A DNA stretch of 64,000 nucleotides, taken from the sequence record MW879344.1; one strand, given 5' to 3'. The position numbers and the translations under genes were made by a program. How positions within the stretch are numbered: position 1 is the first letter of the stretch; every line of letters starts with the position of its first letter. Shown one piece after another: positions 1 to 64,000 of this stretch. The notes under the pieces were generated by a model, which did no database searches, was not told where the DNA came from, and was given only the letters and a program-made list of their open reading frames with translations.

Positions 1-54
1 CTTCAGCGATTCTTTATCAAGAACGGCGTTCTCGTGAAAAAGAGGAACGTAAAA

Positions 55-243
55 ATGACGAAAGCGGAACTACTGGAAATTCTTAAAGATTATTCAGATG
101 ATTCATGTATTGAAGTAGTTCATGGTGGTGCACATTTTGATATTACGTGTGTAGTACCTTATAATGATAATGGAACTATTATCGCTGAATTAGGAATTTT
201 TGATCAAAAAACTATTCCTGAATCTGCAAAAAGGGTAATTTAA
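55..243 (+). CDS. hypothetical protein
   Basis: ORF; ATG at 55 follows GAGGA SD. Confidence 0.75.
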   Translation: MTKAELLEILKDYSDDSCIEVVHGGAHFDITCVVPYNDNGTIIAELGIFDQKTIPESAKRVI

Positions 244-375
244 ATGTCAATAAAAATTGATCCAGAAACTCAAACTGCGGTAGACCCTGAAAGTATTGGT
301 AAGGGTATGTGGAAACGTGCAGTACTAGCAATTTGTGTTATTGCTGCAATTATTGTCACTGCAAAAATTCTGTAA
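244..375 (+). CDS. small protein with C-terminal hydrophobic segment (43 aa)
   Basis: ORF MSIKIDPETQ...IIVTAKIL abutting previous stop; below ORF-track cutoff. Confidence 0.55.
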   Translation: MSIKIDPETQTAVDPESIGKGMWKRAVLAICVIAAIIVTAKIL

Positions 376-454
376 AAAGTACTTGACAGATATTGATAAT
401 TTTGATATTATATCTGTCAAGGAATTTTTAATTAAGAACAAAAAAGGTACTTAC

Positions 455-670
455 ATGAAAACTCTGTATTGCTGGGTCGCTGGTTTAATTAGTGTGATGG
501 TTGGTATAATGATAACCTCTATCCGAATGGCAACATGGCCTCAAGGTAATATGTATTATCTATCATATGATGAACGGCTGTTTGTCGGTTTGTGGGGTGG
601 TGGTCTATTTTGTATGTGGGTGCTTATAATTGCACTTATTGTTTGGTTAGTTGTAAAAGGTACTGACTAA
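455..670 (+). CDS. small membrane protein
   Basis: ATG 455 after AAGG; two hydrophobic segments. Confidence 0.7.
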   Translation: MKTLYCWVAGLISVMVGIMITSIRMATWPQGNMYYLSYDERLFVGLWGGGLFCMWVLIIALIVWLVVKGTD

Positions 671-1077
671 TGAATGAAGTAATTGAAACTTGGCTTAATA
701 AGGCAAAAACGTATCCACCTGCGGAAATCTTTTTTGAAAAATACGGAAAAGAAGCAAAAGCAGAAGAACGCCTGAAAGGTGTTTGTGAAGAAGTATATCG
801 TTTCTGTTTCCCTGAAAACCAAAAAAATCCATTAGGTGATTTGGGTGCTTCCTATCGTGATTTTGAAGTAGCTTATATTATGGGTTTTGAAGGTATGAAG
901 CCAGAATATATTCAAAAAGTAAAAGATAAATTTCTCGAAGATGTGAAATTTGCAATTACTGCATTGGATAATCTGTTTAAAAAAGATCAAGTACTTCAAC
1001 AGTATTATGCACCGTGGAAAGTTAAATTCTCTGAAATTAATTCTATTGTGTTCGATATGACTAAGGATTATCTATGA
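670..1077 (+). CDS. hypothetical protein
   Basis: ORF coupled to upstream stop. Confidence 0.8.
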   Translation: MNEVIETWLNKAKTYPPAEIFFEKYGKEAKAEERLKGVCEEVYRFCFPENQKNPLGDLGASYRDFEVAYIMGFEGMKPEYIQKVKDKFLEDVKFAITALDNLFKKDQVLQQYYAPWKVKFSEINSIVFDMTKDYL

Positions 1078-1373
1078 AAAAGTTTCATCATGAACATCAA
1101 ATTCATTTAGTATCACCTTGCATTGAACTTATTACCAATAATTCAGATTATTGGGAAGTACGTGAACGCTTGGATGATAATATGAATGGTGAAGTATCAT
1201 TGGTATGGGATCAGTATAATAGAAATCTTTTAAATCTCAGTATTAAAGTACGTTCAGCCGATATTAATTATGCTGAAAAGCTTGATAAAGCTATTGACGA
1301 TTTAGCTGGGTACTGTTATGATTACGAATGTAATATCCGTATCGGCGGTGAAATTGTTCGGAGTGAAGTATGA
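1074..1373 (+). CDS. hypothetical protein
   Basis: ORF, ATGA overlap. Confidence 0.75.
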   Translation: MKKFHHEHQIHLVSPCIELITNNSDYWEVRERLDDNMNGEVSLVWDQYNRNLLNLSIKVRSADINYAEKLDKAIDDLAGYCYDYECNIRIGGEIVRSEV

Positions 1374-1606
1374 AACTTGTAGCAATCGAACGAATTGGTG
1401 ATTTTTCTATGCCGTACTTGAAATTGTTCAAAGGTTCAGAAGATTCACCATCACCTGAAGTAGTACTGGCAGAATTGGAAGCAGTTAATTATCAAATTAA
1501 TGTATTCTCAGATCAGGATGAAAAATTAGATAAACAAATGACTCGTATTCTTAACCGTAATGGTTATACGGAGTTTGAACCACCAACGGTCACGATTAGT
1601 GACTAA
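1370..1606 (+). CDS. hypothetical protein
   Basis: ORF, ATGA overlap, GGAG SD. Confidence 0.75.
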   Translation: MKLVAIERIGDFSMPYLKLFKGSEDSPSPEVVLAELEAVNYQINVFSDQDEKLDKQMTRILNRNGYTEFEPPTVTISD

Positions 1607-1613
1607 TTAATTT

Positions 1614-1729
1614 GCAGTGATCGTCTAGAGGCTTAGGACACGAAAAAGCGATTCTTGGTTAAGAATCTTACGGCATCAATAAACTTTCATTTCACGAACG
1701 TAACGCAGGTTCGAATCCTGCTCACTGCA
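1614..1729 (+). tRNA. tRNA-Glu(TTC) interrupted by a 43-nt insert (1643-1685) in the anticodon stem
   Basis: Acceptor GCAGTGA/TCACTGC, T-arm GCAGG-TTCGAAT-CCTGC; removing 1643-1685 restores CG|TTC/GAACG stem around TTC (1691-1693). Confidence 0.8.
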
Positions 1730-1747
1730 CTAATATTGGAGTAATAT

Positions 1748-2050
1748 ATGAAAAGTATTCTTCTCTTTGAGTACTTCGCAACTGGCGAAGGTTGGCGTAC
1801 TGTAATCCGTTTCTATAATCAGAATCGTATTTCTGATGAGGCTGCACTGGAAACATTAAAATCAGAATTCGATCCATATTTTCATGTAGGATTTGAATTG
1901 CATGATATTAGTACTGTCAAGGATAACGCATCATTAATGCGTACTTTGAAAGAACATGTTCCAATTTTGTACAATTATGTTATGTTACCAGATGATGAAT
2001 ATCATCCAGTAATTAATGTAAAATATGAAGGTTATGTAAACTATTCATAA
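1748..2050 (+). CDS. hypothetical protein
   Basis: ORF with GGAG SD. Confidence 0.8.
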   Translation: MKSILLFEYFATGEGWRTVIRFYNQNRISDEAALETLKSEFDPYFHVGFELHDISTVKDNASLMRTLKEHVPILYNYVMLPDDEYHPVINVKYEGYVNYS

Positions 2051-2059
2051 AAGTAATTT

Positions 2060-2185
2060 GTGGGGTTAGCTCAGTCTGGTAGAGCAGCGAAAGAAAAAAC
2101 AATGGAATCTTGAAAAGGATTCTAACAGCATTATATCTTCTACTGTAAATTCGCAGGTCGGTGAGTTCGAATCCACCATCCCACA
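2060..2185 (+). tRNA. tRNA-Tyr(GTA)-like, short variable loop, interrupted by ~51-nt insert (~2092-2142)
   Basis: Acceptor GTGGGGT/ATCCCAC, D-stem GCTC/GAGC, GCGAA/TTCGC stem and CT-GTA-AA loop after removing insert. Confidence 0.75.
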
Positions 2186-2195
2186 CAAATTTGTC

Positions 2196-2224
2196 TTGAC
2201 ATGGTGTATCCTGTGTGTTATATT
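2196..2224 (+). promoter_or_regulatory. sigma70-type promoter
   Basis: TTGACA-N17-TATATT. Confidence 0.65.
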
Positions 2225-2258
2225 ACTATCATCAATTAAACGAGATAGGATTTAAATT

Positions 2259-2531
2259 ATGGACGGGATTGCAATGCGTATTCAAGTCTTACCGAATGGT
2301 TTGATTATTGGTCATGTTGTTCCAAAAGAACATCCAGCGAATCGCTGTTATAATTTGGAACCTAACCATGTATATGAACTTCAAATTGATCTTACTTATG
2401 GTAACGATAAATTGAAAAACATTGGCGAAGCTGATTTTAAAACTTCTGATGTTGATCCTCGTGGTTGTAGTATCGACCACTTGATTGCAGTAAGCAGTGG
2501 GCGTCATTTAACCGTGAATGATGGGAAATAA
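2259..2531 (+). CDS. hypothetical protein
   Basis: ORF downstream of promoter, AGGA SD. Confidence 0.75.
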   Translation: MDGIAMRIQVLPNGLIIGHVVPKEHPANRCYNLEPNHVYELQIDLTYGNDKLKNIGEADFKTSDVDPRGCSIDHLIAVSSGRHLTVNDGK

Positions 2532-2533
2532 AA

Positions 2534-2899
2534 ATGAAAGTATTCATTGATGATATTCGTGACCCAAAAAATTACTTGACACCAGAACAGGCTGATGGTA
2601 TTATTTGGATCAAAGAGTGGTGGTCAGCAAAACGCTTTTTGATTGATCATGCTGCTGAAATTGAAGTGATTCATTTTGACCATTACATGGATGAACCAAC
2701 GTTAACTGGTAAAGATTTATTCTTTATGGTTGCTGGGGATTGTATGTGGGGTGGAAAAGAAACATGGATTAAACTACAGAAAATTTATTTACATTCTTCT
2801 GATGTTGATATGGTTGAAGAACTTGTTGAAGAATATAGTACTGAATTGGCTGAAGCTGGTGTTGAGCTTATTGATAACCATCAAGAAAGGAACTACTAA
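2534..2899 (+). CDS. cyclic-phosphate processing receiver-like domain protein
   Basis: MKVFIDDIRDP...IHFDHY...GKD...IYLHSSD matches the LDDxRxP / DHD / HS pattern. Confidence 0.7.
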   Translation: MKVFIDDIRDPKNYLTPEQADGIIWIKEWWSAKRFLIDHAAEIEVIHFDHYMDEPTLTGKDLFFMVAGDCMWGGKETWIKLQKIYLHSSDVDMVEELVEEYSTELAEAGVELIDNHQERNY

Positions 2900-3256
2900 A
2901 TGAAAGTTTATGTAGATGATATTCGTAATCCACAAAACCATCTAAGTTCTGAACAGGCAGCCGATGTAGTATGGATTAAAGAATGGTGGGATGCACGTAA
3001 CTTTATCTTTTATAATAATTTAGAAATTGAAGTGATTCATTTAGATAATTATCTAGGTGACCGTACCCACACTGGGGCTGATTTACTTCAAATGATTACA
3101 TATAGGTTTCGCCGTGGGGAATTCCCTAAGTTGAAACAAATTTATCTTCACAGTTCTGATAAAGATATTGTGAATAAACTGTATGACAAACATATTGAAC
3201 GTTGTACAGAAGCTGGTGTTGAATTAATTAAAAATTCACGTCCAAACCGTAGTTAA
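2900..3256 (+). CDS. cyclic-phosphate processing receiver-like domain protein (tandem paralog)
   Basis: MKVYVDDIRNP...IHLDNYLG...GAD...IYLHSSD; clear paralog of 2534-2899. Confidence 0.7.
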   Translation: MKVYVDDIRNPQNHLSSEQAADVVWIKEWWDARNFIFYNNLEIEVIHLDNYLGDRTHTGADLLQMITYRFRRGEFPKLKQIYLHSSDKDIVNKLYDKHIERCTEAGVELIKNSRPNRS

Positions 3257-3262
3257 ACAAAT

Positions 3263-3384
3263 GGCGAGTTAGCTCAGTTGGTAGAGCAGGAAAAAAACCG
3301 ATTCTTGTATTGAATCGTACAGCAAACAATACTATTGCACTTTTAATGCCCTTGTCGGGGGTTCAATTCCCTCACTCGCCACCA
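3263..3384 (+). tRNA. tRNA-Lys(TTT) interrupted by a 46-nt insert (3291-3336) in the anticodon stem
   Basis: Acceptor GGCGAGT/ACTCGCC+ACCA; removing 3291-3336 gives GG|GCA-CT-TTT-AA-TGCCC. Confidence 0.85.
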
Positions 3385-3392
3385 AAACATCA

Positions 3393-3444
3393 AATATTCG
3401 AACCTATATGATAAATAAAAATAAATTATATAGGTTCGAATATT
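3393..3444 (+). promoter_or_regulatory. 17-bp inverted repeat over HNH ribosome-binding region, ATAAATA in the loop
   Basis: AATATTCGAACCTATAT (3393-3409) / ATATAGGTTCGAATATT (3428-3444); ATAAATA 3411-3417; ATG 3445. Confidence 0.7.
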
Positions 3445-4056
3445 ATGAATATATGTTTACAATGTAATCAAGAAATTGATGATAAGAAAAAGTTTTGTAA
3501 TAAATCTTGTGCGGCAAAGTACAATAATTCTCATAGAATATTGTCGGAAGAAACAAAATCTAAAATTTCTAAATCTTTAAAAGATCGAGAAGCTAAATTT
3601 ATTGAAACTGAAAATGTTAAGGCTGGTAGACTTCGAGCAGGTGCAAAACGTAGTGAATATGCGATTGGAAAATTATTATCTGATGATTTTGAATCATTAA
3701 GTGTTATAAGAAAGAAAAAACGTGTAAAAATGGAACAAGATAATAAATGTTTAATATGTGATTTATCTGAATGGCGTGGTTCTTTATTAACATTGGAAGT
3801 AGATCATATAGATGGAAATAACATGAATAATAGTAGAGATAATTTAAGAGCTTTATGTCCTAATTGTCATTCACAAACTGAAACGTGGCGTGGGAAAAAT
3901 AGTAAAAAAGTTATTTCAGATGAACTTTTAATTGAGATTATTTCAGTTTCTTCATCTATTGCAGAAGTTATTCGAAATACCAATATGTCTAAATCAAAAA
4001 CTTCGTATAATAAAATCCGTGCTATTATGGAAATGAATAAACTATCATTTAACTAA
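3445..4056 (+). CDS. HNH homing endonuclease with N-terminal Zn-binding motif
   Basis: LEVDHIDGNNMNN...NLRALCPNCHSQT; CxxC...FCNKSC. Confidence 0.9.
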   Translation: MNICLQCNQEIDDKKKFCNKSCAAKYNNSHRILSEETKSKISKSLKDREAKFIETENVKAGRLRAGAKRSEYAIGKLLSDDFESLSVIRKKKRVKMEQDNKCLICDLSEWRGSLLTLEVDHIDGNNMNNSRDNLRALCPNCHSQTETWRGKNSKKVISDELLIEIISVSSSIAEVIRNTNMSKSKTSYNKIRAIMEMNKLSFN

Positions 4057-4065
4057 GGTATAATT

Positions 4066-4272
4066 ATGTTCCTTGATGAAATTAAATCTGTTCCATTCCC
4101 AAGCTATAAAGCTTTGGAAAAATCACGTAACGAATCGTCTAAGTCTGTTAATCCAACAACTTATGATCGTTATGAAAAGTACCATTATCCTGCTGGTACA
4201 GAATTACGTTTAGCAAAAGCTATTGATTCTGTAATTGTAAAAATTAAAAAGGTAATTAACTATGTCGGTTAA
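4066..4272 (+). CDS. hypothetical protein
   Basis: ORF, AAGG SD. Confidence 0.7.
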   Translation: MFLDEIKSVPFPSYKALEKSRNESSKSVNPTTYDRYEKYHYPAGTELRLAKAIDSVIVKIKKVINYVG

Positions 4273-4672
4273 ATTCACACCAGTAGTAACTACATTGAAA
4301 AATACACTTGTTGTTGAATTGGAATACGAGCATGGTGATGCAGATGCAACTACCTTTGAATATGTAAATATTCCAGTACTTCCTGAACAAAAAGAAAGTA
4401 TTGGTGTGTTACTTTCAATGATTGAGCACGGTCTTGAATGTCAAAATGCTGAACGTTATGATGAAGATAGTGATCCAGTATTTGAAGATGACACTGTTTC
4501 ATTATTAGTAATGGACGGTGGCGAAATTAGCTTTACATATAATGGTATTAATGTTAACATTGGCAATGTTGGTGATTGTACCGTTGATGGTCAATTTAAT
4601 GCATCGGGCGGTATTAATGCGGTTTATTACTACGATGAAAATGCTATTAAATACAGTGTAACTGAATATTAA
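4262..4672 (+). CDS. hypothetical acidic protein
   Basis: ORF overlapping upstream stop. Confidence 0.8.
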   Translation: MSVKFTPVVTTLKNTLVVELEYEHGDADATTFEYVNIPVLPEQKESIGVLLSMIEHGLECQNAERYDEDSDPVFEDDTVSLLVMDGGEISFTYNGINVNIGNVGDCTVDGQFNASGGINAVYYYDENAIKYSVTEY

Positions 4673-4687
4673 AATTTGCGGGAACGC

Positions 4688-4717
4688 TTGACAAACTGCC
4701 AAAGACCCCGCTATAAT
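4688..4717 (+). promoter_or_regulatory. sigma70-type promoter
   Basis: TTGACA-N18-TATAAT. Confidence 0.65.
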
Positions 4718-4730
4718 AGAGGGGTTCTTT

Positions 4731-4883
4731 ATGAAGCATTATTATGATGTATTAGTGACGGTAGTTGTCTTATTCGGTCTTGCAACTTGTTTGTTTAAAA
4801 GTATAATTGTGGCATTTATTGGAATAGCAATATTCTTTTTAGGATGCCTTGTTGAATATCTTATCAATAGGAACAAAACATGA
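4731..4883 (+). CDS. small membrane protein (50 aa)
   Basis: MKHYYDVLVT... after GAGGGG SD; hydrophobic. Confidence 0.6.
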   Translation: MKHYYDVLVTVVVLFGLATCLFKSIIVAFIGIAIFFLGCLVEYLINRNKT

Positions 4884-5221
4884 AACACTTCTTGGAAGTA
4901 CTGTTCGTAGCAATTGCAATTTTGGCGGGTTTATTAGGTCACGTTGGTCTTGCGATTTGGGCAGGTATGTTTGGTGTGATTATGTGGTTTATTATCCCAA
5001 ATCCAACGTACCAACCACAAGTTCCTGTAGTACCAAAAATTAATGGTATTGAAGTGGAATTTAAATATCGTTCAGATGAAGAAGGTAAAACGTTCACCAT
5101 CGTTGTGCCAAATAATGGTGATGAAGAAATTGTTAATGTGGTTAAGTACATTAACAATTTAACAGGTACAGAAACCTCGGCTGAACGTTTAGAGATTTTA
5201 TCTACTAGGTACTTAATTTAA
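4880..5221 (+). CDS. membrane-anchored hypothetical protein
   Basis: N-terminal hydrophobic helices; ATGA overlap. Confidence 0.75.
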   Translation: MKHFLEVLFVAIAILAGLLGHVGLAIWAGMFGVIMWFIIPNPTYQPQVPVVPKINGIEVEFKYRSDEEGKTFTIVVPNNGDEEIVNVVKYINNLTGTETSAERLEILSTRYLI

Positions 5222-5265
5222 AAGTACTTTAATAGTGAAAGCCCTTATTAAAGGGCTTTTTAATT

Positions 5266-5351
5266 GGGGATATGGCGAAATTGGTAAGACGCACCACACT
5301 CAAAATGTGGCGGTTTAATCCGTGTCGGTTCGACTCCGACTATCCCCACCA
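5266..5351 (+). tRNA. tRNA-Leu(CAA)
   Basis: GGGGATA/TATCCCC, CCACA-CT-CAA-AA-TGTGG, long variable arm, ACCA. Confidence 0.95.
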
Positions 5352-5362
5352 AAAAAAAAAGA

Positions 5363-5465
5363 TTGACAGTGCTACAAATTTTAAGTAAGATAGAGTCATT
5401 GAGTTCAGCAAGTTTAAAAAATCTTTAAAAAACTGCTTGACAAGTGATTACAAATTCGATACTAT
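5363..5465 (+). promoter_or_regulatory. tandem sigma70-type promoters with A-rich UP tracts
   Basis: TTGACA-N17-TAAGAT (5363-5391) and TTGACA-N17-TACTAT (5437-5465). Confidence 0.75.
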
Positions 5466-5551
5466 GTATCACATCGACGGATGTAAAACGTATCTCTTGG
5501 TACTCAACGTTGAGTACTGTTTTAGAAAATAATATATAAGGGCTTTAAAAA

Positions 5552-5773
5552 ATGGCTAAGAACACTATTACTGATATTGGCGAAGTTGAACGTACTGTGA
5601 ACTACATCAAGTTCCAGATCTCTCAAGCTGACGAACAGCTTGCTCCATTCGCTAACAGCGATAAGCCAAAGATCTGCTATGCACATCTGTTGGATTGGAA
5701 AAAACAGTTGCAGTCTGAACTGTATGAAATCCGTCAGGCTCAGCAGAAAGCACGTCACAACACGCACAAGTAA
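5552..5773 (+). CDS. small helical protein, probably early
   Basis: First ORF after tandem promoters; host-like codon use. Confidence 0.8.
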   Translation: MAKNTITDIGEVERTVNYIKFQISQADEQLAPFANSDKPKICYAHLLDWKKQLQSELYEIRQAQQKARHNTHK

Positions 5774-5833
5774 TGAGCCATGCCGCTAACATCGTTAGCG
5801 GCGTCTTTTAAGTGATAAAAAGAGTATAAAAAT

Positions 5834-6076
5834 ATGAAAAGTGCAACTACTTTAAAGAACATGCATACTCGCATTGAGTTACTTAAATCACAACGTGATT
5901 TAGCATGGATTGAATGGCATAAGTTAAATGATTTGGAACAGCGTAACAAAGAGCAAGGTAAAGCATTGTCTCAAACTTTCGCCCTTATCACTAAACTGAC
6001 ATATGAAATTCGCGGTCTGCAAATCACCTTTGGTGAACTGAAAGAACAAGTCATCAAAGAAATCATTTTGTCTTAA
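5834..6076 (+). CDS. hypothetical coiled-coil protein
   Basis: ORF with heptad-like pattern. Confidence 0.75.
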   Translation: MKSATTLKNMHTRIELLKSQRDLAWIEWHKLNDLEQRNKEQGKALSQTFALITKLTYEIRGLQITFGELKEQVIKEIILS

Positions 6077-6092
6077 CTAAAATGGGGTTGTT

Positions 6093-6554
6093 ATGGGTGC
6101 AATTATTCTGTACAGTATTTTAGGTTTTCTCGGTGTATTCACTTTGTATATGTTCGTTGTAACATCTGCAATGGGTACTGAACGTTTAAAAACTTCACAG
6201 TACTTTATGTCTTCATTAAGTTATAGTGAAGAAGCTACAGTAAAAATCAATCTTTTGATTGATAAGTATCAAGCTGGCTTACTTAAAGCTAAGCTTAAAT
6301 CAAATGTTATAGAATTCACCGAAATGGAAGGTAATGCACTGGCTGGTGAGATTTATATTGCAAATAAGTACTTCTCGTATGGTCAGTTGTATCGTTATGG
6401 TGCAAATGGAAATACTAAGTGGCAATGCAATAAACCAGATTTAAAAACTTTCAAGCGTATTATTAAACTTGAAAAACAACTTGATATTACTGATGAAGTT
6501 CCAGTACAAAAAAGTACTAGTAAGTCATCAGAAGAACAGGTTATTCTGGACTAA
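6093..6554 (+). CDS. membrane-anchored hypothetical protein
   Basis: N-terminal TM segment. Confidence 0.8.
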   Translation: MGAIILYSILGFLGVFTLYMFVVTSAMGTERLKTSQYFMSSLSYSEEATVKINLLIDKYQAGLLKAKLKSNVIEFTEMEGNALAGEIYIANKYFSYGQLYRYGANGNTKWQCNKPDLKTFKRIIKLEKQLDITDEVPVQKSTSKSSEEQVILD

Positions 6555-6590
6555 GGGCAGTAATGCCCTATTTTAATTGAGAGATTTAAT

Positions 6591-7274
6591 ATGAATATCA
6601 TTGAACGAGCAAAACATATTGTTTCCGTTTCTGAATTTGAAAGTAATGTTAATCCAATAGAAATGAAAAAGATTAAAGCAGTTTGTCCATACGATGAACA
6701 ATATATTTTACGTATGGTGGTAAGTACCGATGGTTTGACCTATCACTTACCTATTGAATTACGATGGATGTATCCATTGTATATTGCAGCTTTAAAACAT
6801 CAAACTGAAGTAATTGGGATAAAACATCCGTTTTGTTATATTACTGTTCGTCATGGTTTAGTTAAATCAATAACTGATGACGAATGGCACGTTGATGGAT
6901 TCAGTACTAAAATTGTTCATGTACCTGAACAGAACTACATTTGGTCTAACAGTATTCCTACCGAATACACCAATGTTTCTGTTAAGTTCCCTGATGATTT
7001 TGATTCTAATATTCATAATGTGAATCATTACTTACAAAAGTTTGTCCATAATGATGAAGTTCAGCAGTGTAAAGAAAATGTGTTGTATTGTTTAGACCCA
7101 TATATCTTACATCGTCGTCCATCATCAAGTACTGGTGAAGTACGTACTTTTGTTCGTATCTCATTTGTTCCAATTGAAATCAATGATGTTAATAACACCC
7201 AAAATAAGTTATTACCACGTACTTATAACAACGATGGGGTTCAAGTACGAAATAAATTGAGAACGTATGGCTAA
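6591..7274 (+). CDS. 2OG-Fe(II) oxygenase-like protein
   Basis: WHVDG (HxD), LHRRP (H), RTFVRISF (R) facial-triad pattern. Confidence 0.65.
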   Translation: MNIIERAKHIVSVSEFESNVNPIEMKKIKAVCPYDEQYILRMVVSTDGLTYHLPIELRWMYPLYIAALKHQTEVIGIKHPFCYITVRHGLVKSITDDEWHVDGFSTKIVHVPEQNYIWSNSIPTEYTNVSVKFPDDFDSNIHNVNHYLQKFVHNDEVQQCKENVLYCLDPYILHRRPSSSTGEVRTFVRISFVPIEINDVNNTQNKLLPRTYNNDGVQVRNKLRTYG

Positions 7275-7680
7275 AATTATTTGTGGATTTCCTGGTATAG
7301 GTAAGAGTAGTATTAAAAATATCGGCAAAGTACTTGATTTGGATAGTTCTTTGTATACCAAGAATTCTTTATTTCCTGCTAATTATATTGTTGATATTGT
7401 ATCTGCAATGGATGAATATGATTATATTTTGGTAAGTACGCATGACGTACTTAGAAAAGAATTACAATCAATGGGTATTAGTTATACTAATGTATATCCA
7501 GAGATTGATTTAGGTGAAGAATACCACGACCGTTATGTTCAACGCGGAAGTCCTGAAAGTTTTATTAATTTTATTGATGAAAATTGGGATGACTTCATAT
7601 ACGAATTGCAGTATGATGATTCTGAATATGTTGAACTGGAAAGCGGTCAATTTCTTTCAGATATTATAGCAAATATTTGA
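7267..7680 (+). CDS. small P-loop NTPase/kinase-like protein
   Basis: Walker A GFPGIGKSS; DLDSS. Confidence 0.75.
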   Translation: MAKIICGFPGIGKSSIKNIGKVLDLDSSLYTKNSLFPANYIVDIVSAMDEYDYILVSTHDVLRKELQSMGISYTNVYPEIDLGEEYHDRYVQRGSPESFINFIDENWDDFIYELQYDDSEYVELESGQFLSDIIANI

Positions 7681-7706
7681 AACGAAAGAAAAAATTGTGG
7701 TATAAT
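7678..7706 (+). promoter_or_regulatory. TGAAAC-N17-TATAAT promoter class
   Basis: Same pattern at 7862-7890, 13345-13373, 17383-17411, 26431-26459, 41636-41664. Confidence 0.7.
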
Positions 7707-7723
7707 ATAGTACATAAGGCAAC

Positions 7724-7840
7724 GGAATCTTACAGCAAAAATACTAATTTTTGATGAAAACGAAACGACGAGGTTCGAATCCTCACCCACGAATTGCCTT
7801 ATTATTAGTGGGAGCACGGTGCTGGATAAACAAAGATTCC
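7724..7840 (+). ncRNA. module-clamped, permuted tRNA-like RNA (degenerate)
   Basis: GGAATC-TTACAGCAA...GAGG-TTCGAAT-CCTC-ACCCAC...GTGGG...AAACAAA-GATTCC. Confidence 0.65.
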
Positions 7841-7861
7841 AGAATTTAAGTTAGAAAATTA

Positions 7862-7890
7862 TGAAACAAATCAAAAATTTGTGGTATAAT
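7862..7890 (+). promoter_or_regulatory. TGAAAC-N17-TATAAT promoter class
   Basis: TGAAAC 7862-7867, TGG-TATAAT ending 7890. Confidence 0.7.
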
Positions 7891-7902
7891 ATAAGAAGTA
7901 AA

Positions 7903-8010
7903 GCGGGATGGTGATTGATGAAAGCTATTATTTGATTCTAGAAAATCATAATAAGCGAGTAAGAGAACAGGGTTCTTAATATCACGAGGGTTCGATCCCC
8001 TGTCGCTGCA
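7903..8010 (+). ncRNA. tRNA-like RNA with elongated central arm
   Basis: T-arm AGGG-TTCGATC-CCCT, imperfect acceptor GCGGGAT/GTCGCTGC, long central hairpin. Confidence 0.45.
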
Positions 8011-8023
8011 CAAAGCAACAAAC

Positions 8024-8141
8024 GAAATCTCACAGCAAACAAAACAATTTTTTTCCTTGCATAGAAAAACGGTGGGGTTCGATTCCCCAACATCCAAGTT
8101 GCTTTTAGGATGTGTCTGGAAGGCCGTATGACAAAGATTTC
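8024..8141 (+). ncRNA. module-clamped, permuted tRNA-like RNA (degenerate)
   Basis: GAAATCT-CACAGCAA...TGGGG-TTCGATT-CCCCA-ACATCC...GGATGT...ACAA-AGATTTC. Confidence 0.65.
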
Positions 8142-8317
8142 AGTTCCTATCAACTAAAAAGGATAGCATATAATGAGTTCTGAAGAAAATTTAGAATTAT
8201 TAAATAAAATAATGAATGCCATTGCAAATGGTAAGTTGAATGAAACAATGACTGAACTTGGTTACGAAGTAACTAAGAGTACTGATAAAAGTACAGAATG
8301 GTCATTAAAACAATAAT

Positions 8318-8391
8318 GTTCTGTTAGACAAATTGGTAAAGTCACCACCCTTTCAAGGTGGGGTTTACGGGTTCGACCCCCGTACAGAACG
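8318..8391 (+). tRNA. tRNA-Glu(TTC), uninterrupted
   Basis: GTTCTGT/ACAGAAC, CCACC-CT-TTC-AA-GGTGG; no encoded CCA. Confidence 0.92.
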
Positions 8392-8396
8392 CTAAA

Positions 8397-8506
8397 GGAT
8401 TCGCACAGCAACAATAAAATCTTAAAATTCAATTGGTGAAAACAACCTTGCAGTTCGATTCTGCTTCCACAATGCGTGGATCTGGTCGATAGAAAAAACC
8501 GAATCC
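8397..8506 (+). ncRNA. module-clamped, permuted tRNA-like RNA (degenerate)
   Basis: GGATTCG-CACAGCAA...GCAG-TTCGATT-CTGC-TTCCAC...GTGGA...AAAAAAC-CGAATCC. Confidence 0.6.
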
Positions 8507-8545
8507 TGATTTTAATTAAGAAGTACTAAAGAATTTGATACACAC

Positions 8546-8698
8546 GGATTTATACAGCAAACATAATCCTAAAATAAAACATACGATAATGTTACTAACT
8601 CGGAATTCGTTCCCTTCGTTAGTACTTGGCAACTTGGGTACTTAAATAAGTTGTATCACCTCACGTGTATCGGATTAGAGGTGATTATAAATAAATCC
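8546..8698 (+). ncRNA. module-clamped multi-hairpin RNA
   Basis: GGATTTA-TACAGCAA...three hairpins...TAAATCC. Confidence 0.6.
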
Positions 8699-8734
8699 AG
8701 TAACACAAAAGTACCTTGAACGGTACTTTTTTAT

Positions 8735-8827
8735 GGTAGGTTGGCAGAGTTTGGCTTATTGCACTTGTCTTGAAAACAAGCGGGGGTTAACAGCCCTCCG
8801 AGGGTTCAAATCCCTCACCTACCTCCA
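8735..8827 (+). tRNA. tRNA-Ser(TGA)
   Basis: GGTAGGT/ACCTACC, CTTGT-CT-TGA-AA-ACAAG, long variable arm, CCA. Confidence 0.93.
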
Positions 8828-8838
8828 ATACAATAAAG

Positions 8839-9156
8839 GTGAACATGATGGATTCAGTTGGTTTAATCGTTGTGTTTTTAGAACAACGTGTTCGTGGTTC
8901 TAATGAAATGCATTATGTAGTACAAGTTACTGAAGAAGGAACTTGTGACGTTCATGTTACTGACTCATGGAGTTTTAAGTCATGGGAAGATTTAAAAGAA
9001 ACGCATCCTACTTTCAAAAGTTTGTTATATGAATTTTTTAATTCTTGCAATTGGGCACCTTATGTAAACGAAAAAGAAATTTGGGCTGATGAAGTAATCG
9101 GCGGCGAAGGTCTTTATGATGATGATGATTCACATGTATTAAGTACTGATTTGTAA
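8839..9156 (+). CDS. hypothetical acidic protein
   Basis: ORF with AAGG SD; start codon among GTG/ATG uncertain. Confidence 0.75.
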   Translation: MNMMDSVGLIVVFLEQRVRGSNEMHYVVQVTEEGTCDVHVTDSWSFKSWEDLKETHPTFKSLLYEFFNSCNWAPYVNEKEIWADEVIGGEGLYDDDDSHVLSTDL

Positions 9157-9164
9157 AGTTCAAT

Positions 9165-9239
9165 GGGGTACGTAGCTCAGTCTGGTAGAGCAGCCATGCG
9201 AAAACGGTGTGTCGGTGGTTCGAATCCACTCGCTCCCCA
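9165..9239 (+). pseudogene. degenerate tRNA (Phe-like T-arm, anticodon unresolved)
   Basis: Intact D-arm and GGTGG-TTCGAAT-CCACT; mismatched acceptor and anticodon stems. Confidence 0.6.
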
Positions 9240-9243
9240 CTAA

Positions 9244-9300
9244 GGAATCTAGCAGCAACCATAACCCAATCAAACTTTTAATTTGACAATTATGGATTCC
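9244..9300 (+). ncRNA. module RNA carrying an isolated Lys(TTT)-type anticodon stem-loop
   Basis: GGAATC-TAGCAGCAA...TCAAA-CTTTTAA-TTTGA...GATTCC. Confidence 0.7.
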
Positions 9301-9478
9301 CGTTATTTTTAAGGATGTGATATGTCTAAAGAACAAGATGAATTTGAAAAAGAATATCTTATAAGTAAGCGTATTGATCCAAAAGCAACATTTTATATAA
9401 AATCTCGTAGAAAGAAAAATGGTTATAGAACTCGTGAATTGAATAATAAATTTCAAGAATTTCTTAAACGATTTAAAG

Positions 9479-9570
9479 GGTAAAGTGGCAGAGCGGCTGA
9501 ATGCAACCGCTTGGAAAGCGGTCAGGTTAGGTAATCCCTAGCCTCGTAGGTTCAAATCCTATCTTTACCG
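9479..9570 (+). tRNA. tRNA-Ser(GGA)
   Basis: GGTAAAG/CTTTACC, ACCGC-TT-GGA-AA-GCGGT, long variable arm, G73. Confidence 0.92.
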
Positions 9571-9622
9571 CAAAGTAATAACTCCTTATTAAAGTGAAGT
9601 ACAAAAACAATAGGAGAATATT

Positions 9623-9979
9623 ATGTACGAGAAAGATGATGGTCCATTAACTGATGAACAAATTCGTATCATCCGTGAAATGAATAGCCATCTGAATCAA
9701 ACTGATTTAGAAATTGATTTAAATTGGTTGAACAGTGATATACAAGGAAATGCAATGTATTACGACTATTATTACAAAGTTGACGGTGATCTTCGTCGTT
9801 ATACCAGTAATCAAGAGTTAACGGATGCGGAAATCAATAATATTTTTGGTGCAAGCAAACAAGTAGTAATGCTTACTCCAATTGTATTTGAACGTGACGT
9901 AACTACTGAAGACAAATCTGGTAAAAAGATTAAAAGTACTGAAAAAGTACATGTTGGCTTCTTAGGATATGTGGAATAA
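9623..9979 (+). CDS. hypothetical protein
   Basis: ORF with AGGAG SD. Confidence 0.75.
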   Translation: MYEKDDGPLTDEQIRIIREMNSHLNQTDLEIDLNWLNSDIQGNAMYYDYYYKVDGDLRRYTSNQELTDAEINNIFGASKQVVMLTPIVFERDVTTEDKSGKKIKSTEKVHVGFLGYVE

Positions 9980-9981
9980 AA

Positions 9982-10668
9982 ATGTCAAAAAAGACTGATA
10001 AAGAAGTAAAAGATACAAAAGAAAAGTACACTGTTGTTAAACACGGTTCACTAACACTAGTGAATACACCAACAGTAAAAACTTTCTATATGAATGGTTC
10101 TATTGATCATCCTACATTAACTAAGTTCCAAAAGTTCTTAGAAGATACATGTACGGAAAATAATAAAATTGATACCGAAGAAACTGAACGCAAAGAAAAG
10201 GATGAATTTAAAAAGATTCATGATCCTGAATCTAAGCCAGAGTTTGTTCCTGCTAAACGTAAAGTTGAGCGTATCAATCTGGTTATCAATAGTGGTGGTG
10301 GTTTAGTTGCAGTAATGCTAGAAGTTGTAGCACTAATGAAAACTTCACCAATTCCAATTGATACCTACTGTTTTGGTTCTGCAATGAGTGCAGCTTTCTT
10401 TATCTTCTTACATGGCAAACGCCGTTTTGTTGGTGAAGGTGCCTCATTTATGACACATAGCATTGGTGCTATGGCATGGGATAATGTACCAAACATGACA
10501 ATTCGTATGGAGTACTTGGTTAAACAAAACGAGTACGCACAACAGGAAATTGCTAAACGTACTGGAATTCCTCTTGAAAAATTAAAAGAGAAAGAACATC
10601 TCGATTGGTACTTGACTGCTGAAGAAGCGTTAGATGTTAAAATCGGTGAATATTTGATCCGAGATTAA
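9982..10668 (+). CDS. clpP: ClpP-family protease subunit
   Basis: INSGGG, GSAMSAA (catalytic Ser), FMTHS (catalytic His). Confidence 0.88.
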   Translation: MSKKTDKEVKDTKEKYTVVKHGSLTLVNTPTVKTFYMNGSIDHPTLTKFQKFLEDTCTENNKIDTEETERKEKDEFKKIHDPESKPEFVPAKRKVERINLVINSGGGLVAVMLEVVALMKTSPIPIDTYCFGSAMSAAFFIFLHGKRRFVGEGASFMTHSIGAMAWDNVPNMTIRMEYLVKQNEYAQQEIAKRTGIPLEKLKEKEHLDWYLTAEEALDVKIGEYLIRD

Positions 10669-10714
10669 ATATAAATTCTGGATTCGAAAGAATCCTTTTT
10701 TAAGTGAGATGATT

Positions 10715-10939
10715 ATGGACAATCAACACAAACATATTAAAGGGTATCGTGACCTTTCACAAAAAGAAGTGGATGCGATGAATGAGATTAAACAACTGGC
10801 TGCCATCGTTGGAGAGTTGATAGAAAAACTTGAAAGTACTGAATCAGTAGATAAACGTTGGCTTGCAATTGCAAAGACGGATTTACAAAAAGGATTCATG
10901 TCAGCAGTACGAAGTGTGGCTAAACCAGATTCCTTCTAA
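10715..10939 (+). CDS. acb2: anti-CBASS protein Acb2 (cyclic nucleotide sponge)
   Basis: MDNQHKHIKGYRDLS...RWLAIAKTDLQKGFM...PDSF closely matches the Acb2 family. Confidence 0.9.
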   Translation: MDNQHKHIKGYRDLSQKEVDAMNEIKQLAAIVGELIEKLESTESVDKRWLAIAKTDLQKGFMSAVRSVAKPDSF

Positions 10940-10948
10940 GGAACAAAG

Positions 10949-11329
10949 ATGTATACAACGGTTAATCATGCTGATATAATTGATGATATTATAACTGAAA
11001 TACTTGAAATTTATACATGTCGAGTTGAAATTTATAAAGATGGTCATTTATTCACTCAGTACGGGTATAATACTAAACATAATGTGAATTATCATATAAA
11101 TGTAAAGTACTATAATGATAATCCAAGTAATGGTGATAAAGCGAATAGCTTAATGGTAGAATTTAAATTTACCAATAGAGTTCCGAAGGGACTGAAAAAT
11201 CATTACAAGTTATCTATACCTGAAATAACAAGTCTTACAGAAGAACGGCATTTTCAATTAATGTTTGTCACTGATGATATGTATTTGGATTATGAAGTTA
11301 TAAATAAATTACGTACACATATTGTGTAA
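10949..11329 (+). CDS. hypothetical protein, EExxFQ paralog family
   Basis: C-terminal TEERHFQL motif. Confidence 0.75.
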   Translation: MYTTVNHADIIDDIITEILEIYTCRVEIYKDGHLFTQYGYNTKHNVNYHINVKYYNDNPSNGDKANSLMVEFKFTNRVPKGLKNHYKLSIPEITSLTEERHFQLMFVTDDMYLDYEVINKLRTHIV

Positions 11330-11341
11330 AAAAAAAGTTTT

Positions 11342-11393
11342 AGAATCTAACAGCAATCAAAACTCATTGGATATATGAAAAAAGATAGATTCT
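11342..11393 (+). ncRNA. minimal module RNA
   Basis: AGAATCT-AACAGCAA...TCAT-loop-ATGA-AAAAAGAT-AGATTCT. Confidence 0.65.
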
Positions 11394-11400
11394 AGTATTT

Positions 11401-11473
11401 GGGAATATAATTCAGTTGGTAGAATGCTCGACCGATAATCGAGTCGCCGCTGGTTCGAGTCCAGCTATTCCCA
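11401..11473 (+). tRNA. tRNA-Ile(GAT)
   Basis: GGGAATA/TATTCCC, CTCGA-CC-GAT-AA-TCGAG (C33). Confidence 0.9.
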
Positions 11474-11573
11474 CGAAGTAGTTCAGTACTGAAAAATGTA
11501 CAGTGAAATTATTCAACACTATAGGTAGCACTTTGAATGAATCAGTAAGCCTATAAGTAACTACAATAAATTT

Positions 11574-11700
11574 GGAATTCAACAGCAATTCACTTACTAA
11601 AAACAGCTACCTCACGGTTTGTAGGTTCAAGTCCTACCTTGTACTTTCGAGTACATGTGGTGAAAATGGTAAACACGGCTGTCCAAAAGAAATGAATTCC
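11574..11700 (+). tRNA. circularly permuted tRNA gene, Leu(TAA)-like
   Basis: 3' half 11596-11644, T-TTCG-A linker, 5' half 11651-11682; GCTGT/ACAGC anticodon stem; flanked by GGAATTC/GAATTCC. Confidence 0.75.
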
Positions 11701-11753
11701 AGTATTAATTAAGACATAAATATTCTTATACACTTTTTTGTAAGGATATAATT

Positions 11754-12353
11754 ATGGAAATGAAAAAGTTGATGGAAGATATTTCTGCCATCATGGAAGG
11801 ACAATTACCTGGTTATTATTATCATGGAAGTTCTGCCCCAATATCAAATTTTAGTGATGAGTTTGTTGGTAGAGGAAATGATGAATACGGTCCGGGAATA
11901 TATTTTAGTTCAGTTCCAAATACTTCTATAGGTTATGCAAAAGATGGCGGTTCTAATGGAATGGTATATCAGTGCGAAATCAATTTAAGAAAAGAACTAT
12001 CTAAAAAAACTAGAGTTAATAAAGCAGTACTATTAAAATTAATGCAAAATACACCTGATGAAGATGCATATACTAACTGGAATGAAAATAAAAATGTTGC
12101 TTATAGAACAGCATTACAGGGTTATGTAGATGAAGGTAATATGTATGATGCGTTAATGGGTGTTTGGTACGATTGGTATAGAGAATATCCTGTTCAATTC
12201 GTGCGTTCACTAGTACAGTTAGGATATGATGGATACATATATACTTTTGCAAGCGGTGAACGTTTTATTATAGTATATAATCCAGCAAGTATAAAAGTTG
12301 TAAACACATTCAATCCAGAAGAAGCTATGCAGAAACTGATTGGAAGTGAATAA
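11754..12353 (+). CDS. ADP-ribosyltransferase-fold protein (ART-PolyVal-like), possibly virion-packaged
   Basis: YYHGS, GPGIYFS, YA, late E motifs; ATAAATA at 11716-11722. Confidence 0.6.
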   Translation: MEMKKLMEDISAIMEGQLPGYYYHGSSAPISNFSDEFVGRGNDEYGPGIYFSSVPNTSIGYAKDGGSNGMVYQCEINLRKELSKKTRVNKAVLLKLMQNTPDEDAYTNWNENKNVAYRTALQGYVDEGNMYDALMGVWYDWYREYPVQFVRSLVQLGYDGYIYTFASGERFIIVYNPASIKVVNTFNPEEAMQKLIGSE

Positions 12354-12361
12354 TAAGATTT

Positions 12362-12479
12362 GGAATTCAACAGCAAATCATTCTAAACCCGTAGCATGTC
12401 GTAGGTTCAAGTCCTACCAGTACTTTCGAGTACTGTAGCTCAGTTGGTAGAGCAGCCACCTTAAAAAGAAATGAATTCC
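12362..12479 (+). tRNA. circularly permuted tRNA-like gene, anticodon unresolved
   Basis: T-arm and CAGTACT, TTCG, AGTACTG and D-arm GCTC/GAGC; flanked by GGAATTC/GAATTCC. Confidence 0.7.
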
Positions 12480-12511
12480 AGTATTAATTAAAACAACATG
12501 AGTATAAATCA

Positions 12512-12961
12512 ATGTCTGATAAGCATCAATTTAAAGTAAACATCGGTGATTGGTCACAAGATGGTCATAATCAATATGATGTTTTAGTTCTTAACAGTAC
12601 TAAACCAGTAGATGAAGTACAAAAAGCATTTAAAAAAGCTGCAACTGATTTACATTTACTAGTAAATGGTCGTTTTCTAATTGCAGATGAATTTGAAGAT
12701 TGTAGTCTATCTGAAGACCATGCAGAAGTTCTTAAAAATGCAGGTGTAAAATTTGATGATTTAGTGTATAATGATGGCGATGATGAAGAACCAAATTATA
12801 TTATTGAAGGTTCAAGTGATATGACTATCCTTGTGATGCGGATCGCCCAACTTGAATTGGACTTTGAATTTGAAATTACGAATGATGCAATTCCGAACTT
12901 TAACGGGTTCTGGACAGAAGAACAAATGCCATCAATCGGATATGGTTTGTATAACATATAA
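12512..12961 (+). CDS. hypothetical acidic protein
   Basis: ORF. Confidence 0.8.
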   Translation: MSDKHQFKVNIGDWSQDGHNQYDVLVLNSTKPVDEVQKAFKKAATDLHLLVNGRFLIADEFEDCSLSEDHAEVLKNAGVKFDDLVYNDGDDEEPNYIIEGSSDMTILVMRIAQLELDFEFEITNDAIPNFNGFWTEEQMPSIGYGLYNI

Positions 12962-12971
12962 AACAAGTTTT

Positions 12972-13034
12972 GGAATCTAGCAGCACCCATAAAATGAAAT
13001 CAACTGTTAATTGAAAAATTCAAAAATGGATTCC
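12972..13034 (+). ncRNA. module RNA carrying an isolated Asn(GTT)-type anticodon stem-loop
   Basis: GGAATC-TAGCAGCA...TCAA-CTGTTAA-TTGA...GATTCC. Confidence 0.7.
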
Positions 13035-13054
13035 AGCCTATTTCGGAGTAAAAA

Positions 13055-13324
13055 ATGTATTATGCTCGATTAGAATATCCAAACAATGGATATGAGATTG
13101 AAAGAATACGTCTTAAAGCCTTAGATCGCAAAAAGTACTACCCAGTAGTTTCGATTGATATTGGTAGTTCAAGTACTCGCATATATCTTGAAGGTGATAA
13201 GAATGCATATAATAGTGTGAACTTTGAATTCTATACCAAACATGGTGATGAATATATTCTTGAAGATATTTTCGAAGACCCTGATTTAAATCCGTACTTG
13301 GATGATGATGATGAAGAATATTAA
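13055..13324 (+). CDS. hypothetical protein
   Basis: ORF with GGAG SD. Confidence 0.8.
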   Translation: MYYARLEYPNNGYEIERIRLKALDRKKYYPVVSIDIGSSSTRIYLEGDKNAYNSVNFEFYTKHGDEYILEDIFEDPDLNPYLDDDDEEY

Positions 13325-13392
13325 ATAAAAATACCACAAATAAATGAAACGCTTCAAAAAATTGTGGTATAATATAAGTAAGTTAAACAAGA

Positions 13393-13464
13393 GGTTATGT
13401 CGTATAAAGGTTATTACGGAGAGCTGTTAACTCTTTTATCTTGGTTCGATTCCAAGCATGACCG
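13393..13464 (+). tRNA. tRNA-Asn(GTT)
   Basis: GGTTATG/CATGACC, GAGAG-CT-GTT-AA-CTCTT. Confidence 0.9.
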
Positions 13465-13581
13465 CAAAAAGTTAAATTCACCAGGCGTACTATGGTGGGA
13501 AAGGTATCATGATACCAATTCGAATAGAATACGTATTAAACCCTTGAACGGTTTTCTGTAAACTCAATTTAACAAATAATT

Positions 13582-13636
13582 AAGAATCTAACAGCAATCA
13601 AAACTCATTCGATTATATGAAAAAAGATAGATTCTT
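13582..13636 (+). ncRNA. minimal module RNA
   Basis: Near-copy of 11342-11393. Confidence 0.65.
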
Positions 13637-13641
13637 GTTTT

Positions 13642-13714
13642 AGGAGTATGGTGTAATTGGTTAGCACACGTGACTTTGACTCACGTAGTTGAGGTTCGAG
13701 TCCTTATATTCCTG
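13642..13714 (+). tRNA. tRNA-Gln(TTG)
   Basis: AGGAGTA/TATTCCT, CGTGA-CT-TTG-AC-TCACG. Confidence 0.9.
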
Positions 13715-13865
13715 CAAATTAAAATTTCATTCATTTCCTTGTGTGAAACAAGCTGGTATGATTCCCCTTGCTTGTAAAATTATCGAACGGGAACCGCGTT
13801 GCACCTGTACAGGTCAGATTGTAAAGATCGAGTATGTACAGTACTGAGAGCGGCAGTACAATAAA

Positions 13866-13947
13866 GCGGGATTAGCTCAGTGGTAGAGCACTTGCCTTCC
13901 AAGCAAGAGGCGAATAGGTTCCATCGGTTCGAATCCGATATTCCGCT
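13866..13947 (+). tRNA. tRNA-Gly(TCC) with enlarged variable region
   Basis: GCGGGAT/ATTCCGC, U73, CTTGC-CT-TCC-AA-GCAAG, ~15-nt variable region. Confidence 0.85.
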
Positions 13948-14065
13948 CAAACTAAACAAACAATAAGGTGATTTTTATGCTATAGAATCCTAGTACTGGT
14001 CCTCCTAAAGAATTTAATTCTGATATAAACAACTCAAAATTAAACTACTATAGGAAGAACATACC

Positions 14066-14392
14066 ATGTTAAACAAAGAACAATATATTACTGTAAAAAA
14101 TACTTGGAAAGCTGTAAAAGAACATAACATTTTTGATCATGTGATCTATAATGTACTTCGTGGAGTCCCATCTGATACTGGTTTCGCACCAATTACAGAC
14201 AGGGGTCGTTTACACGCTAACAACAATGACCCGTTCAATATGTACAATTACGCAGTTCGTGAAATTCATTATGAATTAAACGAAAAACGGTACAATTACG
14301 AAAAGACAGTAAAGCATTATTCTGAACTATTCGGCATTGAATTTACAAAAGAACTCATCGAAGAAATTGTTTCTTTGATTAAAGTTAAATAA
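14066..14392 (+). CDS. hypothetical protein
   Basis: ORF with AGGA SD. Confidence 0.8.
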   Translation: MLNKEQYITVKNTWKAVKEHNIFDHVIYNVLRGVPSDTGFAPITDRGRLHANNNDPFNMYNYAVREIHYELNEKRYNYEKTVKHYSELFGIEFTKELIEEIVSLIKVK

Positions 14393-14400
14393 CAGAATTA

Positions 14401-14457
14401 AAGAATCCAGCAGCAACTAAAACTCATTCGCTTAATATGAAAAAGAAACGGATTCTT
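14401..14457 (+). ncRNA. minimal module RNA
   Basis: AAGAATCC-AGCAGCAA...TCAT-loop-ATGA...GGATTCTT. Confidence 0.65.
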
Positions 14458-14477
14458 GTTTTTATTTGGAAAACGAT

Positions 14478-14705
14478 ATGAAACGTAACTACTTCCATTT
14501 TGTTACTTTTACTAAACCAAAGGTATCTACAGCTAAAAGTGCAGACGATGTAGCACAATTAATTGAAGATACTATCAATAAAATGCAAGAAGATGGTGAA
14601 AAATATGGAGAAATTCATATTGATATGCCAGAAGACTTAACACCAGAAGAACAACAAATGTTCATAGAAGAAATTATGAAACGATTTGGTGGAACTGATG
14701 AGTAA
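14478..14705 (+). CDS. hypothetical protein
   Basis: ATG 14478 after TGGA. Confidence 0.7.
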   Translation: MKRNYFHFVTFTKPKVSTAKSADDVAQLIEDTINKMQEDGEKYGEIHIDMPEDLTPEEQQMFIEEIMKRFGGTDE

Positions 14706-14952
14706 TTCATTTTATGAAGATTTAAGATTTAGATATATTGAAGTGCTTGATTGTCAAGCATATTGTAATCCTGATGAACCTACTAGCAACAAACATTTAG
14801 TATGGATGTTATTAGAACTAAGTAATCCTAATATGTCTGAAACAAAGAAACACAGATGGTTAGGATACATACAAGGTTGTATGGTTTCTAAAGGACTAAT
14901 CAATGTTCAAGAAGAACGTGAATTAACCAGAGATGTATTTCAAGGTAAATAA
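14698..14952 (+). CDS. hypothetical protein
   Basis: ORF with KHRWLGYIQG motif. Confidence 0.75.
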   Translation: MSNSFYEDLRFRYIEVLDCQAYCNPDEPTSNKHLVWMLLELSNPNMSETKKHRWLGYIQGCMVSKGLINVQEERELTRDVFQGK

Positions 14953-14953
14953 T

Positions 14954-15163
14954 ATGAAAAAATATTTTGTACGCTACACTTATCCTAGTACGGAATATAG
15001 TCAAGAACTTCATGACTTTGAACGAATAGAAACAAGTGATATTATTAGTACTGAACACGAATTTGAAGATATTTCGGATGTTCGTGAAAAATTAAGAAGT
15101 GTATTTTCATGGCGTAATATTCAAGAACATGAATTTGACGTTATAGCATTGAACGTGCTATAA
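14954..15163 (+). CDS. hypothetical protein
   Basis: ORF, AAGG SD. Confidence 0.7.
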   Translation: MKKYFVRYTYPSTEYSQELHDFERIETSDIISTEHEFEDISDVREKLRSVFSWRNIQEHEFDVIALNVL

Positions 15164-15168
15164 TAAAT

Positions 15169-15240
15169 GGAGCTATCGTATATCGGTTAGTATACTCCCC
15201 TGTCACGGGAGAGAGGCGGGTTCGATTCCCGCTAGTTCCG
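15169..15240 (+). tRNA. tRNA-Asp(GTC)
   Basis: GGAGCTA/TAGTTCC, CTCCC-CT-GTC-AC-GGGAG, G73. Confidence 0.93.
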
Positions 15241-15257
15241 CAAAAATAAGGAAAAAT

Positions 15258-15521
15258 ATGAATAAGAAAGCTAAAAAACGTATTTTTAATACTGTGATAG
15301 AAACATCATCAGAACATTGTAAGTACAATTACTGGTATCATAATCTTCTTAGAAAAACAATTTTACTTATGTCTAAAGGAAAGTATCGTAAATCTGAGAA
15401 AGAGATTATACGAATACTTACTGCAAGACATGGTAAACCTAGATATAATCCTACACCAGAACAACATGATGAAATGGTTCGTTTAGAACAAAGTGTTGGT
15501 CTAATGTGTGGTGTTAAATAA
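15258..15521 (+). CDS. basic hypothetical protein
   Basis: ORF with AAGGA SD. Confidence 0.7.
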   Translation: MNKKAKKRIFNTVIETSSEHCKYNYWYHNLLRKTILLMSKGKYRKSEKEIIRILTARHGKPRYNPTPEQHDEMVRLEQSVGLMCGVK

Positions 15522-15524
15522 ATT

Positions 15525-15915
15525 GGTAATAAAGAGTGTAAGGGTTAGTACTTAGTATCATATCCCCCCCTCTACTTTCATCCCCCATAAATTGGGTTCT
15601 AGTCGTAGACACAAAGAAGTACTTTATTACCCGCGATTTTCCCGAAAGGGTGACGATGTGAATAGTGCATATCCTTGTAGTATGGGACAGTACTACATTT
15701 TTATAAATAAATTGGAATAGAGAATGAGACTGCCCTCACTATTCGACGCTTTAAGTAGCTAGCAGACGTTTACTGCATGTAATAAATATGATAGTAGGTT
15801 GCAATTCATATTGTTGTGCGGTATCATGCAACCACTTTGGATAAAGGTCAAGAAACTAGATTCTCTTTATCGACGCTTTAAGTAGCTTTCTAGAGAGTAC
15901 TTTCGGGTACTCATC
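15525..15915 (+). ncRNA. structured non-coding region with 18-nt direct repeat
   Basis: GGTAATAAAG/CTTTATTACC stem; TCGACGCTTTAAGTAGCT at 15743 and 15870; no ORF. Confidence 0.5.
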
Positions 15916-15933
15916 CCAAATAATATAAACACT

Positions 15934-16007
15934 GTTCTCGTAGCTCATTCGGATAGAGCGTCACGCTACGAACGTGAAGGTAGTAGGTTCGATCCCTTCC
16001 GAGAACG
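15934..16007 (+). tRNA. tRNA-Arg(ACG)
   Basis: GTTCTCG/CGAGAAC, TCACG-CT-ACG-AA-CGTGA. Confidence 0.9.
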
Positions 16008-16026
16008 CACATTAAAGGTCATTAAG

Positions 16027-16248
16027 ATGAAATCACTAGTAACTATGGTAAAAGACAAAAAAGTCTATTTTAGCCATTATCAAAACAACGAGTTATGGTA
16101 CAGTACTGAATGCGGATTTATGTTTCCGGTTCCGGTATCTGATACTGGTAACGCAGAATTTAAACAAGAAGATAAAGCCACTTTCTTTATGCGTTGGATT
16201 CGCAAACATCTTGAAATGATCGAGAATGAGCGAGTTCAGTTTGAATGA
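16027..16248 (+). CDS. hypothetical protein
   Basis: ORF with AAGG SD. Confidence 0.8.
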   Translation: MKSLVTMVKDKKVYFSHYQNNELWYSTECGFMFPVPVSDTGNAEFKQEDKATFFMRWIRKHLEMIENERVQFE

Positions 16249-16562
16249 GAGAACCAATGTCTGATGAGAACTGGAAAGAAGTACATACTATAATTAATAA
16301 TTACATAACCAACGGTGAAAATACCGTCTATGGATATGTAACGTATGATTACTTTCCAAAGTACTGTTATATGATGGGAACTGGCTTTAGTTTTACAAAT
16401 GAATACGTTCATTTTAACGGAAGCCGACGCATTATAGATCAAGTACTGTCAGAAGAATCTTTCTTTCAACAAAGTACAATCTATGATTTTTACGACCTAA
16501 CACTCGAAGAAATCATAGCATTAAAAGAAATCTATAAATTTATGCTAGGGGATTTTCCGTGA
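16245..16562 (+). CDS. hypothetical protein, EExxFQ family
   Basis: SEESFFQQSTIYDFYDL. Confidence 0.75.
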   Translation: MREPMSDENWKEVHTIINNYITNGENTVYGYVTYDYFPKYCYMMGTGFSFTNEYVHFNGSRRIIDQVLSEESFFQQSTIYDFYDLTLEEIIALKEIYKFMLGDFP

Positions 16563-16981
16563 GGAAAATCCCTTTTTCGTTTCTGGAGTTTATGTTGAAC
16601 AATATTAATACATTACTTAGACAATATATTAAGATTATTAAATCGTTTGACCATCCTATAACCCGCGACGAAATTGAAATTTATGGTTTTAATAATTGTA
16701 TTAGAAATTTAAGAACTACACCGTGTAATACTAGTACTGATTTGTTATTTGATTTTGGTAGATATACACATGATAAAAAGTTTAATCATATTGGAATAAT
16801 AAAAGTATCTAGTGAATTATTATGGTACATTTATTTTGGTGGAAATATAAGATTCAAAACTGACCTTACTGAAGAAGAAATATTTCAACAAAGTACTGTT
16901 AATAACTTCTATGATTTGGAACCTGATGTTGCATCAAATATATCAGAGTTGATTTCATTATTAGAACACTTATGGAAATAA
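16559..16981 (+). CDS. hypothetical protein, EExxFQ family
   Basis: TEEEIFQQSTVNNFYDL. Confidence 0.75.
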   Translation: MRKIPFSFLEFMLNNINTLLRQYIKIIKSFDHPITRDEIEIYGFNNCIRNLRTTPCNTSTDLLFDFGRYTHDKKFNHIGIIKVSSELLWYIYFGGNIRFKTDLTEEEIFQQSTVNNFYDLEPDVASNISELISLLEHLWK

Positions 16982-16984
16982 ATT

Positions 16985-17410
16985 ATGAATGTATTTGAAA
17001 CGTGTTTTTTATATGCAAGTAATGGTAACCAAAATAAAACAATTAGAAGTGTAAATGATGAAAAAATTCTATTCATGTACAAAGTCATAACCGAATATGA
17101 TTCTTCAATTGAACAGAATGTGTGTATTTTAATGATTACTGTGTTTGAGGAAAGTGAAACATTAATATTTGCCTTTGGCATATCTGAACAATATCCAGAT
17201 ATTGGAATTTCAATTATGAAAGTACAAGGTAATAAAACCTTACATTGCAGTGATGTAAGTACTGTAGAAGATTTAGAAGCACGTTTGTTTCAATTGGAAA
17301 CAGTAGTTGATGTATATGATTTAGATACTTCTTTATTGGATAAAATGAATATTATTCGTGAAGTATTTTTAAATAAAAAAGATGAAACGGTGCTGAATAA
17401 TCTGGTATAA
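16985..17410 (+). CDS. hypothetical protein, EExxFQ family
   Basis: LEARLFQLETVVDVYDL. Confidence 0.75.
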   Translation: MNVFETCFLYASNGNQNKTIRSVNDEKILFMYKVITEYDSSIEQNVCILMITVFEESETLIFAFGISEQYPDIGISIMKVQGNKTLHCSDVSTVEDLEARLFQLETVVDVYDLDTSLLDKMNIIREVFLNKKDETVLNNLV

Positions 17411-17433
17411 TATCAGTACCTTAGAAATAAATT

Positions 17434-17510
17434 CGGGGTGTAGCTCAGTTGATTAGAGTGCATATTTTGGGGATATGAAGCCGCTGGTTTGAGTCCAGCC
17501 ATCCCGACCA
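17434..17510 (+). tRNA. tRNA-Pro(TGG)
   Basis: CGGGGTG/CATCCCG, CATAT-TT-TGG-GG-ATATG, ACCA. Confidence 0.88.
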
Positions 17511-17519
17511 ATACAAAAT

Positions 17520-17591
17520 CTCCGATTGGGTCATTGGTTGATCGCATAGTTTGGGACTATGATTAAGGGTGTTCGATTCACTCATTGGAGA
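17520..17591 (+). tRNA. tRNA-Pro(TGG), second divergent copy
   Basis: CTCCGAT/ATTGGAG, CATAG-TT-TGG-GA-CTATG. Confidence 0.8.
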
Positions 17592-17658
17592 CTAACTGTA
17601 GGTTTTGAGTTCAAAACCTACAACATTGATAAATATTCCATAACAGGGAGATTTATCA

Positions 17659-18255
17659 ATGAAAATAAATTTTACGAAAGAGCAGCTTTTGAAAGCATCT
17701 ATTGGTATAACAAGAAAAGTTCATCTTTATAGGAATTTAGGTATTGCGAATACAAATAGTACAACATCTAATAAAATAAAACAACTGTGTTTAGATAATG
17801 GTATTGATATAGAACAAATAATACACGACAATTTGTATGAATATAAATCATGTCCAGTGTGTGGAAATGAGTTTAAAGTTTCTAAACAATATGAAACACA
17901 TAGTCCAAAAACCACTTGCTCACATTCTTGCTCTAATACCTACTTCAGAAGTGGTATTAATAATGGTTCTCATGCCAAAGCCCTATCAACAGATAAAATT
18001 AGGAAGGCTAAAGAAAATTCTCAATACAGAACACTGTGTTTTCATTATCATGAAAAGAAATGTGTAGTATGTGGGGAGAAAAATATAGTTGCTGTTCATC
18101 ATTATGATGAAAATCATTATAATAATGAACCATCAAATTTAATACCATTATGTCCAACGCATCATGTTTATATGCATAGTAGTTTCAAACATTTAATTGA
18201 AGAACAAGTACACCAATATGTACTTAACTGGAAAAATAACAATAATGTACTATAG
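17659..18255 (+). CDS. HNH homing endonuclease
   Basis: CVVCG...AVHHYDENHYNNEPSNLIPLCPTHH; ATAAATA 17629-17635. Confidence 0.88.
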   Translation: MKINFTKEQLLKASIGITRKVHLYRNLGIANTNSTTSNKIKQLCLDNGIDIEQIIHDNLYEYKSCPVCGNEFKVSKQYETHSPKTTCSHSCSNTYFRSGINNGSHAKALSTDKIRKAKENSQYRTLCFHYHEKKCVVCGEKNIVAVHHYDENHYNNEPSNLIPLCPTHHVYMHSSFKHLIEEQVHQYVLNWKNNNNVL

Positions 18256-18598
18256 AATATGCACAAAACCTTATTCTGACAGAGTTATTACCATGACGCA
18301 TTTGAGGGGTTTTTATGGTGACTGGATAGAAGAATTTGGAATGAATTATAATGTTGATACTAAAGAATGGATGTTATGGTATTTGGAAAACAGAGAAAAA
18401 ATTTATTTAGATTTTATATTATTAGATAAAAATATAGATCAATTTGAATTAGAAAATTATCCAGTTCCTTTAAAATCATTACAAATAATACAAGAATATA
18501 TGTTATTCTTTTTATTACATGACAATAATCCATCATTTGTATTAAATGAAAAATTACAAATTGTAAGATATAATTATAAAGAAATAATATCGGAATAA
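18245..18598 (+). CDS. hypothetical protein
   Basis: ORF; start uncertain. Confidence 0.6.
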   Translation: MYYRICTKPYSDRVITMTHLRGFYGDWIEEFGMNYNVDTKEWMLWYLENREKIYLDFILLDKNIDQFELENYPVPLKSLQIIQEYMLFFLLHDNNPSFVLNEKLQIVRYNYKEIISE

Positions 18599-18604
18599 AG
18601 TACT

Positions 18605-18934
18605 ATGAAACGCAATAGACAAATGATATTAAGTACTGATTCAGTAACTGACGTTAAAGTTACTAAAATCAAAAATAAGTACCATGCACGACTATTCGTT
18701 AATGGTATCTTATCTGATGAAATGGCATGTTCCTTACGTTCAGATATTGGTTGGATTTGTCGAGAAATGATGCGTTGGTGTGATAAGTTAGGTGCAGGTA
18801 ATGCACATACTACATCAGCTAGACGTAGACACAATGAAGATTCTGCTCCACGTGGTAAAGTATATTACTACAATGAGATTCAAAATAATATTCAAAAACA
18901 TAAGGCTAAGAATAATGGAAAATTATCTTCCTAA
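18605..18934 (+). CDS. hypothetical protein
   Basis: ORF. Confidence 0.75.
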   Translation: MKRNRQMILSTDSVTDVKVTKIKNKYHARLFVNGILSDEMACSLRSDIGWICREMMRWCDKLGAGNAHTTSARRRHNEDSAPRGKVYYYNEIQNNIQKHKAKNNGKLSS

Positions 18935-19301
18935 ATCCGAATTAATAGTTGGAAGAACTTATAGTGGTTCATGTCGTAATTCTGATACGGCTGTATGGAC
19001 TGGTACACAGTTTACTTATGAACGAGAAAAATTTGGTTCAACCTATAATGATAGTGTTAATCATCCAGAAGATGATGATAACTATGATTTGTTTTATCCC
19101 ACAGAACTTTTGAAAGAAACATATCTACCTAAGTATAAATTAGTAATAGGTGCGTGGTATCACGGATATGGTTGCTCATCACAAGCAATGTGGATTGGTA
19201 ATATGTTTATGTATAATTATGGAAATACTGAAAAAGAAGCAAAACATGTTGATGATAGTACTGAAAATTGCTTTATTCCGTACAGAAAAATAGATACTTA
19301 A
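18915..19301 (+). CDS. hypothetical protein with internal two-domain duplication
   Basis: YLPKSELIVGRTYSG...AVWTG and YLPKYKLVIGAWYHG...AMWIG. Confidence 0.75.
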   Translation: MENYLPKSELIVGRTYSGSCRNSDTAVWTGTQFTYEREKFGSTYNDSVNHPEDDDNYDLFYPTELLKETYLPKYKLVIGAWYHGYGCSSQAMWIGNMFMYNYGNTEKEAKHVDDSTENCFIPYRKIDT

Positions 19302-19308
19302 AATCAGT

Positions 19309-19386
19309 GGTGGCTATAAGCATAGTTGGTTAATGTTCCTGCCTGTGACGCAGATGACGTGGGTTCGACTCCCACTAGCCACACCA
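19309..19386 (+). tRNA. tRNA-His(GTG)
   Basis: G-1 plus GTGGCTA/TAGCCAC, CT-GTG-AC loop, ACCA. Confidence 0.88.
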
Positions 19387-19403
19387 ACAATAGGAGTACT
19401 ATC

Positions 19404-19670
19404 ATGAGCGTAGAAAAAATCCTCAGTAAAATGAGACAAAATAAAAGAGATTGGTCAATGCCGAAACTACTTACAGTAGCAAGTAAGCTGAACATCCCGT
19501 ACTCGAATCATAGATCAAGTCATTATATATTCAAGTACGAAGGTATAACAGATAATCTGAGTATCCCCGAAAATAAAAAAGATATTCATCCAGATTATAT
19601 AACAAAATTCCTGAGATTCGTAGATAGAGTACTGGAATTGCAATCAAATAATGGGTCTGTAGCTCAGTAG
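19404..19670 (+). CDS. HicA-family RNase-like protein
   Basis: SSHYIFKY...LSIP...IHPDYITKFL pattern; AGGAG SD; no HicB next to it. Confidence 0.65.
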   Translation: MSVEKILSKMRQNKRDWSMPKLLTVASKLNIPYSNHRSSHYIFKYEGITDNLSIPENKKDIHPDYITKFLRFVDRVLELQSNNGSVAQ

Positions 19671-19730
19671 GTTTAGAGCGTTGGTTTGAAACACCAAAGG
19701 TCGAGGGTTCGATTCCCTCTGGACCCACCA
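19653..19730 (+). tRNA. tRNA-Phe(GAA)
   Basis: GGGTCTG/TGGACCC, TTGGT-TT-GAA-AC-ACCAA, ACCA. Confidence 0.9.
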
Positions 19731-19800
19731 TAAAAAACTTGACTTCAGATAGTCAGTGTGATATAATTTCTACACTGATTAATGATAAAGGAAATGAATA

Positions 19801-20238
19801 ATGTCATCGCAAGTAAAAGCTACCATTGAGTTCGTTAAATCCAATTCAATTGAAAATACACGTGAAGTAGAAAGTGTATCTATTGTTGGTAAAAGTAAAG
19901 AAGCTTTGCATTCACAAGTTTCTTCCATGATCGACACGTGGGTAAGTACTATCAAAGATGATTCAGGTGCTGTTGTTTTTCAGTGTTATCTGAAAAATGT
20001 AAAATACAATGATATTAATATTGCAAGTAAACCAGTACTGGATGCTTCAGTATTAATGACTAAGGATGAAATGTTCGATTTCATTTCTAACAATCAAGTA
20101 TACATCACACCAGACACTCGTTTTTGGGTAGATGATGAAGGTAATGATGTAAAAATCACTACTAGTATTCAAATTAATAATAAGTCATATGATGGCATGA
20201 CACTTGAAGATGCGATTTTAAGCTACATCAATAGCTAA
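19801..20238 (+). CDS. hypothetical protein
   Basis: ORF after TTGACT...TATAAT promoter. Confidence 0.8.
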   Translation: MSSQVKATIEFVKSNSIENTREVESVSIVGKSKEALHSQVSSMIDTWVSTIKDDSGAVVFQCYLKNVKYNDINIASKPVLDASVLMTKDEMFDFISNNQVYITPDTRFWVDDEGNDVKITTSIQINNKSYDGMTLEDAILSYINS

Positions 20239-20427
20239 AAATGAACTTCCTCAAGCGACTGTTCTGTGGTCACTATATTAGTATGGAAGTGTGTAAGATA
20301 CAGTATCACACTTCTAGTACTGAACTAATTTATACTAAAATCTGTAAAGATTGTGGTAAAAAATTAGGAATATCCAGAACAAAAAACATTGATAAAAATG
20401 GCAATTCATGTTAGAATTGCTTTAATT

Positions 20428-20514
20428 GGGTCGTTCACTCAGTTGGTTAGAGTACCGGACTTTTAATCCGGCGGGTATATCCCATCGAAGGTTCGAATCC
20501 TTCACGGCCTACCA
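20428..20514 (+). tRNA. tRNA-Lys(TTT) with long variable arm
   Basis: CCGGA-CT-TTT-AA-TCCGG, GGG-TATAT-CCC variable hairpin, ACCA. Confidence 0.88.
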
Positions 20515-20534
20515 ATTTAAATAAGGAAACATTT

Positions 20535-21071
20535 ATGTTCAGTACTGAATTCATTCCTACTAGTATTAGCATGTCTTCACTTGTGGGTATTAGTGGTGAG
20601 TTCCCACGTGGTCGAGGAAACTATATTAGTACACGTAATAATCATACAGGCGAAAACTTTTCTATTATCAATCTAAGTTATGAAGATTTAGAAGATGCGA
20701 AAAGTTTAGGTCTTATCGGTGATACTATGCAAGCTGAAGTATATGGTGAAGGTACTGATAAAGTCGCTTTCATTATTGATGAACGTTTTCCTCCAATCTG
20801 CCTTACTCCTGAATGGTGGTATGGTAGCCGTCATCATTTCAAAATACCAGTACTTCGTCGTAAGTTTGGTGTTCCTGATGGTGTGTGTTTGTGTGAATTT
20901 GTTCCATCACGTGCTTCGGCTATTCATTTCCATAATTATGGGTACTCACAGATACCAGGGTACTTTGTTAAGAATGGTACATGTACCGAATGTAAAACTG
21001 AAGTTCGTACTGTAGACATTGATAAACGTCAATCTATGGTTGGTAACATAGTAACTATTAAAGGTGCATAA
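20535..21071 (+). CDS. hypothetical protein with CxC/CxxC motif
   Basis: VCLCEF...TCTECK. Confidence 0.8.
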   Translation: MFSTEFIPTSISMSSLVGISGEFPRGRGNYISTRNNHTGENFSIINLSYEDLEDAKSLGLIGDTMQAEVYGEGTDKVAFIIDERFPPICLTPEWWYGSRHHFKIPVLRRKFGVPDGVCLCEFVPSRASAIHFHNYGYSQIPGYFVKNGTCTECKTEVRTVDIDKRQSMVGNIVTIKGA

Positions 21072-21198
21072 TGAAACCTGAACAATGGATCATTGATGAC
21101 ATGCGTAGTATGCGTTCTATTAAGGAGCGTACTGAAATTGAACAATCATATCTTGAATTACTTCAATGGTATTGTTCAGTACTTAACGGGAAGGATAA

Positions 21199-21513
21199 AT
21201 GAATTTAACTTTAATTATCGTTGCTGGTATGTTAGTACTGGCAGCAGGATTGATATACTTAGCTAATAAAAAGATTGCAGCTAATGTATATACAAGAACA
21301 TATCTTGAAATTCATGGACAAGATCCTGCGAATGCAAAGAAAAGTCCATATAGTATTGTTCGAACATATAACCGTTGGGATGAATCTCGTTATACAGTAG
21401 TTGAGAAGGGGAAACCCGTTTCACCAGTACTGACTTCATTGAATGAAGCTAAAAAATCAATGTGGGAACTTGAATCATTAAACAATTATGATAAATCCAA
21501 GTTTAAGGATTAA
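21199..21513 (+). CDS. TM-anchored protein, tandem paralog 1
   Basis: N-terminal TM; KKSPY motif. Confidence 0.8.
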   Translation: MNLTLIIVAGMLVLAAGLIYLANKKIAANVYTRTYLEIHGQDPANAKKSPYSIVRTYNRWDESRYTVVEKGKPVSPVLTSLNEAKKSMWELESLNNYDKSKFKD

Positions 21514-21515
21514 TT

Positions 21516-21839
21516 ATGTCACTAACAACCTTAGTATTTTTGATGTTTGGTGCAGCGTGTATTACACTGATTGCAAACAAAATGATTGCAGCGACTATCT
21601 ATAATCGTAGTACTGGTAACTTTGGTAAGAAAAGTCCATATGGACTTTCTCGTGAACAAGGTGTAGATAAAAAGTGGGGATATTGCATCACTAAACATGG
21701 AAAAATCCTCCGTGGCAATGATGGTTATGGATCAGCACCAGTATATCTATCTATAGCAGAAGCAGTCAAAGACATGAATGTTATGGAAGCAATTGAGGGT
21801 TATAAACTGACCACAATTAATTTAGAGGAAAATACATGA
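21516..21839 (+). CDS. TM-anchored protein, tandem paralog 2
   Basis: KKSPYG...WGYCITK...IEGYKLT. Confidence 0.8.
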   Translation: MSLTTLVFLMFGAACITLIANKMIAATIYNRSTGNFGKKSPYGLSREQGVDKKWGYCITKHGKILRGNDGYGSAPVYLSIAEAVKDMNVMEAIEGYKLTTINLEENT

Positions 21840-22147
21840 ATATTTTAATTATTTGTACTACTATCATGTTTATTTCTGCATTAATTGCATTAATGGTTAA
21901 TCGTTCAATTGCAGCACGTATATATGAGCGTACTATATTAGATTTAGCACAATCTGATCTACCAGATAGCCCATATGGTGTTAGTCGTGAGCCACGTGGT
22001 GACGGTTCTTGGGGATATTGTATTACCAAAAATGGTAAAATAGTATTCAGTAGTGATACTGCACAAATATTTCCAAGTATTGGTACAATTATCAATGAAA
22101 TTAATAAACTTGAAAAAATTGAAGGATATAAACTAACTCGTGTTTAA
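21836..22147 (+). CDS. TM-anchored protein, tandem paralog 3
   Basis: DSPYG...WGYCITK...IEGYKLT. Confidence 0.8.
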   Translation: MNILIICTTIMFISALIALMVNRSIAARIYERTILDLAQSDLPDSPYGVSREPRGDGSWGYCITKNGKIVFSSDTAQIFPSIGTIINEINKLEKIEGYKLTRV

Positions 22148-22322
22148 ATCTAAATGCCCTCGCTGTGGCTGTACTGGTATTCATGCCTGTATGGGCGACA
22201 CAGCGAAATTAAAAAAGGTTGACATGGCCTCAATAAGCATGTATAGTACCTTGGAAGAAGCGATTGAACACATTCGACGTGAGGAAGCCAAAAAATGCAA
22301 GACCAAAAAGAAAAAACGGTAG
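22140..22322 (+). CDS. small Cys-rich protein
   Basis: CPRCGC..HAC. Confidence 0.6.
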   Translation: MFKSKCPRCGCTGIHACMGDTAKLKKVDMASISMYSTLEEAIEHIRREEAKKCKTKKKKR

Positions 22323-22513
22323 CCGTTATCGAGTATTTTGAACTGGCATATGGTGCTGAAGAACGACGATTGTTTCAAGTGTTTGAAAATACCGCTTCAT
22401 TTGAGAAGTATTGCATTGATAACAATATAGAGATCCGTAAAACTGGTTATGGAACTTATTACTCTGATGCAACTTATGCATACAATGTTAAAGTTATGGT
22501 GGTCAACCAATGA
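22295..22513 (+). CDS. hypothetical protein
   Basis: ORF. Confidence 0.65.
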   Translation: MQDQKEKTVAVIEYFELAYGAEERRLFQVFENTASFEKYCIDNNIEIRKTGYGTYYSDATYAYNVKVMVVNQ

Positions 22514-22764
22514 TTTTAAGTACTGGTGAAGCTGCATTAGCACTGTTAGTATGGCAATCGTTTCTTACCTTACTAGCTTATATGCAATATTTGGTTGATA
22601 GTTCTAAAAAAGATTATCGTGAATATCTGGCACTCGTCGAGCGTACTAAAGGTAAATTCAGAAAACAATTATATACAATTTATGATTGCATTGATAATAT
22701 TTTAGGATTTTGGATAGTTGGTTGTTTACCAAGCATAGGATTTTTGATTTATATTTTCAAATAA
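22510..22764 (+). CDS. small membrane protein
   Basis: Two hydrophobic segments. Confidence 0.7.
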   Translation: MILSTGEAALALLVWQSFLTLLAYMQYLVDSSKKDYREYLALVERTKGKFRKQLYTIYDCIDNILGFWIVGCLPSIGFLIYIFK

Positions 22765-22820
22765 TCCTTTACAGTACTGACAGTACTGACAGTTCGTAGT
22801 ACTATTTTAATTAAGAAATT

Positions 22821-22905
22821 GGCATCGTCGCATAGCGGCAATTGCAGGAGACTGTAAATCTCTCGCCTTCGGGCTTCGTTGGTTCGAGTCCAACCGGTGC
22901 CACCA
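22821..22905 (+). tRNA. tRNA-Tyr(GTA), canonical class II
   Basis: GGCATCG/CGGTGCC, CT-GTA-AA, variable arm, ACCA. Confidence 0.95.
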
Positions 22906-22931
22906 ATTCAACTCTTTATAAAGGAAATTAT

Positions 22932-23207
22932 ATGTTCAATCCATATATTTCATATGTACCAATGAGTGAAGAAGAAGCAAAAAATGTTAAACCACGAGAA
23001 ATACTGAATGACCATTATACGTGGGTACAAGGTACTTCTATGGTAGGAAGTAAAGTAGTGAAACGTTCAGGTAGGCCGTTTAAAAGTCAACTTAAATGTA
23101 ATACATGTACGGGTATAGTCCGTAATCCACACACCCATCTATGGGCATTAACATTTGCTGATGATGATAGTATTGTGGATGTTAAGCAACTAAAACTGGA
23201 GTCTTAA
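22932..23207 (+). CDS. hypothetical protein
   Basis: ATG 22932 after AAGGA. Confidence 0.75.
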   Translation: MFNPYISYVPMSEEEAKNVKPREILNDHYTWVQGTSMVGSKVVKRSGRPFKSQLKCNTCTGIVRNPHTHLWALTFADDDSIVDVKQLKLES

Positions 23208-23407
23208 TGGTTCATGTGATAAAATACACCGAATCCGAACGTGGATGGGGTGGTGAAGTATGGTATCGTGAATTCAGTACTGAAAAAGATGCACGTGCAG
23301 AAGTTATGGATACCAATAAAGATTTACCTGAAGCTGTTCCAGACTGGTATATTCAAGCTGAATATATTGGTGAAATGGAAAAAGCACCAGAAGGTTATAA
23401 GTTTTAA
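23207..23407 (+). CDS. hypothetical protein
   Basis: ORF, GGAG SD. Confidence 0.75.
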   Translation: MVHVIKYTESERGWGGEVWYREFSTEKDARAEVMDTNKDLPEAVPDWYIQAEYIGEMEKAPEGYKF

Positions 23408-23503
23408 CAATATTCTCAGGTTAAGCAGGAAACATTCGTAAAGTACTGCGTTCATACACCAATGAGCCTGAATTTTTAATTAATCCAGTGTAGGATATAT
23501 CTA

Positions 23504-23815
23504 ATGAAATATATTTTAGTACTTATCTCTGCTTTACTCATAACTGGTTGTGAACCAGTAAGTGCTGATAATACCAGTACTAACGCTCCTAAACAAAATA
23601 ATTCCAAATATGATTCTAATGAATCAAACTTCGATCCAGTTCGTCTATCTGAAAATACAGTTGTTTTGTATGGTACTAGTAACAATCAAGTACTTCTAAA
23701 ACGAGTGGAAGATGTTGATGGTACATGCTGGGTAACTTTGAATACCAAAAATTGGGATTCATCGGTTAGTTGTGTACGAAAAGAACATACACAAACAGAA
23801 ACAACTGCACACTAA
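23504..23815 (+). CDS. putative lipoprotein
   Basis: Signal peptide with LITGC lipobox. Confidence 0.7.
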   Translation: MKYILVLISALLITGCEPVSADNTSTNAPKQNNSKYDSNESNFDPVRLSENTVVLYGTSNNQVLLKRVEDVDGTCWVTLNTKNWDSSVSCVRKEHTQTETTAH

Positions 23816-23891
23816 AATTTACATCATTCATAAGTACTTCAATTCTAAATAATTAGCAGACAACAAGTTCTGTTTTTATTATGGAGTACTT

Positions 23892-24080
23892 ATGAGCATT
23901 TTAATTAAGATTTGGTCAGTGATTGTATTGGTAGTAGGTAAGATTTGGGCAGAATTGACCAAAGAGCCAGCTAATAATGTGCTAGATACTGATGCACCAG
24001 CAGATGAACCTGCTAGTGAAGAACCAGTTCAACCAGCACCGGAAGCCACCGTTGACAATACAGAGGAACCTAAGCAATAA
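23892..24080 (+). CDS. small membrane-anchored acidic protein
   Basis: GGAG SD; TM then Pro/Glu-rich tail. Confidence 0.7.
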   Translation: MSILIKIWSVIVLVVGKIWAELTKEPANNVLDTDAPADEPASEEPVQPAPEATVDNTEEPKQ

Positions 24081-24125
24081 AAAGGGAAAAGATTTCCCTT
24101 GACAGCCAAAAGGATTTAATATAGA

Positions 24126-24737
24126 ATGAGTGGATTGACAAACAGAAACAACCTTGTTGATTATTTTCATAGACATTTAAGTTCATTTGTGGTAGAATCA
24201 TCATCACCATCACAAACAGTACTCGTAAAGGGTACTGATTTGAAAATTATCAATAATATTGATGGTACGATTGAATTCTACAAAAAACTCTCAGGTGAAT
24301 ATTCATATCAATATATGGATGATTCACCTTGGAATCCAAGTAGAAGTACTTACACAAATGTTGCCAACATCGAAAGATTAGCATTAGTCATGGTTAATAC
24401 TGATACACATTTCTCAATGGTATCTGCTAGTAATGATGAATGGGCTACTGTTAATAAAAAGGTTCGAGAAGTTAGAATTAAAGATAGTTTTCAAAGTCAT
24501 TATGAAGAATATTATGACATTGATACAGTACTCAATATGAAGTACAAAAAATTACCCATCTCTGAAGAAGAACACTTTCAACGAACAGCATCTGATGATT
24601 TGATATTAGATTTGAAACAATGCTTGAAAGTTAAAGAAATGTGTGATAAGATTAAAGCTGTTGGTGAAGTTGTTGAAGTTTCACCAGTACTGAAAATTAA
24701 TTTATTGTTCGAAGAAAATTTACGCGAGGGTGCCTGA
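24126..24737 (+). CDS. hypothetical protein, EExxFQ family
   Basis: SEEEHFQRT; 3' end overlaps tRNA-Cys. Confidence 0.7.
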   Translation: MSGLTNRNNLVDYFHRHLSSFVVESSSPSQTVLVKGTDLKIINNIDGTIEFYKKLSGEYSYQYMDDSPWNPSRSTYTNVANIERLALVMVNTDTHFSMVSASNDEWATVNKKVREVRIKDSFQSHYEEYYDIDTVLNMKYKKLPISEEEHFQRTASDDLILDLKQCLKVKEMCDKIKAVGEVVEVSPVLKINLLFEENLREGA

Positions 24738-24801
24738 GATGGCTTAAAGGATCGAATTGCAAATTCGAAGATCGTGGGTTCGAATCCCACCCCTTGCTCC
24801 A
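24724..24801 (+). tRNA. tRNA-Cys(GCA)
   Basis: GCGAGGG/CCCTTGC, U73, TCGAA-TT-GCA-AA-TTCGA, CCA. Confidence 0.92.
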
Positions 24802-24816
24802 TTTAAAGGAAAGATT

Positions 24817-25182
24817 ATGCACCACTTTGCATCGCTTGATGAAATAGCTAGTTTCTTTTATAATAATTACTATCAATTCTTTAGATATGATGATAAAACC
24901 ATTGATTATGGTGGCGTAACATATATGATGGAATTTGCGGAAAGTTCACCAGTACCAGTACTGAAGCTTTCTTATATTAATCCAGATGATGATACTGAAC
25001 AAGTACTACTATGTGTAGTAGATTTCGGTTTAGTTATTCATTCGGAAAGAAGTGTTGATAATCGTCCAGATATTTTTGAGTACGTTGACATTATCAAAGA
25101 AGAATTGTTCGGCTTGAATTTGTTTGACTTAGCTAAGTTTAACACTATATTTGAGCGATACAAAAATGATATGGGCTGTTAA
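24817..25182 (+). CDS. hypothetical protein
   Basis: ATG 24817 after AAGGA. Confidence 0.75.
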   Translation: MHHFASLDEIASFFYNNYYQFFRYDDKTIDYGGVTYMMEFAESSPVPVLKLSYINPDDDTEQVLLCVVDFGLVIHSERSVDNRPDIFEYVDIIKEELFGLNLFDLAKFNTIFERYKNDMGC

Positions 25183-25249
25183 CTCAGTAGGTTAGAGTAG
25201 CCGACTCTTAATCGGTTTGTCCAGGGTTCGAATCCCTGACAGCCCACCA
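25173..25249 (+). tRNA. tRNA-Lys(CTT)
   Basis: GCCGA-CT-CTT-AA-TCGGT, ACCA. Confidence 0.95.
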
Positions 25250-25317
25250 GATTTCACTTGACAGTCGTGAAATTTCGTGCGATAATAATCGCACATTTTA
25301 AGTAAGAGGATTAAAAC

Positions 25318-25521
25318 ATGAATATTTCACGTTTGAATGAAATTCAAGTTGAATTGATGAAAATTCAACATGAGCTTCAAACCGTTATTCGAGTTGATGA
25401 TTCAATACAAAAATCAGTAAATTATGCACAGCGTTTTATCGTTGGTGGTATTGCAGACGCACGTAATGAATTGCAGTACTTAATAAAATCGATAGAAGCA
25501 ACTGGTAATCATTGTGATTAA
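25318..25521 (+). CDS. small helical protein
   Basis: After TTGACA promoter, GAGGA SD. Confidence 0.75.
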   Translation: MNISRLNEIQVELMKIQHELQTVIRVDDSIQKSVNYAQRFIVGGIADARNELQYLIKSIEATGNHCD

Positions 25522-25533
25522 TTAGTACTCAAA

Positions 25534-25606
25534 GGTCAGTTAGTTCAGTTGGTAGAACGCTTCACTCATAATGAAGAAGTCACTGGATCGTAGCCAGTAC
25601 TGACCA
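25534..25606 (+). tRNA. tRNA-CAT (Met or Ile2) with atypical T-loop
   Basis: GGTCAGT/ACTGACC, CTTCA-CT-CAT-AA-TGAAG, T-loop ATCGTAG. Confidence 0.8.
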
Positions 25607-26350
25607 CTAATTATATTTTTCATCCCAAATGCGAATTCTCTCTAAAAGTTCTTCATATGTAATACTAGAAGTACTATGCTTTATAGTATTATTAGTTTGA
25701 AGCATTATTGAGCAATTAGCAGGATGTTTAAGTATGGATGGATCTACTTTATTGTGGTATCCATCATGAACTGAATACATATGATCACGAGAAACGCCTT
25801 TTGGATTTTTCTTTGGATGAAACATACCATGTTCTTCTAATAAAGTTAAATCATATTCATTTGGATAATTTCTTAAATCATGTGTAAAATTACAAAGACC
25901 ACGATATTCAGTTATTGTTCTACAGGACGGACATAATTCATGTTGAAATCTACCTAGTGATATTTCTTCATTATTACACTTAGGACAATTTCTTATATTA
26001 ACAAATTTACGTGGACGATGTGGAGATATTTTAGTACTACAATCTTCACACAGTTTTCTTTTTTTGTCAGTACTTGTTTTTTCTAATTTACAGAATTGAC
26101 AACAAAATTGATAAATTGTGGTCATTGATTTTGAAATTGATTTAGCTCTTTTTATTTGTTGCTCTTTAGTTCTATGTAAATTATTATAAGTTGCAGCACA
26201 AGAACGATTACAAAATTCTTTTCTGAATGATATAAAATTATTACACGTCAAGCATTTTTTTTCTTGGCATTTTTCAAAATGTGAGTTAAGATTTGCGGTG
26301 GTTAATTTTATCTTGCATTTTAAACAAGAACAATATAAATGATATTTCAT
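25607..26350 (-). CDS. HNH-type homing endonuclease with several CxxC motifs
   Basis: SRDHMYS...HPANCSIMLQTNN; TATAAATA upstream (26368-26375, minus). Confidence 0.75.
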   Translation of the reverse strand: MKYHLYCSCLKCKIKLTTANLNSHFEKCQEKKCLTCNNFISFRKEFCNRSCAATYNNLHRTKEQQIKRAKSISKSMTTIYQFCCQFCKLEKTSTDKKRKLCEDCSTKISPHRPRKFVNIRNCPKCNNEEISLGRFQHELCPSCRTITEYRGLCNFTHDLRNYPNEYDLTLLEEHGMFHPKKNPKGVSRDHMYSVHDGYHNKVDPSILKHPANCSIMLQTNNTIKHSTSSITYEELLERIRIWDEKYN

Positions 26351-26475
26351 AAATTCTCCTTTTGATATATTTATAAGAATCTATAAAATATAAGTTCATA
26401 ACAAACCGCTGCAAAAAAATGAAAAAAATTTGAAACGGTAGGAAAAAATGTGGTATAATATACACATAAAGAAAT

Positions 26476-26553
26476 TGCGATGTAGAGAAACGGTTATCTC
26501 GCAGGGTTCATATCCCTGAAACAGCATGGGTTCAACTCCCGCCATCGCATCCA
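26476..26553 (+). tRNA. tRNA-Met(CAT), initiator-like
   Basis: CAGGG-TT-CAT-AT-CCCTG (three G-C pairs), TGCGATG/CATCGCA, CCA. Confidence 0.85.
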
Positions 26554-26555
26554 AC

Positions 26556-26631
26556 CTTATATAAAGCCAATGCATTTCGGGGTGTGTTACGTCTGCCTGA
26601 TAATCGACTTTATATAAGCTAGGACGTAACA
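26556..26631 (+). ncRNA. predicted H-type pseudoknot between tRNA-Met and tRNA-Ala
   Basis: 11-bp stem 26556-66/26608-18 interleaved with 9-bp stem 26585-93/26623-31. Confidence 0.55.
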
Positions 26632-26635
26632 AATT

Positions 26636-26708
26636 GGGGCTATAGCTCAGTAGGGAGAGCGTCTGCTTTGCACGTAGAAGGTCATCGGTTCGATTCCGAT
26701 TAGCTCCA
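26636..26708 (+). tRNA. tRNA-Ala(TGC)
   Basis: GGGGCTA/TAGCTCC with G3-U70; TT-TGC-AC loop. Confidence 0.93.
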
Positions 26709-26906
26709 CAGACAATATACTTATCGTCTAATATTCAGGTTGCGTATTGTCCAAATAAGGGATACAATAGCTGGACAGGATACTGATTCGCTCGCAGGAG
26801 GTTTCGGGGATACAAGTGAAATTCTTGTTGAGTATACCAATTTTAAGTAACACCATAGTAAAAAAGTAACTAAGAGTCCTAAACAAATAACTAATGAGGT
26901 ATTATC

Positions 26907-27623
26907 ATGCAAGTACAATTCCAAACCGTTCTATTTGATTCTGAAGATTATCGTTTCGCAGTAGTAGTTGAAGAAACCCTAGTGATTGTAACCTCAAAAG
27001 GTGAAATCGAGCTAGAGTTCGATTCTGAAGCGGAAGCACTAGCAGGTCAGCTAGAACTCGGTGAAGTACTAGATGCTGCTAAAGGTTCTAACATCGCTTC
27101 TGTAATTCAGGACGCTGCTGAAACTGTTTCTGGTCTAGTTTCTGGTCTAGTTTCTGGTCTATTCGGCAAAACTGGTTTCGGTTCAGTTAAATCTAAAGTA
27201 GCTGGTAAAGCTGCTAAAGCAACCGCTGGTATTGATGAGCGTGTAAATGAGTTCCTACGTCAACTTGACGAAGCGATCAAAGGTGCAGAACAAGCTGTTC
27301 CAGCTCGTGCAGATACCCGCCGTGCTTCCACCGCTGAAGCAGAAGATGTATTCGGTACTTCTCGCACTCGTCGTGCAGTAGATGCTGATGCAGTAGTAAG
27401 TACTCTATCTGATGCTGATCTACAAGCAGTTATCAGTACTAAAGCAGACCAACTAATTGCTACTAACCGTCAGGTTCAGGGTCTAGTTGCAAATCTACGC
27501 CGCTTCCATAGCGAAGAAGAAGTGCAAGAAGCTATCGATGCACACAAAGAAATGGTATTCAACGTTGCTCGTGCGAACGATGAACTAACCGTTAACGAAG
27601 TGTTCAATCACCTTCTACGTTAA
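26907..27623 (+). CDS. Ala/Glu-rich protein with strong codon bias
   Basis: GAGG SD; VSGL x3 repeat. Confidence 0.85.
   Translation: MQVQFQTVLFDSEDYRFAVVVEETLVIVTSKGEIELEFDSEAEALAGQLELGEVLDAAKGSNIASVIQDAAETVSGLVSGLVSGLFGKTGFGSVKSKVAGKAAKATAGIDERVNEFLRQLDEAIKGAEQAVPARADTRRASTAEAEDVFGTSRTRRAVDADAVVSTLSDADLQAVISTKADQLIATNRQVQGLVANLRRFHSEEEVQEAIDAHKEMVFNVARANDELTVNEVFNHLLR
27126..27161 (+). repeat. 12-nt tandem repeat x3 (GTTTCTGGTCTA)
   Basis: Direct reading. Confidence 0.9.
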
Positions 27624-27634
27624 TATCCAAAATT

Positions 27635-27657
27635 AAGGCAGCCAATGGCTGCCTTTT
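27635..27657 (+). terminator. intrinsic terminator
   Basis: AAGGCAGCC-AAT-GGCTGCC-TTTT. Confidence 0.8.
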
Positions 27658-27672
27658 GTCATTTGAGGTTAT

Positions 27673-28212
27673 ATGAAAATAACAGAGCAGTACCGAACAC
27701 TAGGTGTTCAAAATTTCTATTCATGTCCTTCTATCCAGAAAACATATCAAAACCCACACGGTCAATTCATCATCGAATGCCTGAATAACTCATTCTATCA
27801 ATACTTCACAGAAAACGCCTCAGTACTCGATCTAGGCTCAGGAAATGGCCTTATCAGTCATGCTCTCAAAACATGTGGAGTCCACAACATTGAAGGTTCA
27901 GACAAATACATGTATGAACGTTATACAGAAGAAACTGGTTTTAAATGCTATCCATATTCATTCGAAGACATTTCCGATTTTAATTGTACGTTTGAAAAAG
28001 AATATGATGTTATCATATGTAGCTATGCATTTGATCTTGTTCCTGAATCATATCGGCAAAAACTGTTATATGCATTAAGTACTTATACCGAAACACTAAT
28101 ACTAATAAGACCTAACTCACATGAGTTGATTTCTGATATATGGAAATTAGAGTATAAAAACAGAACGGGAAAATCTAGAGTTACGATGTATCAAAAAGAA
28201 AGGCACTCATAA
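27673..28212 (+). CDS. class I SAM-dependent methyltransferase-like protein
   Basis: VLDLGSGNG motif I; YDVIICSYAF. Confidence 0.8.
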   Translation: MKITEQYRTLGVQNFYSCPSIQKTYQNPHGQFIIECLNNSFYQYFTENASVLDLGSGNGLISHALKTCGVHNIEGSDKYMYERYTEETGFKCYPYSFEDISDFNCTFEKEYDVIICSYAFDLVPESYRQKLLYALSTYTETLILIRPNSHELISDIWKLEYKNRTGKSRVTMYQKERHS

Positions 28213-28226
28213 GAGTGCCTTTTTTT
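28199..28226. terminator. bidirectional intrinsic terminator
   Basis: AAAGGCACTC-ATAA-GAGTGCC-TTTTTTT between convergent genes. Confidence 0.85.
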
Positions 28227-29358
28227 ATGCCTTACCAGCGATAACAACTTTACCAGCAAAATCTTCATTGCTATATAATGTAATATTATCTGAACTATCT
28301 ACTTCTATTGTTATTGAAACCATTTCAGAACCATCATATACTGAAACGGATGGATTTGATTTATCATGTATACTAAATGGTATTTCCATTTTATATGAAG
28401 AACCATCATCAGACCACACTAAACTAGTACTGAATACTGATAATTGATCCGTTGGTCCAATTATAACAATATCCATATCCTCTGCAACTAATTGAGTTAC
28501 TGAAATGTCACCAGTACTGTTTACATGTACTTCAGGATTATATACTACCCCATTTGGATTTTGAATTTGAACTACCAAATCAGCACCACGATTATGTACA
28601 CTTTCAGGTAATGTATATGTAAATGTTCCATCACCATTATCTACAAATTGTGCAGATGCTACAGGTATATTAGTTACAAAATCAGTATCAGTTCCAGATG
28701 GTAAAACATCAAAAGGTACTGTTGCAGTATTATAATGTGGTGATGTTATTACAATAGTACCTACACCAGTATTTTCAAATACGACATTATCGAAGGTGAA
28801 TACTCTGTTAACTACATTAGTAGTATATATTAAACCTTCTGGTGTAGTTAATGTAACGATCATTCCATCTTCATTTAATGCACCACTAATTGCACTTACC
28901 GAACCAGTTACTGTAGTACTATCAACAGTAACCGTATTAACGATAATAGTTCCTAAGTCTGGAATTGGTATGTCACATTCAGGGGTATACATATCATAAA
29001 GATATGTTCCATCACTCAAAACAACTTTATTAGATAAAAACCGGATTACAAATCCTTGTTCAGATAAAGAATCGTTATAGCCACGAACAAAGAAAGAATT
29101 TTTTGGAATCATATCCAATAAATTATCATCCGATAAACTATAATCGAGTACTCTATTACTTGTGTTATAACCAGTTAATTGTACTTTTTGATACACCATA
29201 TTAGATACGGGATCAATCAAGTCGAACATATGAATAGATCTTTGCTTATATATTCGCATATTTTTTAGCTTAGTCCCATCCTTTAATAATGCTCCACTCA
29301 CAATAAATCCACATACTCCGTATGGATAATCATTTATGCCAGCAATAGGTTTAGCCAT
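28225..29358 (-). CDS. probable virion structural protein (beta-rich, Ig-like)
   Basis: Thr/Val/Ser-rich beta pattern; late-type ATAAATA at 29384-29390 (minus). Confidence 0.6.
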   Translation of the reverse strand: MAKPIAGINDYPYGVCGFIVSGALLKDGTKLKNMRIYKQRSIHMFDLIDPVSNMVYQKVQLTGYNTSNRVLDYSLSDDNLLDMIPKNSFFVRGYNDSLSEQGFVIRFLSNKVVLSDGTYLYDMYTPECDIPIPDLGTIIVNTVTVDSTTVTGSVSAISGALNEDGMIVTLTTPEGLIYTTNVVNRVFTFDNVVFENTGVGTIVITSPHYNTATVPFDVLPSGTDTDFVTNIPVASAQFVDNGDGTFTYTLPESVHNRGADLVVQIQNPNGVVYNPEVHVNSTGDISVTQLVAEDMDIVIIGPTDQLSVFSTSLVWSDDGSSYKMEIPFSIHDKSNPSVSVYDGSEMVSITIEVDSSDNITLYSNEDFAGKVVIAGKA

Positions 29359-29533
29359 ATGTACCCTCCTAGTTATTATCCTGTATTTATTTGATACCGT
29401 ATGATTTTCCTTGACTTTTCCAACTCATTGTAGTATAATCTTTTTGTAATGAGAAACCCTATTGACAGTGATTAATGGGGTTGACATACCATTCATTTAA
29501 TGTATAATGAATGAAAATTAATTGAGGTGATGT

Positions 29534-30112
29534 ATGACACGTTTAATTATCCGTGAAGAAAAAATGAAAATCCGCTTGCATCAAGATGAAGCTGAGTCAT
29601 TTATGGCTAAAGCTGCTGCGAAAGCAGAGAAGTACACCAAGCTTGCACCGGATGGAAAATCACCATATGGTTTCAATCATGCACACTCGCATCTTGTAGG
29701 AATGGCTGCTGAACATGCATCATGGGTTCTTTTTACTGAAATTGAAGAAATGTTAGGAATTGATTTAAAGATTGATCCTGCCTTTCAAGATGAACGCCGT
29801 GAAGGAGAATGTGACCTTTATGTAGGTGGTAAACGTATTGAAGTAAAAGGTATTAAGTACGGTTCATGGTTGCGATTTGGTCCATGTGTAAGTGCTCGTC
29901 AACTTCCAAAAATAAAAAAGAAAGCTGACATTGTACTGTGGGCGTTGTATAATGAACGTTGTCAGGAATTTACATTTGAAGGATACAACTTAGTATCTGA
30001 AATTGAAACTATTCCTACTATCATGACTGGTGCTGAAGGTCGTGAAAAGATTGAAAACTATCCAGTACTAAGCATTATTAAACCACTACAGGAGCTTACA
30101 TTTGATGGTTAG
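29534..30112 (+). CDS. PD-(D/E)XK nuclease-like protein
   Basis: GMAAE...CDLYVGGKRIEVKG. Confidence 0.55.
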   Translation: MTRLIIREEKMKIRLHQDEAESFMAKAAAKAEKYTKLAPDGKSPYGFNHAHSHLVGMAAEHASWVLFTEIEEMLGIDLKIDPAFQDERREGECDLYVGGKRIEVKGIKYGSWLRFGPCVSARQLPKIKKKADIVLWALYNERCQEFTFEGYNLVSEIETIPTIMTGAEGREKIENYPVLSIIKPLQELTFDG

Positions 30113-30299
30113 GGTAACAGTTATTAATAAAAATGACCTATCACGAAAGGATTACACGTTTCTAGTATTACCCCGTAAAGACGAATGGGTAGTACTAGAT
30201 AGTGGAGACTTATTTTCCGTGCATAGTATTGTACATCTATGTTCAGGGGATTCAGAATATAATCCTCCACGAACTGAAATTTATGTAATTCCAGAATAA
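30102..30299 (+). CDS. hypothetical protein
   Basis: ORF. Confidence 0.65.
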   Translation: MMVRVTVINKNDLSRKDYTFLVLPRKDEWVVLDSGDLFSVHSIVHLCSGDSEYNPPRTEIYVIPE

Positions 30300-30305
30300 G
30301 GTAAA

Positions 30306-30623
30306 TTGAAAATGAAAAGTATTGGTATTTTGTTTCTTGTATTAGTGTGTACATTTCTTTACAAAACCGCACATGCAAGTACTGTACCAGTTTATCATAG
30401 TGCGTATTGTTCAGGATACGCATCTAAGATGGCAGCGACATATCGTATGCAGTACTATTACAAAATGCAAAAGTTTTATGATAGTCAAGTTAGTTCTACA
30501 ATTGAACATGATGGTCTACTCAATGAGTACTATCAAAGTGGTTCAGAAGCAGTGAAAGATAATGTATCTATTTCTCATAACTTAAATGATAAGTGTGAGG
30601 AACAATTTAAAAGGAATAAATGA
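30306..30623 (+). CDS. exported hypothetical protein
   Basis: Signal peptide ending AHA. Confidence 0.7.
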   Translation: MKMKSIGILFLVLVCTFLYKTAHASTVPVYHSAYCSGYASKMAATYRMQYYYKMQKFYDSQVSSTIEHDGLLNEYYQSGSEAVKDNVSISHNLNDKCEEQFKRNK

Positions 30624-31105
30624 TGTGGCAAGTAATAGTATTTTTTATTTTGTTCCAAATCTTCTATTCTATAGCTAATAATGCATTTGTGTTTCGTTCA
30701 ATATATGCATTCAAATTGGCTCAGAAATTAGGTTGGAAGTCGTTTTTTAAATTCTATTTCGAATCGTACCTAGTTTATGGTGATGCAATAAATGCATTCG
30801 AACACTTCTTACCAGAAGTAAATGATAGGTTGGAAAAGTTGTTAGCACTAGCATTAAATGGTGAAGCACAGGCAACAATCTCATGGGATCGTTGGGGTGA
30901 ACAGAAATACTTGAACATCCAAGCACCACGGAATTTTGATACTAATAGTAGTTCAATTTCATTCTATTATTTGGTTGGAAAAATTAATAGTAATGAAAAA
31001 TACCTACTATCACCAAGCGTATTTTTCATTGCTAATAAATTGATCAAGAAGTTGGAAGACAAAAAGGCTCAAGAAAAGTTAGATAGTCAAAAACGTACCA
31101 TTTAA
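30620..31105 (+). CDS. membrane-anchored hypothetical protein
   Basis: N-terminal TM. Confidence 0.75.
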   Translation: MMWQVIVFFILFQIFYSIANNAFVFRSIYAFKLAQKLGWKSFFKFYFESYLVYGDAINAFEHFLPEVNDRLEKLLALALNGEAQATISWDRWGEQKYLNIQAPRNFDTNSSSISFYYLVGKINSNEKYLLSPSVFFIANKLIKKLEDKKAQEKLDSQKRTI

Positions 31106-31166
31106 CTTGACTTGTAAAAATGATAGTGTATAATACTTGTATATTAACAAATGTGAGGGTTCCATT

Positions 31167-31667
31167 ATGTCAGCAGTACTAGCAACCAATATGACCAACA
31201 ATATGTCAAACCGTGCAGGTTACCTCACCTTCAATGAAATTATGGATGAAAATTTGATGTACTATACATTCAAAGATTGTATTAAGTACAATAAAGAAGG
31301 ATTCCACAGTTGGATCTGTTATTGGGAAGGTTCACCAATTGCAGTACAATGTACAGTTAAAGCATCAGTACTTGCAAATGGTTTTACAAAGGTCGCAATT
31401 CTATCGAAAGAATTGAAAACTATTGATGAAATTGGTATGTATCCAGCTAAGCAGCATCATTGCTTAGGCCACGTAATTAATGGTCGCTTCTTAAATGAAA
31501 AAGGTGTACAAAGCTTTGTAACTAAATCAATGGTGGATGGTCTACCAGTTGAAGTTGCACAGTCAAATACAGTGCTAAAATCCTCTGACAAGAAAGTTCT
31601 ATCAGCATCTGAGGTAGATCATTTCAAAAAAGTTATGGCAGAAAATTGGGGCTGTACATTCAAATAA
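31167..31667 (+). CDS. hypothetical protein
   Basis: After TTGACT...TATAAT, GAGG SD. Confidence 0.8.
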   Translation: MSAVLATNMTNNMSNRAGYLTFNEIMDENLMYYTFKDCIKYNKEGFHSWICYWEGSPIAVQCTVKASVLANGFTKVAILSKELKTIDEIGMYPAKQHHCLGHVINGRFLNEKGVQSFVTKSMVDGLPVEVAQSNTVLKSSDKKVLSASEVDHFKKVMAENWGCTFK

Positions 31668-31706
31668 TTTGGTTGGGGCGAAAGCCCCATATTTAAATGG
31701 TGACAT

Positions 31707-32153
31707 ATGAAAAAGTCTACAATCTTTACTATAGTGTTCTTACTATTCACAATTGAAGTAGCAATGAGTTTCGCTCAACTAAACAAAACATATCATTTTT
31801 ATGCATATACAATTCAATCCAAGTATGTAGTACTATCTGTTATTTCATACTTGTTGTTCACAGCATTCTCAGGATTATACTTCATGAATATGCCTGATGG
31901 ACAGAATGCTGAACGAACACATTATCTTGAAGTTTATGGTCCAAAGAAGTTTAACCTCCTTTATACCTATCACTTCATTATATTCACCGTAATAATGTTC
32001 CATGTTGGGAATTGGCCTTGGACTATTATGGGTATCCTACTCTTTATGATATGGAACTGGATACGAGTTAAGCAGAATAACTATATTACGGCAGCTAACT
32101 TAGAACAACTCAAAGAAGCTGCAAAGCAAAAACCAACAGTTACATTAGAATGA
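31707..32153 (+). CDS. multi-pass membrane protein
   Basis: Four hydrophobic segments. Confidence 0.75.
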   Translation: MKKSTIFTIVFLLFTIEVAMSFAQLNKTYHFYAYTIQSKYVVLSVISYLLFTAFSGLYFMNMPDGQNAERTHYLEVYGPKKFNLLYTYHFIIFTVIMFHVGNWPWTIMGILLFMIWNWIRVKQNNYITAANLEQLKEAAKQKPTVTLE

Positions 32154-32163
32154 GGATATAATT

Positions 32164-32592
32164 ATGTTTTCGAATATTGTATCTAAATCATTAGCAGTGA
32201 TATATCTTTTTTTAGGAGTATCATTGTATGGAGCATTTGTTGAAATGTTTCAATGGAATACTTATCTAGCAAGCCAATGGTTTATTGTAACTAATGTATT
32301 CATGGCTCTAGTAGTGTTCTGTTCATTTTGTTCAATAATCGCATTGGGTATGGTATATTGTGAAATTGATGCAGAGGCTAAACGTTTTAAAGTACAAATG
32401 TACACACTACTATCAGACAACCTATACAGTTCATTTTGGTATATATTACCATTTATCATAACTGTAGTATGTTTCCAATTAGCTATGTATCTATTCGCTG
32501 GTGGATTTTTGATGATTGGTCTGTGTGTACTAGCATTCTATTTGTTACATAAAAACATTATCAAAAAAGCTACAATTACAGCATTAAAATAA
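32164..32592 (+). CDS. multi-pass membrane protein
   Basis: Four hydrophobic segments. Confidence 0.75.
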   Translation: MFSNIVSKSLAVIYLFLGVSLYGAFVEMFQWNTYLASQWFIVTNVFMALVVFCSFCSIIALGMVYCEIDAEAKRFKVQMYTLLSDNLYSSFWYILPFIITVVCFQLAMYLFAGGFLMIGLCVLAFYLLHKNIIKKATITALK

Positions 32593-32665
32593 TGAAATAC
32601 CAGTTGACAGCGGTCATGTCAACTGGTATAGTACTTGTATATTAAATGAGATGAGAGGCCACAAA

Positions 32666-32914
32666 ATGGAAATCCAACACCTTGTTAACACAGTAAAAGA
32701 GAATGAAATTAAAATCGAAGAACTTCGTCAGTCTATTAAAGATCTGTACGAGGATAACAGTATTCGTTTTTCTGAATCTAAAAATACTGTCACTCCTGAA
32801 ATTCAGGAAAACTATAAAAAAATTGATAGTACTTTTACTGCTAAAGCTAAACTTGAAGCAGAAGTTCGTAGTTTGCAGAAACAAATTCTATCTGTCGTGT
32901 TGGGAGAACAATAA
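32666..32914 (+). CDS. coiled-coil protein
   Basis: Heptad pattern; GAGG SD. Confidence 0.75.
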   Translation: MEIQHLVNTVKENEIKIEELRQSIKDLYEDNSIRFSESKNTVTPEIQENYKKIDSTFTAKAKLEAEVRSLQKQILSVVLGEQ

Positions 32915-33537
32915 TGGCTAAGTATAGTGCTGCTAAAATTGAAGTTGCTCGTAAGTTAAGTACTAGTAAGTATCGTTATTATAGTATCTTTCCAACAGCA
33001 TTATCACAATTAGATCATATCTTTTTTGTGATCGGCAATGGTATTGGTTTCGACCCCAAAGATGGAGTGTACTTCGAAAATCTTAGTATCGAGGATGCCA
33101 AAAAAGAAAGGGCAAATCGTATTATTCGTTGCCATGAACGCATGAAAGAAATGCGTGATATTTTCGGTGAAGGTGGTTCCCGTTTTGATGAAATTTATCA
33201 AGAAGAAATACAAGAACTGGAAAAAGATTTTGAACCAATGCCAGCCAGTTATTATTTTGATGCTGATGCAATGGCAGCAGAACAAATTGCACATAATGAA
33301 ACAGCAAAACATAAAGGACAACCATATCCTGTTTGTGGTTACTCCATCATTATGCATGTTCAACCAGATACAAACAAAACAACGTTAGCATTGGCAATAG
33401 CCTGTACTAAAGGTTGGTTGAAAGTAGTTCAACATGAACTTACTTCTGAACAGAATGACGAACAGAAAGCAGTACTTGAAAAATGGATTGCTTTCTTTAA
33501 TGAAACAATTGAACGTTTGGAGAATAAAAATGCTTAA
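32914..33537 (+). CDS. hypothetical protein
   Basis: ORF coupled to upstream stop. Confidence 0.8.
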   Translation: MAKYSAAKIEVARKLSTSKYRYYSIFPTALSQLDHIFFVIGNGIGFDPKDGVYFENLSIEDAKKERANRIIRCHERMKEMRDIFGEGGSRFDEIYQEEIQELEKDFEPMPASYYFDADAMAAEQIAHNETAKHKGQPYPVCGYSIIMHVQPDTNKTTLALAIACTKGWLKVVQHELTSEQNDEQKAVLEKWIAFFNETIERLENKNA

Positions 33538-33652
33538 ACCATTAATCCTGTTAATTGTAGTACTGGCAGTCGGTATTGGTATCGGCTATAAAATTGGTCA
33601 AAAATCACCATCAGTTGGTGACTGTGTAAATTCTATTATTGGGAGCAACTAA
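33530..33652 (+). CDS. small membrane protein
   Basis: MLKPLILLIVV... after GGAG. Confidence 0.6.
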   Translation: MLKPLILLIVVLAVGIGIGYKIGQKSPSVGDCVNSIIGSN

Positions 33653-34131
33653 TGAACATTAGTACTAATTCGTGGCATTACAAAATGAATGAGTTTGTGT
33701 ATGAGTTCTTGAACAAGAACGTAGCAACCTCACTCTGTGGTTATTTCTGGCAGACTGTGTTTGCTCCGATCATTACTCTAACGTTAGCTATTGTTGGATT
33801 GATTGTCATTTCCATTCTAAGTTGGGGTGCGTTATATCTAGTAGGTGCACTATTCTCTAACTTCTTAGTATGGATCAATGTTCTACCTGAAGCGTTCCAA
33901 CTTGTGAAAAACGTATTCAACTGGCGGTTCATTCCAATGTCAATCCTTTTTGACGTGTTAGTGATTGCAGTGTTCTATGGTAAGTACAAATACTCATCTT
34001 ACAAAGAACGTAAAATTGAAGAAGCTAAAGAAAAAGGTGCTCCGATTGATTCAAAACCACTATTGGTTATTGAGTATATCAAAGCTAAAAAACGTAAAAT
34101 ATGCCCATTGATCAATTTCACTGATGATTAA
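33652..34131 (+). CDS. membrane protein
   Basis: Hydrophobic core, basic tail. Confidence 0.8.
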   Translation: MNISTNSWHYKMNEFVYEFLNKNVATSLCGYFWQTVFAPIITLTLAIVGLIVISILSWGALYLVGALFSNFLVWINVLPEAFQLVKNVFNWRFIPMSILFDVLVIAVFYGKYKYSSYKERKIEEAKEKGAPIDSKPLLVIEYIKAKKRKICPLINFTDD

Positions 34132-34195
34132 TTGTAGTATAGTGCCAGTTAAATCTGGCACATTTTAAGTTAGTTCAATACAACAGGGGGTCATT

Positions 34196-34537
34196 ATGGC
34201 TCTATTCAAAAAAGGAGATGAGGTTTGTTTTGTATATGAAAAACAGATACTTACCGGAATCGTAAAAACTATTGGTTTATTGATTGGTATTAAAGTACAA
34301 TCAGGAGAAGTACTGTACGCATCAGAACAGTACGTTGCACCAATAGATGCAAAATTTTGTGTAGTTGAAACAGATCCAGAATATTCTAATTATTCTAAGA
34401 TTCGTTTAGATTACACTACTTATACCACAAGAAACAAAACATGGAATAATTGGAGTAATCAATCCTCTTGGATAAAAGAATCATTTGATCCAGTTGAACT
34501 ATGTTTAAAAACAACTGTCTATGGACTGGAGATATAA
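34196..34537 (+). CDS. hypothetical protein
   Basis: ORF. Confidence 0.75.
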   Translation: MALFKKGDEVCFVYEKQILTGIVKTIGLLIGIKVQSGEVLYASEQYVAPIDAKFCVVETDPEYSNYSKIRLDYTTYTTRNKTWNNWSNQSSWIKESFDPVELCLKTTVYGLEI

Positions 34538-34809
34538 TGGTTTACATTTTTAGCATTAACTTAACACCAGATGATGACTACTATGATTTTCTTGTAAGTA
34601 TTGTCCAAGAAGATTATTTCAAAGAACATGGCTGTCTAAATGATAAACATCTTGAGGATGAACTGTTTGATAGCATCCCTGATTTTTATGAAATCATGGA
34701 AAGTGTTTTTGAAACTGAATTATCATTATCTTCAGCACGTTCTGCATTAATTAATGCAGGGTTAATTGAAAGTACTGATCTTCATTCATTTATTGAATCA
34801 TGTAAGTAA
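34537..34809 (+). CDS. acidic hypothetical protein
   Basis: ATG 34537 after GGAG. Confidence 0.75.
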   Translation: MVYIFSINLTPDDDYYDFLVSIVQEDYFKEHGCLNDKHLEDELFDSIPDFYEIMESVFETELSLSSARSALINAGLIESTDLHSFIESCK

Positions 34810-34819
34810 GGGGTTATAT

Positions 34820-35365
34820 ATGTCTTTTAAAACTGGTCAGTGGATTGTATTAAAAGATCCTGATAATTTCAGCAAAGCTCACGGACAGAATGAAGAAATT
34901 GCTCGTGCTATTAATGGAGAAGCTATCAAAATTACGGTTATGGATCGTGATGGAGATGTACGCCGTTTTGTTAATGCTGATGGTAATCAGTTTGATATGG
35001 GACTATATCGTGCTGAACTTGAACGTTTTTTTGAACCGTTCGACAAGACTGAAGTATTTGGTAAGTTTAAATTGATTATTACTTATATTGAGAATGGTAA
35101 AACACTGGAAGAAGAAGGTGTTACGAACATTGAACTTACACATGATACAGTATCTTACAAATACAACCGTAAGAAAATGGGATTTTTAACCTATAAAGGT
35201 GAAGTTTCATTGAAGATCGATGAACTGAAGCAAATCACAGTCAGTACTCCAGCATCTGAACGTGTGTTTCACATCGAAAATGGTGTTGTAATTCGTGAGC
35301 ATATCATGTATGATAATAATCGTAAGTTTAAGAAATTCTCATTAAGGAGTAAAGGTGACAACTAA
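34820..35365 (+). CDS. hypothetical protein
   Basis: ATG 34820 after AGGGG. Confidence 0.8.
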   Translation: MSFKTGQWIVLKDPDNFSKAHGQNEEIARAINGEAIKITVMDRDGDVRRFVNADGNQFDMGLYRAELERFFEPFDKTEVFGKFKLIITYIENGKTLEEEGVTNIELTHDTVSYKYNRKKMGFLTYKGEVSLKIDELKQITVSTPASERVFHIENGVVIREHIMYDNNRKFKKFSLRSKGDN

Positions 35366-35499
35366 TTCATGGTGGGTTCGTTTTAAGAAAAAAATGAATG
35401 AACCTGTAACAATGTATCATTTTCATATAGCTATGGCATTCCTTATAGGGTACTTCGCAGCCACTATGGTCATGATAATTTTAATGTTGGGACGTTAAT

Positions 35500-35817
35500 A
35501 TGAGCAAATTCTTTGTTGTTCGGGTACAAACTAATTCTGATTATAACCATATCCGCATGGATAAATGGAATACGCCAGTACGAACCAATATATTTTCGGA
35601 ATGTACTAATTTTGAAAGCAAAGAATCTGCTCTAGCAATGATAGAGAAGTTCATGCTGGTTAGTACTTTCTATCCTCATGAAGTACTATGTTGTGATTTA
35701 GAAAATAATCCACCAGTATCTGTGGTGGCGATTTGTACATTTGTAAAGAAAAACAATGGTAAATTCGGATTACATGTACAGGATTTAACTGTTGGGGCAA
35801 GCCATCGATCAAGCTAA
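35500..35817 (+). CDS. hypothetical protein
   Basis: ORF. Confidence 0.7.
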   Translation: MSKFFVVRVQTNSDYNHIRMDKWNTPVRTNIFSECTNFESKESALAMIEKFMLVSTFYPHEVLCCDLENNPPVSVVAICTFVKKNNGKFGLHVQDLTVGASHRSS

Positions 35818-35896
35818 AAAATGTTTAAAATGGCTTGACAACAATGGAATTCAATGATATAGTACTTGTCATAATTTGCTTATTAAGAGGTTTAAT

Positions 35897-36307
35897 ATGG
35901 CATCAGCTTTAATCAATAAACTTTCTGAAAAAAATAAGTACGATGAACTCGACCCACGATTAAATCGTATCATGTTTTTAATCGATATTTTCAAAGAACG
36001 TGAAGAAAAGTATCGTGAAGTTATTAAAGTTCGTAAAAATCAAGAACGTGCGTTTGAATTAAGTAATTCTAAACGGCAAAACTATTCAGTAGTTTATACT
36101 GAACATACCGTTTTCGGTCGTACTATGAAGTTATGTGATAGTACTGAGGGTGATTTGGAATATAAACTGATTGAATTTGGTCGTAAGATTTCAAAGATCA
36201 TCAGTGCTACACCGGAAATGGTTCAAAATGAAAAGGTTGCAAGCTTCCTTTATAATATGGAATTCAAGTCAAACGAATATAAAAACAAGCATCAATATGA
36301 TCATTAA
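35897..36307 (+). CDS. hypothetical protein
   Basis: After TTGACA promoter, GAGG SD. Confidence 0.8.
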   Translation: MASALINKLSEKNKYDELDPRLNRIMFLIDIFKEREEKYREVIKVRKNQERAFELSNSKRQNYSVVYTEHTVFGRTMKLCDSTEGDLEYKLIEFGRKISKIISATPEMVQNEKVASFLYNMEFKSNEYKNKHQYDH

Positions 36308-36321
36308 ATAAAAAAAAAGAC

Positions 36322-36444
36322 TTGACACCACCGTTCATTATGATATACTGAACAGGCTAAGAAGGAAGTTCACCACGAAGCCATACCGAGGCTTCAAAAT
36401 AAAATAAAATAGTACTTGACAGACGAAACGCTAGATGGTACTAT
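36322..36444 (+). promoter_or_regulatory. two sigma70-type promoters
   Basis: TTGACA...TATACT (36322-36349) and TTGACA-N17-TACTAT (36416-36444). Confidence 0.75.
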
Positions 36445-36450
36445 GTAGTC

Positions 36451-37385
36451 TCTAAAGAAGACATACGATTAACTAGAAAGAGGATTGAACGCAAATGTAA
36501 CAGTTTAACTATAATCTTTTATAATATAACCTAGTCGAATCTAAAAAATTTATTCAGCAGTAACCGTTGCAGGGTGGAATGTCTCTACTCTGACAAACAA
36601 TGAGGGATACGATCATGAAGTAATTTAAACACTTTAAACATCGATCTTAAATATTGCCTGAGTTAAAGTGCAGTACGGGACGGCGATAAGCAAAGTTGCC
36701 TTCTACTATGATCTGCATGACTACATTGCAAATGAACGTGTATCCAATGAAAGGATACAAGTGGAGAGGAAACCGATTCACGTGGTACAACCAGTAATCG
36801 GCAGAGAATCGTTGAAGCTGTTCATGTTGACTTCGCCATTCAAAGTAATGGCAAGCTACTTAGTACTGGAAGTATATTTTGTCGTATCATCACATTATAG
36901 GGGACATGAAGCCCGTATAATGGGGGTTACGCGGGGATTGCCAGCAGGATTAAGTAGACAATATGAGGGAAACACTACTAACTGAACACGGTTAGATGAA
37001 GTCAATGAAGTGACTTTCCCCTGATACGTCAGTGGGTTCCGGTAGACGCAGGCCGGAGAGTGTTTCAAACAAGTGCAAGTTGTACAGCGTAGGTACAACA
37101 CCCTTTCGAGGGAAGCTGTGAGAAGCGGCACTTGTCGAACATCCCGAACGATGTTCACACAAAGACTTGCAGTACTACGAAGTTTAATGCTATAATCAGT
37201 TCGGTGAGGACTAGCATTAAGCGATTTCAACGCCCCTACGGTACGTACCATAATGTCGTACCTGTTCTGTGGCAGAGCATATCCGACTAGCTTAGAACTA
37301 GATGCTCAATTACCTACAAGGGTCAACCCAAGTGAGGTAAAGATGTTTCGGATTCCAACCCGCCGGAGGTGTTCCGGCAACTTTT
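36451..37385 (+). ncRNA. candidate large structured ncRNA (~930 nt)
   Basis: Promoter-led, GC-richer than flanks, more than 10 hairpins, terminal GCCGGA/TCCGGC hairpin then T-tract. Confidence 0.7.
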
Positions 37386-37400
37386 AATTTAGAGGTAGTT

Positions 37401-37868
37401 ATGTTTACAAACTTCCGTTATATTCGTTGGGACCGAGTTTTTTCATATATCATTCTTCCGTTTTTGTGCTGTTTAATCTTATATTTTCTTTGGATGTTTT
37501 TCACATCAATAACAAAGATACGTGAAAATTACATCAATCGTACTGAAACTTTTCACATAACAGCAAATGTTGTTAAAATAAAATATGATGAAGTTTATAC
37601 TGCTCGTCATAATAAACGCCGACATACCTATTATCCAGTACTGGTAGAAGATTCAAATGGTGTACAATATCAATACACATTTGATACTCGTACAAATGAT
37701 AACTGGAGTCCATCAATTGGTACACAAGTTTATAAAGATTGTTGGACAGAAGTTGATGGTAAAAAGTTGTGCAGTGAATATTGGAATGAAGATTTTGAGT
37801 ATGTAAAAACTAAAAAACAGCTTGACACCAACCGCCCAAGTAGTGTATCATCTAAATCAATCAATTAA
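37401..37868 (+). CDS. membrane-anchored hypothetical protein
   Basis: GAGG SD, N-terminal TM. Confidence 0.8.
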   Translation: MFTNFRYIRWDRVFSYIILPFLCCLILYFLWMFFTSITKIRENYINRTETFHITANVVKIKYDEVYTARHNKRRHTYYPVLVEDSNGVQYQYTFDTRTNDNWSPSIGTQVYKDCWTEVDGKKLCSEYWNEDFEYVKTKKQLDTNRPSSVSSKSIN

Positions 37869-38057
37869 GTGAGGTAATTATCATGAAAGAATATATTGTA
37901 GAGTACTTTTTACCAAAAAGTTCAATTCCTTTAGCAACTCGTCAATTCGCACATTCCGAAGCAAATGCACGAAGTGCTGCTAAAGCAGAAAAGGGACAGG
38001 ATATAATTATTCGTAGCACCCGCCTTGCATAATAACTATTAAGTAAGTAAAATTGAG

Positions 38058-38083
38058 AAAAAGCCAGTTAACGCTGGCTTTTT
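38058..38083 (+). terminator. intrinsic terminator
   Basis: AAAAAGCCAG-TTAACG-CTGGCTTTTT. Confidence 0.8.
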
Positions 38084-38127
38084 CTGTTGGATAAAATCAA
38101 TTGTTGTAATTTTGTACGGAGAAAAAT

Positions 38128-39120
38128 GTGAGCATCAAAAAGCTAAACTTAGATGAAATTCAGGATGAGATTCTAGATGAGTGTTTTAACAGTGAAGATA
38201 AAACACTTGACTCGTTAGTTGTCGATGAAGATGATTTCGAAGTAGAAAGTACCGAAGAAGTTATCGATACTGGTCTAACTATGGATAAGATTAAATCCAA
38301 AGTAAAAACAGAGCAGTACATCAGTAATGAAGTTTTAGTTCGTAATGTACAGAATAATATTGATGTTGAACGTTCAAAAGAACTTCTAATCATGTTCAAC
38401 AGTGGCTTAGTGTATAACGAAGCAAAGAACTGTACTTGTAACATTCCGTTCCAAGATAAAGTACAATACGGTTTTGAAGGATTAATGAAAGCTATCTATG
38501 GTTTCAATACAAACTTCAAAACAATGTTCAGTACTTATGCAACTACCGCGATCCGTCAACATATGTACCGAAACGGAAACAACGATGTGCGTATGGTAGC
38601 GTTACCAGAGCATCTATCAATGCACAATATCCGCATCCAGAGCTTCATTGAGAAGACCATGCAGGACAGTACTGGCTACCCTACGCACGAACAGATCTCA
38701 GAGGGTACGGGCATTGACATTCGTTCAGTGAAGCGTATAATGAACTACAACAGCAACACATTCAGCATCGACACCCCAATGAATCGCGGTGGGGATGAAG
38801 GGTCACAACAGACTCTAAAAGATATGATTCCTGGTGAAAGTGGGGATTACATCGTAGATGAACGTTGTGTAAGTAAAGACTTCCTAAGCACAATGGAAGA
38901 TATTATGAATGAACTAGAAGAACATGAACGTGTATTGTTAGGTTTAGTTCATGGTTTAGATGGTTATCGTATTCATACATTTGATGAAATTATTAGTACT
39001 GGATATATCGACAGTACTGGTAAGTATGTTTCATCTAAAGCAACATTATCTCGCCGTTATAGTGCTGTGATGGATAAAGTACGCCGCATTGTTGAACGTA
39101 AACAAATCAGTTTTGACTAA
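38128..39120 (+). CDS. sigma70-family RNA polymerase sigma factor
   Basis: Region 2 NSGLV..EAK, GLMKAI..F..FSTYATTAIR; region 3 PTHEQI, SIDTP; region 4-like LEEHER...TFDEI. Confidence 0.85.
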   Translation: MSIKKLNLDEIQDEILDECFNSEDKTLDSLVVDEDDFEVESTEEVIDTGLTMDKIKSKVKTEQYISNEVLVRNVQNNIDVERSKELLIMFNSGLVYNEAKNCTCNIPFQDKVQYGFEGLMKAIYGFNTNFKTMFSTYATTAIRQHMYRNGNNDVRMVALPEHLSMHNIRIQSFIEKTMQDSTGYPTHEQISEGTGIDIRSVKRIMNYNSNTFSIDTPMNRGGDEGSQQTLKDMIPGESGDYIVDERCVSKDFLSTMEDIMNELEEHERVLLGLVHGLDGYRIHTFDEIISTGYIDSTGKYVSSKATLSRRYSAVMDKVRRIVERKQISFD

Positions 39121-39132
39121 GAGAGGTTATGC

Positions 39133-39570
39133 ATGTTTTTAGATTGTCCTGATATTCTTTCAGATAAAATGATTGACAATAATGAATTAGTTCATATTGT
39201 AATTAAACAAAAACGAAATCGTAAGTTGCCACAAGAACAACGAAGTGTTTTGACTAAAGCATATAGCCGTTATGTTAAAAAATTACATAAACGTCAGGCT
39301 GAAGTACTGAAGAAAAAAGAACAAAGTAAGGCACAAAAGTATAATTCTGCACGTCCACACGGTTTTCGTTATCGTTCTGCAAAAGAAATTTCAGAATTGA
39401 TGATTAAAAATCCTGTAGTACTGGCTAAAGCAAAAACTTATCTAAGTAAGAAAGTTCGTTCTCGTGCTACAGACACATTTTTGCAAAAAATGGATTCAGC
39501 CTTAGCATTATATTGTGCAAAAACTGGTGATGTAAAAATCAAATATAAGTTGGATATTCTAAATCCATAA
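39133..39570 (+). CDS. basic hypothetical protein
   Basis: GAGG SD, Lys/Arg-rich. Confidence 0.8.
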   Translation: MFLDCPDILSDKMIDNNELVHIVIKQKRNRKLPQEQRSVLTKAYSRYVKKLHKRQAEVLKKKEQSKAQKYNSARPHGFRYRSAKEISELMIKNPVVLAKAKTYLSKKVRSRATDTFLQKMDSALALYCAKTGDVKIKYKLDILNP

Positions 39571-39581
39571 GGGTTATAATA

Positions 39582-40289
39582 ATGTCACATAAAGATAAAC
39601 GTTCTGTAAGTACTGATGCGTTAGATACGCTTGGTACTATTCATACACGCGATGAACATCGTGATGCAATCCATCTTGGAGTAGAACCAGTTATTGCTGG
39701 TGAAGATATTGCAGTTGGTGCTAATATTGGTATTGGGACTGATGGTAAAGCATATGCTACTGATTTCCGTTCAGATATTAAAGCTGTAGGTATTTCTGAT
39801 CCATTCCTACGCAATCGTATCAATGAAGGAGAAAGTTTCTGGTTAGTTGTATATCCACGTAAGATTACATCACTTCGTCATGTGTGGTCACATCCAGACT
39901 TTGATTCAGATGAACCAGTACTAGATATTTCTTCACTAAGTTCAGAAGAAATTATGGCTGAAGTACAAAAACGTTTAGTACAATCATCTACTCCACCAGT
40001 ACAATCATCTGCTGCACCAGAACTCGATGAAAGTCTTCGTATTGCGGAAGCATTTACATGGATTGACAATTATGCCGACAACTTAGGCTTAAATGTTGAG
40101 GAACTAATTGATTATGCTGATTCATGGGTGAACTCTCAAAAACGTGGAAGTTTTGGTGAGTACTTATGTAAAGGTGGATTACTAGAAGGTGAATGGGTAT
40201 CTGATGAGTTTTGGGATAACTATGATGTATATCGTAGTACTAAAACTTTAGATGAACATCGTGGTTCCTTCTTTACATGTTCATGTTAA
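39582..40289 (+). CDS. hypothetical protein
   Basis: ORF. Confidence 0.85.
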   Translation: MSHKDKRSVSTDALDTLGTIHTRDEHRDAIHLGVEPVIAGEDIAVGANIGIGTDGKAYATDFRSDIKAVGISDPFLRNRINEGESFWLVVYPRKITSLRHVWSHPDFDSDEPVLDISSLSSEEIMAEVQKRLVQSSTPPVQSSAAPELDESLRIAEAFTWIDNYADNLGLNVEELIDYADSWVNSQKRGSFGEYLCKGGLLEGEWVSDEFWDNYDVYRSTKTLDEHRGSFFTCSC

Positions 40290-40487
40290 AGGTATAATAT
40301 GAATAAAACATTATCTCCAGTATCAAAGATAATTGATTTACACTTGATGCCAGTTAAGAACTTGAATCAAGGAACCGGTAAGTTAGGTTTAGAGAATCAC
40401 AAAACTGAAACTATCATTGATACTACCAAAATGACTTCTGATGAAAAGAATGAATATCTGAAGAAGTTTAATAAATGAGGCAATAAT

Positions 40488-40706
40488 ATGAAAATCTTTA
40501 TTGCATTTATTGTATGTGTAATTTTAATATTCAGTATTTTGATTACAGTAATAGATCATAAACCAAAAATTACAGCATACGAATCTCAAGAAAGTACTGA
40601 GCAAAAGAAAGAAGATGAAGATGATTGTACCTATACGATGTGTAATTCATTCGGTGGTGGTATTGCTGGTGATACACTAGCAATCGGATTTATGTTCGGG
40701 GATTAA
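40488..40706 (+). CDS. small exported/membrane protein
   Basis: GAGG SD, N-terminal TM. Confidence 0.7.
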   Translation: MKIFIAFIVCVILIFSILITVIDHKPKITAYESQESTEQKKEDEDDCTYTMCNSFGGGIAGDTLAIGFMFGD

Positions 40707-40949
40707 TATGGAAAAAGAAAAAGAACGTATTGGATTAGTTGTAAGTATTAGTGTAGTACTTAAATTAAATCCAATACAGACTCAAGTTCAAAGCTTTATG
40801 TTTGAAGATATTGAAAAAGGTCGTGAGTTTGCGAAAAAACATACTACTTTGAGTACACAATTAATTGCAATTATTTAAAAAAAGGGTTGACTTCGGTCAG
40901 CCCTTTTTTGTACAATATGTATTATAAAAAATAAATCGAGATATTACTA

Positions 40950-41384
40950 ATGACACGTATAAACTTAGTGCACGTAAAAGAACTTTCAGACCAACATTTA
41001 ATGGCAGAATATCGTGAATTACCACGTGTATTCGGTGCAGTTCAGAAGCATATTGCTGCTGGTAAGAAGATTAAAGATTTTAAAATCAACCAAACTTATA
41101 TTCTTGGTACTGGTCATGTAACGTTCTTCTATGATAAATTGTTATTCTTATCATTACGACATGAACAAATAGTACTTGAATGTTTAAAACGTGGAATAAA
41201 AATTAGTAATATTGATAAGTATGATGTTTCTAATTTTCCTCCTGTGTGGTGTAATGATTATATTCCAACAGAAGCAGAAATAAGTATTTCACGTGCTCGT
41301 TTGATTGAAAAATTAAAAATGAAACCTTCTTGGTACAGGTTCAGTACTGATTCAGTTCCTAAGTATTTTGAAGATATGCTATAA
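40950..41384 (+). CDS. denV: pyrimidine-dimer DNA glycosylase / endonuclease V
   Basis: MTRINL...[15 protein letters not shown]...[13 protein letters not shown]. Confidence 0.95.
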
Positions 41385-41447
41385 CTTTGACTTTTTCTCA
41401 GTACGGGTAACTATACTAATTCCTGTTAGAAAAACAGTAGGTGTATA

Positions 41448-41630
41448 TTGATAAGTCAATATCTGGTAGAACACCTGAAAGAAAAAAGTTTTAAAATTGT
41501 CAATTATGATAATAGTGAAGTTGTGGTAAAAGGTAAAGCATTTCTTTCAAGGGCTGAAAAGTTTTTGGATAAAGTGAAAGATCCTCGTTACAGTACGAAT
41601 AAGAAAAACAATCTGATTATAGGTGGTTAA
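41448..41630 (+). CDS. hypothetical protein
   Basis: Short ORF with AGGTG SD. Confidence 0.5.
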   Translation: MISQYLVEHLKEKSFKIVNYDNSEVVVKGKAFLSRAEKFLDKVKDPRYSTNKKNNLIIGG

Positions 41631-41697
41631 TTAAATGAAACCACGAATTTTTTTATGGTATAATGGTGTATAGAAAGTATTATTTTAAAGGTAGCTT

Positions 41698-42295
41698 ATG
41701 ATCTACGGTATTGCAACGTATGATTCAATGATACCTACAACAAAACATCCATTATACAAAACATGGCATAATATGTTAAAACGCTGTTATTCTGCGAAAT
41801 ATCAGGAACAGCGTCCAACATATAAAGGAACTACAGTTTCTGATGAATGGCTACTATTTTCAAATTTTGAAAAATGGTGTGATTGCAAATTTATAGTTGG
41901 TTATGTTTTGGATAAGGATTTTATTGCAGGTGATTTGAAAATCTATTCACCCAAAACCTGTGCATTCATACCAAAGGAACTAAACACCTCAATTTTAGAA
42001 AGAGATTATAGTTCAGCATATCCATTAGGAGTAAGTTTAATCACTCAAAAAAAATGGTATTGCTTTTTCATCTAGAATTTCGATGTTTGGAAAAGAAAAA
42101 CATTTAGGAAATCGAGAATCAGAAAAAGATGCACATAAGTTATGGCAAATAGCTAAAAAAGATTATTTCATTAAACTTCTTGAAATTCATAAACAATTAG
42201 ATGATAATGTTTTAGATGGATTACGACGAAGGATTTCTATATTAGAAAATGATATAGAAAATGATCTGATAACAAAAAGTATTAATAAAGTATAA
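41698..42295 (+). pseudogene. HNH-type homing endonuclease split by a frameshift in an A8 run (42047-42054)
   Basis: HPLYKTWHNMLKRCY...LDKD...YSPKTCAFIP; deleting one A fuses it to FGKEKHLG... Confidence 0.7.
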
Positions 42296-42334
42296 CTCTG
42301 ATTGACAAGGGTTCCCCTTGATGAGTATATCCTG

Positions 42335-42785
42335 ATCCTATCGAAAATGTAGATGGCAGATGAGAAGTTCAATCAGTTCGGACAGCAAAAGAAACCCGTT
42401 AGATGTTGGCATAGTTTGTACCACTCACGGCAATGCGGCTGTATAAAGAAATTATTCTAGTGTATAATTTCCGTGATAGACATTTATGGCATACCCATAC
42501 TACATAAAAGGGAGAATGCTTAATTTTGGTAACAGTATAGATCCGTCCAAAATTTATGTATTCAAGTACTAGGATTGATTGTATAGTCCAAGTATTAAGT
42601 GAGCTAAAACCTCGACCGTTGTTAGAACTGAAATAGGAAGAAACAGAATAACCCGCTTCCGTACTGTAAAAGTAATTTTCAATACAATATTGCCGACGAC
42701 TATCATCGTCAGATTTCGTTCCCCTGCGGGGGGATGAAATTGCCTCAACAAATCTCGTCAGTACAATAGTATTGAACGTACATTT
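42335..42785 (+). ncRNA. candidate structured ncRNA (~450 nt)
   Basis: Promoter-like TTGACA at 42302, no convincing ORF, several hairpins. Confidence 0.4.
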
Positions 42786-42907
42786 AGAAATTGATTTTCT
42801 GTGAACGAAGTGAAAGAAAATCCTTGACTTGCTTCAGCAAGGCGAGTAAAATATCTCGTATTGAAGCAGTGAACCGTTTTATAATATTAACCAATGAGGT
42901 AATTCCG

Positions 42908-43702
42908 ATGGGCGACATTTATTTCAAATTAGCAAAAGAAGATGTAACTGGTGACAAATTACGTAAAATGGATTTGACTGATATGGATCGTCGTGATCGT
43001 GAAGACCTGTGTGAAATTCCTGGTGTACGTGAAGAACTTATTGCTATTAATATTCCAAGCCGTCTGCAAGAAACATTGCATCGCCAGAAACACCTTTCAG
43101 TAGATGAATGTATTTCTATCCTGCGTAATAGTGATCGTGTATGGGATAGTATTAGTACTATGCACCTTGATTATCCAGCAGAGGCATTGATGGAATTGGG
43201 TAACAAACTTGATTTGTACTGCATTGAGAATCAGAAAAACATCACGCCAGAATTCGTGAATAAGTTCGGTTCAAAAATGGATATTTCTACATTCATTCGT
43301 ATCCGTGAAGAACGTGGTGATATTGCAGATTTTCTTCAATGTGCACCAGTTATGAAAGTTGGGATTCAAGGTCGTATCCGCTGGACATATTCAAAAGAAA
43401 TGGCACGTAACGTTATGTTGCAGTACGCACCTAATCGTGTAGAACAAATTGATGCTGCACTTGATGAAGTCTACAGTACTATCATCAACAAAGAAACGTT
43501 GACTCGCAATTATGATATTGGTGGTTCACATAGTACTACTGATATTATGCGTTTCTTCAATCGTCACTACAACGAAGATAGTACTTTTACATGGGATGCT
43601 TTTGTAGAAAAATCTAAAGACATTGATGTTTCAGCATTGGCTGATGTATTCTGGTCAGATTTCTTACTGCCAAAATTGACTCAAGCACTCACTGCTGAAT
43701 AA
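42908..43702 (+). CDS. helical-repeat protein, paralog family
   Basis: ATG 42908 after GAGG; FxxKFxxKMD repeats. Confidence 0.75.
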   Translation: MGDIYFKLAKEDVTGDKLRKMDLTDMDRRDREDLCEIPGVREELIAINIPSRLQETLHRQKHLSVDECISILRNSDRVWDSISTMHLDYPAEALMELGNKLDLYCIENQKNITPEFVNKFGSKMDISTFIRIREERGDIADFLQCAPVMKVGIQGRIRWTYSKEMARNVMLQYAPNRVEQIDAALDEVYSTIINKETLTRNYDIGGSHSTTDIMRFFNRHYNEDSTFTWDAFVEKSKDIDVSALADVFWSDFLLPKLTQALTAE

Positions 43703-43771
43703 AAACCCCTTGACATGGCACGGTCACCGTGCCATAATGTATGTACTTTAAATGAACAGGACATAAAAATT

Positions 43772-44812
43772 ATGTTAGCTTTCAAATCAGATAAAACTAG
43801 CCTCCTTGACCTGAGTGTAGAAGAAATTCGTCGTTTAGCATGGCGTCATATGGATTTCAGCGACTTCGAAGATGAAATCAATGATAAGAAGTTTCTTATC
43901 CGTATGCGTCTTGCGGATAAAAATATGTTCTCTTATATTCTTACACGTGATGAAGTATGTTTCTTAAACAAAGAAACTATTGGATTCATGTTAGAATCAT
44001 TGGGTTCTGATTTCACTGAAGAAGTGAATGCAAACATGTTCAGGGATAATGCTCAATACCCAATCGAGTTTCTTGAGCGTTATAACCGTAATATCCCCAT
44101 GTACCATGTTGAGCATCAGAAGTGCATCACTCCTGAATTCTTGTCTAAGTACAAGAATCGCATGGATCTCAGTAACTTCTGGAGCCGTTTCAGCCGTAAC
44201 CACGATGTTAGTACTTATGCAGTTTGGGCTAACTATAACGATGGTGAATTCCGTTCTGATATGGAAGAATACTGTGTAACTCGTTACTATACAGCGGCAC
44301 AACTTGCTTCTTGTGGTATGACAGCACCTGAATACTACAATAACATCATGAATGAACAGCGTGTTATGTCAGGTGATCCGTGTTCTGATGGTCAACGCTC
44401 TTATGCTATCTGGTTGCGTAAATATCGTCGCACTTTCAAAGATGAAACGGGTTATCCAACATGGGATCAACTGCTTCAATTATTTGAACAGCATCCTCGC
44501 ATGAACAACAATGGTTATATTGATTGGTTGTTTGATCGTGCAGTTCGTCACGATGATGAATATATTTCTGAATATCGTGAAACTCTGGAAATTGGTGAAG
44601 TGTCTGAACGTGCTTACGCAAATGAAACTGGTGAGACACCAGACGGCGAAGCAGTAGATGTTGAAGAAGGTTGTCAGTGTGATTCATGTGTAGCGGATCG
44701 TGAACGTGCTCGCCAACGTCAATCACAAGAAGCACCTATCGATCTTTCAGAAGCAGTGACTGTAGCAATGTCACCAATGACTTCAGAAGTTCGTCAACCA
44801 ACCGAAAGCTAA
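43772..44812 (+). CDS. helical-repeat protein, paralog family
   Basis: FLERY...FLSKYKNRMD repeats; DPCSDG motif; acidic tail. Confidence 0.8.
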   Translation: MLAFKSDKTSLLDLSVEEIRRLAWRHMDFSDFEDEINDKKFLIRMRLADKNMFSYILTRDEVCFLNKETIGFMLESLGSDFTEEVNANMFRDNAQYPIEFLERYNRNIPMYHVEHQKCITPEFLSKYKNRMDLSNFWSRFSRNHDVSTYAVWANYNDGEFRSDMEEYCVTRYYTAAQLASCGMTAPEYYNNIMNEQRVMSGDPCSDGQRSYAIWLRKYRRTFKDETGYPTWDQLLQLFEQHPRMNNNGYIDWLFDRAVRHDDEYISEYRETLEIGEVSERAYANETGETPDGEAVDVEEGCQCDSCVADRERARQRQSQEAPIDLSEAVTVAMSPMTSEVRQPTES

Positions 44813-44831
44813 TATAATTTTAGTACTTAAT

Positions 44832-44858
44832 AATGCCGAACAAGTTGTTCGGCATTTT
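44832..44858 (+). terminator. intrinsic terminator
   Basis: AATGCCGAAC-AAGTT-GTTCGGCATTTT. Confidence 0.8.
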
Positions 44859-44882
44859 CTTTTTTATCAAAGGTAAACTTTA

Positions 44883-45407
44883 ATGACAACAATTATTGTT
44901 ACACGTAATACTAATATTGGTTCTATCAATGAACTTATTGAACTTATTAATAAACATGGTTCAGAAAATATAACTATCAAAAGTATGTATAACCTTCTAA
45001 GTTCATCCAATTGCTCAGTACAGGAACTTTATAATCTACTACAAGTACTTAATAGTGAATCAGCAGGGGTTCTGATTAACAACATCCTTGATGACAATCG
45101 ACTATACAATAAAGTACTAGAAAATTCAGAGTTCACTGAAACACAAATCAATGAACACTTATATGACATTGCTGTTGCAAAGAAAGCACACATTCAGAAT
45201 GTCCGTACCTCCACTACTATTGAACAATTGAACAAACTGGCTGAAGCTAATATTGCACCATTGTATTACGTGGAAGTACTACCTGTTATTGATCTTCCAT
45301 TCATTCAAAAATATGGTGAACAAATGGATTTATTGGGCGTAGTTCGTAATTCACGTAACCCTGCTGTAGTTGCTTTTGCACAAAACCTATTGAATAATAA
45401 GGAATAA
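44883..45407 (+). CDS. helical-repeat protein
   Basis: FIQKYGEQMD motif shared with neighbours. Confidence 0.75.
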   Translation: MTTIIVTRNTNIGSINELIELINKHGSENITIKSMYNLLSSSNCSVQELYNLLQVLNSESAGVLINNILDDNRLYNKVLENSEFTETQINEHLYDIAVAKKAHIQNVRTSTTIEQLNKLAEANIAPLYYVEVLPVIDLPFIQKYGEQMDLLGVVRNSRNPAVVAFAQNLLNNKE

Positions 45408-45410
45408 TAA

Positions 45411-46211
45411 ATGTTTAATATTTCAGTTAAATCTAATGTTGAATTAGATGAAGTTATCAAAGATATTGGATCATACACGTTTGAACGTGAAGTAATTACC
45501 AAAGAAGTTTTCGTATCAATGGTAGAAAAGTTGAATCCTACAGACTATCGTCGGTTATATTATAATAATGTACTTGAACATTTTACGGCGAACTGTGGTC
45601 AGATTGATGATGAAATTGCACAAGTACTACTATCTGGAAACATTGATCTAAATTCAGTAGTTGGTTGTACTAAACTATCACTAGAAATGATTGTAGATAT
45701 TTTGACTAATCATTTGGACGAACTATCCCCATCAGTTATGATTGAAGCACAACATATCAGTACTGAACAATTGGATTTATTACTTAACAGTGAAGACCAT
45801 GAATTAGATGTGTATTCTTTAGGTGAAGCAATTGCTACATCTGGTAATGTTGAACTGGCTAAGCATGTTGTTATGAATTGGGATAAGTTTGACAACCTAG
45901 ATGATATTGATGGTTTCCGTACTGAACTATTCAATGGTTTCGGTTCAGTTATGATTGACCATGATGATGAGCTTATTATCTTTGGTCTTAATCGCCCAAG
46001 TATGTGTGCTGAAGAACTACGTGAACATGAACCATGTTCGGAAGGTTGGAAACGTGTTCTAAAATGGACACCACGAAATGGTCAATCATATACTTGGAAT
46101 TCATTTATTGCATTCCACCTTCTTGCAAACCAAGACGATCTTGATAATGCTAAATCAGATTTAACATGGTTAGCAGAAGTAGTTGCAGATGATAATTCAT
46201 ACTTTTATTAA
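45411..46211 (+). CDS. helical-repeat protein, paralog family
   Basis: ELREHEPCSEGW...YTWNSF. Confidence 0.8.
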   Translation: MFNISVKSNVELDEVIKDIGSYTFEREVITKEVFVSMVEKLNPTDYRRLYYNNVLEHFTANCGQIDDEIAQVLLSGNIDLNSVVGCTKLSLEMIVDILTNHLDELSPSVMIEAQHISTEQLDLLLNSEDHELDVYSLGEAIATSGNVELAKHVVMNWDKFDNLDDIDGFRTELFNGFGSVMIDHDDELIIFGLNRPSMCAEELREHEPCSEGWKRVLKWTPRNGQSYTWNSFIAFHLLANQDDLDNAKSDLTWLAEVVADDNSYFY

Positions 46212-46276
46212 AATCTGCTTGACTTATGAACAATTAATGTAGTACTATGGACTCTCACATTAGAAGGGAGTCCATA

Positions 46277-46789
46277 ATGATTAAGTTAGAGTTCAATTCA
46301 GAACCAGTGGTAGCGTATCGCAACACTTGCTGCATGTGCTGTGGAATACCACAAGTGTCCAACCAGCACTTTTTAAAACCCAATGGGAAGCCTGTACAGG
46401 TCACTAGCGACCATGTGCTGCTGAAGTCGTTGGGTGGCTCAGCTAAGGCCGAAAACCTCGTGGTGATGTGCTACGATTGCAATCAGTTGAGGGCAAATCT
46501 CTTTGCTGAACTGGAACAGTTTATTGATTGGTATTGGAGTGGGAAAGAACTACCAACTGAAAAAAACTTCAGTTATATAAAAGATAATCCTAAGTACAAA
46601 CGTAATTACCGATTCACATTTGAAACTCCAGAGAAGCATGTAACACACAAGACACCATCTAGTACTGGTGTTGTGCTACCAAGCAAAAATACATCAGTAC
46701 CCCTAAATGTTATTGTAATGAATGGTGTTAAGTATCAAGAATACAAACATCCTTTATTTGGTAACAGCCTAATTAAGATAGAGGATTAA
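46277..46789 (+). CDS. HNH endonuclease-domain protein
   Basis: CCMCC...TSDHVLLKSLGGS...NLVVMCYDCN. Confidence 0.85.
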   Translation: MIKLEFNSEPVVAYRNTCCMCCGIPQVSNQHFLKPNGKPVQVTSDHVLLKSLGGSAKAENLVVMCYDCNQLRANLFAELEQFIDWYWSGKELPTEKNFSYIKDNPKYKRNYRFTFETPEKHVTHKTPSSTGVVLPSKNTSVPLNVIVMNGVKYQEYKHPLFGNSLIKIED

Positions 46790-46792
46790 AAT

Positions 46793-47029
46793 ATGACTTT
46801 TGATATATTCATGGTTATGGTTATTATCTTTGTTCCATCCATATTTTGTTTAGTACGTTATCCAAATGAAATTGTAAAGATTTTCGTACTGAACTTTGTA
46901 TTGGGTTATTTGTGGGTAATGCATCCACCTGTGTACGGTTGGTTAAATGGTGCATTTCATTTCTTAGCATGGATCGGTTGGTTCATGTTACTTGATACAG
47001 ATAATAATCTGAAAAAGGAATCTAAATGA
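46793..47029 (+). CDS. small membrane protein (T4 Imm-like pattern possible)
   Basis: IFVLNFVLG...W hydrophobic pattern. Confidence 0.6.
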   Translation: MTFDIFMVMVIIFVPSIFCLVRYPNEIVKIFVLNFVLGYLWVMHPPVYGWLNGAFHFLAWIGWFMLLDTDNNLKKESK

Positions 47030-47355
47030 CATTATTCGGATTTGTAGTAGGTACTACATTGATAAACACATTGTTTTTATTTGATGTGTATGTAACTAAG
47101 TACAGCCAACGTATGTCTCTTTGGGGAAGTACTATGGCAGTAGTACTACAACAAAGTGGATTGTTCAAATTAGTTCCAATCATTACTCTTTTAAATTTAT
47201 GGGTGATTGGTATGTTATTCAGTGATGGTATTACATTTGTACAATTCATTGTAAGTATTGCATTCTGGTGCTGGTTCATGCTATTATATGTTTCCAGTAC
47301 TTTCATGTATTATAAATGGGGTATTGATAAGATTCCTAATCCAAATAAGAAATAA
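47026..47355 (+). CDS. membrane protein
   Basis: Three hydrophobic segments. Confidence 0.75.
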   Translation: MTLFGFVVGTTLINTLFLFDVYVTKYSQRMSLWGSTMAVVLQQSGLFKLVPIITLLNLWVIGMLFSDGITFVQFIVSIAFWCWFMLLYVSSTFMYYKWGIDKIPNPNKK

Positions 47356-47406
47356 CAAAACGGGATGCTTAGGCGTCCCTTTTTTATTTGACAGAAAGAG
47401 GCAATT

Positions 47407-47661
47407 ATGTTAAAGTACAAAATAATTCTTAAAGGTTTACAACCTAAGCAGGATGATTATATTGTAGAAGAATTGTTCATTTGTGCAGAAACTGAAATTC
47501 AAATTGAAGCATTAATTGCTGATGCAATATATGAACTTCGAAATCAGAAGAAGTACTATAAGATGAAATATGTATCTAAGGAATTGTGCAATGACGATGA
47601 AAAGTGTGTATGCGGAGTTGAACAGGTACAAAGCGAATTGGAAAACCCGTCAGGACGTTAA
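47407..47661 (+). CDS. hypothetical protein
   Basis: GAGG SD. Confidence 0.7.
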   Translation: MLKYKIILKGLQPKQDDYIVEELFICAETEIQIEALIADAIYELRNQKKYYKMKYVSKELCNDDEKCVCGVEQVQSELENPSGR

Positions 47662-47851
47662 TAGTTCTTGTACAAGGATTTTAAATAAACTTACTCAAAT
47701 GCGTAGTTTACGTAGAAAAGAATTAGCAAAAGCAAGTACTGAAGCTGAAAAGACAGCAGTACATAAAAAATATGACAATCAAATTAAGTTTTATGATTTT
47801 CTGTTATATACTATTAAATTAGAATATTATGAAATTGTGGGTAAGCTATGA
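47570..47851 (+). CDS. hypothetical protein
   Basis: ORF; start uncertain. Confidence 0.6.
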   Translation: MYLRNCAMTMKSVYAELNRYKANWKTRQDVNSSCTRILNKLTQMRSLRRKELAKASTEAEKTAVHKKYDNQIKFYDFLLYTIKLEYYEIVGKL

Positions 47852-48049
47852 TATACCAAATGATTATACGAGAACTAAATCGTATCCGTAACGAAGGTAC
47901 TGATATTGGTAAAGCAATAAAGTACTGTACTGAAAATGCATTTGATTTAGTACAAATGCACGATGATGGTAAAACTGTTAATGAATTGGTGAAGATATGT
48001 TTAGCACATAAATAAAATTACCGGAAATCATTATTATAAGGATATAAAC

Positions 48050-48322
48050 ATGATTCGACCAGATATGAACGTTATTCAACGTTGGAATACCGTTAAGGTT
48101 TCTGATCTTCCAGAACTTCTAAAATCACAGGGATTTCATTTTGTAAAATCTTTTAGTACTGATGAACATAGGATTTTTGTTAGTCAAGATAATTCATTGA
48201 TGATAATCTTTGAACGTAATGTAGGGAAAGTGTATAGTACTCGAAATCGTAAACAGTCTTTACATTCATTCACTGTAGTACCAGAAGGTCCAAAGTTAAA
48301 TCAAATAAAACGTGCTGAATAA
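48050..48322 (+). CDS. hypothetical protein
   Basis: AAGGA SD. Confidence 0.75.
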   Translation: MIRPDMNVIQRWNTVKVSDLPELLKSQGFHFVKSFSTDEHRIFVSQDNSLMIIFERNVGKVYSTRNRKQSLHSFTVVPEGPKLNQIKRAE

Positions 48323-48404
48323 AAACAAAAAAGGGGTTGACTTAGGTCAGCCCCTTTGCTATTATACTAGCATTGAAACGGATAACCTTTTAAGTGAGAT
48401 ACTA

Positions 48405-49274
48405 ATGTCTACTCCAACAGTTAAAAACATTAAATTTAAACCTTCATATGTAATGAATTTCAACACTAATGTTAACGGTATTCGTTTTACCAAAAACGTT
48501 GAAAAGGTTATTGAAGTTATGAAGCGGGATGGTTTAAAGTGTCATTGTTGTGAAGAAAGTTCAGTATTTTTTAAAGTTATTGATAACGATTATATGGCTG
48601 CGTTTGTTGATCGTGATGGACAACACGTTCGCCTTACGTTAGACCATGATCATTTAGATTCAATGGGTGGTTCAGATACCATCGATAACTTTCATGTTCT
48701 TTGTGAGCAATGTAATCTTCTTCGTGATGATCGTTTTGCCGAGTACAGTACTTTTAAATCATGGTATGATGAAAAGAAATTGTCTGGTAAAAAGATTTGC
48801 AAACCAAACATGCGTAACTATTCTCGTATAGATTTTGAATACATGATCAAACATCGTTTATCTGAAATCAATTTCAGTGCTGGTGTTCCAGCACCAATGA
48901 AAATACAATTGCGTAATTATGTATTATCTCACAACAAATTGAGTGGACGCTACACCGCTAGTGCATTAAAGCGTATTAGTTCAAAGCATATGAATAATTT
49001 CTTATCTAAACTCGTACATGAAATTGCAGCTAAGCGAACTAATTCAGATATTCTTACAAATATCAGTACTCTTAATTTCTATCCTAAAGTTACTAAAGGA
49101 ACAACTTCCAAAGAATTTTTAGATAAGTTGGATAATAATTTTAAAATGCATTTGAAAAATACCGTTAAAATGTATTCATCTTCAGAAGTACAACAGAAAG
49201 TACTTAATGTACATACATCACGAACCGGAATCTGGACACGAATTACTGAAGCATTCAAAATATTGTTTTGTTAA
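48405..49274 (+). CDS. HNH endonuclease-domain protein
   Basis: CHCC...TLDHDHLDSMGGS...NFHVLCEQCN. Confidence 0.8.
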   Translation: MSTPTVKNIKFKPSYVMNFNTNVNGIRFTKNVEKVIEVMKRDGLKCHCCEESSVFFKVIDNDYMAAFVDRDGQHVRLTLDHDHLDSMGGSDTIDNFHVLCEQCNLLRDDRFAEYSTFKSWYDEKKLSGKKICKPNMRNYSRIDFEYMIKHRLSEINFSAGVPAPMKIQLRNYVLSHNKLSGRYTASALKRISSKHMNNFLSKLVHEIAAKRTNSDILTNISTLNFYPKVTKGTTSKEFLDKLDNNFKMHLKNTVKMYSSSEVQQKVLNVHTSRTGIWTRITEAFKILFC

Positions 49275-49337
49275 AAACAGCTTGACTCCCTTCGGGGAGT
49301 CTGGTATACTGTCTTCATCAAGTGAGGGGAGTAGAAA

Positions 49338-50120
49338 ATGATTGATCGTCGTGAAGTGCTAAAACTGCGTATCGCTGAAAACTTTAATGCTATGATGGAT
49401 ACGCTTGAATGTGTCCTGAATCCGTTGAATCCTATTAAGTCAATGACTGTAACAGGTGCGAGTGGTATTGGTAAATCATACAATCTGATTCTGCGTCTTA
49501 AAGAAGCTGATGAAACTGGATATTGTAATTTCCATTACCTGAACAGTAAATGTACGACTCTAGGTTTATATGAGGCGTTGTGGAATGCACGTGAAGTTGG
49601 GTCAGTACTGTTACTGGATGACGTTGACGTTTTCGATACAGAAGATAAGTTGAACTTATTGAAAGCGGCATTGGAAACTGATGAAGAACGTATTATTACT
49701 TATATGAGTACTTCACGTCATTTGGTTGATAATGATATTCCAACACAATTTGATTTTCGTGGTAAGATTATCTTTATCACGAACAAAGATCTTGTTAAGA
49801 TCTCTGAATCAAATTCATCTTTGTCTCCACATGTGGATGCATTGATGACTCGTGGTGTGTTTGTTGATTTGGAAATTCACGACAATGAAAGTATCATGGT
49901 TCACATTGAGAACATCATGAACAGTACTAACATTGTTGCTAAGTTCGGTATTGATCAAAATGGGGCAACAAGTATTTTAAACTTCATGCTAAAGAATGCT
50001 GCGAATCTTCGTAAACCGTCTTTACGTATGCCTGTTCAGTTAGCAGGGTTGTATATTCAGTATCCTGATAAGTGGGAGATACATGCAACTAAAATGTATG
50101 TAAAAACTAAGAAGGTGTAA
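49338..50120 (+). CDS. AAA-like P-loop ATPase
   Basis: Walker A GASGIGKS, Walker B LLLDDVD. Confidence 0.85.
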   Translation: MIDRREVLKLRIAENFNAMMDTLECVLNPLNPIKSMTVTGASGIGKSYNLILRLKEADETGYCNFHYLNSKCTTLGLYEALWNAREVGSVLLLDDVDVFDTEDKLNLLKAALETDEERIITYMSTSRHLVDNDIPTQFDFRGKIIFITNKDLVKISESNSSLSPHVDALMTRGVFVDLEIHDNESIMVHIENIMNSTNIVAKFGIDQNGATSILNFMLKNAANLRKPSLRMPVQLAGLYIQYPDKWEIHATKMYVKTKKV

Positions 50121-50121
50121 T

Positions 50122-50469
50122 ATGGGTGAAATGTTTTTAAATTATGCATATGTTAATGTGTCATTATGGACTATAGTAGCACTCATTATGTTCGTAGGGT
50201 ACTGGACTTATGCAGATTATTATACTAATCTTTCAAAACAGATACGTGAAGTATTTGCTGCAATTAGTATAGGACAATTCGGGTGTGGTATGTTTTTCTT
50301 ACTCATCGGTCTTGGTATTGAAGACGACAAAATGAATGCAGTGAATGTTGGTGTATGTGTGTTCACAGCAATTAGCACTGTTGTTTATTCAGTACTTCTA
50401 TTTGTATTCTTATCGAAGTACTTCGAACAATCACGTAAGTACTTTGGTCGTAAACGAAACAAAATTTAA
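50122..50469 (+). CDS. 3-TM membrane protein, array member
   Basis: C-terminal RKYFGRKR. Confidence 0.75.
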   Translation: MGEMFLNYAYVNVSLWTIVALIMFVGYWTYADYYTNLSKQIREVFAAISIGQFGCGMFFLLIGLGIEDDKMNAVNVGVCVFTAISTVVYSVLLFVFLSKYFEQSRKYFGRKRNKI

Positions 50470-50482
50470 GGGTAATGAAAAA

Positions 50483-51283
50483 ATGATTAAACTTATTCTG
50501 AACAGTACTAAACTTTCTGATCTAACTTCTGACCAGTTGAAATTTCTTGACTGGAAAGCATTGTCACGCGATGATGTAACTGAATCTGATAATGAATTCG
50601 TCGCGGCGAATCTCAATAAATTCAGTACGAACCTGAAAAAGCATCTGATTACATCAGGACGCATCAATTCGTCAGCAATGGATCATGATCAGTGGATTGC
50701 ATTCATTCAAGAACACTCGTACTACTCAAGTGATATTGACGTATTCAAACACGTTCAACTTCCGTACAGTGTAGTCAACCAACTTCTTACTGATACCAGC
50801 CATCGTTACCGTAGCCGTATCGTAAGTACACAATCATGTGTTCCTATTGAAGTGGCGATTGAGCAAGTATCCGCATCTGAAATGAATGATATTCTATTCA
50901 GCAATTCAAATCCAGCGATTGTTGATTTCATTCAAACGCCTGAAGGTGCAGAAGCAGTTAAGAAACGTGGTAAATCATTCTTGAATTCATTACGTTACTT
51001 GACCAGTGCTGAGGGTGAACGCCTTGGTGTGCGAGTTCGCAACCACACAATTAGTGTAGAAGTACTTCGCCGTGCTAATGCATGTGATGATGGTTGTAAC
51101 TATGCTCGTCGTATTTTGAAAGAACTTGATCTTCCATCCATTAAATGGGATGATGCAGTACTGCGTATTCGCAATAGTTCTAAACTTCAAGGCCGTCAAG
51201 CATTACGTAGTTACATTCAGTGGATTGTAGAAAGTCGTGATCGTGTTGAATCCGCTGCTGCTCGTGTTGAAGCTCAGGGTTAA
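50483..51283 (+). CDS. helical-repeat protein, paralog family
   Basis: LRRANACDDG...IKWDD. Confidence 0.8.
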   Translation: MIKLILNSTKLSDLTSDQLKFLDWKALSRDDVTESDNEFVAANLNKFSTNLKKHLITSGRINSSAMDHDQWIAFIQEHSYYSSDIDVFKHVQLPYSVVNQLLTDTSHRYRSRIVSTQSCVPIEVAIEQVSASEMNDILFSNSNPAIVDFIQTPEGAEAVKKRGKSFLNSLRYLTSAEGERLGVRVRNHTISVEVLRRANACDDGCNYARRILKELDLPSIKWDDAVLRIRNSSKLQGRQALRSYIQWIVESRDRVESAAARVEAQG

Positions 51284-51331
51284 CATCTAATATAAAAAAC
51301 TCCCTGCGGGGAGTTTTTCTTTGAGGTTATT

Positions 51332-51676
51332 ATGTCAGAATTTTTCATATACTTATGTAATGGAATATTAATTTCAGAATTCGTTTTCGGTGCATTGATT
51401 GCAGTTGGTTGGTTATGTTGTGCCAATTATTATTTCTACATTGAAGATATTATAACTAATGTAGGAATTGGAATAATCTATCTCTATTTGGGAATATTTG
51501 CATTCTTATCAATAGTTCTGTCTCTCATGGATGGATGGAAAGGATTTACCTTTATATCAATAATTGGAACTATATTGACTGGTATAGTACTAATTGTATG
51601 CTTTATTGTTAATGTAGTACCTACTGTACTTAAACTCCGTCAGTACTTTGCTAATAAAAGAGGTCGCCGTATATGA
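51332..51676 (+). CDS. 3-TM membrane protein, array member
   Basis: LRQYFANKRG. Confidence 0.75.
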   Translation: MSEFFIYLCNGILISEFVFGALIAVGWLCCANYYFYIEDIITNVGIGIIYLYLGIFAFLSIVLSLMDGWKGFTFISIIGTILTGIVLIVCFIVNVVPTVLKLRQYFANKRGRRI

Positions 51677-52035
51677 TAGATTTTATCGCATCTATATTCC
51701 AACAGATTGGAATGTATCCACATATTTTAAGCATCCCACTATATGCATTCACTATATGCATTGGAATGTTTATAATCGGATGGTTCTTTAGTACTGATTA
51801 TTATGATAAGATTGCTGAAGACTATGACGATGATGATATGCCAGGTATAGTATGTGTGTTATTGATATGTTTACTGACTATAGCATGGCACGTAGTTAAT
51901 TACGTATATGGACTAGATAATACTTTTAATATAATTAGTAATCTAGTAGCATGGGTAGTGTTCGTTATACCGATTGTATATGGTTCGTTAGATTCATTTC
52001 GTCTTAAAATTCGTAAAAAACGAGGTAAGTCATGA
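51673..52035 (+). CDS. 3-TM membrane protein, array member
   Basis: WFFSTDYYD; basic tail. Confidence 0.75.
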   Translation: MIDFIASIFQQIGMYPHILSIPLYAFTICIGMFIIGWFFSTDYYDKIAEDYDDDDMPGIVCVLLICLLTIAWHVVNYVYGLDNTFNIISNLVAWVVFVIPIVYGSLDSFRLKIRKKRGKS

Positions 52036-52373
52036 GTATTTGGGAATGGGTTGTACAAAATTCTATTGTGCTAACTGCACCATTGTTTTTGTATATTACA
52101 TTGTATGCATTCACAACAATAACTTGGTTGTTTGCAACTGATTTTTATGACAGTTTTAAATACAATTACTCAAATAACTTTGGGATGTTTCATACCTTGT
52201 TGTGGGGAGGATTAGCAACAATCCCAATTGGCTACTATTGGACATGGGTTAATCCCTTTACCTTTATAATCAATGGGTATATTTCATTAATACTTATAGT
52301 GATTTTTATTGCTAAGATACATTCAACAGCCAATTCTATTCACCAGTACTTTCGTTCTAAACGAGGAAAATAA
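52032..52373 (+). CDS. 3-TM membrane protein, array member
   Basis: WLFATDFYD; HQYFRSKRG. Confidence 0.75.
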   Translation: MSIWEWVVQNSIVLTAPLFLYITLYAFTTITWLFATDFYDSFKYNYSNNFGMFHTLLWGGLATIPIGYYWTWVNPFTFIINGYISLILIVIFIAKIHSTANSIHQYFRSKRGK

Positions 52374-52705
52374 TGTTAATACCAATTCTTTATACATACA
52401 ATGTTTTATTCACTGCACTAATAGTAGTACTTATTTTAGATTGGTTGTTTGCACTGGATAAAATAAATCCAGTACTAGATAAGTGGGTACATGATGAATC
52501 TTATCTATTACCAGTGATGGGAGTTGAAGTTATTGCTTTATTCTCATTAGTATTTGCACTAATCACTGATTTAAATTTGTTCATGTACTTTAGTCTAGCT
52601 TGTTCATTAATGTCCATTGGTATTTTACTAATTGGTACGTGTGGATATAGTTGTTACATCGTACTTGCTAAGGTACGTCAGTACTTTATTGAACGAAAAG
52701 CGTAA
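52373..52705 (+). CDS. 3-TM membrane protein, array member
   Basis: WLFALD; VRQYFIERK. Confidence 0.75.
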   Translation: MLIPILYTYNVLFTALIVVLILDWLFALDKINPVLDKWVHDESYLLPVMGVEVIALFSLVFALITDLNLFMYFSLACSLMSIGILLIGTCGYSCYIVLAKVRQYFIERKA

Positions 52706-52771
52706 AATGCCTTGACATGGGAGACTTTATCCCCTATAATGTACCCATCAACTGACAGAGAGGAACACAAA

Positions 52772-53065
52772 ATGCAAGAAGATATTATTGTTGAAGTAGC
52801 GAAACGTACCATTGTTGAAATCAAAGAGCAAGTGCTGTCTACCCCGTTTGTAGCTGCACCATTCGCTGTGTATGGTCTAATCGCAAGTTCATTTTTCGCC
52901 ACGTTTATTTGTATTCTGGCGATCATCGGCTTCGTAGCGTACCAAGAGTACAAACAATACGAAGAAGAATTACTTGCTGGTAATCTGGAAGTACCTAACA
53001 AGGTAGATCCTATCGAAACTGAAGTTCAGAAACAGGCCGATACTGAAAGTACGGATCAGAAGTAA
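52772..53065 (+). CDS. membrane-anchored acidic protein
   Basis: After TTGACA...TATAAT, GAGG SD. Confidence 0.75.
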   Translation: MQEDIIVEVAKRTIVEIKEQVLSTPFVAAPFAVYGLIASSFFATFICILAIIGFVAYQEYKQYEEELLAGNLEVPNKVDPIETEVQKQADTESTDQK

Positions 53066-53120
53066 TTTTCAAAATCCCCTACATCGGTAGGGGATTTTTA
53101 ATTAAGATGAAGGTGCAACA

Positions 53121-53753
53121 ATGAAGCGTACTAAAAATATTAATCATAAGCGTTTTCGTAAAGTACATAAATTCTGGAAATATAGTGCGTTGTTTGTAGC
53201 GATTGGAAGTACTTTCTTCCTAACTGCGTGTGATGATTTTCAGGAAGAAAATGTTTCTGTTTATAAAACAATTCAGGATTGTGAAAAAGGTGCAAGTACT
53301 CAAGCTGATAAAGATCGTTGTGCATTAGATTATCAAAATGCATTAGGTCAAGCTGAGAAGGTTGCACCTAAGTATGATTCAAAAGGTTCATGTGAAGAAG
53401 AATTTGGTTATGATCAATGTAAGCCAAGTTCACAAACAGCTTCACATAGTTCAGGTTTTATGTGGTTCCCAATAATGAGCGGTTATAGTTCCTCACATGC
53501 GAACTATCCAAGTCAACCATTGTATTCAAGTTCACGTTATTCATCTCCGATGTATAACAAGTTCGTTGACGCAAAAGGTAATTCGTTTGGGAACTTTACC
53601 CATGCAGGTAAAGCAAGTGTATCTCGTTCAGCATTAGCACCTAAACCTGCTATGACAACAACAACACGTGGTGGATTTGGAAGTACTGTACACGCACAGT
53701 CCTCTGCTAAATCTGTTTCTCATTCATCTGGTGGTCGTAGCTTTGGGGGTTAA
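53121..53753 (+). CDS. DUF1190 (YgiB-like) lipoprotein
   Basis: MKRTKNINH..FRK, LTAC lipobox, APKY...CEEEFG, RGGFG...SFGG tail. Confidence 0.85.
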   Translation: MKRTKNINHKRFRKVHKFWKYSALFVAIGSTFFLTACDDFQEENVSVYKTIQDCEKGASTQADKDRCALDYQNALGQAEKVAPKYDSKGSCEEEFGYDQCKPSSQTASHSSGFMWFPIMSGYSSSHANYPSQPLYSSSRYSSPMYNKFVDAKGNSFGNFTHAGKASVSRSALAPKPAMTTTTRGGFGSTVHAQSSAKSVSHSSGGRSFGG

Positions 53754-53754
53754 T

Positions 53755-54237
53755 ATGGAACACAAAATTGTTGGTCATAGTACTGATGAATCAATACAAA
53801 CAACTTTCTATATCATCAATAGTACTAATACTGATAAAGTACTGTTCGATTCTATGGGTGGATTGCAGTTTGAACCAATCACCTATAAAAATGAATGGGC
53901 TAATGTAATGAACTTTACAACTGCTAAAGCTGCTTATTCATATATTAAGCATTTGTATAGCAAAGATAGTATCATTACTAAGCATTATAACTTAGCAGTT
54001 ATGGGTCGTACTATCATCGAAACTGTAAACTCCGTGGTTTACAGTACGTACTTGACACATAAAGAACATACTGATGCACAGAATTATGGTCACATGGATA
54101 CATTTGAACATTTCTATTCATCTATACATCCTGAATGGTCAGAAAGTAAAATGCGTGAAGAACGCAGTACTGAAGCACCTGAGTATATTTCTTCAGTACT
54201 TCAAAATGCCTTCGAGTTGTACAAGCAACTGTTGTAA
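53755..54237 (+). CDS. hypothetical protein
   Basis: ATG 53755. Confidence 0.75.
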   Translation: MEHKIVGHSTDESIQTTFYIINSTNTDKVLFDSMGGLQFEPITYKNEWANVMNFTTAKAAYSYIKHLYSKDSIITKHYNLAVMGRTIIETVNSVVYSTYLTHKEHTDAQNYGHMDTFEHFYSSIHPEWSESKMREERSTEAPEYISSVLQNAFELYKQLL

Positions 54238-54240
54238 TTA

Positions 54241-54266
54241 AAAAAGCCCCAATAAGGGGCTTTTTT
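54241..54266. terminator. bidirectional intrinsic terminator
   Basis: AAAAAGCCCC-AATAA-GGGGCTTTTTT between convergent genes. Confidence 0.85.
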
Positions 54267-55401
54267 ATGATAATGAAGGAGTAACTAATGGTTGGAAACC
54301 AATAACTACCTTACTACTTCCATAATTTGGAAGTAATGAATAATTGCCACTATTACCACAACCATATATTTTAAAATCGGTTATAAAATATGTAGTACCT
54401 GTACCGAAATGAATAATATCTTTGAGTTGGGATATTATAGCAGGATCAGTACCAGGAACTTGTGTAAATGAAGACATATAATTATTCCAAGGTGCAGCAA
54501 TAGTATTTGCTCCACCAATTGGATATGTCGAAGTTTGATAACCACTGAAATAAAGATTATTATCTGTACCAATTATGTGAGTACAACTTTGATAACTATG
54601 TATTGATTTTATAGTTGACAAATTAAATGGAAGTACTATCCAGTCGGTAACACCAGAAGTTAAACCATTACCTAGTTGACCATTAGAATTTTGTCCTTGT
54701 ACATACCACGTACCATCACTTTTCTTTACAAATAATGCACCATACATTACGTATACATCAACAACATCTGTGTTTAATGTTATAAATGATGGATTAGTCG
54801 ATGGATTAGCTGAACCTAATAAATTTGTTCCATTATATCCAGAACCAACTATTGTACCATCATTTTTTAATACAAATAAGTTATCAATAATATCATCTTT
54901 TGTGAATATATCTTTCACATTAGTCAATGGTAGTTTAATAAAAGATTGACTTGTTGTAGTAGTTCCATTTCCATATGAACCATATCCATTTCCACCAACT
55001 GCCCAAACTTCACCAACAGTATTCAAAACAAATATAGAACTAGAACTTACACACATTTTTTTAACAATACCAAATGAGTTAAAACTTGAGCTAACATTGC
55101 TCCAAGGTACGGTTGTACGTATTCCAAATGGATTTGATGATCCGCTCCACCAGTAAGTACCATCATTCTTGAGTACAAATGACCAACTAGTATTACTCCA
55201 TACATCTTTAACATCTGAAATTGTTTTTACAAATCCAGTAAATGGTACACCTAAACCTAACCTAGAATCATCACCCATTCCATATAACGAATTTGTTGAA
55301 TCCTGAGAAAGTAGCCCTAAACTAATTCTACTAGTAACAAACTTTTTATAGAATCTTTTTTCGCGTATTGTAGTATTACTTATTATTGGGAAAGGTAACA
55401 T
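54265..55401 (-). CDS. MLPFP-family, RCC1-like beta-propeller protein
   Basis: VWAVGGNGYGSYG, GQNSNGQLG repeats. Confidence 0.8.
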   Translation of the reverse strand: MLPFPIISNTTIREKRFYKKFVTSRISLGLLSQDSTNSLYGMGDDSRLGLGVPFTGFVKTISDVKDVWSNTSWSFVLKNDGTYWWSGSSNPFGIRTTVPWSNVSSSFNSFGIVKKMCVSSSSIFVLNTVGEVWAVGGNGYGSYGNGTTTTSQSFIKLPLTNVKDIFTKDDIIDNLFVLKNDGTIVGSGYNGTNLLGSANPSTNPSFITLNTDVVDVYVMYGALFVKKSDGTWYVQGQNSNGQLGNGLTSGVTDWIVLPFNLSTIKSIHSYQSCTHIIGTDNNLYFSGYQTSTYPIGGANTIAAPWNNYMSSFTQVPGTDPAIISQLKDIIHFGTGTTYFITDFKIYGCGNSGNYSLLPNYGSSKVVIGFQPLVTPSLS

Positions 55402-55412
55402 ATATATTCCTC

Positions 55413-56255
55413 TTATTGATTATTTGTTAATTGATTAGGGAATGATCTACCTGCACCCCATATAACTCGTACTCCACCTTGGCATGTAGTAGAATTTGAA
55501 CCCCCTGCACCACGATAGTTAGTACTTCCCATATTTGAAGAACCAGCAGCACCTTCATTTCCCCGACCTCCACCAGTACCATTGTTACCTTGACCATACA
55601 TAGCAGTTCCACCACCTGAACCACCATATGACTGTGAACCTAGACCAGAACCGCCACCGCCGCCAGCACCACCAGCACCAGTTCCTCCTGATCCTCCTGA
55701 ATATACACCACCATTTCCTCCTGAACCAGAATATCCTCCAGCACCACCGGAACCACCTCTGCCGTTTCCATATTGTCCAGCACCACCGGAACCACCATTA
55801 GCACCCCCATCATTTATAGTACTTGCAGATTTACCACCTGTACCACCTGTACCTGCATATGGTGTTGTACCACCCGTACCACCATTCGCTATAACTAATG
55901 TATCAGTATTTCTTCTAATTGCACTTAATGTTCCACCGCCCCCAGTACTACCTATTGAATTAACTGGTGCACCTCTAGAACCAACAATTATTGTTAAGGT
56001 TTCGCCTGGAGTTACAGGAATATTATTTCTAAAACTTAGTCCACCGCCTCCGCCTCCGCCACCAGCAGGATATGAACCTGATCCACTAGGTGGACCATAA
56101 TATGTATTTGAACCACCACCACCACCGATAACAACTGCACTGATAGAATAAACATCATGAGGTACTGTAAAATTAAATGTTCCAGTACTAATCCATTCTT
56201 GTTGACCTTTAGGTGGAAGTTTGTTAGTATTACTTATTATTGGAAATGGTAACAT
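55413..56255 (-). CDS. MLPFP-family, glycine-rich fibre-type protein
   Basis: FTVP..VYSISAVVIGGGGG...GGVRVIWG. Confidence 0.8.
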   Translation of the reverse strand: MLPFPIISNTNKLPPKGQQEWISTGTFNFTVPHDVYSISAVVIGGGGGSNTYYGPPSGSGSYPAGGGGGGGGLSFRNNIPVTPGETLTIIVGSRGAPVNSIGSTGGGGTLSAIRRNTDTLVIANGGTGGTTPYAGTGGTGGKSASTINDGGANGGSGGAGQYGNGRGGSGGAGGYSGSGGNGGVYSGGSGGTGAGGAGGGGGSGLGSQSYGGSGGGTAMYGQGNNGTGGGRGNEGAAGSSNMGSTNYRGAGGSNSTTCQGGVRVIWGAGRSFPNQLTNNQ

Positions 56256-56269
56256 TTTTTTCTCCTTAA

Positions 56270-57433
56270 TTAAAATGGCATCCCATTCATTTTTGTTAAT
56301 GTAGTTCGTACTATATTTCCATCAGGCAACTGTGTTCCGTTACCAGTAGCTCCCCCCGCACCCCATAAATCACCAGAATTTGTTAATATTAATATCTTGG
56401 ACCAATCTTTTGAAATAGTATTAATATTATCTATACCTCCTAATGCTGTAAGATTTAGAGTATATACTGAACTTATTGGTGTAGTTGTATTACCATTGCC
56501 TATTTGTCCATATTCATTTCGACCACAATGACGTATTGTACCATTGCTTAAATATAATGGTGAACCTGAATTAGCATTAGTTGTATTACATTGAGTATAA
56601 AATCTTTGTACTGGATTAAATGATATAGAATTATTAATTATAGGAACAGTACTTGACGTTGGTGAAAGACTACCAACACCAGCTTGACCAGAACCATTAT
56701 TACCAGACCAATATATTTGCCCACTCAATAAGTAATACCATGTTGTAGTATATGTAGCTCCAATTTCAAAAACACCGGTTCTAGATTGTGTTGGTGTAGT
56801 TATAATTGCAGTACTTCCTACCCCACCTTCCCCATAGCTATTTTGACCACAAAATAAAACATTGTTAAATGAATCAATAAAATGTGTCCCAACAAAAGAA
56901 CAACGTAATTTTTTAATTCCATTAAGAGTACTATGTATCGTAAGACTTAAAATATCTGAACCTGAACTACCATTACCAATTTCACCATATGTATTTCGAC
57001 CACAATAAACATATTGACCACTTGTAGTTAAAATTCTAATACATTGACCAATATAACAATCTGCAATATCATATACACTTACACCAATTGCAGAAAAATA
57101 TTGTGTTACGTTTAACCATGTAGTAGTATTAGTACCAATTTGTGGAAATGCAACAGCACTTCCAGAATAATAAATTTGTAAATCAGTTCCTAAAACTAAT
57201 GTTCCATGTACGCCTAAAAAATATTTCCATACTCCATTTTTACATACTGTAAAAGTAGGAACATTTGAAGTTGTACCTAAACCTAGTTGTGAATAATTAT
57301 TTTGACCATATCCATATAATGTATTATCTTTTAAAAACATTGTGTTAGTATAATTCGTTTGAAGTGGTCTGTCAAACGGTTCTAATGGAGGTCTTGTATT
57401 TCCATATACTACTAGTACTGGACTCGGAAACAT
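56270..57433 (-). CDS. MLPFP-related (MFPSP), RCC1-like protein
   Basis: GQNNYSQLG, GRNTYGEIG, GRNEYGQIG. Confidence 0.8.
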   Translation of the reverse strand: MFPSPVLVVYGNTRPPLEPFDRPLQTNYTNTMFLKDNTLYGYGQNNYSQLGLGTTSNVPTFTVCKNGVWKYFLGVHGTLVLGTDLQIYYSGSAVAFPQIGTNTTTWLNVTQYFSAIGVSVYDIADCYIGQCIRILTTSGQYVYCGRNTYGEIGNGSSGSDILSLTIHSTLNGIKKLRCSFVGTHFIDSFNNVLFCGQNSYGEGGVGSTAIITTPTQSRTGVFEIGATYTTTWYYLLSGQIYWSGNNGSGQAGVGSLSPTSSTVPIINNSISFNPVQRFYTQCNTTNANSGSPLYLSNGTIRHCGRNEYGQIGNGNTTTPISSVYTLNLTALGGIDNINTISKDWSKILILTNSGDLWGAGGATGNGTQLPDGNIVRTTLTKMNGMPF

Positions 57434-57480
57434 ATTAAATCTCCTTTGTAAATTAATATCCAGTATTTACCTGTGTAATA

Positions 57481-57507
57481 AAAAAAGCCCATCCGTAGAT
57501 GAGCTTA
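57481..57507 (-). terminator. intrinsic terminator (minus)
   Basis: rc AAGCTCATCT-ACG-GATGGGCTTTTTT. Confidence 0.7.
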
Positions 57508-57510
57508 AAT

Positions 57511-58239
57511 TTAAATAGGATATATGTTGTTAATATCAAAGTTCTCTGTCCATACTGCTCCAGTTCGGAAACGCACTCTCTCGACAATACTATGTACTGT
57601 TCCAGATGGTGAGTTTACATGTCCACCAACACCACAAATAGTTGCAGATGCTGGAGATGCAACAGTGTAAGTAAATGAATCAACTAATATACCATTAATA
57701 AAAAAATAATTCATATTAGAAGTACTATCATATACATATGCAATATGTTTCCATGTGCTGGTGAACAACGATGAATAATTAGATTTAGGTCTAATAATAT
57801 TAGCACCGTTATTTTGATACCTCATACCTTGAGTATCTACACCATAAAACCATAATAAGTACTTGTTGTCATTTGGAGCTAATTGTCTATACATACCATA
57901 AGGTATAAATTCTATACCAGCAGTACTTGATTGTGAATACCACATATCTATAGTGAATGATGAAGTACTAAATGATGGTGGTATCTGTGAACTACCAGCC
58001 ACTAATAATGCACCATACAGTGCTATACCACTTCCATATGGAGAAGCAACACCAGTATTAAGAGTGGGATTAGGGGAGCTTGCATTTTGTTTATCTATAC
58101 TAATTATTTTACTTTTGTAGTCATTGAAATTGGTATTAGGAATAAAATTATTTGAATCAAATGCAAGTACTACATTGGAACCTGTGTACCAATTTTTGGC
58201 AACATTTCCATATTCCGATATTCTTGGAAATGGTAACAT
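57511..58239 (-). CDS. MLPFP-family, LamG/ConA-like lectin-fold protein
   Basis: FTIDMW, WKHIAYVYD, FFINGIL, VERVRF. Confidence 0.75.
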   Translation of the reverse strand: MLPFPRISEYGNVAKNWYTGSNVVLAFDSNNFIPNTNFNDYKSKIISIDKQNASSPNPTLNTGVASPYGSGIALYGALLVAGSSQIPPSFSTSSFTIDMWYSQSSTAGIEFIPYGMYRQLAPNDNKYLLWFYGVDTQGMRYQNNGANIIRPKSNYSSLFTSTWKHIAYVYDSTSNMNYFFINGILVDSFTYTVASPASATICGVGGHVNSPSGTVHSIVERVRFRTGAVWTENFDINNIYPI

Positions 58240-58248
58240 ACTATATCC

Positions 58249-59046
58249 TTATAAATCTGTTGTTTTTGAACTAGGAAATGCCCTTCCATTTCCCCATATA
58301 ATACGAACAGCCCCTGCTCCACCAGGACATAATGCAGTACCTCCACCACCTCCACCATATAAGCCGCCCCTTGATACTGTTGTACTTGTTGCAACACCAT
58401 CGGTTCCACCAGAACCACCTCTACCTACTGAACTCGATGCATTAGATGGAGAACCAGTTCTTGCCGCTCCACTTGCACCTTCACCAAGTAAACCAACTCC
58501 ACCACCAGAACCACCATAGAAGGTTGAACTAGATGTAAAAGCTACACCTGCTCCCCCTGCTCCACCCGTACCTGCACTAGATATAGTACCATTACCAATA
58601 CCACCATTACCAGAATATCCTCCAGCACCGCCACCACCACGTGATGAAGTATCGAATCCACCATTACCACCACCAGTACTGTTAACACCAATAGTACTAC
58701 TAGTGTCATTGTTATTACCACCTTTAGCAATTAATAATACTTCTGAAGTGCTAGCTCTTACTATTTTAGATGATACTGATACTGACCCAGCATTTGTTTG
58801 ATTCGCTGCGGTTATATTAAGTACTTCTCCTGGTGTTACTGGTATATTGTTTCTCCAGCGGAGATCACCACCAGCACCACCAATTACTGTATTTGAAATA
58901 TATCTACCTGAACCAGCACCTACGCATACGGCACATATACTATGAACTCCAGCAGGAACGGTAAAGGTTGTTGTTTGTGCAGTCCATTGTTGTTGACCAG
59001 TCGGTACTGATACTGTTGTGTGACTGATGATTGGAAATGGTAACAT
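58249..59046 (-). CDS. MLPFP-family, glycine-rich fibre-type protein
   Basis: FTVPAGVHSICAVCVGAG...GAVRIIWG; paralog of 55413-56255. Confidence 0.8.
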   Translation of the reverse strand: MLPFPIISHTTVSVPTGQQQWTAQTTTFTVPAGVHSICAVCVGAGSGRYISNTVIGGAGGDLRWRNNIPVTPGEVLNITAANQTNAGSVSVSSKIVRASTSEVLLIAKGGNNNDTSSTIGVNSTGGGNGGFDTSSRGGGGAGGYSGNGGIGNGTISSAGTGGAGGAGVAFTSSSTFYGGSGGGVGLLGEGASGAARTGSPSNASSSVGRGGSGGTDGVATSTTVSRGGLYGGGGGGTALCPGGAGAVRIIWGNGRAFPSSKTTDL

Positions 59047-59103
59047 ATTGAATTCCTTATTTTAAAATATTTACCCAAAATAATATTAATTTGAGTTAAG
59101 TTT

Positions 59104-60237
59104 TTATACACTTGGAAATGATGTTTGTCTTGAACCAAGTACAACATTCGTGGTAGTACTTCCTAATCTCCCATCAGCACTATAACCAGATGCATATTTC
59201 GTGTTATCAATCAAGTTTATAATTAACATACCAGCACGTATATTATCTGAATAATCACTAATTGTGGTAGGGAATGTATATGAAGTAAACACTGGAACAA
59301 TAGCAGTACTTCCAGTAGTACTTAAACTAGAATATGAATTTATTCCAGCGAACCATAAAGTACTAGGATCTGATTTAAGTACATAATATGTATTGTATTC
59401 TGAATCAACTGCGGATAATACGTTTGATGCCATTAGATAAGGATCACTGTAATATACATTACCTGTATTATTATTCCCTGCTTGTGCTTGTGACGAATTT
59501 CCAATAAAATATAAATTATCATTGGAATCTATATAGTTCAAATGCTTTCCACCAACTGAAAAAGATTTAACACCATTCAAAAATGGAGCACTTGTCCATA
59601 TTCTTTTAGTACTGTCAGTTGCATTCATTGGTATACCTGTAGCACTTACTGCACCACATGCTTGATAACTTCCATCCATCATCTTTGCATATGTACACAT
59701 ACCAGATGAACCAGTACCATAAGCATATCCAACTTCTTGAACTGAACTTAATGTCTTGGTTAAAGTACTGTACGAAGATACAGTAGTACCAAATTGATAA
59801 CTTGTATTATTTCCTATAAAATATAAATCACCATTCTTTAGAAGTACACAGGCACTTTGAAAAGAAGCACTTTTAATAGTCACTATATCACTTATGTTTG
59901 TTATACCAGCAGACCTAAATTGAGAAGTCAAATCTAATTTTTGATATGATGAACCAGTCATTCCCCAAAAGGAGTTATCACTACCGTATCCGTAAATTTT
60001 ATTACTTGCATAACATAACATGTAAGTGATATACTGACCAGTAAACACAGCATCTACCGATTCACCTGGTGGGGTTTGTTCGAACCATGCAGTACTGACT
60101 GGTGCATTTGACCAATATCTACCACGCACAAATACTCTTTTGTTTATAAAATATAATGTGTCAATTAACCCATTAAGTAATGGTTCTATTGGCTTATATC
60201 TACTATTCGTATTACTTATTATTGGAAATGGTAACAT
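59104..60237 (-). CDS. MLPFP-family, RCC1-like protein
   Basis: LYFIGNN repeats. Confidence 0.75.
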   Translation of the reverse strand: MLPFPIISNTNSRYKPIEPLLNGLIDTLYFINKRVFVRGRYWSNAPVSTAWFEQTPPGESVDAVFTGQYITYMLCYASNKIYGYGSDNSFWGMTGSSYQKLDLTSQFRSAGITNISDIVTIKSASFQSACVLLKNGDLYFIGNNTSYQFGTTVSSYSTLTKTLSSVQEVGYAYGTGSSGMCTYAKMMDGSYQACGAVSATGIPMNATDSTKRIWTSAPFLNGVKSFSVGGKHLNYIDSNDNLYFIGNSSQAQAGNNNTGNVYYSDPYLMASNVLSAVDSEYNTYYVLKSDPSTLWFAGINSYSSLSTTGSTAIVPVFTSYTFPTTISDYSDNIRAGMLIINLIDNTKYASGYSADGRLGSTTTNVVLGSRQTSFPSV

Positions 60238-60246
60238 TTTTTCTCC

Positions 60247-60504
60247 TTAATTAAAATCTGGTATTACTAATGGCCTATAAACACTATCATTTTGTGGGAA
60301 CATTAATCCTAAACCCCATACCTCTTGATAATCTGCACCTAAACTGTACGTAGTATCACCAAGTTGTCCGTACTGGTTATTGCCTCTAGTATATAATTGT
60401 CCATTTGTTCCAAGTACTGCAATGTGGGATGATCCAGCTATAAACTTTTGAATTCTGTAATTACTTTTTTGACGTAAATTACTTATGATTGGAAATGGTA
60501 ACAT
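60247..60504 (-). CDS. MLPFP-family, truncated single RCC1-like repeat
   Basis: GQLYTRGNNQYGQLG; only 85 aa. Confidence 0.65.
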   Translation of the reverse strand: MLPFPIISNLRQKSNYRIQKFIAGSSHIAVLGTNGQLYTRGNNQYGQLGDTTYSLGADYQEVWGLGLMFPQNDSVYRPLVIPDFN

Positions 60505-60518
60505 TTGTTGTTCTCCTA

Positions 60519-61676
60519 TTATTCTGGAACCTCTTGTGGTAAAAAATTATATGTAGTCGCATCTAACCACGTTACATTACCACAGGCATATAATATATTA
60601 TTCTGTACAACAAATGTAACACCTGTAGTATCAGCATTACCCGCTGAACAAAATGATGTAATTCCAGTACTAGGCAATGGCATAATAGTAAATCCAGTAC
60701 TCTTGTTAGTACTTGAACCTAAACTTGGCCCAGCACTTCCCGCTGAATATAAATTTGTACTACCTGCATCAGTATAAAATGATTGGTGACCAATTTCTAA
60801 ATATCCAGTACCAAATGAACTAAATGAATTTCCAGTTCCTCCAGCACCAACCCTAAACGTAGGTGTGTAGTTAGAACCATAAGGAGGTATAGCACCACCA
60901 GGATTCGTAGATGTGTATCCACAATATAATATTGCAGTATCATTCAATGTACTATCAGATGCAGCATATATTAATGTATGAATGTATCCCTCAAAGGCCA
61001 TGACAGGATATGTGTATCCAGCAGGTAATGTTATAGTAGTCCATGAAGCCATGTCAGTATTACTATTATTTCCCATCTTATAATTCTGTGCTAAACCCCT
61101 TGCATACAATATATTATTTGTACCTATACAAAACGTTCCAGCTAGATTACTGTGAACGTACTTCACCGATGAACGTGTTAACGTAAATGCAGTACTAGTA
61201 CTATTCAAGGCACCAACTCCTAAAGTATTATATGCGTTAAATCCTAAAGCATATAAGTTGTTATTCGTATTCAATAATACAAATGTTCCATATATGTTTA
61301 AACATATCTGCTTAACTGTCGTTGCAGGTGTTGAGGTTAATGTGTATAATCTATCATATACCGTCCACAAATAACTCGTACCACCATATCCTAATGCTCT
61401 ACCATATCCAGCACATAAGAATTGATCATCATATGTTTGTATTATAGTGTGATAATTGTTTAACCAAACCTCTTTAACATTCGTCCGTACTAGTACCCAA
61501 TTCTTATAATCACTAGGTGAAGCTATTCCAAAATTAGTATATTGATTTGAACCCCGCATGTATAAATTACCATTATCGTATAATAATGCAACAACTCTAC
61601 CTGATCCAAGTACTTTCTTTATTTTATTTTTTACTACTGTATTCCCATACTTATTCATTATTGGAAAGGGTAACAT
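60519..61676 (-). CDS. MLPFP-family, RCC1-like protein
   Basis: LYMRGSNQY, LYALGFNAYNTLG repeats. Confidence 0.8.
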   Translation of the reverse strand: MLPFPIMNKYGNTVVKNKIKKVLGSGRVVALLYDNGNLYMRGSNQYTNFGIASPSDYKNWVLVRTNVKEVWLNNYHTIIQTYDDQFLCAGYGRALGYGGTSYLWTVYDRLYTLTSTPATTVKQICLNIYGTFVLLNTNNNLYALGFNAYNTLGVGALNSTSTAFTLTRSSVKYVHSNLAGTFCIGTNNILYARGLAQNYKMGNNSNTDMASWTTITLPAGYTYPVMAFEGYIHTLIYAASDSTLNDTAILYCGYTSTNPGGAIPPYGSNYTPTFRVGAGGTGNSFSSFGTGYLEIGHQSFYTDAGSTNLYSAGSAGPSLGSSTNKSTGFTIMPLPSTGITSFCSAGNADTTGVTFVVQNNILYACGNVTWLDATTYNFLPQEVPE

Positions 61677-61781
61677 GTAAAATTCTCCTTATTTTTTACT
61701 ACTGTGTAGTAGTCACCTATAATCATCAGTATTTACCTCATTAAACAAAAATAGCTCAACCTAATATTGAGCTATATGTCG

Positions 61782-61880
61782 TTACACTAATTGTCTTATA
61801 CTTAGTTTCTGAATGTATCCATAAAATGTAGATACAGATGCACCACGTACATTATTACTTATTATTCGTAGTGGTAACAT
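61782..61880 (-). pseudogene. MLPFP-family relic (32 aa, MLPLRIISN...)
   Basis: Family leader with GGAG SD, early stop. Confidence 0.6.
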
Positions 61881-61889
61881 ATATCTCCC

Positions 61890-62555
61890 TTAACTTAATT
61901 TTGTTATCTTTATATATGCTAATGATCCTGAACTATAATAGTACTGACCACTCGCCGCATCTACATAGCCACCACCTATACTAAAGTAATCACCTCGACC
62001 AAATGCATATGCAGGATAATTCTGTGTTACTCCAGTACGTGCATTGTATATGCTCCAACCAATCCCACGTATGAATGTTATCTTTAATGTCTCCCAACCT
62101 AATGTATTCGCCCCATTCATCAGTACTCTATTAAAACTAGAACCCGTATCACAAAATATTTGAAAGTACGTGCTCGGATACTGATTCGCACTACACGATA
62201 TTCCCGCAACCCTGCGTGTACCATAATTTCCAGTCTGCCATAGTACCTGTAATGTTCCCGTATTACACTTGAACATGTAATCTATCTCGAAATCGATATT
62301 CCTTAAATCTAATTGTGAACCATCAGTAATTGCAGGTGATAAGTAATATCCATTGTTGAATACCATTACATTTCTATCTACTTCAGAATCATATTGTACT
62401 ATTCCCGCTGAACCACTCGATAACGGAAACTGTACCCCAGTACTGTCTATCATAGATGTACTTCCTATATCTTGTCTATCAAAATCTATATCCAATAGTA
62501 TATTAGCCGCTGGTGCAACATTTCCGTACTCGACTATTCTCGCAAATGGTAACAT
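61890..62555 (-). CDS. MLPFP-family (MLPFA), LamG/ConA-like protein
   Basis: FEIDYMF, WETLKITF, GSLAYIKI. Confidence 0.7.
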   Translation of the reverse strand: MLPFARIVEYGNVAPAANILLDIDFDRQDIGSTSMIDSTGVQFPLSSGSAGIVQYDSEVDRNVMVFNNGYYLSPAITDGSQLDLRNIDFEIDYMFKCNTGTLQVLWQTGNYGTRRVAGISCSANQYPSTYFQIFCDTGSSFNRVLMNGANTLGWETLKITFIRGIGWSIYNARTGVTQNYPAYAFGRGDYFSIGGGYVDAASGQYYYSSGSLAYIKITKLS

Positions 62556-62599
62556 CTCTATTCCTCTCCTTGAACCTAGTGTTAGGTCACTCCATTATT

Positions 62600-63682
62600 T
62601 TATTTCGGCTGCTCTAACTTATAGTACGATATAGAAGTACCCTGATTAACTAATAAATCAGAACCAGCTCCATATATCCCCGTACTCGTGTGCAATACCG
62701 TACTCGTGTTTGTACCTGTTAAATCAATTAATGATCCACTAAAAGATGTAATAGGATAATACTTCGTCCAGACCGTCTGATTCGATGAAGAACTTCCAGA
62801 ATATAAAGTCTGCCCACATCCCCATATACCATCACTTCCAATCACCGATGCTCCATATCCCCAACAATGTATCTTAGCAGGTAACAGTATTAAAGTATTC
62901 ATTAACTTCGTTAAACCCCTATTACCTGTACTTCCACTTAAACCTAAAGATATTAATGCATTCTGACCCCTGCCCCATATCTCTCCATTAAGAAGTACTA
63001 TATATACATTGTTAATTCCTCCTAATGCAAATGATACAGAAGTCGTTATACTAGTGTAAGTACTAAATGATGTACCACTGTTAGAAATCTGTAACTGTGC
63101 ATTTGAACCAGTACCAAATAATTCTGAACCCCGTACTATATAAGTGTTGGTACTGTTAATACTAAATGAATCTACATTACTAGAACTCAACGTTAGTACT
63201 GGACTTATCGCTGTACTTCCTGTACCTAAATTTGTACCAGTTAAATATAAATTCTTATTACTTAATAATACTCCTATACTACCAGTACTACTCTGTATAT
63301 CTGTAACAGTACTTCCATCTGAGGTTAAGGTGCTTAAATCATAAAACTCTGTCCATGTCAGTACTTGAGTAGATACAGAACTATCACCTATTATTGCTCC
63401 CCTCTTACCACTGTATAGGAGCTTCTTCCCCTTACGTATTATAGATGTGTATGTGTTGGAGTTCCTATTCAAATATATATCATCCACTCCAGTTGCACTC
63501 AATGTCCATGTAGTCCTCTGTGTGGTATCACCTAATCCTAATTGACCATTGGAATTTGTACCATAAGAGTATACATTTCCTGTGTTACTTAAAGCAAGAT
63601 AATATCCATTAGCACCAACGTATTTTACAATAGATACCTTCAATATTATATGTGTATTACTTATTATTGGAAATGGTAACAT
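62600..63682 (-). CDS. MLPFP-family, RCC1-like protein
   Basis: VYSYGTNSNGQLGLG, IWGRGQN. Confidence 0.8.
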   Translation of the reverse strand: MLPFPIISNTHIILKVSIVKYVGANGYYLALSNTGNVYSYGTNSNGQLGLGDTTQRTTWTLSATGVDDIYLNRNSNTYTSIIRKGKKLLYSGKRGAIIGDSSVSTQVLTWTEFYDLSTLTSDGSTVTDIQSSTGSIGVLLSNKNLYLTGTNLGTGSTAISPVLTLSSSNVDSFSINSTNTYIVRGSELFGTGSNAQLQISNSGTSFSTYTSITTSVSFALGGINNVYIVLLNGEIWGRGQNALISLGLSGSTGNRGLTKLMNTLILLPAKIHCWGYGASVIGSDGIWGCGQTLYSGSSSSNQTVWTKYYPITSFSGSLIDLTGTNTSTVLHTSTGIYGAGSDLLVNQGTSISYYKLEQPK

Positions 63683-63758
63683 TAATTATTCCCCCTTACC
63701 ATTGTATTCCGCGTGTAGCAGTCACTAGTCAATTATAATTATGTACTATAATATCTAA

Positions 63759-63765
63759 TATTTAC
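63759..63765 (-). promoter_or_regulatory. late-type promoter core GTAAATA
   Basis: Same core upstream of array genes at 57464-70, 59068-74, 61730-36; resembles T4 late TATAAATA. Confidence 0.6.
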
Positions 63766-64000
63766 CCCATAGAACTGCGTAGGAAGCTCTTAGAGAGCAT
63801 TAGTTTGATTCCTGTAGTATCGCAGTGCGATATCGAAAGGATTCAAACACGCCAAAATAGTGCTTTCTAAAAGTACTGGTTATTATTATAGTACTATATA
63901 TTTGTACAACATGTGGATGTTTACAGGTGTAAGTAGGTACAGTACTATAATACATTATCCAGTATATTCTAGTACTGTCAAGTACTACCCCCTGCCGCTA

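What the first reader, a model, noticed from the sequence alone, without database searches (positions are those of the whole stretch)
1614..14457. 14-copy RNA module that interrupts, permutes or mimics tRNAs
Seen: one architecture recurs at 1643, 2092, 3291, 7724, 8024, 8397, 8546, 9244, 11342, 11574, 12362, 12972, 13582 and 14401. It consists of an A-rich strand, a 6-8 bp helix, and a conserved RCAGCA (one RCGGCA) directly 3' of one helix strand. The helix shows compensatory swaps: GAATC/GATTC, GATTC/GAATC, GAAATCT/AGATTTC, GGATTTA/TAAATCC, GGAATTC/GAATTCC. It occurs in two topologies that are circular permutations of each other. Type I (3 copies) is an insert in a tRNA anticodon stem: exon - A-rich - helix - RCAGCA - exon. 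Type II (11 copies) is an outer clamp around a permuted tRNA, a tRNA fragment, an anticodon stem-loop or hairpins. Established: bacterial tRNA introns are group I/II ribozymes of hundreds of nt; short enzyme-spliced introns and permuted tRNA genes are known from archaea and algae. Inference: this is an unrecognised phage tRNA splicing/circularisation signal, small ribozyme, or protein-bound scaffold. It may make latent tRNAs or decoys against anticodon nucleases. I do not recognise it as a named family.
Basis: partly seen in the sequence, partly recalled or inferred. Interest (0 to 1): 0.96.

Follow-up and report, generated by a model that had tools for sequence, protein, structure and literature searches.

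The report
Phage tRNA-mimic RNAs sharing one handle
A group of giant bacteriophages carries about fifteen small structured RNAs per genome, all unannotated; each joins the same short conserved "handle" to a whole tRNA, a rearranged tRNA or a bare anticodon hairpin, which most resembles bacterial Y RNAs and points to an unexplored phage use of tRNA look-alikes.

Summary
All 14 copies exist at the stated places, all on the + strand, between 1.6 and 14.5 kb. A 15th lies upstream of the window.

The shared module is a closing helix of up to 10 bp (UURGAAUCYA/URGAUUCYAG). It is followed by an invariant RCAGCA(A) and a G-free linker, and it is entered from an A-rich strand. The module is conserved at syntenic sites in Eneladusvirus, Mimasvirus and related jumbo phages. 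The helix flanks covary. It is absent from the sampled bacterial genomes and matches no Rfam family.

The window is Erwinia phage pEa_SNUABM_49.

- Three copies sit inside otherwise perfect tRNA genes (Glu, GUA, Lys). They split the anticodon arm, and the split stem covaries across phages.
- Two copies are circularly permuted tRNAs with a closed acceptor stem, which is the YrlA/Y-RNA architecture.
- Other copies carry tRNA-like bodies, exact Lys or Asn anticodon stem-loops, or a small hairpin.

Best reading (about 0.45): these are stable, unspliced tRNA-mimic RNAs. The handle would be a protein-docking site analogous to the Ro site of Y RNAs. No Ro gene and no Ro motif were found. The cargo would lure or tether tRNA-directed enzymes.

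Splicing, a ribozyme and a purely cis-acting role are not excluded. I class it as a new variant of a known kind.

The parts
1614..1730 (+). Type I copy 1. tRNA-Glu(UUC)-like gene split by a 43-nt module at 1643-1685. Layout: A-rich AAAAAGC, hairpin 1650-1656/1661-1667, UU, ACGGCA 1670-1675, 10-nt linker. Anticodon stem CG|UUC..GAACG is split at 28/29.
   Evidence: Sequence. Coordinates. Joined flanks give ARAGORN tRNA-Glu(ttc), 74 nt.
2060..2186 (+). Type I copy 2. tRNA with anticodon GUA and a short variable loop, split by a 51-nt module at 2092-2142. Hairpin 2103-2111/2116-2124 has a GAAA loop; ACAGCA is at 2125-2130. The insert lies between stem strand GCGAA and loop CUGUAAA (31/32).
   Evidence: The insert is shared with Yersinia phage fHe-Yen9-04 and absent from the syntenic tRNA of Kaldavass and XbC2.
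3263..3384 (+). Type I copy 3. tRNA-Lys(UUU) with encoded CCA, split by a 46-nt module at 3291-3336. Hairpin 3299-3304/3312-3317; ACAGCA 3319-3324. Stem GG|GCA..UGCCC is split at 28/29.
   Evidence: Rfam tRNA 46.5 bits with a large insertion. Joined flanks give tRNA-Lys(ttt), 76 nt. The split stem covaries in 6 phages while the anticodon changes between UUU, GAU and UUC.
7713..7840 (+). Type II. RNA with its own promoter (7677-7706, TG-extended -10). Leader AUAAGGCAA; helix 7724-7730/7834-7840; ACAGCA 7732-7737. Cargo is a T arm (GAGGUUCGAAUCCUC), a CCCAC/GUGGG hairpin whose loop UUGCCUUAU pairs with the leader, and a D-like hairpin.
   Evidence: Promoter, leader and leader-loop pairing are conserved in 6 phages, with the compensatory change GGCAA/UUGCC to GGCAG/CUGCC.
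8012..8141 (+). Type II. Helix 8024-8030/8135-8141 (GAAAUCU/AGAUUUC); ACAGCA 8032-8037. Cargo is a T arm and a hairpin whose loop GUUGCUUU pairs with the upstream AAAGCAAC, plus a D-like hairpin.
   Evidence: Own promoter in Mimasvirus, Kaldavass and XbC2. Compensatory change UAGCAAC/GUUGCUA to AAGCAAC/GUUGCUU.
8396..8507 (+). Type II. It starts 4 nt after tRNA-Glu (8318-8392). Helix AGGAUUCG/CGAAUCCU; ACAGCA 8405-8410. Cargo is a T arm (GCAGUUCGAUUCUGC) plus two hairpins.
   Evidence: Orthologues in fHe-Yen9-04, CBB and GAP32.
8546..8698 (+). Type II. Helix GGAUUUAU/AUAAAUCC; ACAGCA 8554-8559. The 131-nt cargo holds three hairpins.
   Evidence: Orthologues in fHe-Yen9-04, GAP32 and XbC2.
9244..9300 (+). 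Type II. It starts 4 nt after the pseudo-tRNA at 9166-9238. GCAGCA is at 9252-9257. Cargo is the anticodon stem-loop mimic UCAAA-CUUUUAA-UUUGA (Lys loop).
   Evidence: Covariance model R1 scores 61 bits. Orthologous locus compared.
11340..11395 (+). Type II, short. It ends 5 nt before tRNA-Ile (11401). ACAGCA is at 11350-11355. Cargo is the hairpin UCAU-loop-AUGA.
   Evidence: R1 scores 71.3 bits. The hairpin covaries with UUCU..AGAA in GAP32.
11572..11702 (+). Type II. Circularly permuted class-II-like tRNA: anticodon-like stem ACAGC/GCUGU, variable arm, T arm, acceptor closed by UUCG, D arm. ACAGCA is at 11582-11587. It lies upstream of the ADP-ribosyltransferase ORF.
   Evidence: R1 scores 33.2 bits. 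The stem and variable arm covary in 6 phages.
12360..12481 (+). Type II. Circularly permuted tRNA: 5-bp anticodon-like stem with a central A.C, AUGUC, T arm, 7-bp acceptor closed by UUCG, UA, D arm. ACAGCA is at 12370-12375.
   Evidence: Rfam YrlA 40.5 bits, E 3.6e-6, model positions 24-84. The hand-drawn cloverleaf is 95% paired with 4 compensatory pairs.
12970..13036 (+). Type II, short. GCAGCA is at 12980-12985. Cargo is the anticodon stem-loop mimic UCAA-CUGUUAA-UUGA (Asn loop).
   Evidence: R1 scores 71.4 bits. It is 87-95% identical across 5 further phage species and annotated in none.
13581..13637 (+). Type II, short. It ends 4 nt before tRNA-Gln (13642). ACAGCA is at 13591-13596. Cargo is the hairpin UCAU-loop-AUGA.
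   Evidence: R1 scores 71.5 bits..
14401..14457 (+). Type II, short. It directly follows an ORF stop codon. GCAGCA is at 14410-14415. Cargo is the hairpin UCAU-loop-AUGA.
   Evidence: R1 scores 58.6 bits..
11754..12353 (+). ORF between the two permuted-tRNA copies, with an ART-PolyVal ADP-ribosyltransferase domain. It is a neighbour, not a proven part of the module.
   Evidence: Pfam PF18760, E 1.8e-11. The RNA-ORF-RNA order is kept in CBB and GAP32. The ORF is degraded in fHe-Yen9-04 and absent in Kaldavass and XbC2, where the RNAs persist.

Best explanation
The 14 copies (15 in the genome) are genes or gene segments for stable, unspliced, tRNA-mimicking small RNAs that share one 'handle'.

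The handle is a closing helix with an invariant GAAUC/GAUUC core. RCAGCA(A) and a G-free strand leave the helix on one side, and an A-rich strand enters it on the other.

Shown:
- The handle is an RNA-level structure conserved across several jumbo-phage genera.
- Its distal end may be open (type II) or closed by any loop (type I), so the junction side is what matters.
- It always joins a 4-5 bp stem that carries either an exact anticodon loop, a complete tRNA body or a permuted tRNA body.
- The RNAs are either transcribed from their own promoters or lie within 0-6 nt of tRNA ends. In the second case ordinary tRNA processing (RNase P, 3' trimming) would release them.

Inferred:
- The handle is the docking site of an unidentified protein. 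It occupies exactly the place that the Ro60/Rsr-binding motif holds in YrlA-type Y RNAs.
- The variable cargo presents a tRNA elbow or an anticodon stem-loop of Lys, Glu, Asn or Tyr type to tRNA-directed enzymes.
- The most likely role is as a decoy or tether for host tRNA-targeting nucleases or repair factors during infection.
- The type I RNAs are then tRNAs with a side arm that keeps them off the ribosome. They are not precursors.
For: Real and selected:
- Motif enrichment.
- Syntenic conservation in Eneladusvirus, Mimasvirus, Kaldavass, XbC2, Salmonella phage Munch and a dozen uncultured contigs, mostly over 100 kb.
- Modules are 87-95% identical where flanking DNA is about 76-85%.
- All copies are on the transcribed strand.
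- U.G pairs and compensatory changes occur in the helix.

Handle as a junction-side recognition element:
- The core pairs, RCAGCA and the A-rich strand are invariant, while loops and open ends vary freely.

Y-RNA analogy:
- 12360-12481 and 11572-11702 are permuted tRNAs with a closed acceptor stem. This is the published definition of YrlA architecture.
- A genuine Ro-linked YrlA (phage Bxz1) has a 10-bp closing stem followed at once by its protein-binding motif, the same layout as the helix followed by ACAGCAA.

Cargo is a mimic rather than a precursor:
- The ASL-only copies keep canonical 7-nt loops identical to those of the phage's own tRNA-Asn and tRNA-Lys. The Asn copy is conserved in all six phages, yet it can never become a tRNA.
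- Each interrupted tRNA duplicates an uninterrupted isoacceptor in the same genome.
- Orthologous type I genes keep the body and the split stem but switch anticodon.

Expression:
- Extended -10 promoters are conserved 7-9 nt upstream of two of the RNAs.
- Other copies abut tRNA ends.
Against: - No partner protein is identified.
- No Ro/TROVE gene is detectable in these phages by tblastn. The bacterial Rsr motif GNCGAAN0-1G is absent from the handle.
- No expression data exist for any copy.
- The decoy role rests on which anticodon loops are mimicked. Their link to known anticodon-nuclease targets comes from my general knowledge and was not tested here.
- The exons of the three type I genes form flawless tRNAs when joined, one with an encoded CCA. 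That is also what a spliced precursor would look like.
- Three short copies carry only a small hairpin with no obvious tRNA likeness.
- Folding z-scores of individual copies are modest.
Confidence: 0.45

Rival explanations
1. Protein-catalysed splicing or maturation signal. The handle marks a segment that an endonuclease cuts out of pre-tRNAs. Phage RNA ligases then rejoin the exons, giving latent tRNA-Glu, tRNA-GUA and tRNA-Lys. In type II copies the same cuts and ligation would circularise or re-permute the RNA.
For: - Joined flanks give canonical tRNAs, one with CCA.
- The split anticodon stem covaries in 6 phages.
- The syntenic tRNA in Kaldavass and XbC2 lacks the insert, which is intron-like presence/absence.
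- Relatives are reported to encode two RNA ligases, a CCA-adding enzyme and a Thg1-like enzyme.
Against: - The insertion point differs between copies (28/29, 29/30, 31/32).
- Junction nucleotides are not conserved, and no bulge-helix-bulge can be drawn consistently.
- No splicing endonuclease or RtcB is among the window's ORFs of at least 150 aa.
- At least eight copies have no tRNA exons to join.
- Every interrupted tRNA is redundant with an intact isoacceptor.
- At one locus, loss of the module took the anticodon arm with it and the pseudo-tRNA was kept.
Confidence: 0.15
2. Cis-acting transcript element with no trans function. It would be a repeated processing, stability or insulator structure of the tRNA-operon transcripts. 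Or it would be a DNA-level repeat that promotes shuffling of the plastic tRNA region, as promoter/stem-loop cassettes are reported to do in T4-type phages (from my own knowledge).
For: - Copies sit at gene boundaries, directly after stop codons or abutting tRNAs.
- A near-identical 16-17-nt core is repeated on one strand in a hyperplastic region with homing endonuclease genes.
- Modules are gained and lost between relatives.
Against: - It does not explain why the module sits inside anticodon stems of otherwise intact tRNAs.
- It does not explain exact anticodon loops or full tRNA-like folds with covariation in the cargo.
- It does not explain dedicated promoters for two copies.
- U.G pairs and asymmetric flanks argue against terminal inverted repeats of a mobile DNA element.
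Confidence: 0.2
3. True Y RNAs. The handle binds a Ro60/Rsr protein supplied by the host or by an undetected phage homologue, and the RNAs act like YrlA as tethers to exoribonucleases or RNA-repair enzymes.
For: - YrlA-type architecture, and an Rfam YrlA hit stronger than that of a genuine phage YrlA.
- Some jumbo phages are reported to carry TROVE proteins with a tRNA-like partner.
Against: - The Rsr motif GNCGAAN0-1G is absent.
- tblastn with a phage Ro protein finds 356 phage records, including proteobacterial phages, but none of this clade.
- Published YrlA genes lie within 4 kb of the Ro gene.
Confidence: 0.08
4. Small self-cleaving or self-ligating ribozyme formed by the helix, RCAGCA and the A-rich strand.
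For: - Nucleotides at a helix junction are strictly conserved.
- The element tolerates circular permutation, as several small ribozymes do.
Against: - No match to any ribozyme family at E<=5.
- Only one conserved helix and two single strands that cannot pair with each other.
- No second conserved helix or pseudoknot was found.
Confidence: 0.04
5. Sponge for a host single-strand RNA-binding chaperone such as Hfq. AAC-AGC-AAN and the A-rich strand are runs of A-R-N triplets, the motif said to bind the Hfq distal face (from my own knowledge).
For: A-R-N periodicity of A|ACAGCA|A and of GAAAAAAGA, AAAAAGAAA and similar strands. There are many copies per genome.
Against: The two C residues and the helix core are invariant, which is more than an A-R-N motif needs. 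It does not explain the tRNA-like cargo. It was not tested.
Confidence: 0.08

Closest known systems
YrlA-type bacterial and phage Y RNAs (Rfam RF02553; Chen et al. 2014, PMC4201824; Wang et al. 2018, doi 10.1101/312249)
   Same: A closing stem made by the 5' and 3' ends. A conserved short motif lies directly 3' of the 5' strand. The domain is a circularly permuted tRNA (V, T arm, closed acceptor-like stem, D arm, anticodon-like stem). Several paralogues occur per genome, including shorter forms (YrlB-like) without the tRNA-like domain.
   Different: The motif is RCAGCA(A) after a GAAUC-core helix, not GNCGAAN0-1G. There is no Ro/TROVE gene nearby or detectable in the phage. The same handle is also inserted inside genuine tRNA genes and clamps bare anticodon stem-loops, which is not described for Y RNAs. 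The RNAs are embedded in a tRNA cluster.
Enzyme-spliced tRNA introns and circularly permuted or split tRNA genes of archaea and red algae (PMC3978253, PMC4090602)
   Same: Short inserts at non-canonical positions of the anticodon arm. The 3' half precedes the 5' half in permuted genes. The exons form perfect tRNAs.
   Different: No bulge-helix-bulge motif. No splicing endonuclease was found. The acceptor stem of the permuted copies is closed by a tetraloop with no discriminator or CCA. Many copies have no exons at all.
Stable RNAs co-transcribed with tRNAs: phage T4 species 1 and 2 RNAs, and the E. coli 3'ETS-leuZ spacer RNA (from my own knowledge, not checked here)
   Same: Small RNAs of unknown or sponge function lie inside tRNA transcription units and are released by tRNA-processing enzymes.
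   Different: No shared sequence or handle is known. Those RNAs are single genes, not a family of about 15 members with modular cargo.
tRNA-like decoys and mimics in general (tmRNA, viral tRNA-like structures, the thrS operator anticodon-arm mimic; partly)
   Same: They use a tRNA elbow or anticodon-arm shape to engage tRNA-binding proteins.
   Different: Those have a free CCA end or act in cis on one mRNA. Here a common handle is combined with interchangeable cargo.

Membership tests
YrlA / Y RNA-like (RF02553) | tRNA-like domain in permuted order (T arm, closed acceptor-like stem, D arm) closed by an anticodon-like stem | tested here: met
   Met for 12360-12481 and 11572-11702. Rfam YrlA scores 40.5 bits on model positions 24-84, and the fold covaries. 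Met only in part for 7724, 8024 and 8397. Not met for the short copies or the type I copies.
YrlA / Y RNA-like (RF02553) | Score at or above the Rfam gathering threshold (69 bits) | tested here: not met
   40.5 bits. However, a genuine Ro-linked YrlA of phage Bxz1 scores only 32.5 bits, so this threshold is a weak criterion for phage members.
YrlA / Y RNA-like (RF02553) | Ro60/Rsr-binding motif GNCGAAN0-1G near the 5' end of the closing stem | tested here: not met
   The motif is defined. The handle reads UURGAAUCYA-RCAGCAA in all copies. Bxz1 YrlA has GCCGAGAG at that place.
YrlA / Y RNA-like (RF02553) | Encoded within about 4 kb of a Ro60/TROVE gene on the same strand and bound by that protein | tested here: not met
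   No TROVE domain among the window's ORFs of at least 150 aa. tblastn with Bxz1 Ro finds no record of this phage clade. Binding itself cannot be tested with these tools, and a host Rsr was not examined.
Archaeal/eukaryal enzyme-spliced tRNA intron | Bulge-helix-bulge (or relaxed helix-bulge-helix) at the exon-intron junctions | tested here: not met
   Junctions of nine type I genes were compared by eye. No conserved pairing joins the two junctions, and the positions vary.
Archaeal/eukaryal enzyme-spliced tRNA intron | A splicing endonuclease (EndA/Sen) and a ligase are present | tested here: inconclusive
   No such domain in 40 ORFs of the window. RNA ligases are reported for relatives. The other 294 kb of the genome was not scanned.
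Archaeal/eukaryal enzyme-spliced tRNA intron | Removal of the insert restores a canonical tRNA | tested here: met
   ARAGORN calls tRNA-Glu, tRNA-(GUA) and tRNA-Lys on the joined flanks.
Known small self-cleaving ribozymes (hammerhead, twister, twister-sister, pistol, hatchet, hairpin, HDV-like) | Match to the family covariance model | tested here: not met
   No ribozyme family among the matches up to E=5 in 1500-14600.
Group I / group II tRNA introns of bacteria and phages | Ribozyme core of hundreds of nucleotides | tested here: not met
   The inserts are 43-51 nt. There are no Rfam intron hits.
Mobile DNA with terminal inverted repeats (MITE-like) | Perfect terminal inverted repeats, target-site duplication and a shared internal sequence | tested here: not met
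   The arms include conserved U.G positions (T opposite G in DNA). The flanks are asymmetric (RCAGCA on one side only), the interiors are unrelated, and no duplication is seen.

The most novel reading that the evidence does not exclude
A bacteriophage runs a protein-catalysed, non-ribozyme system for cutting and rejoining tRNAs. The handle would mark short inserts in anticodon stems (and the ends of permuted tRNAs) for excision and ligation by phage RNA-repair enzymes. Spare tRNA-Glu, tRNA-Lys and tRNA-GUA would then be kept latent, or invisible to host anticodon nucleases, and switched on during infection.
Probability: 0.12. Interest if true: 0.95.

Novelty: new variant of a known kind. Interest (0 to 1): 0.8.

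Why it matters
- **Y-RNA architecture without Ro.** If the handle is a protein-docking site, these phages carry a modular RNA toolkit: one handle combined with interchangeable tRNA bodies or anticodon hairpins. That would extend the Y-RNA idea (a scaffold plus a tRNA mimic) to a system with no Ro protein and to cargo types not described before.
- **A possible counter-defence.** It would give a concrete, testable candidate for how jumbo phages meet host defences that cut tRNA anticodon loops. The only known answers so far are tRNA repair and nuclease-resistant phage tRNAs.
- **A possible new splicing route.** If the inserts are instead spliced, this would be the first enzyme-spliced short tRNA intron, and the first permuted tRNA, outside archaea and eukaryotes.
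- **Annotation.** About 15 conserved RNA genes per genome are currently unannotated, or labelled 'tRNA-OTHER/pseudo', in every deposited genome of this clade.

Tried and rejected
- **Rfam.** At gathering thresholds only tRNAs match. At E<=5 the one relevant extra hit is YrlA on the tRNA-like part of one copy, and nothing matches the handle.
- **Ro/TROVE partner.** tblastn with mycobacteriophage Bxz1 gp220 gives 356 phage records, none from this clade.
- **Pfam on 40 window ORFs of at least 150 aa.** No reverse transcriptase, splicing endonuclease, RtcB or TROVE. A retron-like reading (closing inverted repeat plus a conserved AGC) was therefore dropped.
- **The ADP-ribosyltransferase ORF between the two permuted tRNAs.** No solved homologue and no defence-system match. 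It is lost in relatives that keep the RNAs, so it is not an obligate partner.
- **K-turn, pseudoknot or pairing between the two single strands.** The GA dinucleotides needed are not conserved, and both strands are purine/C-rich.
- **Bulge-helix-bulge at type I junctions.** No consistent pairing.
- **RNAalifold on mixed paralogues.** It recovered only the handle and the T arm, so hand-drawn structures were needed.
- **Generic descriptor without the A-rich requirement.** It was not specific: 62 hits against about 38 in shuffles.
- **Exact-word scans.** The 15-mer and 16-mer scans of viral and bacterial collections return mostly chance hits. The covariance model confirmed only large phage contigs and no bacterial locus.
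- **Literature searches.** Nothing was found on this element. Supplementary YrlA alignments were not available.

Full report
**Source.** The window is identical to Erwinia phage pEa_SNUABM_49 (MW879344.1, 358 kb, genus Eneladusvirus, a Rak2-like jumbo phage). Window position 1 is record position 294050. The finding lies in the first half of a tRNA cluster that holds 21 ARAGORN tRNAs up to 26.7 kb. It is interleaved with small ORFs and homing endonuclease genes.

**Observation.**
- AWTCNNRCRGCA occurs 12 times against 0.65 expected. Eleven are on the + strand at 1664-14415. The - strand hit at 56444 lies inside an ORF and has no other feature of the module.
- Three copies carry core variants (GAAUUC, GAUUUA).
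- Adding the helix and an A-rich strand to the descriptor gives 17 hits against 3.3 in shuffles.
- A covariance model (R1) built from 24 short copies of six phages finds seven copies in the window and nothing else in 64 kb on either strand.
- A 15th copy (type I) lies 17 kb upstream of the window.

**Anatomy of the module.**
- A helix of up to 10 bp, consensus 5'-UURGAAUCYA paired with URGAUUCYAG-3'. The GAAUC-type core is always 2 nt from RCAGCA.
- RCAGCA, with C, G, C and A invariant and A at 96% at the third position. It is usually followed by A and then a G-free C/A-rich linker of 10-18 nt (J1).
- On the other side, an A-rich strand of 8-12 nt (J2) enters the helix.
- J1 and J2 cannot pair with each other. 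Together they form a large internal loop or junction between the helix and a 4-5 bp 'cargo' stem.
- The far end of the helix is either open (type II) or closed by an arbitrary loop such as GAAA, GGUU or UUGUAUU (type I). Only the junction side is therefore constrained.
- In 24 short copies the helix is 95% paired. Three flanking pairs covary (UA/AU, AU/GC, UA/CG/UG) and the five core pairs never vary.
- Over 41 distinct helices from seven genomes, 282 of 287 cells in the first seven pairs are paired.
- The conserved terminal U.G, the other U.G pairs and the single orientation argue for RNA rather than duplex DNA.

**Type I copies.**
- Joining the flanks of the three inserts (1643-1685, 2092-2142, 3291-3336; 43, 51 and 46 nt) gives canonical cloverleaves: tRNA-Glu(UUC), a tRNA with anticodon GUA and a short variable loop, and tRNA-Lys(UUU) with encoded CCA.
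- The insert splits the 5' strand of the anticodon stem at 28/29 (copies 1 and 3), or separates stem from loop at 31/32 (copy 2).
- In the orthologues of copy 3 the two stem halves covary: GG|GCA..UGCCC, CG|ACU..AGUCG, CG|AGC..GCUCG and GCG|GC..GCCG. The anticodon loop changes between CUUUUAA, AUGAUAA and CUUUCAC. A second locus shows the same in Mimasvirus (GG|CCA..UGGCC).
- Modules come and go. The tRNA syntenic to copy 2 has no insert in Kaldavass and XbC2. At the locus of 9166-9238 the Eneladusvirus gene has no module, only a degenerate anticodon arm.
- Every interrupted tRNA has an uninterrupted isoacceptor in the same genome.

**Type II copies.**
- 12360-12481 and 11572-11702 are complete circularly permuted tRNAs. 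The order is: anticodon-like 5-bp stem, variable region, T arm, 7-bp acceptor closed by UUCG, U-A, D arm with GG, then the second stem strand. The module replaces the anticodon loop.
- The hand-drawn fold is 95% paired in six sequences with four compensatory pairs. The second subfamily shows covariation in the anticodon-like stem and in a class-II-type variable arm.
- 7724 and 8024 have a T arm, a D-like hairpin with GG, and a 5' leader that pairs with the loop after the T arm. Compensatory changes support that pairing. Both have conserved TG-extended -10 promoters 7-9 nt upstream of the leader.
- 8397 and 8546 carry a T-like arm and further hairpins.
- 9244 and 12970 carry 4-5 bp stems with loops CUUUUAA and CUGUUAA. 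These are identical to the loops of the phage's own tRNA-Lys and tRNA-Asn. The Asn form is kept in all six phages.
- 11340, 13581 and 14401 carry a small hairpin (UCAU..AUGA) that covaries with UUCU..AGAA in GAP32.
- Several copies start 0-4 nt after a tRNA or end 4-6 nt before one, so RNase P and 3' processing would release them.

**How the two topologies relate.** Type II-long is exactly what is obtained by reading a tandem pair of type I genes from the second helix arm of one to the first helix arm of the next, with the intergenic spacer reduced to a tetraloop. An ordinary DNA duplication therefore explains the permutation, and no RNA circle is required (inference).

**Distribution.**
- R1 finds modules in Serratia BF, Yersinia fHe-Yen9-04, Pectobacterium CBB, Cronobacter GAP32, Erwinia Kaldavass, Xanthomonas XbC2 and Salmonella phage Munch (next to tRNA-Ser, tRNA-Pro and tRNA-Leu).
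- It also finds them in uncultured contigs, mostly of 100-371 kb.
- Eighty bacterial loci seeded by the 16-mer contain none.
- No deposited genome annotates them, apart from 'tRNA-OTHER/pseudo' for type I genes.

**Comparison with the known.**
- YrlA RNAs, the bacterial Y RNAs bound by Ro60/Rsr, are described as circularly permuted tRNAs with a closed acceptor stem. A long stem made by the RNA ends carries the Ro site, a conserved motif on the 5' strand (GNCGAAN0-1G).
- Rfam YrlA hits 12394-12456 at 40.5 bits over the tRNA-like part only.
- As a yardstick, the genuine YrlA 190 nt upstream of the Ro gene of mycobacteriophage Bxz1 scores 32.5 bits over the same part. That RNA has a 10-bp closing stem followed directly by GCCGAGAG, which is the position ACAGCAA holds here.
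- The architecture is therefore shared, but three defining features fail: the motif, the linked Ro gene and the Rfam threshold.
- The handle inside real tRNAs and around bare anticodon hairpins has no counterpart in the Y-RNA literature I could search.

**Mechanism.**
- I commit to the reading that these are unspliced tRNA-mimic RNAs and that the handle docks a protein (confidence 0.45).
- The strongest argument is parsimony across cargo types. ASL-only copies keep perfect anticodon loops under strong conservation although they can never be tRNAs. So the anticodon loop is functional while attached to the handle, and the same can hold for type I RNAs.
- The mimicked loops (Lys UUU, Glu UUC, Asn GUU, Tyr GUA) belong to the tRNAs with hypermodified wobble bases. 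To my knowledge these are the classic targets of anticodon nucleases (PrrC, colicin E5-type enzymes). That link is general knowledge and was not tested.
- A decoy or tether for tRNA-directed host enzymes is therefore the most likely job. An adaptor role in phage RNA repair is an alternative within the same model.

**Rival readings.**
- Splicing (0.15) is kept alive by the flawless exons. It lacks conserved junctions, a fixed position, an endonuclease and any relevance to most copies.
- A purely cis-acting or DNA-level repeat (0.2) fits the positions at gene boundaries and the turnover. It does not fit the cargo structures or the dedicated promoters.
- True Ro-binding Y RNA: 0.08.
- Hfq-type sponge: 0.08.
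- Ribozyme: 0.04.

**Limits.**
- There are no expression data.
- Only 96 of 358 kb of this genome was examined for RNAs, and only the window's ORFs of at least 150 aa for proteins.
- Host genomes were not examined for Rsr.
- Covariation counts come from related sequences and few independent events.
- Rak2, 121Q and PBECO4 were not tested.

Noticed in passing
window 11754-12353 (+): ORF with an ART-PolyVal ADP-ribosyltransferase domain (Pfam E 1.8e-11), flanked on both sides by the two permuted-tRNA RNAs. The order RNA-ORF-RNA is kept in CBB and GAP32. The ORF is degraded in fHe-Yen9-04 and missing in Kaldavass and XbC2. Homologues in Salmonella phage Munch and relatives sit next to tRNA-Gly. 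Its target is unknown.
   Followed up: partly
window 9166-9238 (+): tRNA-like gene (Rfam tRNA 36.4 bits, not called by ARAGORN) with normal acceptor, D and T arms but a degenerate anticodon arm (3-bp stem, about 10-nt loop). Its orthologue in Mimasvirus, Kaldavass and XbC2 is a type I tRNA-Lys with the module.
   Followed up: partly
window 7898-8011 (+): A further structured RNA behind its own TG-extended -10 promoter (7861-7890). It has a T arm (GAGGGUUCGAUCCCCUG) and an AGCGA/UCGCU stem but no D arm and no module. It runs directly into the 8024 copy. It is absent at this place in Mimasvirus, where the promoter abuts the 8024-type RNA.
   Followed up: no
window 20428-20514 (+): tRNA-Lys(UUU) of 87 nt with an unusually long variable arm (GCGGGUAUAUCCCAUC) for a Lys tRNA. 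tRNA-Gly at 13866-13948 is also over-long (83 nt).
   Followed up: no
MW879344.1 277331-277449 (L116 15332-15450), upstream of the window: 15th copy of the module, type I, in a gene annotated tRNA-Leu(taa) of 119 nt. Hairpin AAUUC/GAAUU, ACAGCA, split stem ACG|GC..GCCGU, loop AUAGGGA.
   Followed up: partly
window 3445-4056 (+): HNH/NUMOD3 homing endonuclease gene immediately downstream of type I copy 3. It is present at the same place in fHe-Yen9-04. It appears to be absent from Serratia BF, where the annotation shows no gene of that size at the spot and the alignment to the window has a gap, and it is absent from CBB and GAP32. Two more HNH ORFs lie at 46247-46789 and 48312-49274.
   Followed up: no
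L116 28411-28486; L002 718-790; L003 918-990: A tRNA with anticodon CUA (amber suppressor, annotated Pyl/Sup) is conserved upstream of the window in this phage and its relatives.
   Followed up: no
window 54265-63682 (-): A run of paralogous ORFs with RCC1-like beta-propeller repeats, alternating with glycine-rich-domain and lectin-like ORFs. These may be virion fibre or whisker genes.
   Followed up: no
window 9982-10668 (+) and 38128-39120 (+): A ClpP-family protease (annotated head maturation protease in Serratia BF) sits inside the tRNA/RNA cluster. A sigma-70 region 2/3 protein lies further downstream.
   Followed up: no
L115 10861-10988 (Salmonella phage Munch): Two modules in direct tandem immediately upstream of tRNA-Pro. 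This is the only tandem pair seen.
   Followed up: no
all copies: The helix arm next to RCAGCA (UU[A/G]GAAUC[U/C]) resembles the T-loop/T-stem sequence UUCGAAUCC of many tRNAs in the cluster. RCAGCA resembles the end of the D arm (AGAGCA). This may hint that the handle itself derives from tRNA pieces.
   Followed up: no

What the first reader, a model, noticed from the sequence alone, without database searches (positions are those of the whole stretch)
1614..1729. tRNA-Glu(TTC) with a 43-nt insert at position 28/29
Seen: removing 1643-1685 restores a 5-bp CG|TTC/GAACG anticodon stem in an otherwise good cloverleaf. The insert is AAAAAGC, the GATTCTT/AAGAATC hairpin, then TTACGGCA. An intact Glu(TTC) gene also exists at 8318. 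Inference: a spliced precursor or a decoy; standard tRNA scanners would likely miss it.
Basis: partly seen in the sequence, partly recalled or inferred. Interest (0 to 1): 0.84.

Follow-up and report, generated by a model that had tools for sequence, protein, structure and literature searches.

The report
Ro-like protein docking module inside tRNA
The "insert" in this phage tRNA-Glu gene is one copy of a conserved RNA module (a short helix followed by ACAGCAA) that occurs beside genes for an uncharacterised Ro60-like protein in many unrelated phages, so the gene most likely encodes a tRNA-shaped partner RNA for that protein, not a broken or simply spliced tRNA.

Summary
Window 1614-1729 (Erwinia jumbo phage pEa_SNUABM_49) is a tRNA-Glu-type cloverleaf whose anticodon stem is split at 28/29 by 43 nt.

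The insert is not unique. It is one of at least 15 plus-strand copies (14 in the window, one just upstream) of a module: helix P1, two bases, (A/U)C(A/G)GCA(A), a G-poor tail, and an A-rich strand on the other side. The copies occur in three circularly permuted settings: inside four tRNA genes, closing YrlA-like permuted tRNA mimics, and closing mini anticodon-like hairpins.

The interrupted Glu gene is conserved with its insert in Rak2-like phages and T4-like vibriophages. Every helix shows compensatory changes, but the anticodon loop is not conserved.

The same module lies next to genes for DUF2828 proteins in Felix O1-like, Listeria, Campylobacter, Staphylococcus, Bacillus, mycobacterial and gut phages. 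In 80 IMG/VR loci its density is 1.9/kb just upstream on the gene strand, against 0.02-0.04/kb background.

A DUF2828 model matches only Ro60 structures over its full length. This phage has the gene next to an RNA ligase gene.

Best reading: a new Ro-like/Y-RNA-like system. Binding is inferred, and splicing is not excluded.

The parts
1614..1729 (+). Interrupted tRNA-Glu-type gene (the finding), 116 nt; no CCA is encoded.
   Evidence: Sequence. GenBank annotates it as tRNA-Phe(aaa). Orthologues in 10 phages show compensatory changes in every helix.
1614..1642 (+). 5' part: acceptor 5' strand 1614-1620, D arm 1623-1639, A26 at 1640, and the upper anticodon-stem pairs C27 G28 at 1641-1642.
   Evidence: The D arm UCGUCUAGAGGCUUAGGACA is of the bacterial tRNA-Glu type (U11-A24, U13-G22); the comparison with E. 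coli tRNA-Glu is from my own knowledge.
1643..1685 (+). The 43-nt module. It consists of the A-rich strand J' (AAAAAGC, 1643-1649), P1 hairpin GATTCTT-GGTT-AAGAATC (1650-1667), spacer UU, ACGGCA, and the tail UCAAUAAACU (strand J, 1668-1685).
   Evidence: The layout matches the family consensus from 129 independent modules: P1, a 2-nt gap whose last base is U, then (U/A)CAGCAA and a G-poor tail.
1686..1729 (+). 3' part: lower anticodon stem-loop TTC-ATTTCAC-GAA (1686-1698), C42 G43 (1699-1700), variable loop TAAC, T arm 1705-1721, acceptor 3' strand 1722-1728, and A73 at 1729.
2060..2185 (+). Second interrupted tRNA-like gene. It has an intact 5-bp anticodon stem GCGAA/TTCGC. The module (P1 GAATCTT-GAAA-AGGATTC at 2105-2122, then UA-ACAGCA) replaces most of the loop, which ends in CUGUAAA.
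   Evidence: The orthologue in Yen9-04 is annotated tRNA-Pseudo-GAA. The XbC2 orthologue has a plain UUCG-capped anticodon arm.
3263..3384 (+). Third interrupted tRNA-like gene, of the tRNA-Lys type, with CCA encoded. The stem is split GG|GCA opposite TGC-CC, P1 lies at 3299-3317, ACAGCAA at 3319-3325, and the loop is CUUUUAA.
   Evidence: Rfam tRNA scores 46.5 bits with a long insertion. The gene is hypervariable among phages that are otherwise 99% identical.
2534..3256 (+). Two tandem cREC genes (2534-2899 and 2900-3256), predicted to process 2',3'-cyclic phosphates. They lie between interrupted genes 2 and 3.
   Evidence: Pfam PF20274 scores 33.7 and 43.7 bits against a cut-off of 27. The function is predicted only (PMC7824862, PMC9503650).
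7724..7840 (+). Permuted tRNA-like element (YrlA-like architecture). P1 is formed by the two ends and encloses strand J, a T arm, a closed acceptor-like hairpin and a D-like hairpin. A promoter-like TTGAAA-18-TATAAT lies at 7677-7706.
8024..8141 (+). Permuted tRNA-like element with P1 GAAATCT/AGATTTC.
8396..8507 (+). Permuted tRNA-like element starting 4 nt after the intact tRNA-Glu. It has a 3-bp/7-nt anticodon-like hairpin, a T arm and a closed acceptor stem.
8547..8697 (+). Longer element closed by P1 GATTTA/TAAATC, followed by UACAGCAA.
   Evidence: It was not folded.
9244..9300 (+). Mini element: P1 GGAATCTA/TGGATTCC enclosing GCAGCAA and a 5-bp hairpin with the tRNA-Lys-like loop CUUUUAA.
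11340..11395 (+). Mini element ending 5 nt upstream of tRNA-Ile.
11572..11702 (+). Permuted tRNA-like element with a 10-bp P1, a 5-bp anticodon-type stem ACAGC/GCTGT, a T arm, and an acceptor-like stem closed by a short loop.
12360..12481 (+). Permuted tRNA-like element. It matches Rfam YrlA at 40.5 bits (12394-12456) and has a 7-bp acceptor stem capped by UUCG.
12970..13036 (+). Mini element containing the hairpin UCAA-CUGUUAA-UUGA (tRNA-Asn-like loop).
13581..13637 (+). Mini element ending 4 nt upstream of tRNA-Gln.
14401..14457 (+). Mini element lying between ORFs.
8318..8392 (+). Uninterrupted tRNA-Glu(UUC). Its body is less like bacterial tRNA-Glu than that of the interrupted gene.

Best explanation
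**What I think it is**

The locus encodes a tRNA-Glu-shaped non-coding RNA. A built-in docking module sits in the 5' strand of its anticodon stem.

The module has three parts:
- helix P1;
- two bases, then (A/U)C(A/G)GCA(A) and a G-poor tail;
- an A-rich strand on the opposite side.

It is the shared element of a phage RNA family that partners with a Ro60-like ring protein (Pfam DUF2828 plus a vWA domain). In this phage that protein gene lies at record positions about 101-103 kb, beside an RNA ligase gene.

**How it would work**
- By analogy with Ro60 and Y RNA, the protein would bind P1 and the adjoining CAGCAA strand.
- The attached tRNA body (acceptor, D and T arms, plus a small anticodon hairpin) would then act as the second, tRNA-mimicking module. 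It could recruit or occupy tRNA-recognising factors during early infection, such as repair ligase, the CCA enzyme, nucleases or modification enzymes.
- On this reading the RNA works unspliced, as an 'open-acceptor' relative of the YrlA class.

**Shown versus inferred**
- Shown: the module family, its three permuted architectures, its conservation and covariation, its strong strand-specific clustering next to DUF2828 genes, and the Ro60-like fold of DUF2828.
- Inferred: physical binding, the unspliced state, and the downstream role.
For: 1. **Repeated module.** There are 14 copies in window positions 1.6-14.5 kb plus one upstream, all on the + strand. The core motif occurs 7 times against 0.13 expected.
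2. **Circular permutation.** The same strands J' and J flank P1 whether P1 is loop-capped inside a tRNA or formed by the two ends around a tRNA-like body or a mini hairpin. All of these fold with P1 as the closing helix.
3. **YrlA-like score.** The permuted element at 12360-12481 scores 40.5 bits on Rfam YrlA. A bona fide YrlA next to Ro in mycobacteriophage Alice scores 37.4 bits.
4. **Conservation of the interrupted Glu gene.** It is kept, with its insert, in two Rak2-like genera (Eneladusvirus, Mimasvirus) and the related phage Kaldavass, and in T4-like vibriophages. There are no non-canonical pairs and many compensatory changes.
5. **Anticodon not conserved.** Loops are AUUUCAC, AUUCAAC, AUUCAUAA or AUUUCCA. 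The Lys-type orthologue switches UUU to GAU. The XbC2 orthologue of gene 2 has only a UUCG hairpin.
6. **Gut phage scaffold.** MT837596.1 has tandem interrupted tRNAs with different P1 sequences but the same UACAGCAAUC, about 1 kb from a DUF2828/vWA gene.
7. **Same module beside the gene in six other annotated phage lineages.** wV8, Listeria AG20, Campylobacter CP81, Staphylococcus CF1, mycobacteriophage JoeDirt and Bacillus Skywalker all carry it in the gaps next to DUF2828.
8. **Independent IMG/VR test.** In 80 loci chosen only by DUF2828 homology, density is 1.89 modules/kb in the 300 nt upstream on the gene strand, 0 on the opposite strand, and 0.02-0.04/kb elsewhere. 44 of 80 loci have a module within 300 nt.
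9. **Protein present here.** DUF2828 occurs in phage BF, in pEa_SNUABM_49 itself and in KVP40-like phages, beside an RNA ligase gene in BF and pEa_SNUABM_49.
10. **Ro60-like fold.** The AlphaFold model has pLDDT 82 and pTM 0.81. Its nine best PDB matches are all full-length Ro60/Rsr structures (E 4e-10 to 9e-8); the next matches are vWA domains only, at E>=3e-3.
11. **Published support from a relative.** In Listeria phage CKA15 the orthologue matches Rsr by HHpred, is found in virions, and lies downstream of, and within about 2 kb of, very abundant non-coding transcripts that the authors suggested might be Y RNAs (PMC12282133).
Against: - No binding or expression data exist for this phage.
- Here the protein gene is about 190 kb from the RNAs, unlike most lineages where they are adjacent.
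- The copy at 1614-1729 carries ACGGCAU, not ACAGCAA.
- The published Ro-binding motif GNCGAAN0-1G (PMC4201824) is absent.
- DUF2828 is not a Pfam TROVE member. A profile comparison with Ro60 aligned only the vWA part (probability 40%), and tblastn with human Ro60 found no Erwinia, Serratia or Yersinia phage.
- The 2+3 bp split stem and the U33/R37-type loops would also fit a spliced tRNA.
- Clustering upstream of the protein gene could partly reflect a cis-regulatory leader.
Confidence: 0.6

Rival explanations
1. Protein-dependent tRNA splicing. The module is an intron-like cassette that is cut out, perhaps with the Ro-like protein as recognition factor or chaperone. The exons, held together by the tRNA body, are then healed and sealed by phage enzymes to give a decoding tRNA. 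Permuted copies would be processed through the same cassette.
For: - Removing the insert restores a 5-bp stem and a 7-nt loop with U33 and a purine at 37 in most members. Both half-stems covary.
- A break at 28/29 would lie inside a duplex. That is the substrate type sealed by T4 Rnl2-type ligases (PMC3884662).
- The phage has an RNA ligase gene beside the DUF2828 gene, a CCA enzyme, and two cREC genes between the interrupted tRNAs.
- BF is reported to carry a sirtuin/2H/Nudix-cREC/PIN cluster (PMC9503650).
- Finding one motif in both interrupted and permuted tRNA-like genes parallels the bulge-helix-bulge motif of archaeal and algal tRNA genes.
Against: - No endonuclease was identified.
- The distances from P1 to the two junctions vary (J' 6-12 nt, J 17-22 nt), so a simple ruler mechanism is unlikely.
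- No bulge-helix-bulge appears in the predicted fold.
- Many copies have nothing to splice: the mini elements and the copies directly upstream of the protein gene.
- Anticodons differ between close orthologues, some loops have 8 nt, and one orthologue has no anticodon loop.
- Intact Glu, Lys and Tyr tRNAs are encoded as well.
Confidence: 0.2
2. Bait for host anticodon nucleases or other tRNA-targeting defence toxins. The anticodon-like hairpins (Glu UUC, Lys UUU, Asn GUU, Tyr GUA types) soak up such enzymes, and the module only stabilises or marks the RNA. The Ro-like protein is not required.
For: - Mini elements present isolated hairpins with the tRNA-Lys-like loop CUUUUAA and the tRNA-Asn-like loop CUGUUAA.
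- The third interrupted gene is only 80% identical between phages that are otherwise 99% identical. Such a pattern is expected in an arms race.
- The RNAs lie in the early, host-takeover region (PMC5259590).
Against: - This does not explain why the module tracks DUF2828 genes across phyla.
- It does not explain members that lack any anticodon-like hairpin.
- It can coexist with the main explanation as the downstream role.
Confidence: 0.1
3. A cis-acting signal: an RNA processing site, a stability element, or an autoregulatory leader of the DUF2828 mRNA. Copies happened to land in tRNA genes.
For: - Density is highest in the 300 nt upstream of the protein gene, on the same strand.
- Mini elements directly abut tRNA 5' ends.
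- A P1-like hairpin followed by a T-run serves as a terminator-like site at 10680-10695.
Against: - Several copies occur per locus, many of them enclosing tRNA-like domains.
- In this phage the copies lie 190 kb from the protein gene.
- Copies inside tRNAs are conserved between Rak2-like and T4-like phages together with the cloverleaf.
Confidence: 0.07
4. A decaying tRNA pseudogene disrupted by a mobile-element scar.
For: Some annotators labelled the gene 'Pseudo' or 'OTHER'.
Against: - There are no non-canonical pairs in 275 helix cells across ten orthologues spanning two phage families, and compensatory changes occur in every helix.
- The insert sequence itself is conserved.
Confidence: 0.02

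Closest known systems
Bacterial and phage YrlA-type Y RNAs with Ro60/Rsr (Chen et al. 2014, PMC4201824; Thermus phage phiLo Ro60 with Yrl1/2, PMC12135203)
   Same: - Two-module RNA: a protein-binding stem with a conserved single-stranded motif and a large internal loop, plus a tRNA-like domain (T arm, acceptor-like stem, D arm).
- The partner protein is a HEAT-repeat ring with a vWA domain.
- RNA genes are usually adjacent to the protein gene, in several copies.
- There is a link to RNA ligase or repair genes.
- Rfam YrlA weakly matches the permuted members.
   Different: - The protein belongs to Pfam DUF2828, not TROVE, and was not found with human Ro60 by tblastn in these phages.
- The conserved RNA motif is (U/A)CAGCAA placed two bases after P1, not GNCGAAN0-1G.
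- In the gene studied here, P1 is a capped hairpin inserted into the anticodon stem of a complete tRNA with free acceptor ends and its own anticodon hairpin. That architecture has not been described for Y RNAs.
- In this phage the RNAs are far from the protein gene.
Archaeal and algal disrupted tRNA genes (introns at non-canonical positions, split and permuted tRNAs, processed through the bulge-helix-bulge motif; PMC3978253, PMC3218864)
   Same: One recurring RNA motif marks both interrupted and circularly permuted tRNA-like genes, and removing it restores the cloverleaf.
   Different: - No bulge-helix-bulge motif was seen.
- The host is bacterial and no splicing endonuclease is known.
- The motif has a conserved sequence and also stands alone without exons.
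- There is no evidence for ligation.
Phage T4 stable RNAs C and D (rnaC, rnaD) in the tRNA cluster
   Same: They are small stable RNAs of unknown role, encoded among phage tRNA genes. rnaC ends in a T arm plus an acceptor-like 3' end (PMC3014915).
   Different: I did not identify a P1-CAGCAA module in them, and homology was not established.

Membership tests
Ro60 / Y RNA (YrlA) ribonucleoprotein | A Ro60-type ring protein (HEAT-repeat domain plus vWA) is encoded by the same genome. | tested here: met
   A DUF2828 gene lies at record 99701-102909 together with an RNA ligase gene. The AlphaFold model of the Yen9-04 orthologue has Ro60/Rsr structures as its nine best full-length PDB matches.
Ro60 / Y RNA (YrlA) ribonucleoprotein | The protein belongs to the TROVE sequence family. 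| tested here: not met
   Pfam assigns DUF2828 + DUF7788/VWA. tblastn with human Ro60 found no Erwinia, Serratia or Yersinia phage among the named genera. hhalign aligned only the vWA part, with probability 40%.
Ro60 / Y RNA (YrlA) ribonucleoprotein | The RNA carries the Ro-binding motif GNCGAAN0-1G in the 5' strand of the terminal stem. | tested here: not met
   The motif is absent from the modules. A different motif, (U/A)CAGCAA, occupies the equivalent place (motif definition from PMC4201824).
Ro60 / Y RNA (YrlA) ribonucleoprotein | The RNA has a tRNA-like domain with a T arm, an acceptor-type stem and a D arm. | tested here: met
   1614-1729 has a full cloverleaf. The permuted domain at 12360-12481 matches Rfam YrlA at 40.5 bits.
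Ro60 / Y RNA (YrlA) ribonucleoprotein | The terminal stem is formed by the 5' and 3' ends of the RNA. | tested here: not met
   This holds for the permuted and mini elements. In the gene at 1614-1729, P1 is a loop-capped hairpin and the RNA ends form the acceptor stem.
Ro60 / Y RNA (YrlA) ribonucleoprotein | The RNA gene lies next to the protein gene. | tested here: inconclusive
   Not so in this phage, where they are about 190 kb apart. It is so in 44 of 80 IMG/VR loci and in 7 annotated phage lineages.
Ro60 / Y RNA (YrlA) ribonucleoprotein | The RNA physically binds the protein. | not testable with these tools
   This needs pull-down or gel-shift experiments.
Intron-containing tRNA (protein-spliced, bulge-helix-bulge type) | Removing the insert restores a standard cloverleaf. 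| tested here: met
Intron-containing tRNA (protein-spliced, bulge-helix-bulge type) | A bulge-helix-bulge motif is present at both junctions. | tested here: inconclusive
   None appears in the minimum-free-energy or centroid fold. No dedicated search for the motif was run.
Intron-containing tRNA (protein-spliced, bulge-helix-bulge type) | A splicing endonuclease is available and a spliced product exists. | not tested
   The genome was not screened for EndA/Sen homologues, and no RNA data were accessible.
Group I intron in a tRNA gene | A self-splicing fold of roughly 200 nt or more, inserted in the anticodon loop. | tested here: not met
   The insert is 43 nt and lies in the stem at 28/29. There is no Rfam intron hit at E<=1.
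Canonical decoding tRNA-Glu | The anticodon and a 7-nt loop are conserved among orthologues. | tested here: not met
   Loops are AUUUCAC, AUUCAAC (UCA), the 8-nt AUUCAUAA, and AUUUCCA.
tRNA pseudogene | Helices decay in relatives. | tested here: not met
   0 non-canonical pairs in 275 cells, with compensatory changes in every helix.

The most novel reading that the evidence does not exclude
The module is a true processing cassette of a phage-encoded, protein-dependent tRNA splicing pathway. The Ro-like DUF2828 protein recognises P1 and CAGCAA. The cassette is cut out of interrupted tRNAs, and out of permuted ones through circular intermediates. The nick left inside the anticodon-stem duplex is healed (cREC, kinase/phosphatase) and sealed by the neighbouring RNA ligase. 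This would be the first protein-dependent tRNA splicing system and the first permuted tRNA genes in the bacterial and phage world, and it would supply a natural substrate for nick-sealing phage RNA ligases.
Probability: 0.12. Interest if true: 0.95.

Novelty: new variant of a known kind. Interest (0 to 1): 0.78.

Why it matters
**If the main reading is right**
- It defines a widespread, undescribed class of phage non-coding RNAs. No Rfam family matches the module, and no paper in the searchable library links RNA to DUF2828.
- It assigns RNA partners to a domain of unknown function present in at least 709 phage records. These include Felix O1-like, P100-like, KVP40-like, Rak2-like, Campylobacter, Staphylococcus and mycobacterial phages, several of which are used in biocontrol.
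- It explains a recurrent annotation problem: 'pseudo', 'undetermined' or mis-assigned long tRNAs in jumbo and T4-like phages.
- It extends the Ro/Y-RNA principle to a form in which the protein-binding module sits inside a complete tRNA.
- It gives a concrete candidate identity for the very abundant non-coding transcripts reported in a Listeria phage.

**If the splicing variant is right**
- It would bear on the long-open question of what phage nick-sealing RNA ligases act on.

Tried and rejected
1. **Canonical Ro60.** None was an Erwinia, Serratia or Yersinia phage. That first led me to drop the Ro idea. It was revived only when a gut phage scaffold showed a DUF2828 gene beside the same RNAs.
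2. **Exact-pattern scans of IMG/VR.** The one that ran returned 78 loci, of which only 2 were real, so the pattern was too short for that database size.
3. **Known RNA families.** Rfam at E<=1 over window 1-30 kb, the gut scaffold and five DUF2828 loci gave only tRNA hits and weak YrlA hits. No ribozyme, riboswitch, intron or tmRNA family matched the module.
4. **Ideas considered by eye and dropped.**
   - Small self-cleaving ribozymes and preQ1-I: no Rfam support.
   - RNase III site: P1 is too short.
   - MITE or DNA-level repeat: the arms covary, their spacing ranges from 4 to about 140 nt, and the permuted order only makes sense at the RNA level.
   - tmRNA-like tag frame: stop codons are frequent by chance in AT-rich sequence.
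   - Retron msr: no reverse transcriptase is evident.
   - ToxI-type antitoxin mimic: the resemblance is too loose.
   - Pairing of CAGCAAUC with RNase P RNA: this rested on a sequence recalled from memory and was not pursued.
5. **Neighbours in vibriophage nt-1.** They gave nothing relevant. gp57B is Acb1.
6. **T4 rnaC and rnaD.** I inspected them and found no clear module.
7. **GATTC-loop-GAATC hairpins.** They are over-represented in the window generally (7 against 0.41 expected). The four coding-region copies and the terminator-like copy at 10681 lack CAGCA, so they were not counted as modules.
Full report
**Source of the window.** The window is the last 64 kb of Erwinia phage pEa_SNUABM_49 (MW879344.1, 358 kb, genus Eneladusvirus, a Rak2-like jumbo phage). 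Window position equals record position minus 294049. It carries about two dozen tRNA genes interspersed with small early ORFs.

**Check of the observation.**
- Read directly from the sequence, 1614-1729 has a 7-bp acceptor stem, a D arm of the bacterial tRNA-Glu type, a 4-nt variable loop and a standard T arm.
- Deleting 1643-1685 brings C27 G28 next to U29 U30 C31, opposite GAACG, around the loop AUUUCAC.
- ARAGORN and the Rfam tRNA model miss the gene. GenBank annotators found it but mis-called it tRNA-Phe(aaa), 'Pseudo-AAA' or 'OTHER'.
- The intact tRNA-Glu(UUC) at 8318-8392 exists.

**The insert is not unique.**
- Two more genes in the window are built the same way: 2060-2185 and 3263-3384. 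A fourth lies 17 kb upstream (L004 13282-13400).
- All four inserts share an A-rich strand (J'), a hairpin P1 with a GAUUC/GAAUC core, two or three bases, ACAGCA or ACGGCA, and an A/U-rich tail (J).
- The same P1-CAGCA unit recurs 11 more times between 7.7 and 14.5 kb, always on the + strand. The core pattern GAWWCNNNCAGCAA occurs 7 times against 0.13 expected.
- In these other copies the order is permuted. P1's CAGCA-bearing strand comes first, and the A-rich strand with the other P1 strand comes last.
- Between them lies one of two things:
  - a T arm, a closed acceptor-type stem (7 bp with a UUCG cap at 12360-12481) and a D-type hairpin;
  - or only a small hairpin, in two cases with the loops CUUUUAA and CUGUUAA.
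- All of them fold with P1 as the closing helix.
- The long permuted form has the YrlA (bacterial Y RNA) architecture. Rfam YrlA scores 40.5 bits at 12394-12456, as high as for a genuine YrlA beside the Ro gene of mycobacteriophage Alice (37.4 bits).

**Conservation of the finding itself.**
- blastn found the interrupted Glu-type gene, with its insert, in these phages:
  - Rak2-like: Serratia BF, Yersinia fHe-Yen9-04, Pectobacterium CBB, Cronobacter GAP32, Xanthomonas XbC2 and Erwinia Kaldavass;
  - T4-like vibriophages: nt-1, CZ01, VS1, D479 and a KVP40-sized IMG/VR genome.
- Across ten distinct sequences no helix cell is non-canonical (0 of 275). Compensatory double changes occur in the acceptor (5/7 pairs), D (1/4), upper anticodon stem (1/2), lower anticodon stem (2/3), T (3/5) and P1 (3/7). 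A pseudogene is therefore excluded.
- The anticodon loop is not conserved:
  - AUUUCAC in BF, CBB and GAP32;
  - AUUCAAC (anticodon UCA) in Yen9-04, which is 94% identical overall;
  - an 8-nt AUUCAUAA in XbC2, Kaldavass and the vibriophages;
  - AUUUCCA in D479.
- The Lys-type gene 3263-3384 has the loop CUUUUAA here and AUGAUAA in Yen9-04, on the same acceptor stem. It is only 80% identical between pEa phages that are otherwise 99% identical.
- The XbC2 orthologue of gene 2 has a plain UUCG-capped helix in place of an anticodon arm.
- These facts fit a structural tRNA mimic better than a decoding tRNA.

**Finding the partner.**
- My first test for Ro60 (tblastn with human Ro60) found 357 phages. 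None was an Erwinia, Serratia or Yersinia phage. The published Ro motif GNCGAAN0-1G is also absent from the modules.
- The turn came from a blastn hit of gene 3 to a GC-richer human-gut phage scaffold, MT837596.1. It has at least three tandem interrupted tRNAs plus permuted and mini elements. Their P1 sequences are unrelated to ours, but the strand UACAGCAAUC is the same.
- About 1 kb away lies a 483-aa protein that is DUF2828 + DUF7788/vWA in Pfam.
- tblastn with that protein hit 709 phage records. These include Serratia BF (E 7e-76), KVP40-like vibriophages, Felix O1-like coliphages, P100-like Listeria phages, and Campylobacter, Staphylococcus, Enterococcus, Bacillus, Aeromonas and mycobacterial phages. 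Some of these genes are annotated 'Ro-like RNA binding protein'.
- pEa_SNUABM_49 itself has the gene, next to an RNA ligase gene, at record 99701-102909. A CCA-adding enzyme gene lies nearby.

**Testing the association.**
- In six further annotated phages, the unannotated gaps directly flanking the DUF2828 gene contain two to four units of 'P1 (6-9 bp, fully paired, different sequence in each lineage) + two bases + ACAGCAA'. Some of these units enclose T arms. The six phages are:
  - wV8;
  - Listeria AG20;
  - Campylobacter CP81;
  - Staphylococcus CF1;
  - mycobacteriophage JoeDirt;
  - Bacillus Skywalker.
- As an independent test I fetched 80 IMG/VR loci selected only by DUF2828 homology and scanned both strands.
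  - With P1 of at least 7 bp, density is 1.89 modules/kb in the 300 nt upstream of the gene on the gene strand and 0.54/kb in the 300 nt downstream.
  - It is 0 on the opposite strand in both zones, and 0.02-0.04/kb inside the gene and far downstream.
  - 44 of 80 loci have a module within 300 nt.
  - A looser scan gave 158 modules on the gene strand, 46 on the other strand and 33 in shuffled sequence.
- The 129 strict modules show features that were not imposed by the search:
  - a 2-nt gap in 100 of them;
  - U just before the motif in 105;
  - a G-poor tail;
  - an A-rich strand before the partner arm.
- The copy at 1614-1729 fits this layout, with ACGGCAU as a variant.

**Is DUF2828 Ro-like?**
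- A profile comparison aligned only the vWA part (probability 40%), and sequence searches of the PDB found nothing useful.
- An AlphaFold model of the Yen9-04 orthologue (26-sequence alignment, pLDDT 82, pTM 0.81) matched nine Ro60/Rsr chains best and over their full length: Thermus phage phiLo, Xenopus, human and Deinococcus (E 4e-10 to 9e-8, TM 0.44-0.59). The next matches are isolated vWA domains at E>=3e-3.
- Independently, a study of Listeria phage CKA15 reported three things about the orthologue (PMC12282133):
  - it hits Rsr by HHpred;
  - it is present in virions;
  - it lies downstream of, and within about 2 kb of, extremely abundant non-coding transcripts, which the authors guessed might be Y RNAs.

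**Interpretation.**
- Shown: the module family and its permuted architectures, the covariation, the tight strand-specific linkage to DUF2828 genes, and the Ro60-like fold of the protein.
- Inferred: that the protein binds P1 and CAGCAA, that the RNA at 1614-1729 acts unspliced as a Y-RNA-like tRNA mimic, and what it recruits.
- Context points to RNA repair:
  - an RNA ligase gene sits beside the DUF2828 gene, with a CCA enzyme gene nearby;
  - RtcB lies near the gene in the Listeria phage;
  - two predicted cyclic-phosphate-processing cREC genes lie between interrupted genes 2 and 3 (the function is predicted only, PMC7824862, PMC9503650).

**Rivals.**
- Splicing remains possible. The split stem is exactly restorable, and a nick at 28/29 would lie in a duplex, the substrate of Rnl2-type ligases (PMC3884662).
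- Against splicing: no endonuclease or bulge-helix-bulge motif is evident, junction distances vary, many copies have no exons, and the anticodons drift.
- An anticodon-nuclease bait role is compatible with the main reading as a downstream function.
- A purely cis-regulatory role does not explain the tRNA-embedded copies far from the protein gene.

**Novelty.** I found no paper linking DUF2828 to RNA and none describing these inserts in Rak2-like or KVP40-like phages. No Rfam family matches the module. I rate it a new variant of the Ro/Y-RNA kind, with a new protein family, a new RNA motif and a new 'module inside a complete tRNA' architecture.

Noticed in passing
window 2534-2899 and 2900-3256: Two tandem standalone cREC genes (Pfam PF20274, predicted 2',3'-cyclic phosphate processing) sit between interrupted tRNA genes 2 and 3. 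They are syntenic in Yen9-04 (g434, g435) and XbC2 (445, 446).
   Followed up: partly
window 3263-3384 compared with L095 (pEa_SNUABM_12): The third interrupted gene is only about 80% identical between phages that are about 99% identical elsewhere. P1, the lower anticodon stem and the T stem all differ, while the loop CUUUUAA is kept. This looks like a local hotspot of replacement or diversification.
   Followed up: partly
window 3445-4056: A free-standing HNH homing endonuclease (with a weak, sub-threshold NUMOD3 match) lies directly downstream of the third interrupted gene. pEa_SNUABM_12 has a different, shorter ORF at that place.
   Followed up: no
L003 2401-2478 (Xanthomonas phage XbC2): This gene is annotated tRNA-Glu(TTC), but its 'anticodon arm' is an 8-bp helix capped by UUCG. 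It is a tRNA-like RNA without an anticodon loop, orthologous in position and acceptor type to window gene 2060-2185.
   Followed up: partly
L009, L010, L011-L013, L064: An 8-nt loop, AUUCAUAA, is conserved in the Glu-type interrupted gene from Xanthomonas and Erwinia jumbo phages to T4-like vibriophages. A second interrupted gene keeps the loop AUAGGGA across the same span, with covarying stems.
   Followed up: partly
window 9166-9238: A tRNA-like sequence matches Rfam tRNA at 36.4 bits, is missed by ARAGORN, and has an odd anticodon region. A mini module follows it after 5 nt.
   Followed up: no
window 20428-20514 and 13866-13948: tRNA-Lys(UUU) is 87 nt long and tRNA-Gly(UCC) is 83 nt long, both unusually long for class I tRNAs. 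Possible extra inserts of another kind.
   Followed up: no
L004 26361-26436 (record 290410-290485): A suppressor-type tRNA with anticodon CUA is annotated tRNA-Pyl here and Sup-CTA in Yen9-04. Yen9-04's interrupted Glu-type gene carries a UCA anticodon.
   Followed up: no
window 10680-10695: The hairpin GGATTC-GAAA-GAATCC, followed by a T-run, forms a terminator-like site that uses the same arm sequence as P1. GATTC-loop-GAATC hairpins are over-represented in the window as a whole (7 against 0.41 expected).
   Followed up: partly
window 7677-7706 and 7861-7890: Near-identical extended -10 promoters (TTTGTGGTATAAT) lie in front of the permuted tRNA-like element at 7724-7840 and about 130 nt upstream of the one at 8024-8141. 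This suggests that at least the first has its own transcription start.
   Followed up: no
L008, L011-L013, L094 (vibriophages): The interrupted tRNA genes have 8-10 nt of leader and trailer that pair with each other and extend the acceptor helix. This is not seen in the Erwinia phage.
   Followed up: no
window 54265-63682, minus strand: A run of ORFs of 360-390 aa looks like a paralogous family. I did not examine them.
   Followed up: no
(pEa_SNUABM_12 record 99827-103034): One of the three ORFs in the RNA ligase/DUF2828 block is annotated 'putative structural protein'. In Listeria phage CKA15 the orthologue was detected in virions, so the Ro-like protein may be packaged.
   Followed up: no

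What the first reader, a model, noticed from the sequence alone, without database searches (positions are those of the whole stretch)
2060..2185. Interrupted tRNA-Tyr(GTA)-like gene with a class I variable loop
Seen: an insert of about 51 nt (break at 30/31 or 31/32) carries an 8-bp helix with a GAAA tetraloop, then AACAGCA. The helix orientation is swapped relative to the Glu and Lys copies. The variable loop is short (AGGTC), unlike bacterial tRNA-Tyr and the canonical copy at 22821. Established: tRNA-Tyr is a target of colicin E5 and retron Ec78 PtuAB. Inference: a decoy or nuclease-resistant substitute.
Basis: partly seen in the sequence, partly recalled or inferred. Interest (0 to 1): 0.78.

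Follow-up and report, generated by a model that had tools for sequence, protein, structure and literature searches.

The report
tRNA-shaped Y-like RNA of a phage
The "interrupted tRNA-Tyr gene" is real, but its 51-base insert is the same stem-plus-CAGCA module that marks small RNAs encoded beside phage Ro60-like proteins, so it is best read as a tRNA-mimicking Y-like RNA of a phage tRNA-repair or counter-defence system, not as a tRNA with an intron.

Summary
The window is Erwinia jumbo phage pEa_SNUABM_49. Window 2060-2185 (+) folds as a cloverleaf with a GUA anticodon loop, a 5-nt variable loop and a 51-nt insert between positions 31 and 32. The gene is not annotated in GenBank.

The insert is not idiosyncratic. 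Twenty-six copies from Rak2-like phages, KVP40-like vibriophages and a faecal contig align without gaps. They share a 7-bp stem that covaries, a G-NNN tetraloop, and an invariant C-N-G-C-A exactly 10 nt after the loop.

The same module also occurs "opened" and circularly permuted: stem, NNN, CAGCA-A, then the returning stem strand. There are 11 such copies in this window. They also lie directly beside DUF2828 genes in a mycobacteriophage, a Felixounavirus and 56 of 80 viral contigs, with strong strand and position specificity.

A model of the Eneladusvirus DUF2828 protein matches Ro60 structures. Its neighbours in Yersinia phage fHe-Yen9-04 are an RNA ligase, a 2H phosphoesterase and a CCA-adding enzyme.

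After permutation in silico, the Tyr-like element is collinear with YrlA-like Y RNAs.

Verdict: a non-permuted YrlA-type Y RNA that keeps free acceptor ends and an anticodon loop. Splicing is not excluded. I rate it a new variant of a known kind.

The parts
2060..2185 (+). Tyr-like tRNA-shaped Y-like RNA (the finding): tRNA body plus a 51-nt module in the anticodon arm
2092..2142 (+). Insert: A-rich leader 2092-2102, stem 2103-2111, GAAA loop 2112-2115, stem 2116-2124, A2125, invariant CAGCA 2126-2130, tail 2131-2142
   Evidence: gapless alignment A1 and covariation; model R1 38.5 bits
2143..2149 (+). Anticodon-loop sequence CTGTAAA (GTA at 2145-2147). GTAAAT is conserved in the KVP40 homologue although the stems differ
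1614..1729 (+). Sister element with a Glu-like body (loop ATTTCAC) and the module at 28/29; annotated tRNA-Phe(aaa) in GenBank
3263..3384 (+). Sister element, Lys(UUU)-like, module at 28/29, CCA encoded
2534..3256 (+). Two tandem cREC_REC (PF20274) genes, 2534-2899 and 2900-3256, lying between the Tyr-like and Lys-like RNAs. This position is conserved in relatives
   Evidence: 33.7 and 43.7 bits, cut-off 27; PMC7824862
7724..8698 (+). Four open-form modules enclosing circularly permuted tRNA-like domains: 7724-7840, 8024-8141, 8396-8507, 8546-8698
9244..9300 (+). Minimal open-form module displaying a Lys (CTTTTAA) anticodon stem-loop
11340..11395 (+). Minimal open-form module just upstream of tRNA-Ile; near-identical copy at 13581-13637
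11572..11702 (+). YrlA-like RNA: open stem plus CAGCA around a permuted T arm, closed acceptor stem and D arm
12360..12481 (+). YrlA-like RNA; Rfam YrlA 40.5 bits (E 8e-6, below the gathering score of 69) at 12394-12456
12971..13035 (+). Minimal open-form module displaying an Asn (CTGTTAA) anticodon stem-loop
13581..13637 (+). Minimal open-form module just upstream of tRNA-Gln
14401..14457 (+). Minimal open-form module

Best explanation
The element is a tRNA-shaped Y-like RNA: a non-permuted relative of YrlA.

Shown: it has a full tRNA body (acceptor, D and T arms). Its anticodon arm carries the stem/tetraloop/NNN-CAGCA module. In its opened form, that module is the signature of small RNAs encoded next to DUF2828 genes. 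The DUF2828 protein has a Ro60 fold (TROVE ring plus vWA), and this phage encodes one at record positions 101383-102909.

Inferred: the module docks on the phage Ro60-like protein. In known Y RNAs Ro60 reads mainly the conserved 5' strand beside the stem, which is where CNGCA lies. The tRNA body and the displayed Tyr-type anticodon-loop sequence then make the ribonucleoprotein look like tRNA-Tyr to tRNA-recognising factors.

The Ro-like gene of the sister species sits among an RNA ligase, a 2H phosphoesterase and a CCA-adding enzyme, and cREC genes flank the RNA itself. I therefore take the most likely role to be in the contest over tRNA integrity during infection. The RNA would act as bait or decoy for tRNA-specific nucleases, or as an adaptor bringing the Ro-like protein and repair enzymes to damaged tRNA. 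The short variable loop removes the site that Septu and retron-Eco7 nucleases cut.

The RNA probably acts unspliced. [quoted passage not shown]
For: (1) The insert core aligns without gaps in 26 copies from unrelated phage lineages. C, G, C and A are invariant and lie exactly 10 nt after the loop. The stem is 89% paired; 7 of 7 pairs show compensatory changes; 0 of 500 shuffles reach the observed score.

(2) Opened, circularly permuted copies of the same module enclose bare anticodon stem-loops or permuted tRNA-like domains. These cannot be spliced into tRNAs.

(3) Genomic association with DUF2828. Three interrupted tRNAs lie directly upstream of a DUF2828 ORF on faecal contig L006. Three modules follow the Ro-like gene of mycobacteriophage Rumpelstiltskin. 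Four follow that of Felixounavirus AYO145A.

In 80 IMG/VR DUF2828 loci, same-strand modules reach 1.37 per kb in the 500 nt upstream and 0.72 per kb in the 500 nt downstream. The opposite strand and distal bins have about 0.1 per kb. Fifty-six of 80 loci have at least one module within 600 nt; 77 of 89 modules read CAGCA and 81 of 89 are followed by A.

(4) The AlphaFold model of the Eneladusvirus DUF2828 protein (pLDDT 81.6) has Ro60/TROVE structures as its 10 best PDB matches, with E from 8e-9 to 1e-6 and TM about 0.5-0.6 for nine of them (0.38 for D. radiodurans Rsr), over the whole length.

(5) The gene is present in pEa_SNUABM_49 and all relatives and in KVP40-like phages.

(6) RNA-repair neighbours of the Ro-like gene and cREC genes beside the RNA.

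(7) After permutation in silico, the Tyr-like, Lys-like and KVP40/D479 Asn-like elements align end to end with YrlA-like RNAs.

(8) About a quarter of the closed copies have loops unfit for decoding: 8- or 10-nt loops, C33, or a pyrimidine at 37.
Against: No binding or expression data exist.

In this phage the Ro-like gene is about 193 kb from the RNA, not adjacent to it.

Closed (tRNA-embedded) modules are rare next to DUF2828 genes, and none lies near the Yen9-04 gene.

The Rfam YrlA consensus has AAUGCU rather than CAGCA in the corresponding internal loop, and the element scores only 16.3 bits against a gathering score of 69.

Virtual excision gives a perfect 5-bp stem and a 7-nt loop with U33 and A37. 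GUAAA is conserved between very distant phages. Both are also what a spliced, decoding tRNA would show.

Ligase, phosphoesterase and cREC genes would serve a splicing pathway equally well.
Confidence: 0.6

Rival explanations
1. It is a genuine intron-containing tRNA gene. A phage or host endonuclease would excise the 51-nt module, and a phage RNA ligase (with cREC, 2H phosphoesterase and kinase end-healing) would seal the exons. The product would be a class-I-shaped tRNA-Tyr(GUA) lacking the variable arm that Septu and retron-Eco7 nucleases cut. The module might still bind the Ro-like protein as a splicing or chaperone platform.
For: Virtual excision gives a canonical anticodon arm in most copies. 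Acceptor and anticodon stems are kept by compensatory changes, and GUAAA is conserved in KVP40 Pseudo-4. CCA is encoded in the Lys-like copy and in KVP40 Pseudo-4. RNA-end-processing genes lie beside the RNA and the Ro-like gene. [quoted passage not shown]
Against: No bulge-helix-bulge motif by inspection or in the MFE fold. No ribozyme or intron family in Rfam.

Insert position relative to the tRNA (28/29, 29/30, 31/32, 33/34) and leader and tail lengths both vary. Neither a ruler from the tRNA body nor one from the module would define both cuts.

The same module plus anticodon stem-loop exists in unspliceable permuted and minimal forms. Several copies have non-decoding loops. The T stem of this copy has a bulge. 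Bacterial TyrRS normally sees a long variable arm (my own knowledge).
Confidence: 0.22
2. The stem-CNGCA module has nothing to do with the Ro-like protein. It would be a processing, stability or transcription signal of phage tRNA clusters, read by another factor such as an RNase, and it would sit in tRNA-like genes by accident of duplication.
For: Several open-form modules lie just upstream or downstream of canonical tRNAs and near promoter-like sequences. In this genome the modules cluster in the tRNA region, far from the Ro-like gene.
Against: Strand- and position-specific enrichment within 500 nt of DUF2828 genes in 80 independent viral contigs, and in a mycobacteriophage locus with no annotated tRNAs. 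The module is conserved across phages with different transcription programmes.
Confidence: 0.1
3. It is a decaying tRNA pseudogene disrupted by an insertion, as the KVP40 and Yersinia-phage annotations imply ('tRNA-Pseudo').
For: Annotated as pseudo or undetermined in several records. Bulged T stem. Missed by default tRNA finders.
Against: Conserved in two unrelated phage lineages with compensatory stem changes. The insert has invariant nucleotides and fixed geometry. There are multiple paralogues per genome.
Confidence: 0.03

Closest known systems
YrlA / bacterial Y RNA-like RNAs (Rfam RF02553; Chen et al. 2014, PMC4201824; Wang et al. 2018, bioRxiv 10.1101/312249)
   Same: A tRNA-like D/T/acceptor core joined through the anticodon stem to a helix whose conserved 5'-strand nucleotides are the Ro60 site. 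Encoded by phages that carry a Ro60-like gene. After permutation the order of elements is identical.
   Different: YrlA is circularly permuted: its ends lie in the Ro stem and its acceptor is closed. [quoted passage not shown] Here the acceptor is open, the Ro-type stem is closed by a tetraloop, and an anticodon-loop sequence is present. The internal-loop motif is CNGCA rather than the AAUGCU of the Rfam consensus. The Rfam score is far below the gathering score. The gene is not next to the Ro-like gene.
Dictyostelid Class I RNAs (Rfam RF01414; Kjellin et al. 2021, PMC7919456)
   Same: Roughly 60-nt RNAs with a short terminal stem and an 11-nt motif CCUUACAGCAA next to its 5' strand. The near-invariant positions (U3, C6, C9, A10, A11) largely coincide with the module's stem-UUA-CAGCA-A. 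Open-form phage modules have a median length of 59 nt.
   Different: They are eukaryotic, have no tRNA part, and the partner reported in the paper is the RRM protein Rnp1A/CIBP. That paper mentions neither Ro60 nor Y RNAs. The Rfam match is weak (18.9 bits, E 0.46). The resemblance may be convergent.
Archaeal and eukaryal tRNA introns (bulge-helix-bulge, splicing endonuclease)
   Same: A short insert in the anticodon arm of a tRNA gene; virtual excision restores a cloverleaf.
   Different: No bulge-helix-bulge motif. The position is 31/32 rather than 37/38. No splicing endonuclease is known in bacteria or these phages. The insert carries a conserved protein-binding-type module.
Group I introns in bacterial and phage tRNA genes
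   Same: They interrupt the anticodon loop of bacterial-type tRNA genes.
   Different: Group I introns are more than 200 nt with P1-P9 helices. This insert is 51 nt and has no Rfam match.
tmRNA and the TYMV tRNA-like structure
   Same: tRNA mimics with a free acceptor end and an altered anticodon domain that work with a protein partner.
   Different: No sequence or architectural homology. Charging of the present RNA has not been tested.

Membership tests
YrlA-type Y RNA | tRNA-like core (D arm, T arm, 7-bp acceptor-type stem) | tested here: met
   Rfam tRNA 37.5 bits over model positions 1-71; ARAGORN with introns allowed
YrlA-type Y RNA | Helix with conserved 5'-strand nucleotides that serves as the Ro60 site, attached through the anticodon stem | tested here: inconclusive
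   The stem/CNGCA module is the same as in RNAs flanking DUF2828 Ro-like genes. Its motif differs from the Rfam YrlA consensus, and no binding was measured.
YrlA-type Y RNA | Circular permutation: 5' and 3' ends in the Ro stem, acceptor stem closed, no anticodon loop, no free CCA end | tested here: not met
   Acceptor open, Ro-type stem closed by GAAA, loop CTGTAAA present; definition taken
YrlA-type Y RNA | Encoded within about 4 kb of the Ro60 orthologue on the same strand | tested here: not met
   The Ro-like gene is at record 101383-102909 and the RNA at about 296109. The criterion is met for relatives on L006 and L033.
YrlA-type Y RNA | Rfam RF02553 gathering score (69 bits) | tested here: not met
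   16.3 bits for 2027-2115. The window's permuted copy at 12394-12456 reaches 40.5 bits.
YrlA-type Y RNA | Physical binding to a Ro60 or Rsr protein | not testable with these tools
   Needs RIP or EMSA
Ro60/TROVE protein (the proposed partner, DUF2828) | HEAT-repeat ring plus vWA fold | tested here: met
   AlphaFold model, pLDDT 81.6; the top 10 PDB matches are all Ro60/TROVE, E 8e-9 to 1e-6. A sequence search of the PDB found nothing.
Intron-containing tRNA (archaeal/eukaryal type) | Bulge-helix-bulge motif at the exon-intron junctions; canonical 37/38 position | tested here: not met
   Junctions at 31/32. The MFE and centroid folds show no 3-nt bulge / 4-bp helix / 3-nt bulge. Position varies among copies.
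Intron-containing tRNA (archaeal/eukaryal type) | A splicing endonuclease encoded by the phage or host | not tested
   Only parts of the genome were screened
Group I intron in a tRNA gene | Intron of more than 200 nt with a P1-P9 core | tested here: not met
   51 nt; no Rfam intron or ribozyme match at E up to 10
Bacterial tRNA-Tyr | Long (class II) variable arm; GUA anticodon in a 7-nt loop | tested here: not met
   The variable loop is AGGTC (5 nt). GUA sits in a 7-nt loop only after virtual excision. The canonical copy at 22821-22905 has the long arm.

The most novel reading that the evidence does not exclude
The stem-UUA-CAGCA-A module is the general RNA ligand of DUF2828-type Ro60-like proteins. 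The tRNA-embedded versions would then be a new class of Y RNA that keeps a free, CCA-capable and possibly chargeable acceptor end together with a real anticodon loop. Each copy would impersonate one tRNA species (Tyr, Lys, Glu, Asn and others), so that the Ro-like/RNA-repair machinery can bait or repair targets of tRNA-specific defence nucleases. The same protein-RNA pairing may also explain the orphan Class I RNAs of dictyostelids.
Probability: 0.3. Interest if true: 0.85.

Novelty: new variant of a known kind. Interest (0 to 1): 0.7.

Why it matters
Since 2003 these genes have been filed as "pseudo-tRNAs", as tRNAs with wrong anticodons, or not annotated at all, in KVP40-like and Rak2-like phages.

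Reading them as Y-like RNAs does three things. It gives a testable partner, the DUF2828 Ro60-like protein, which is essentially uncharacterised although it occurs in at least 709 phage records. It shows that one phage can carry at least 14 such RNAs. It also extends the YrlA concept to non-permuted forms that keep acceptor ends and anticodon loops. This bears on how phages defend or repair their tRNA supply against anticodon and variable-arm nucleases.

The module also offers a simple search key for Y-like RNAs in viral metagenomes: stem, 1-3 nt, CAGCA-A.

Tried and rejected
Known RNA families: Rfam at permissive thresholds found no ribozyme (pistol, hatchet, twister, hammerhead), intron or riboswitch in the insert.

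Other structural readings considered by eye and dropped:
- Bulge-helix-bulge motif and a leader-tail helix. Only AGAA/TTCT in this copy; not conserved.
- A sigma-70 promoter inside the insert. It scores 9/12, no better than shuffles.
- A -10-like tail, a CRISPR-repeat mimic, an IS200/IS605-type hairpin element, and a K-turn.

T4 stable RNAs rnaC and rnaD, and the T4 tRNA region, have no module.

Genes next to the KVP40 and D479 copies gave no informative Pfam hits.

Model R1 found no closed module near the Yen9-04 Ro-like gene or in the Felixounavirus locus. The open form had to be found with a custom scan. A first, loose hairpin-plus-CNGCA regex was too noisy.

A 7-bp open-form count over the whole window exceeds shuffles on both strands (12 and 10 against 4.0). 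Only the clustering of 10 hits within 7.7-14.5 kb is informative.

The KVP40 genome paper could not be read. Literature searches for phage tRNA introns found nothing relevant. A sequence search of the PDB with the DUF2828 protein found nothing.

Full report
**Source and observation.** The first 8 kb of the window is 100% identical to Erwinia phage pEa_SNUABM_49 (Eneladusvirus BF), a 358-kb Rak2-like jumbo myovirus. The region of the finding carries no annotation in that record.

The sequence reads as a cloverleaf:
- acceptor 2060-2066 pairing with 2178-2184;
- D arm 2069-2085;
- anticodon stem 2087-2091 pairing with 2150-2154;
- 7-nt loop CTGTAAA at 2143-2149;
- 5-nt variable loop AGGTC;
- T arm 2160-2177 with one bulged base;
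- discriminator A2185.

A 51-nt insert (2092-2142) lies between positions 31 and 32. Default ARAGORN misses the gene. With introns allowed it reports tRNA-Tyr(gta) with a 51-nt intron. The Rfam tRNA model gives 37.5 bits in a narrow search. The RNA folds better than shuffles, z = -2.44. The canonical tRNA-Tyr at 22821-22905 has the usual long variable arm.

**A family, not a one-off.** Two sister genes lie at 1614-1729 (Glu-like) and 3263-3384 (Lys-like). Orthologues occur in:
- Yersinia phages fHe-Yen9-03/04, annotated tRNA-Pseudo or Undet;
- Serratia phage BF, CBB, GAP32 and XbC2;
- a human-faecal phage contig;
- unrelated T4-like vibriophages (D479; KVP40's tRNA-Pseudo-3, -4 and -5).

KVP40 Pseudo-4 is the homologue of the Tyr-like gene. 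It has the same D arm and the same GTAAAT, and its acceptor and anticodon stems differ by compensatory changes.

**Anatomy of the insert.** In 26 copies the core aligns without a single gap. It consists of a 7-bp stem, a tetraloop beginning with G, the returning strand, a 3-nt linker and C-N-G-C-A. The four specified bases are invariant and start exactly 10 nt after the loop.

The stem is 89% paired. All seven pairs show double-sided changes. None of 500 shuffles reaches the observed score, and sliding the register drops pairing to 31-46%. An A-rich leader of about 6-13 nt and a tail of about 9-17 nt join the module to the tRNA. The insertion point varies: 28/29 in most copies, 29/30, 31/32 in the Tyr-like gene, and 33/34 in KVP40 Pseudo-4. 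No Rfam family matches the insert.

**Permuted and minimal versions.** GAATC-NNN-CNGCAA occurs 14 times in the window against 2.7 expected. Twelve of these lie on the + strand between 1.6 and 14.5 kb. In context eleven of the sites found there are the same module opened at the loop. The order is: 5' stem strand, 1-3 nt, CAGCA-A, tail, then either a bare anticodon-type stem-loop or a circularly permuted tRNA-like domain, then an A-rich leader and the 3' stem strand.

- Bare stem-loops: CTTTTAA at 9244-9300 and CTGTTAA at 12971-13035.
- Permuted tRNA-like domains (T arm, closed acceptor hairpin, D arm): 7724-7840, 8024-8141, 8396-8507, 8546-8698, 11572-11702 and 12360-12481.

The permuted arrangement is the YrlA architecture. 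Rfam's YrlA model hits 12394-12456 at 40.5 bits (E 8e-6, below the gathering score). None of these forms can be spliced into a tRNA, yet they keep the module and an anticodon-like stem-loop in the same relative order.

**Link to a Ro60-like protein.**
- On the faecal contig, three interrupted tRNAs are followed by a 483-aa ORF with DUF2828, DUF7788 and vWA domains.
- tblastn finds this protein in 709 phage records. They include KVP40-like vibriophages, Rak2-like phages, Felixounaviruses and mycobacteriophages, where it is annotated "Ro-like RNA binding protein".
- pEa_SNUABM_49 has it at record positions 101383-102909.
- Directly downstream of the mycobacteriophage gene lie three open-form modules. 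The middle one is a permuted tRNA-like RNA.
- The Felixounavirus locus has four modules between the Ro-like gene and its tRNA cluster.

In 80 DUF2828 loci from IMG/VR, same-strand open modules reach 1.37 per kb in the 500 nt upstream and 0.72 per kb in the 500 nt downstream of the gene. The opposite strand and distal bins have about 0.1 per kb. Fifty-six of 80 loci have at least one module within 600 nt. Of 89 modules, 77 read CAGCA and 81 are followed by A.

An AlphaFold model of the Eneladusvirus protein (pLDDT 81.6) has Ro60/TROVE structures as its ten best PDB matches over its whole length. These include a Thermus-phage Ro60, Xenopus and human Ro60, and D. radiodurans Rsr.

In Yen9-04 the gene's neighbours are an RNA ligase, a 2H "Swiss-army-knife" phosphoesterase and a CCA-adding enzyme. 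In the window, two cREC_REC genes lie between the Tyr-like and Lys-like RNAs. cREC is a receiver-type domain predicted to process 2',3'-cyclic phosphates (PMC7824862).

**Collinearity with YrlA.** I cut the interrupted tRNAs at the tetraloop and joined their acceptor ends in silico. They then align end to end with the window's own YrlA-like RNAs and with those of the mycobacteriophage and the Felixounavirus.

Published work describes YrlA as a circularly permuted tRNA mimic with a closed acceptor stem, no CCA end and no anticodon loop. Ro60 reads mainly the conserved 5' strand of its stem (PMC4201824; bioRxiv 10.1101/312249). In the present module the conserved bases lie on that side.

**Interpretation.** The best reading is a non-permuted, tRNA-embedded Y-like RNA that docks on the phage Ro60-like protein and mimics tRNA-Tyr.

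Shown here: the structure, the family, the covariation, the genomic association with DUF2828, the Ro60 fold of that protein, and the RNA-repair gene context.

Inferred: binding itself, and the role as a decoy or adaptor in conflicts over tRNA integrity. The short variable loop removes the site cut by Septu and retron-Eco7 (PMC13096335), but whether that matters is not tested.

The main rival is a real, protein-dependent intron, and it remains possible. Excision would give a canonical anticodon arm, and GUAAA is conserved across distant phages. It is weakened by four points: no junction motif, variable insertion points, non-decoding loops in about a quarter of copies, and unspliceable relatives that keep the same parts.

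**Novelty.** Y-like RNAs next to phage Ro60 genes are known (Chen et al. 2014). Within my ten full-text searches, which returned nothing on phage tRNA inserts and did not query this module directly, I found no description of the following:
- the tRNA-embedded, non-permuted form with free acceptor ends and an anticodon loop;
- its presence in Rak2-like and KVP40-like phages, where it is annotated as pseudo-tRNA;
- the CNGCA signature and its fixed geometry;
- the expansion to at least 14 copies in one phage.

I rate it a new variant of a known kind.

Noticed in passing
window 7724-14457 (+): Eleven open-form stem/CAGCA modules lie among the tRNA genes. None falls inside the part of the GenBank record I inspected (the first 8 kb). 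Several sit 5-6 nt upstream of, or immediately after, canonical tRNAs, for example 8396 right after tRNA-Glu and 11340 and 13581 before tRNA-Ile and tRNA-Gln. They may be co-transcribed with those tRNAs.
   Followed up: partly
window 3445-4056 (+) and 3263-3384: An HNH + NUMOD3 endonuclease ORF is present in pEa_SNUABM_49 and _50; the other BF-type genomes cover only about 91-92% of this 8-kb query. The adjacent Lys-like RNA of these two phages is only 81% identical to that of their otherwise 99%-identical relatives. This looks like co-conversion of flanking sequence by a homing endonuclease.
   Followed up: partly
L002 616-729 (Yersinia phage fHe-Yen9-03); L005 about 10640-10760 (XbC2); L009 8753-8876 (KVP40); L033 about 2595-2715: The anticodon-type loop of the Glu-like copy changes between relatives. 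It is ATTTCAC (UUC) in the window, ATTCAAC (UCA, which would read UGA) in Yen9-03, and an 8-nt ATTCATAA in XbC2. The same 8-nt loop recurs in KVP40 and in an unrelated metagenomic contig. The XbC2 copy is unannotated.
   Followed up: partly
Rfam RF01414 consensus against L010 4029-4075: Dictyostelid Class I RNAs (terminal stem plus CCUUACAGCAA, about 60 nt) share the module's signature. The 2021 Genome Research paper reports them as unique to dictyostelids and mentions neither Ro60 nor Y RNAs. I did not check whether dictyostelids encode DUF2828 proteins.
   Followed up: partly
window 9166-9238 (+): A tRNA-like sequence (Rfam tRNA 36.4 bits; missed by ARAGORN) shares the D arm and a T arm similar to the Tyr-like RNA, but has an aberrant anticodon arm and no module. 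It is followed at once by the Lys-ASL module at 9244-9300.
   Followed up: no
window 13866-13948 and 20428-20514 (+): The phage's tRNA-Gly(TCC) (83 nt) and tRNA-Lys(TTT) (87 nt) carry unusually long variable regions, while the Tyr-like RNA has a short one. Variable-arm length seems to be shuffled among this phage's tRNAs.
   Followed up: no
records KU574722 (CBB), MK773491 (7t3), MT939486 (pEa_SNUABM_12): The DUF2828 Ro-like protein is annotated 'structural protein' in several Rak2-like phage records. If that rests on virion proteomics, the protein may be packaged.
   Followed up: no
L010 3966-4015 and L012 about 5884-5979: A second type of small module RNA shares a loop sequence (TTTGCGGATAA followed by an A-rich run) between a mycobacteriophage and an E. 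coli Felixounavirus. This suggests a conserved second Y-like RNA class.
   Followed up: no
L008 4909-5172 (phage T4 rnaC, rnaD): T4's stable RNAs of unknown function lie in its tRNA cluster. rnaC ends in a T arm plus acceptor-like 3' part, but neither RNA has the stem/CNGCA module.
   Followed up: partly
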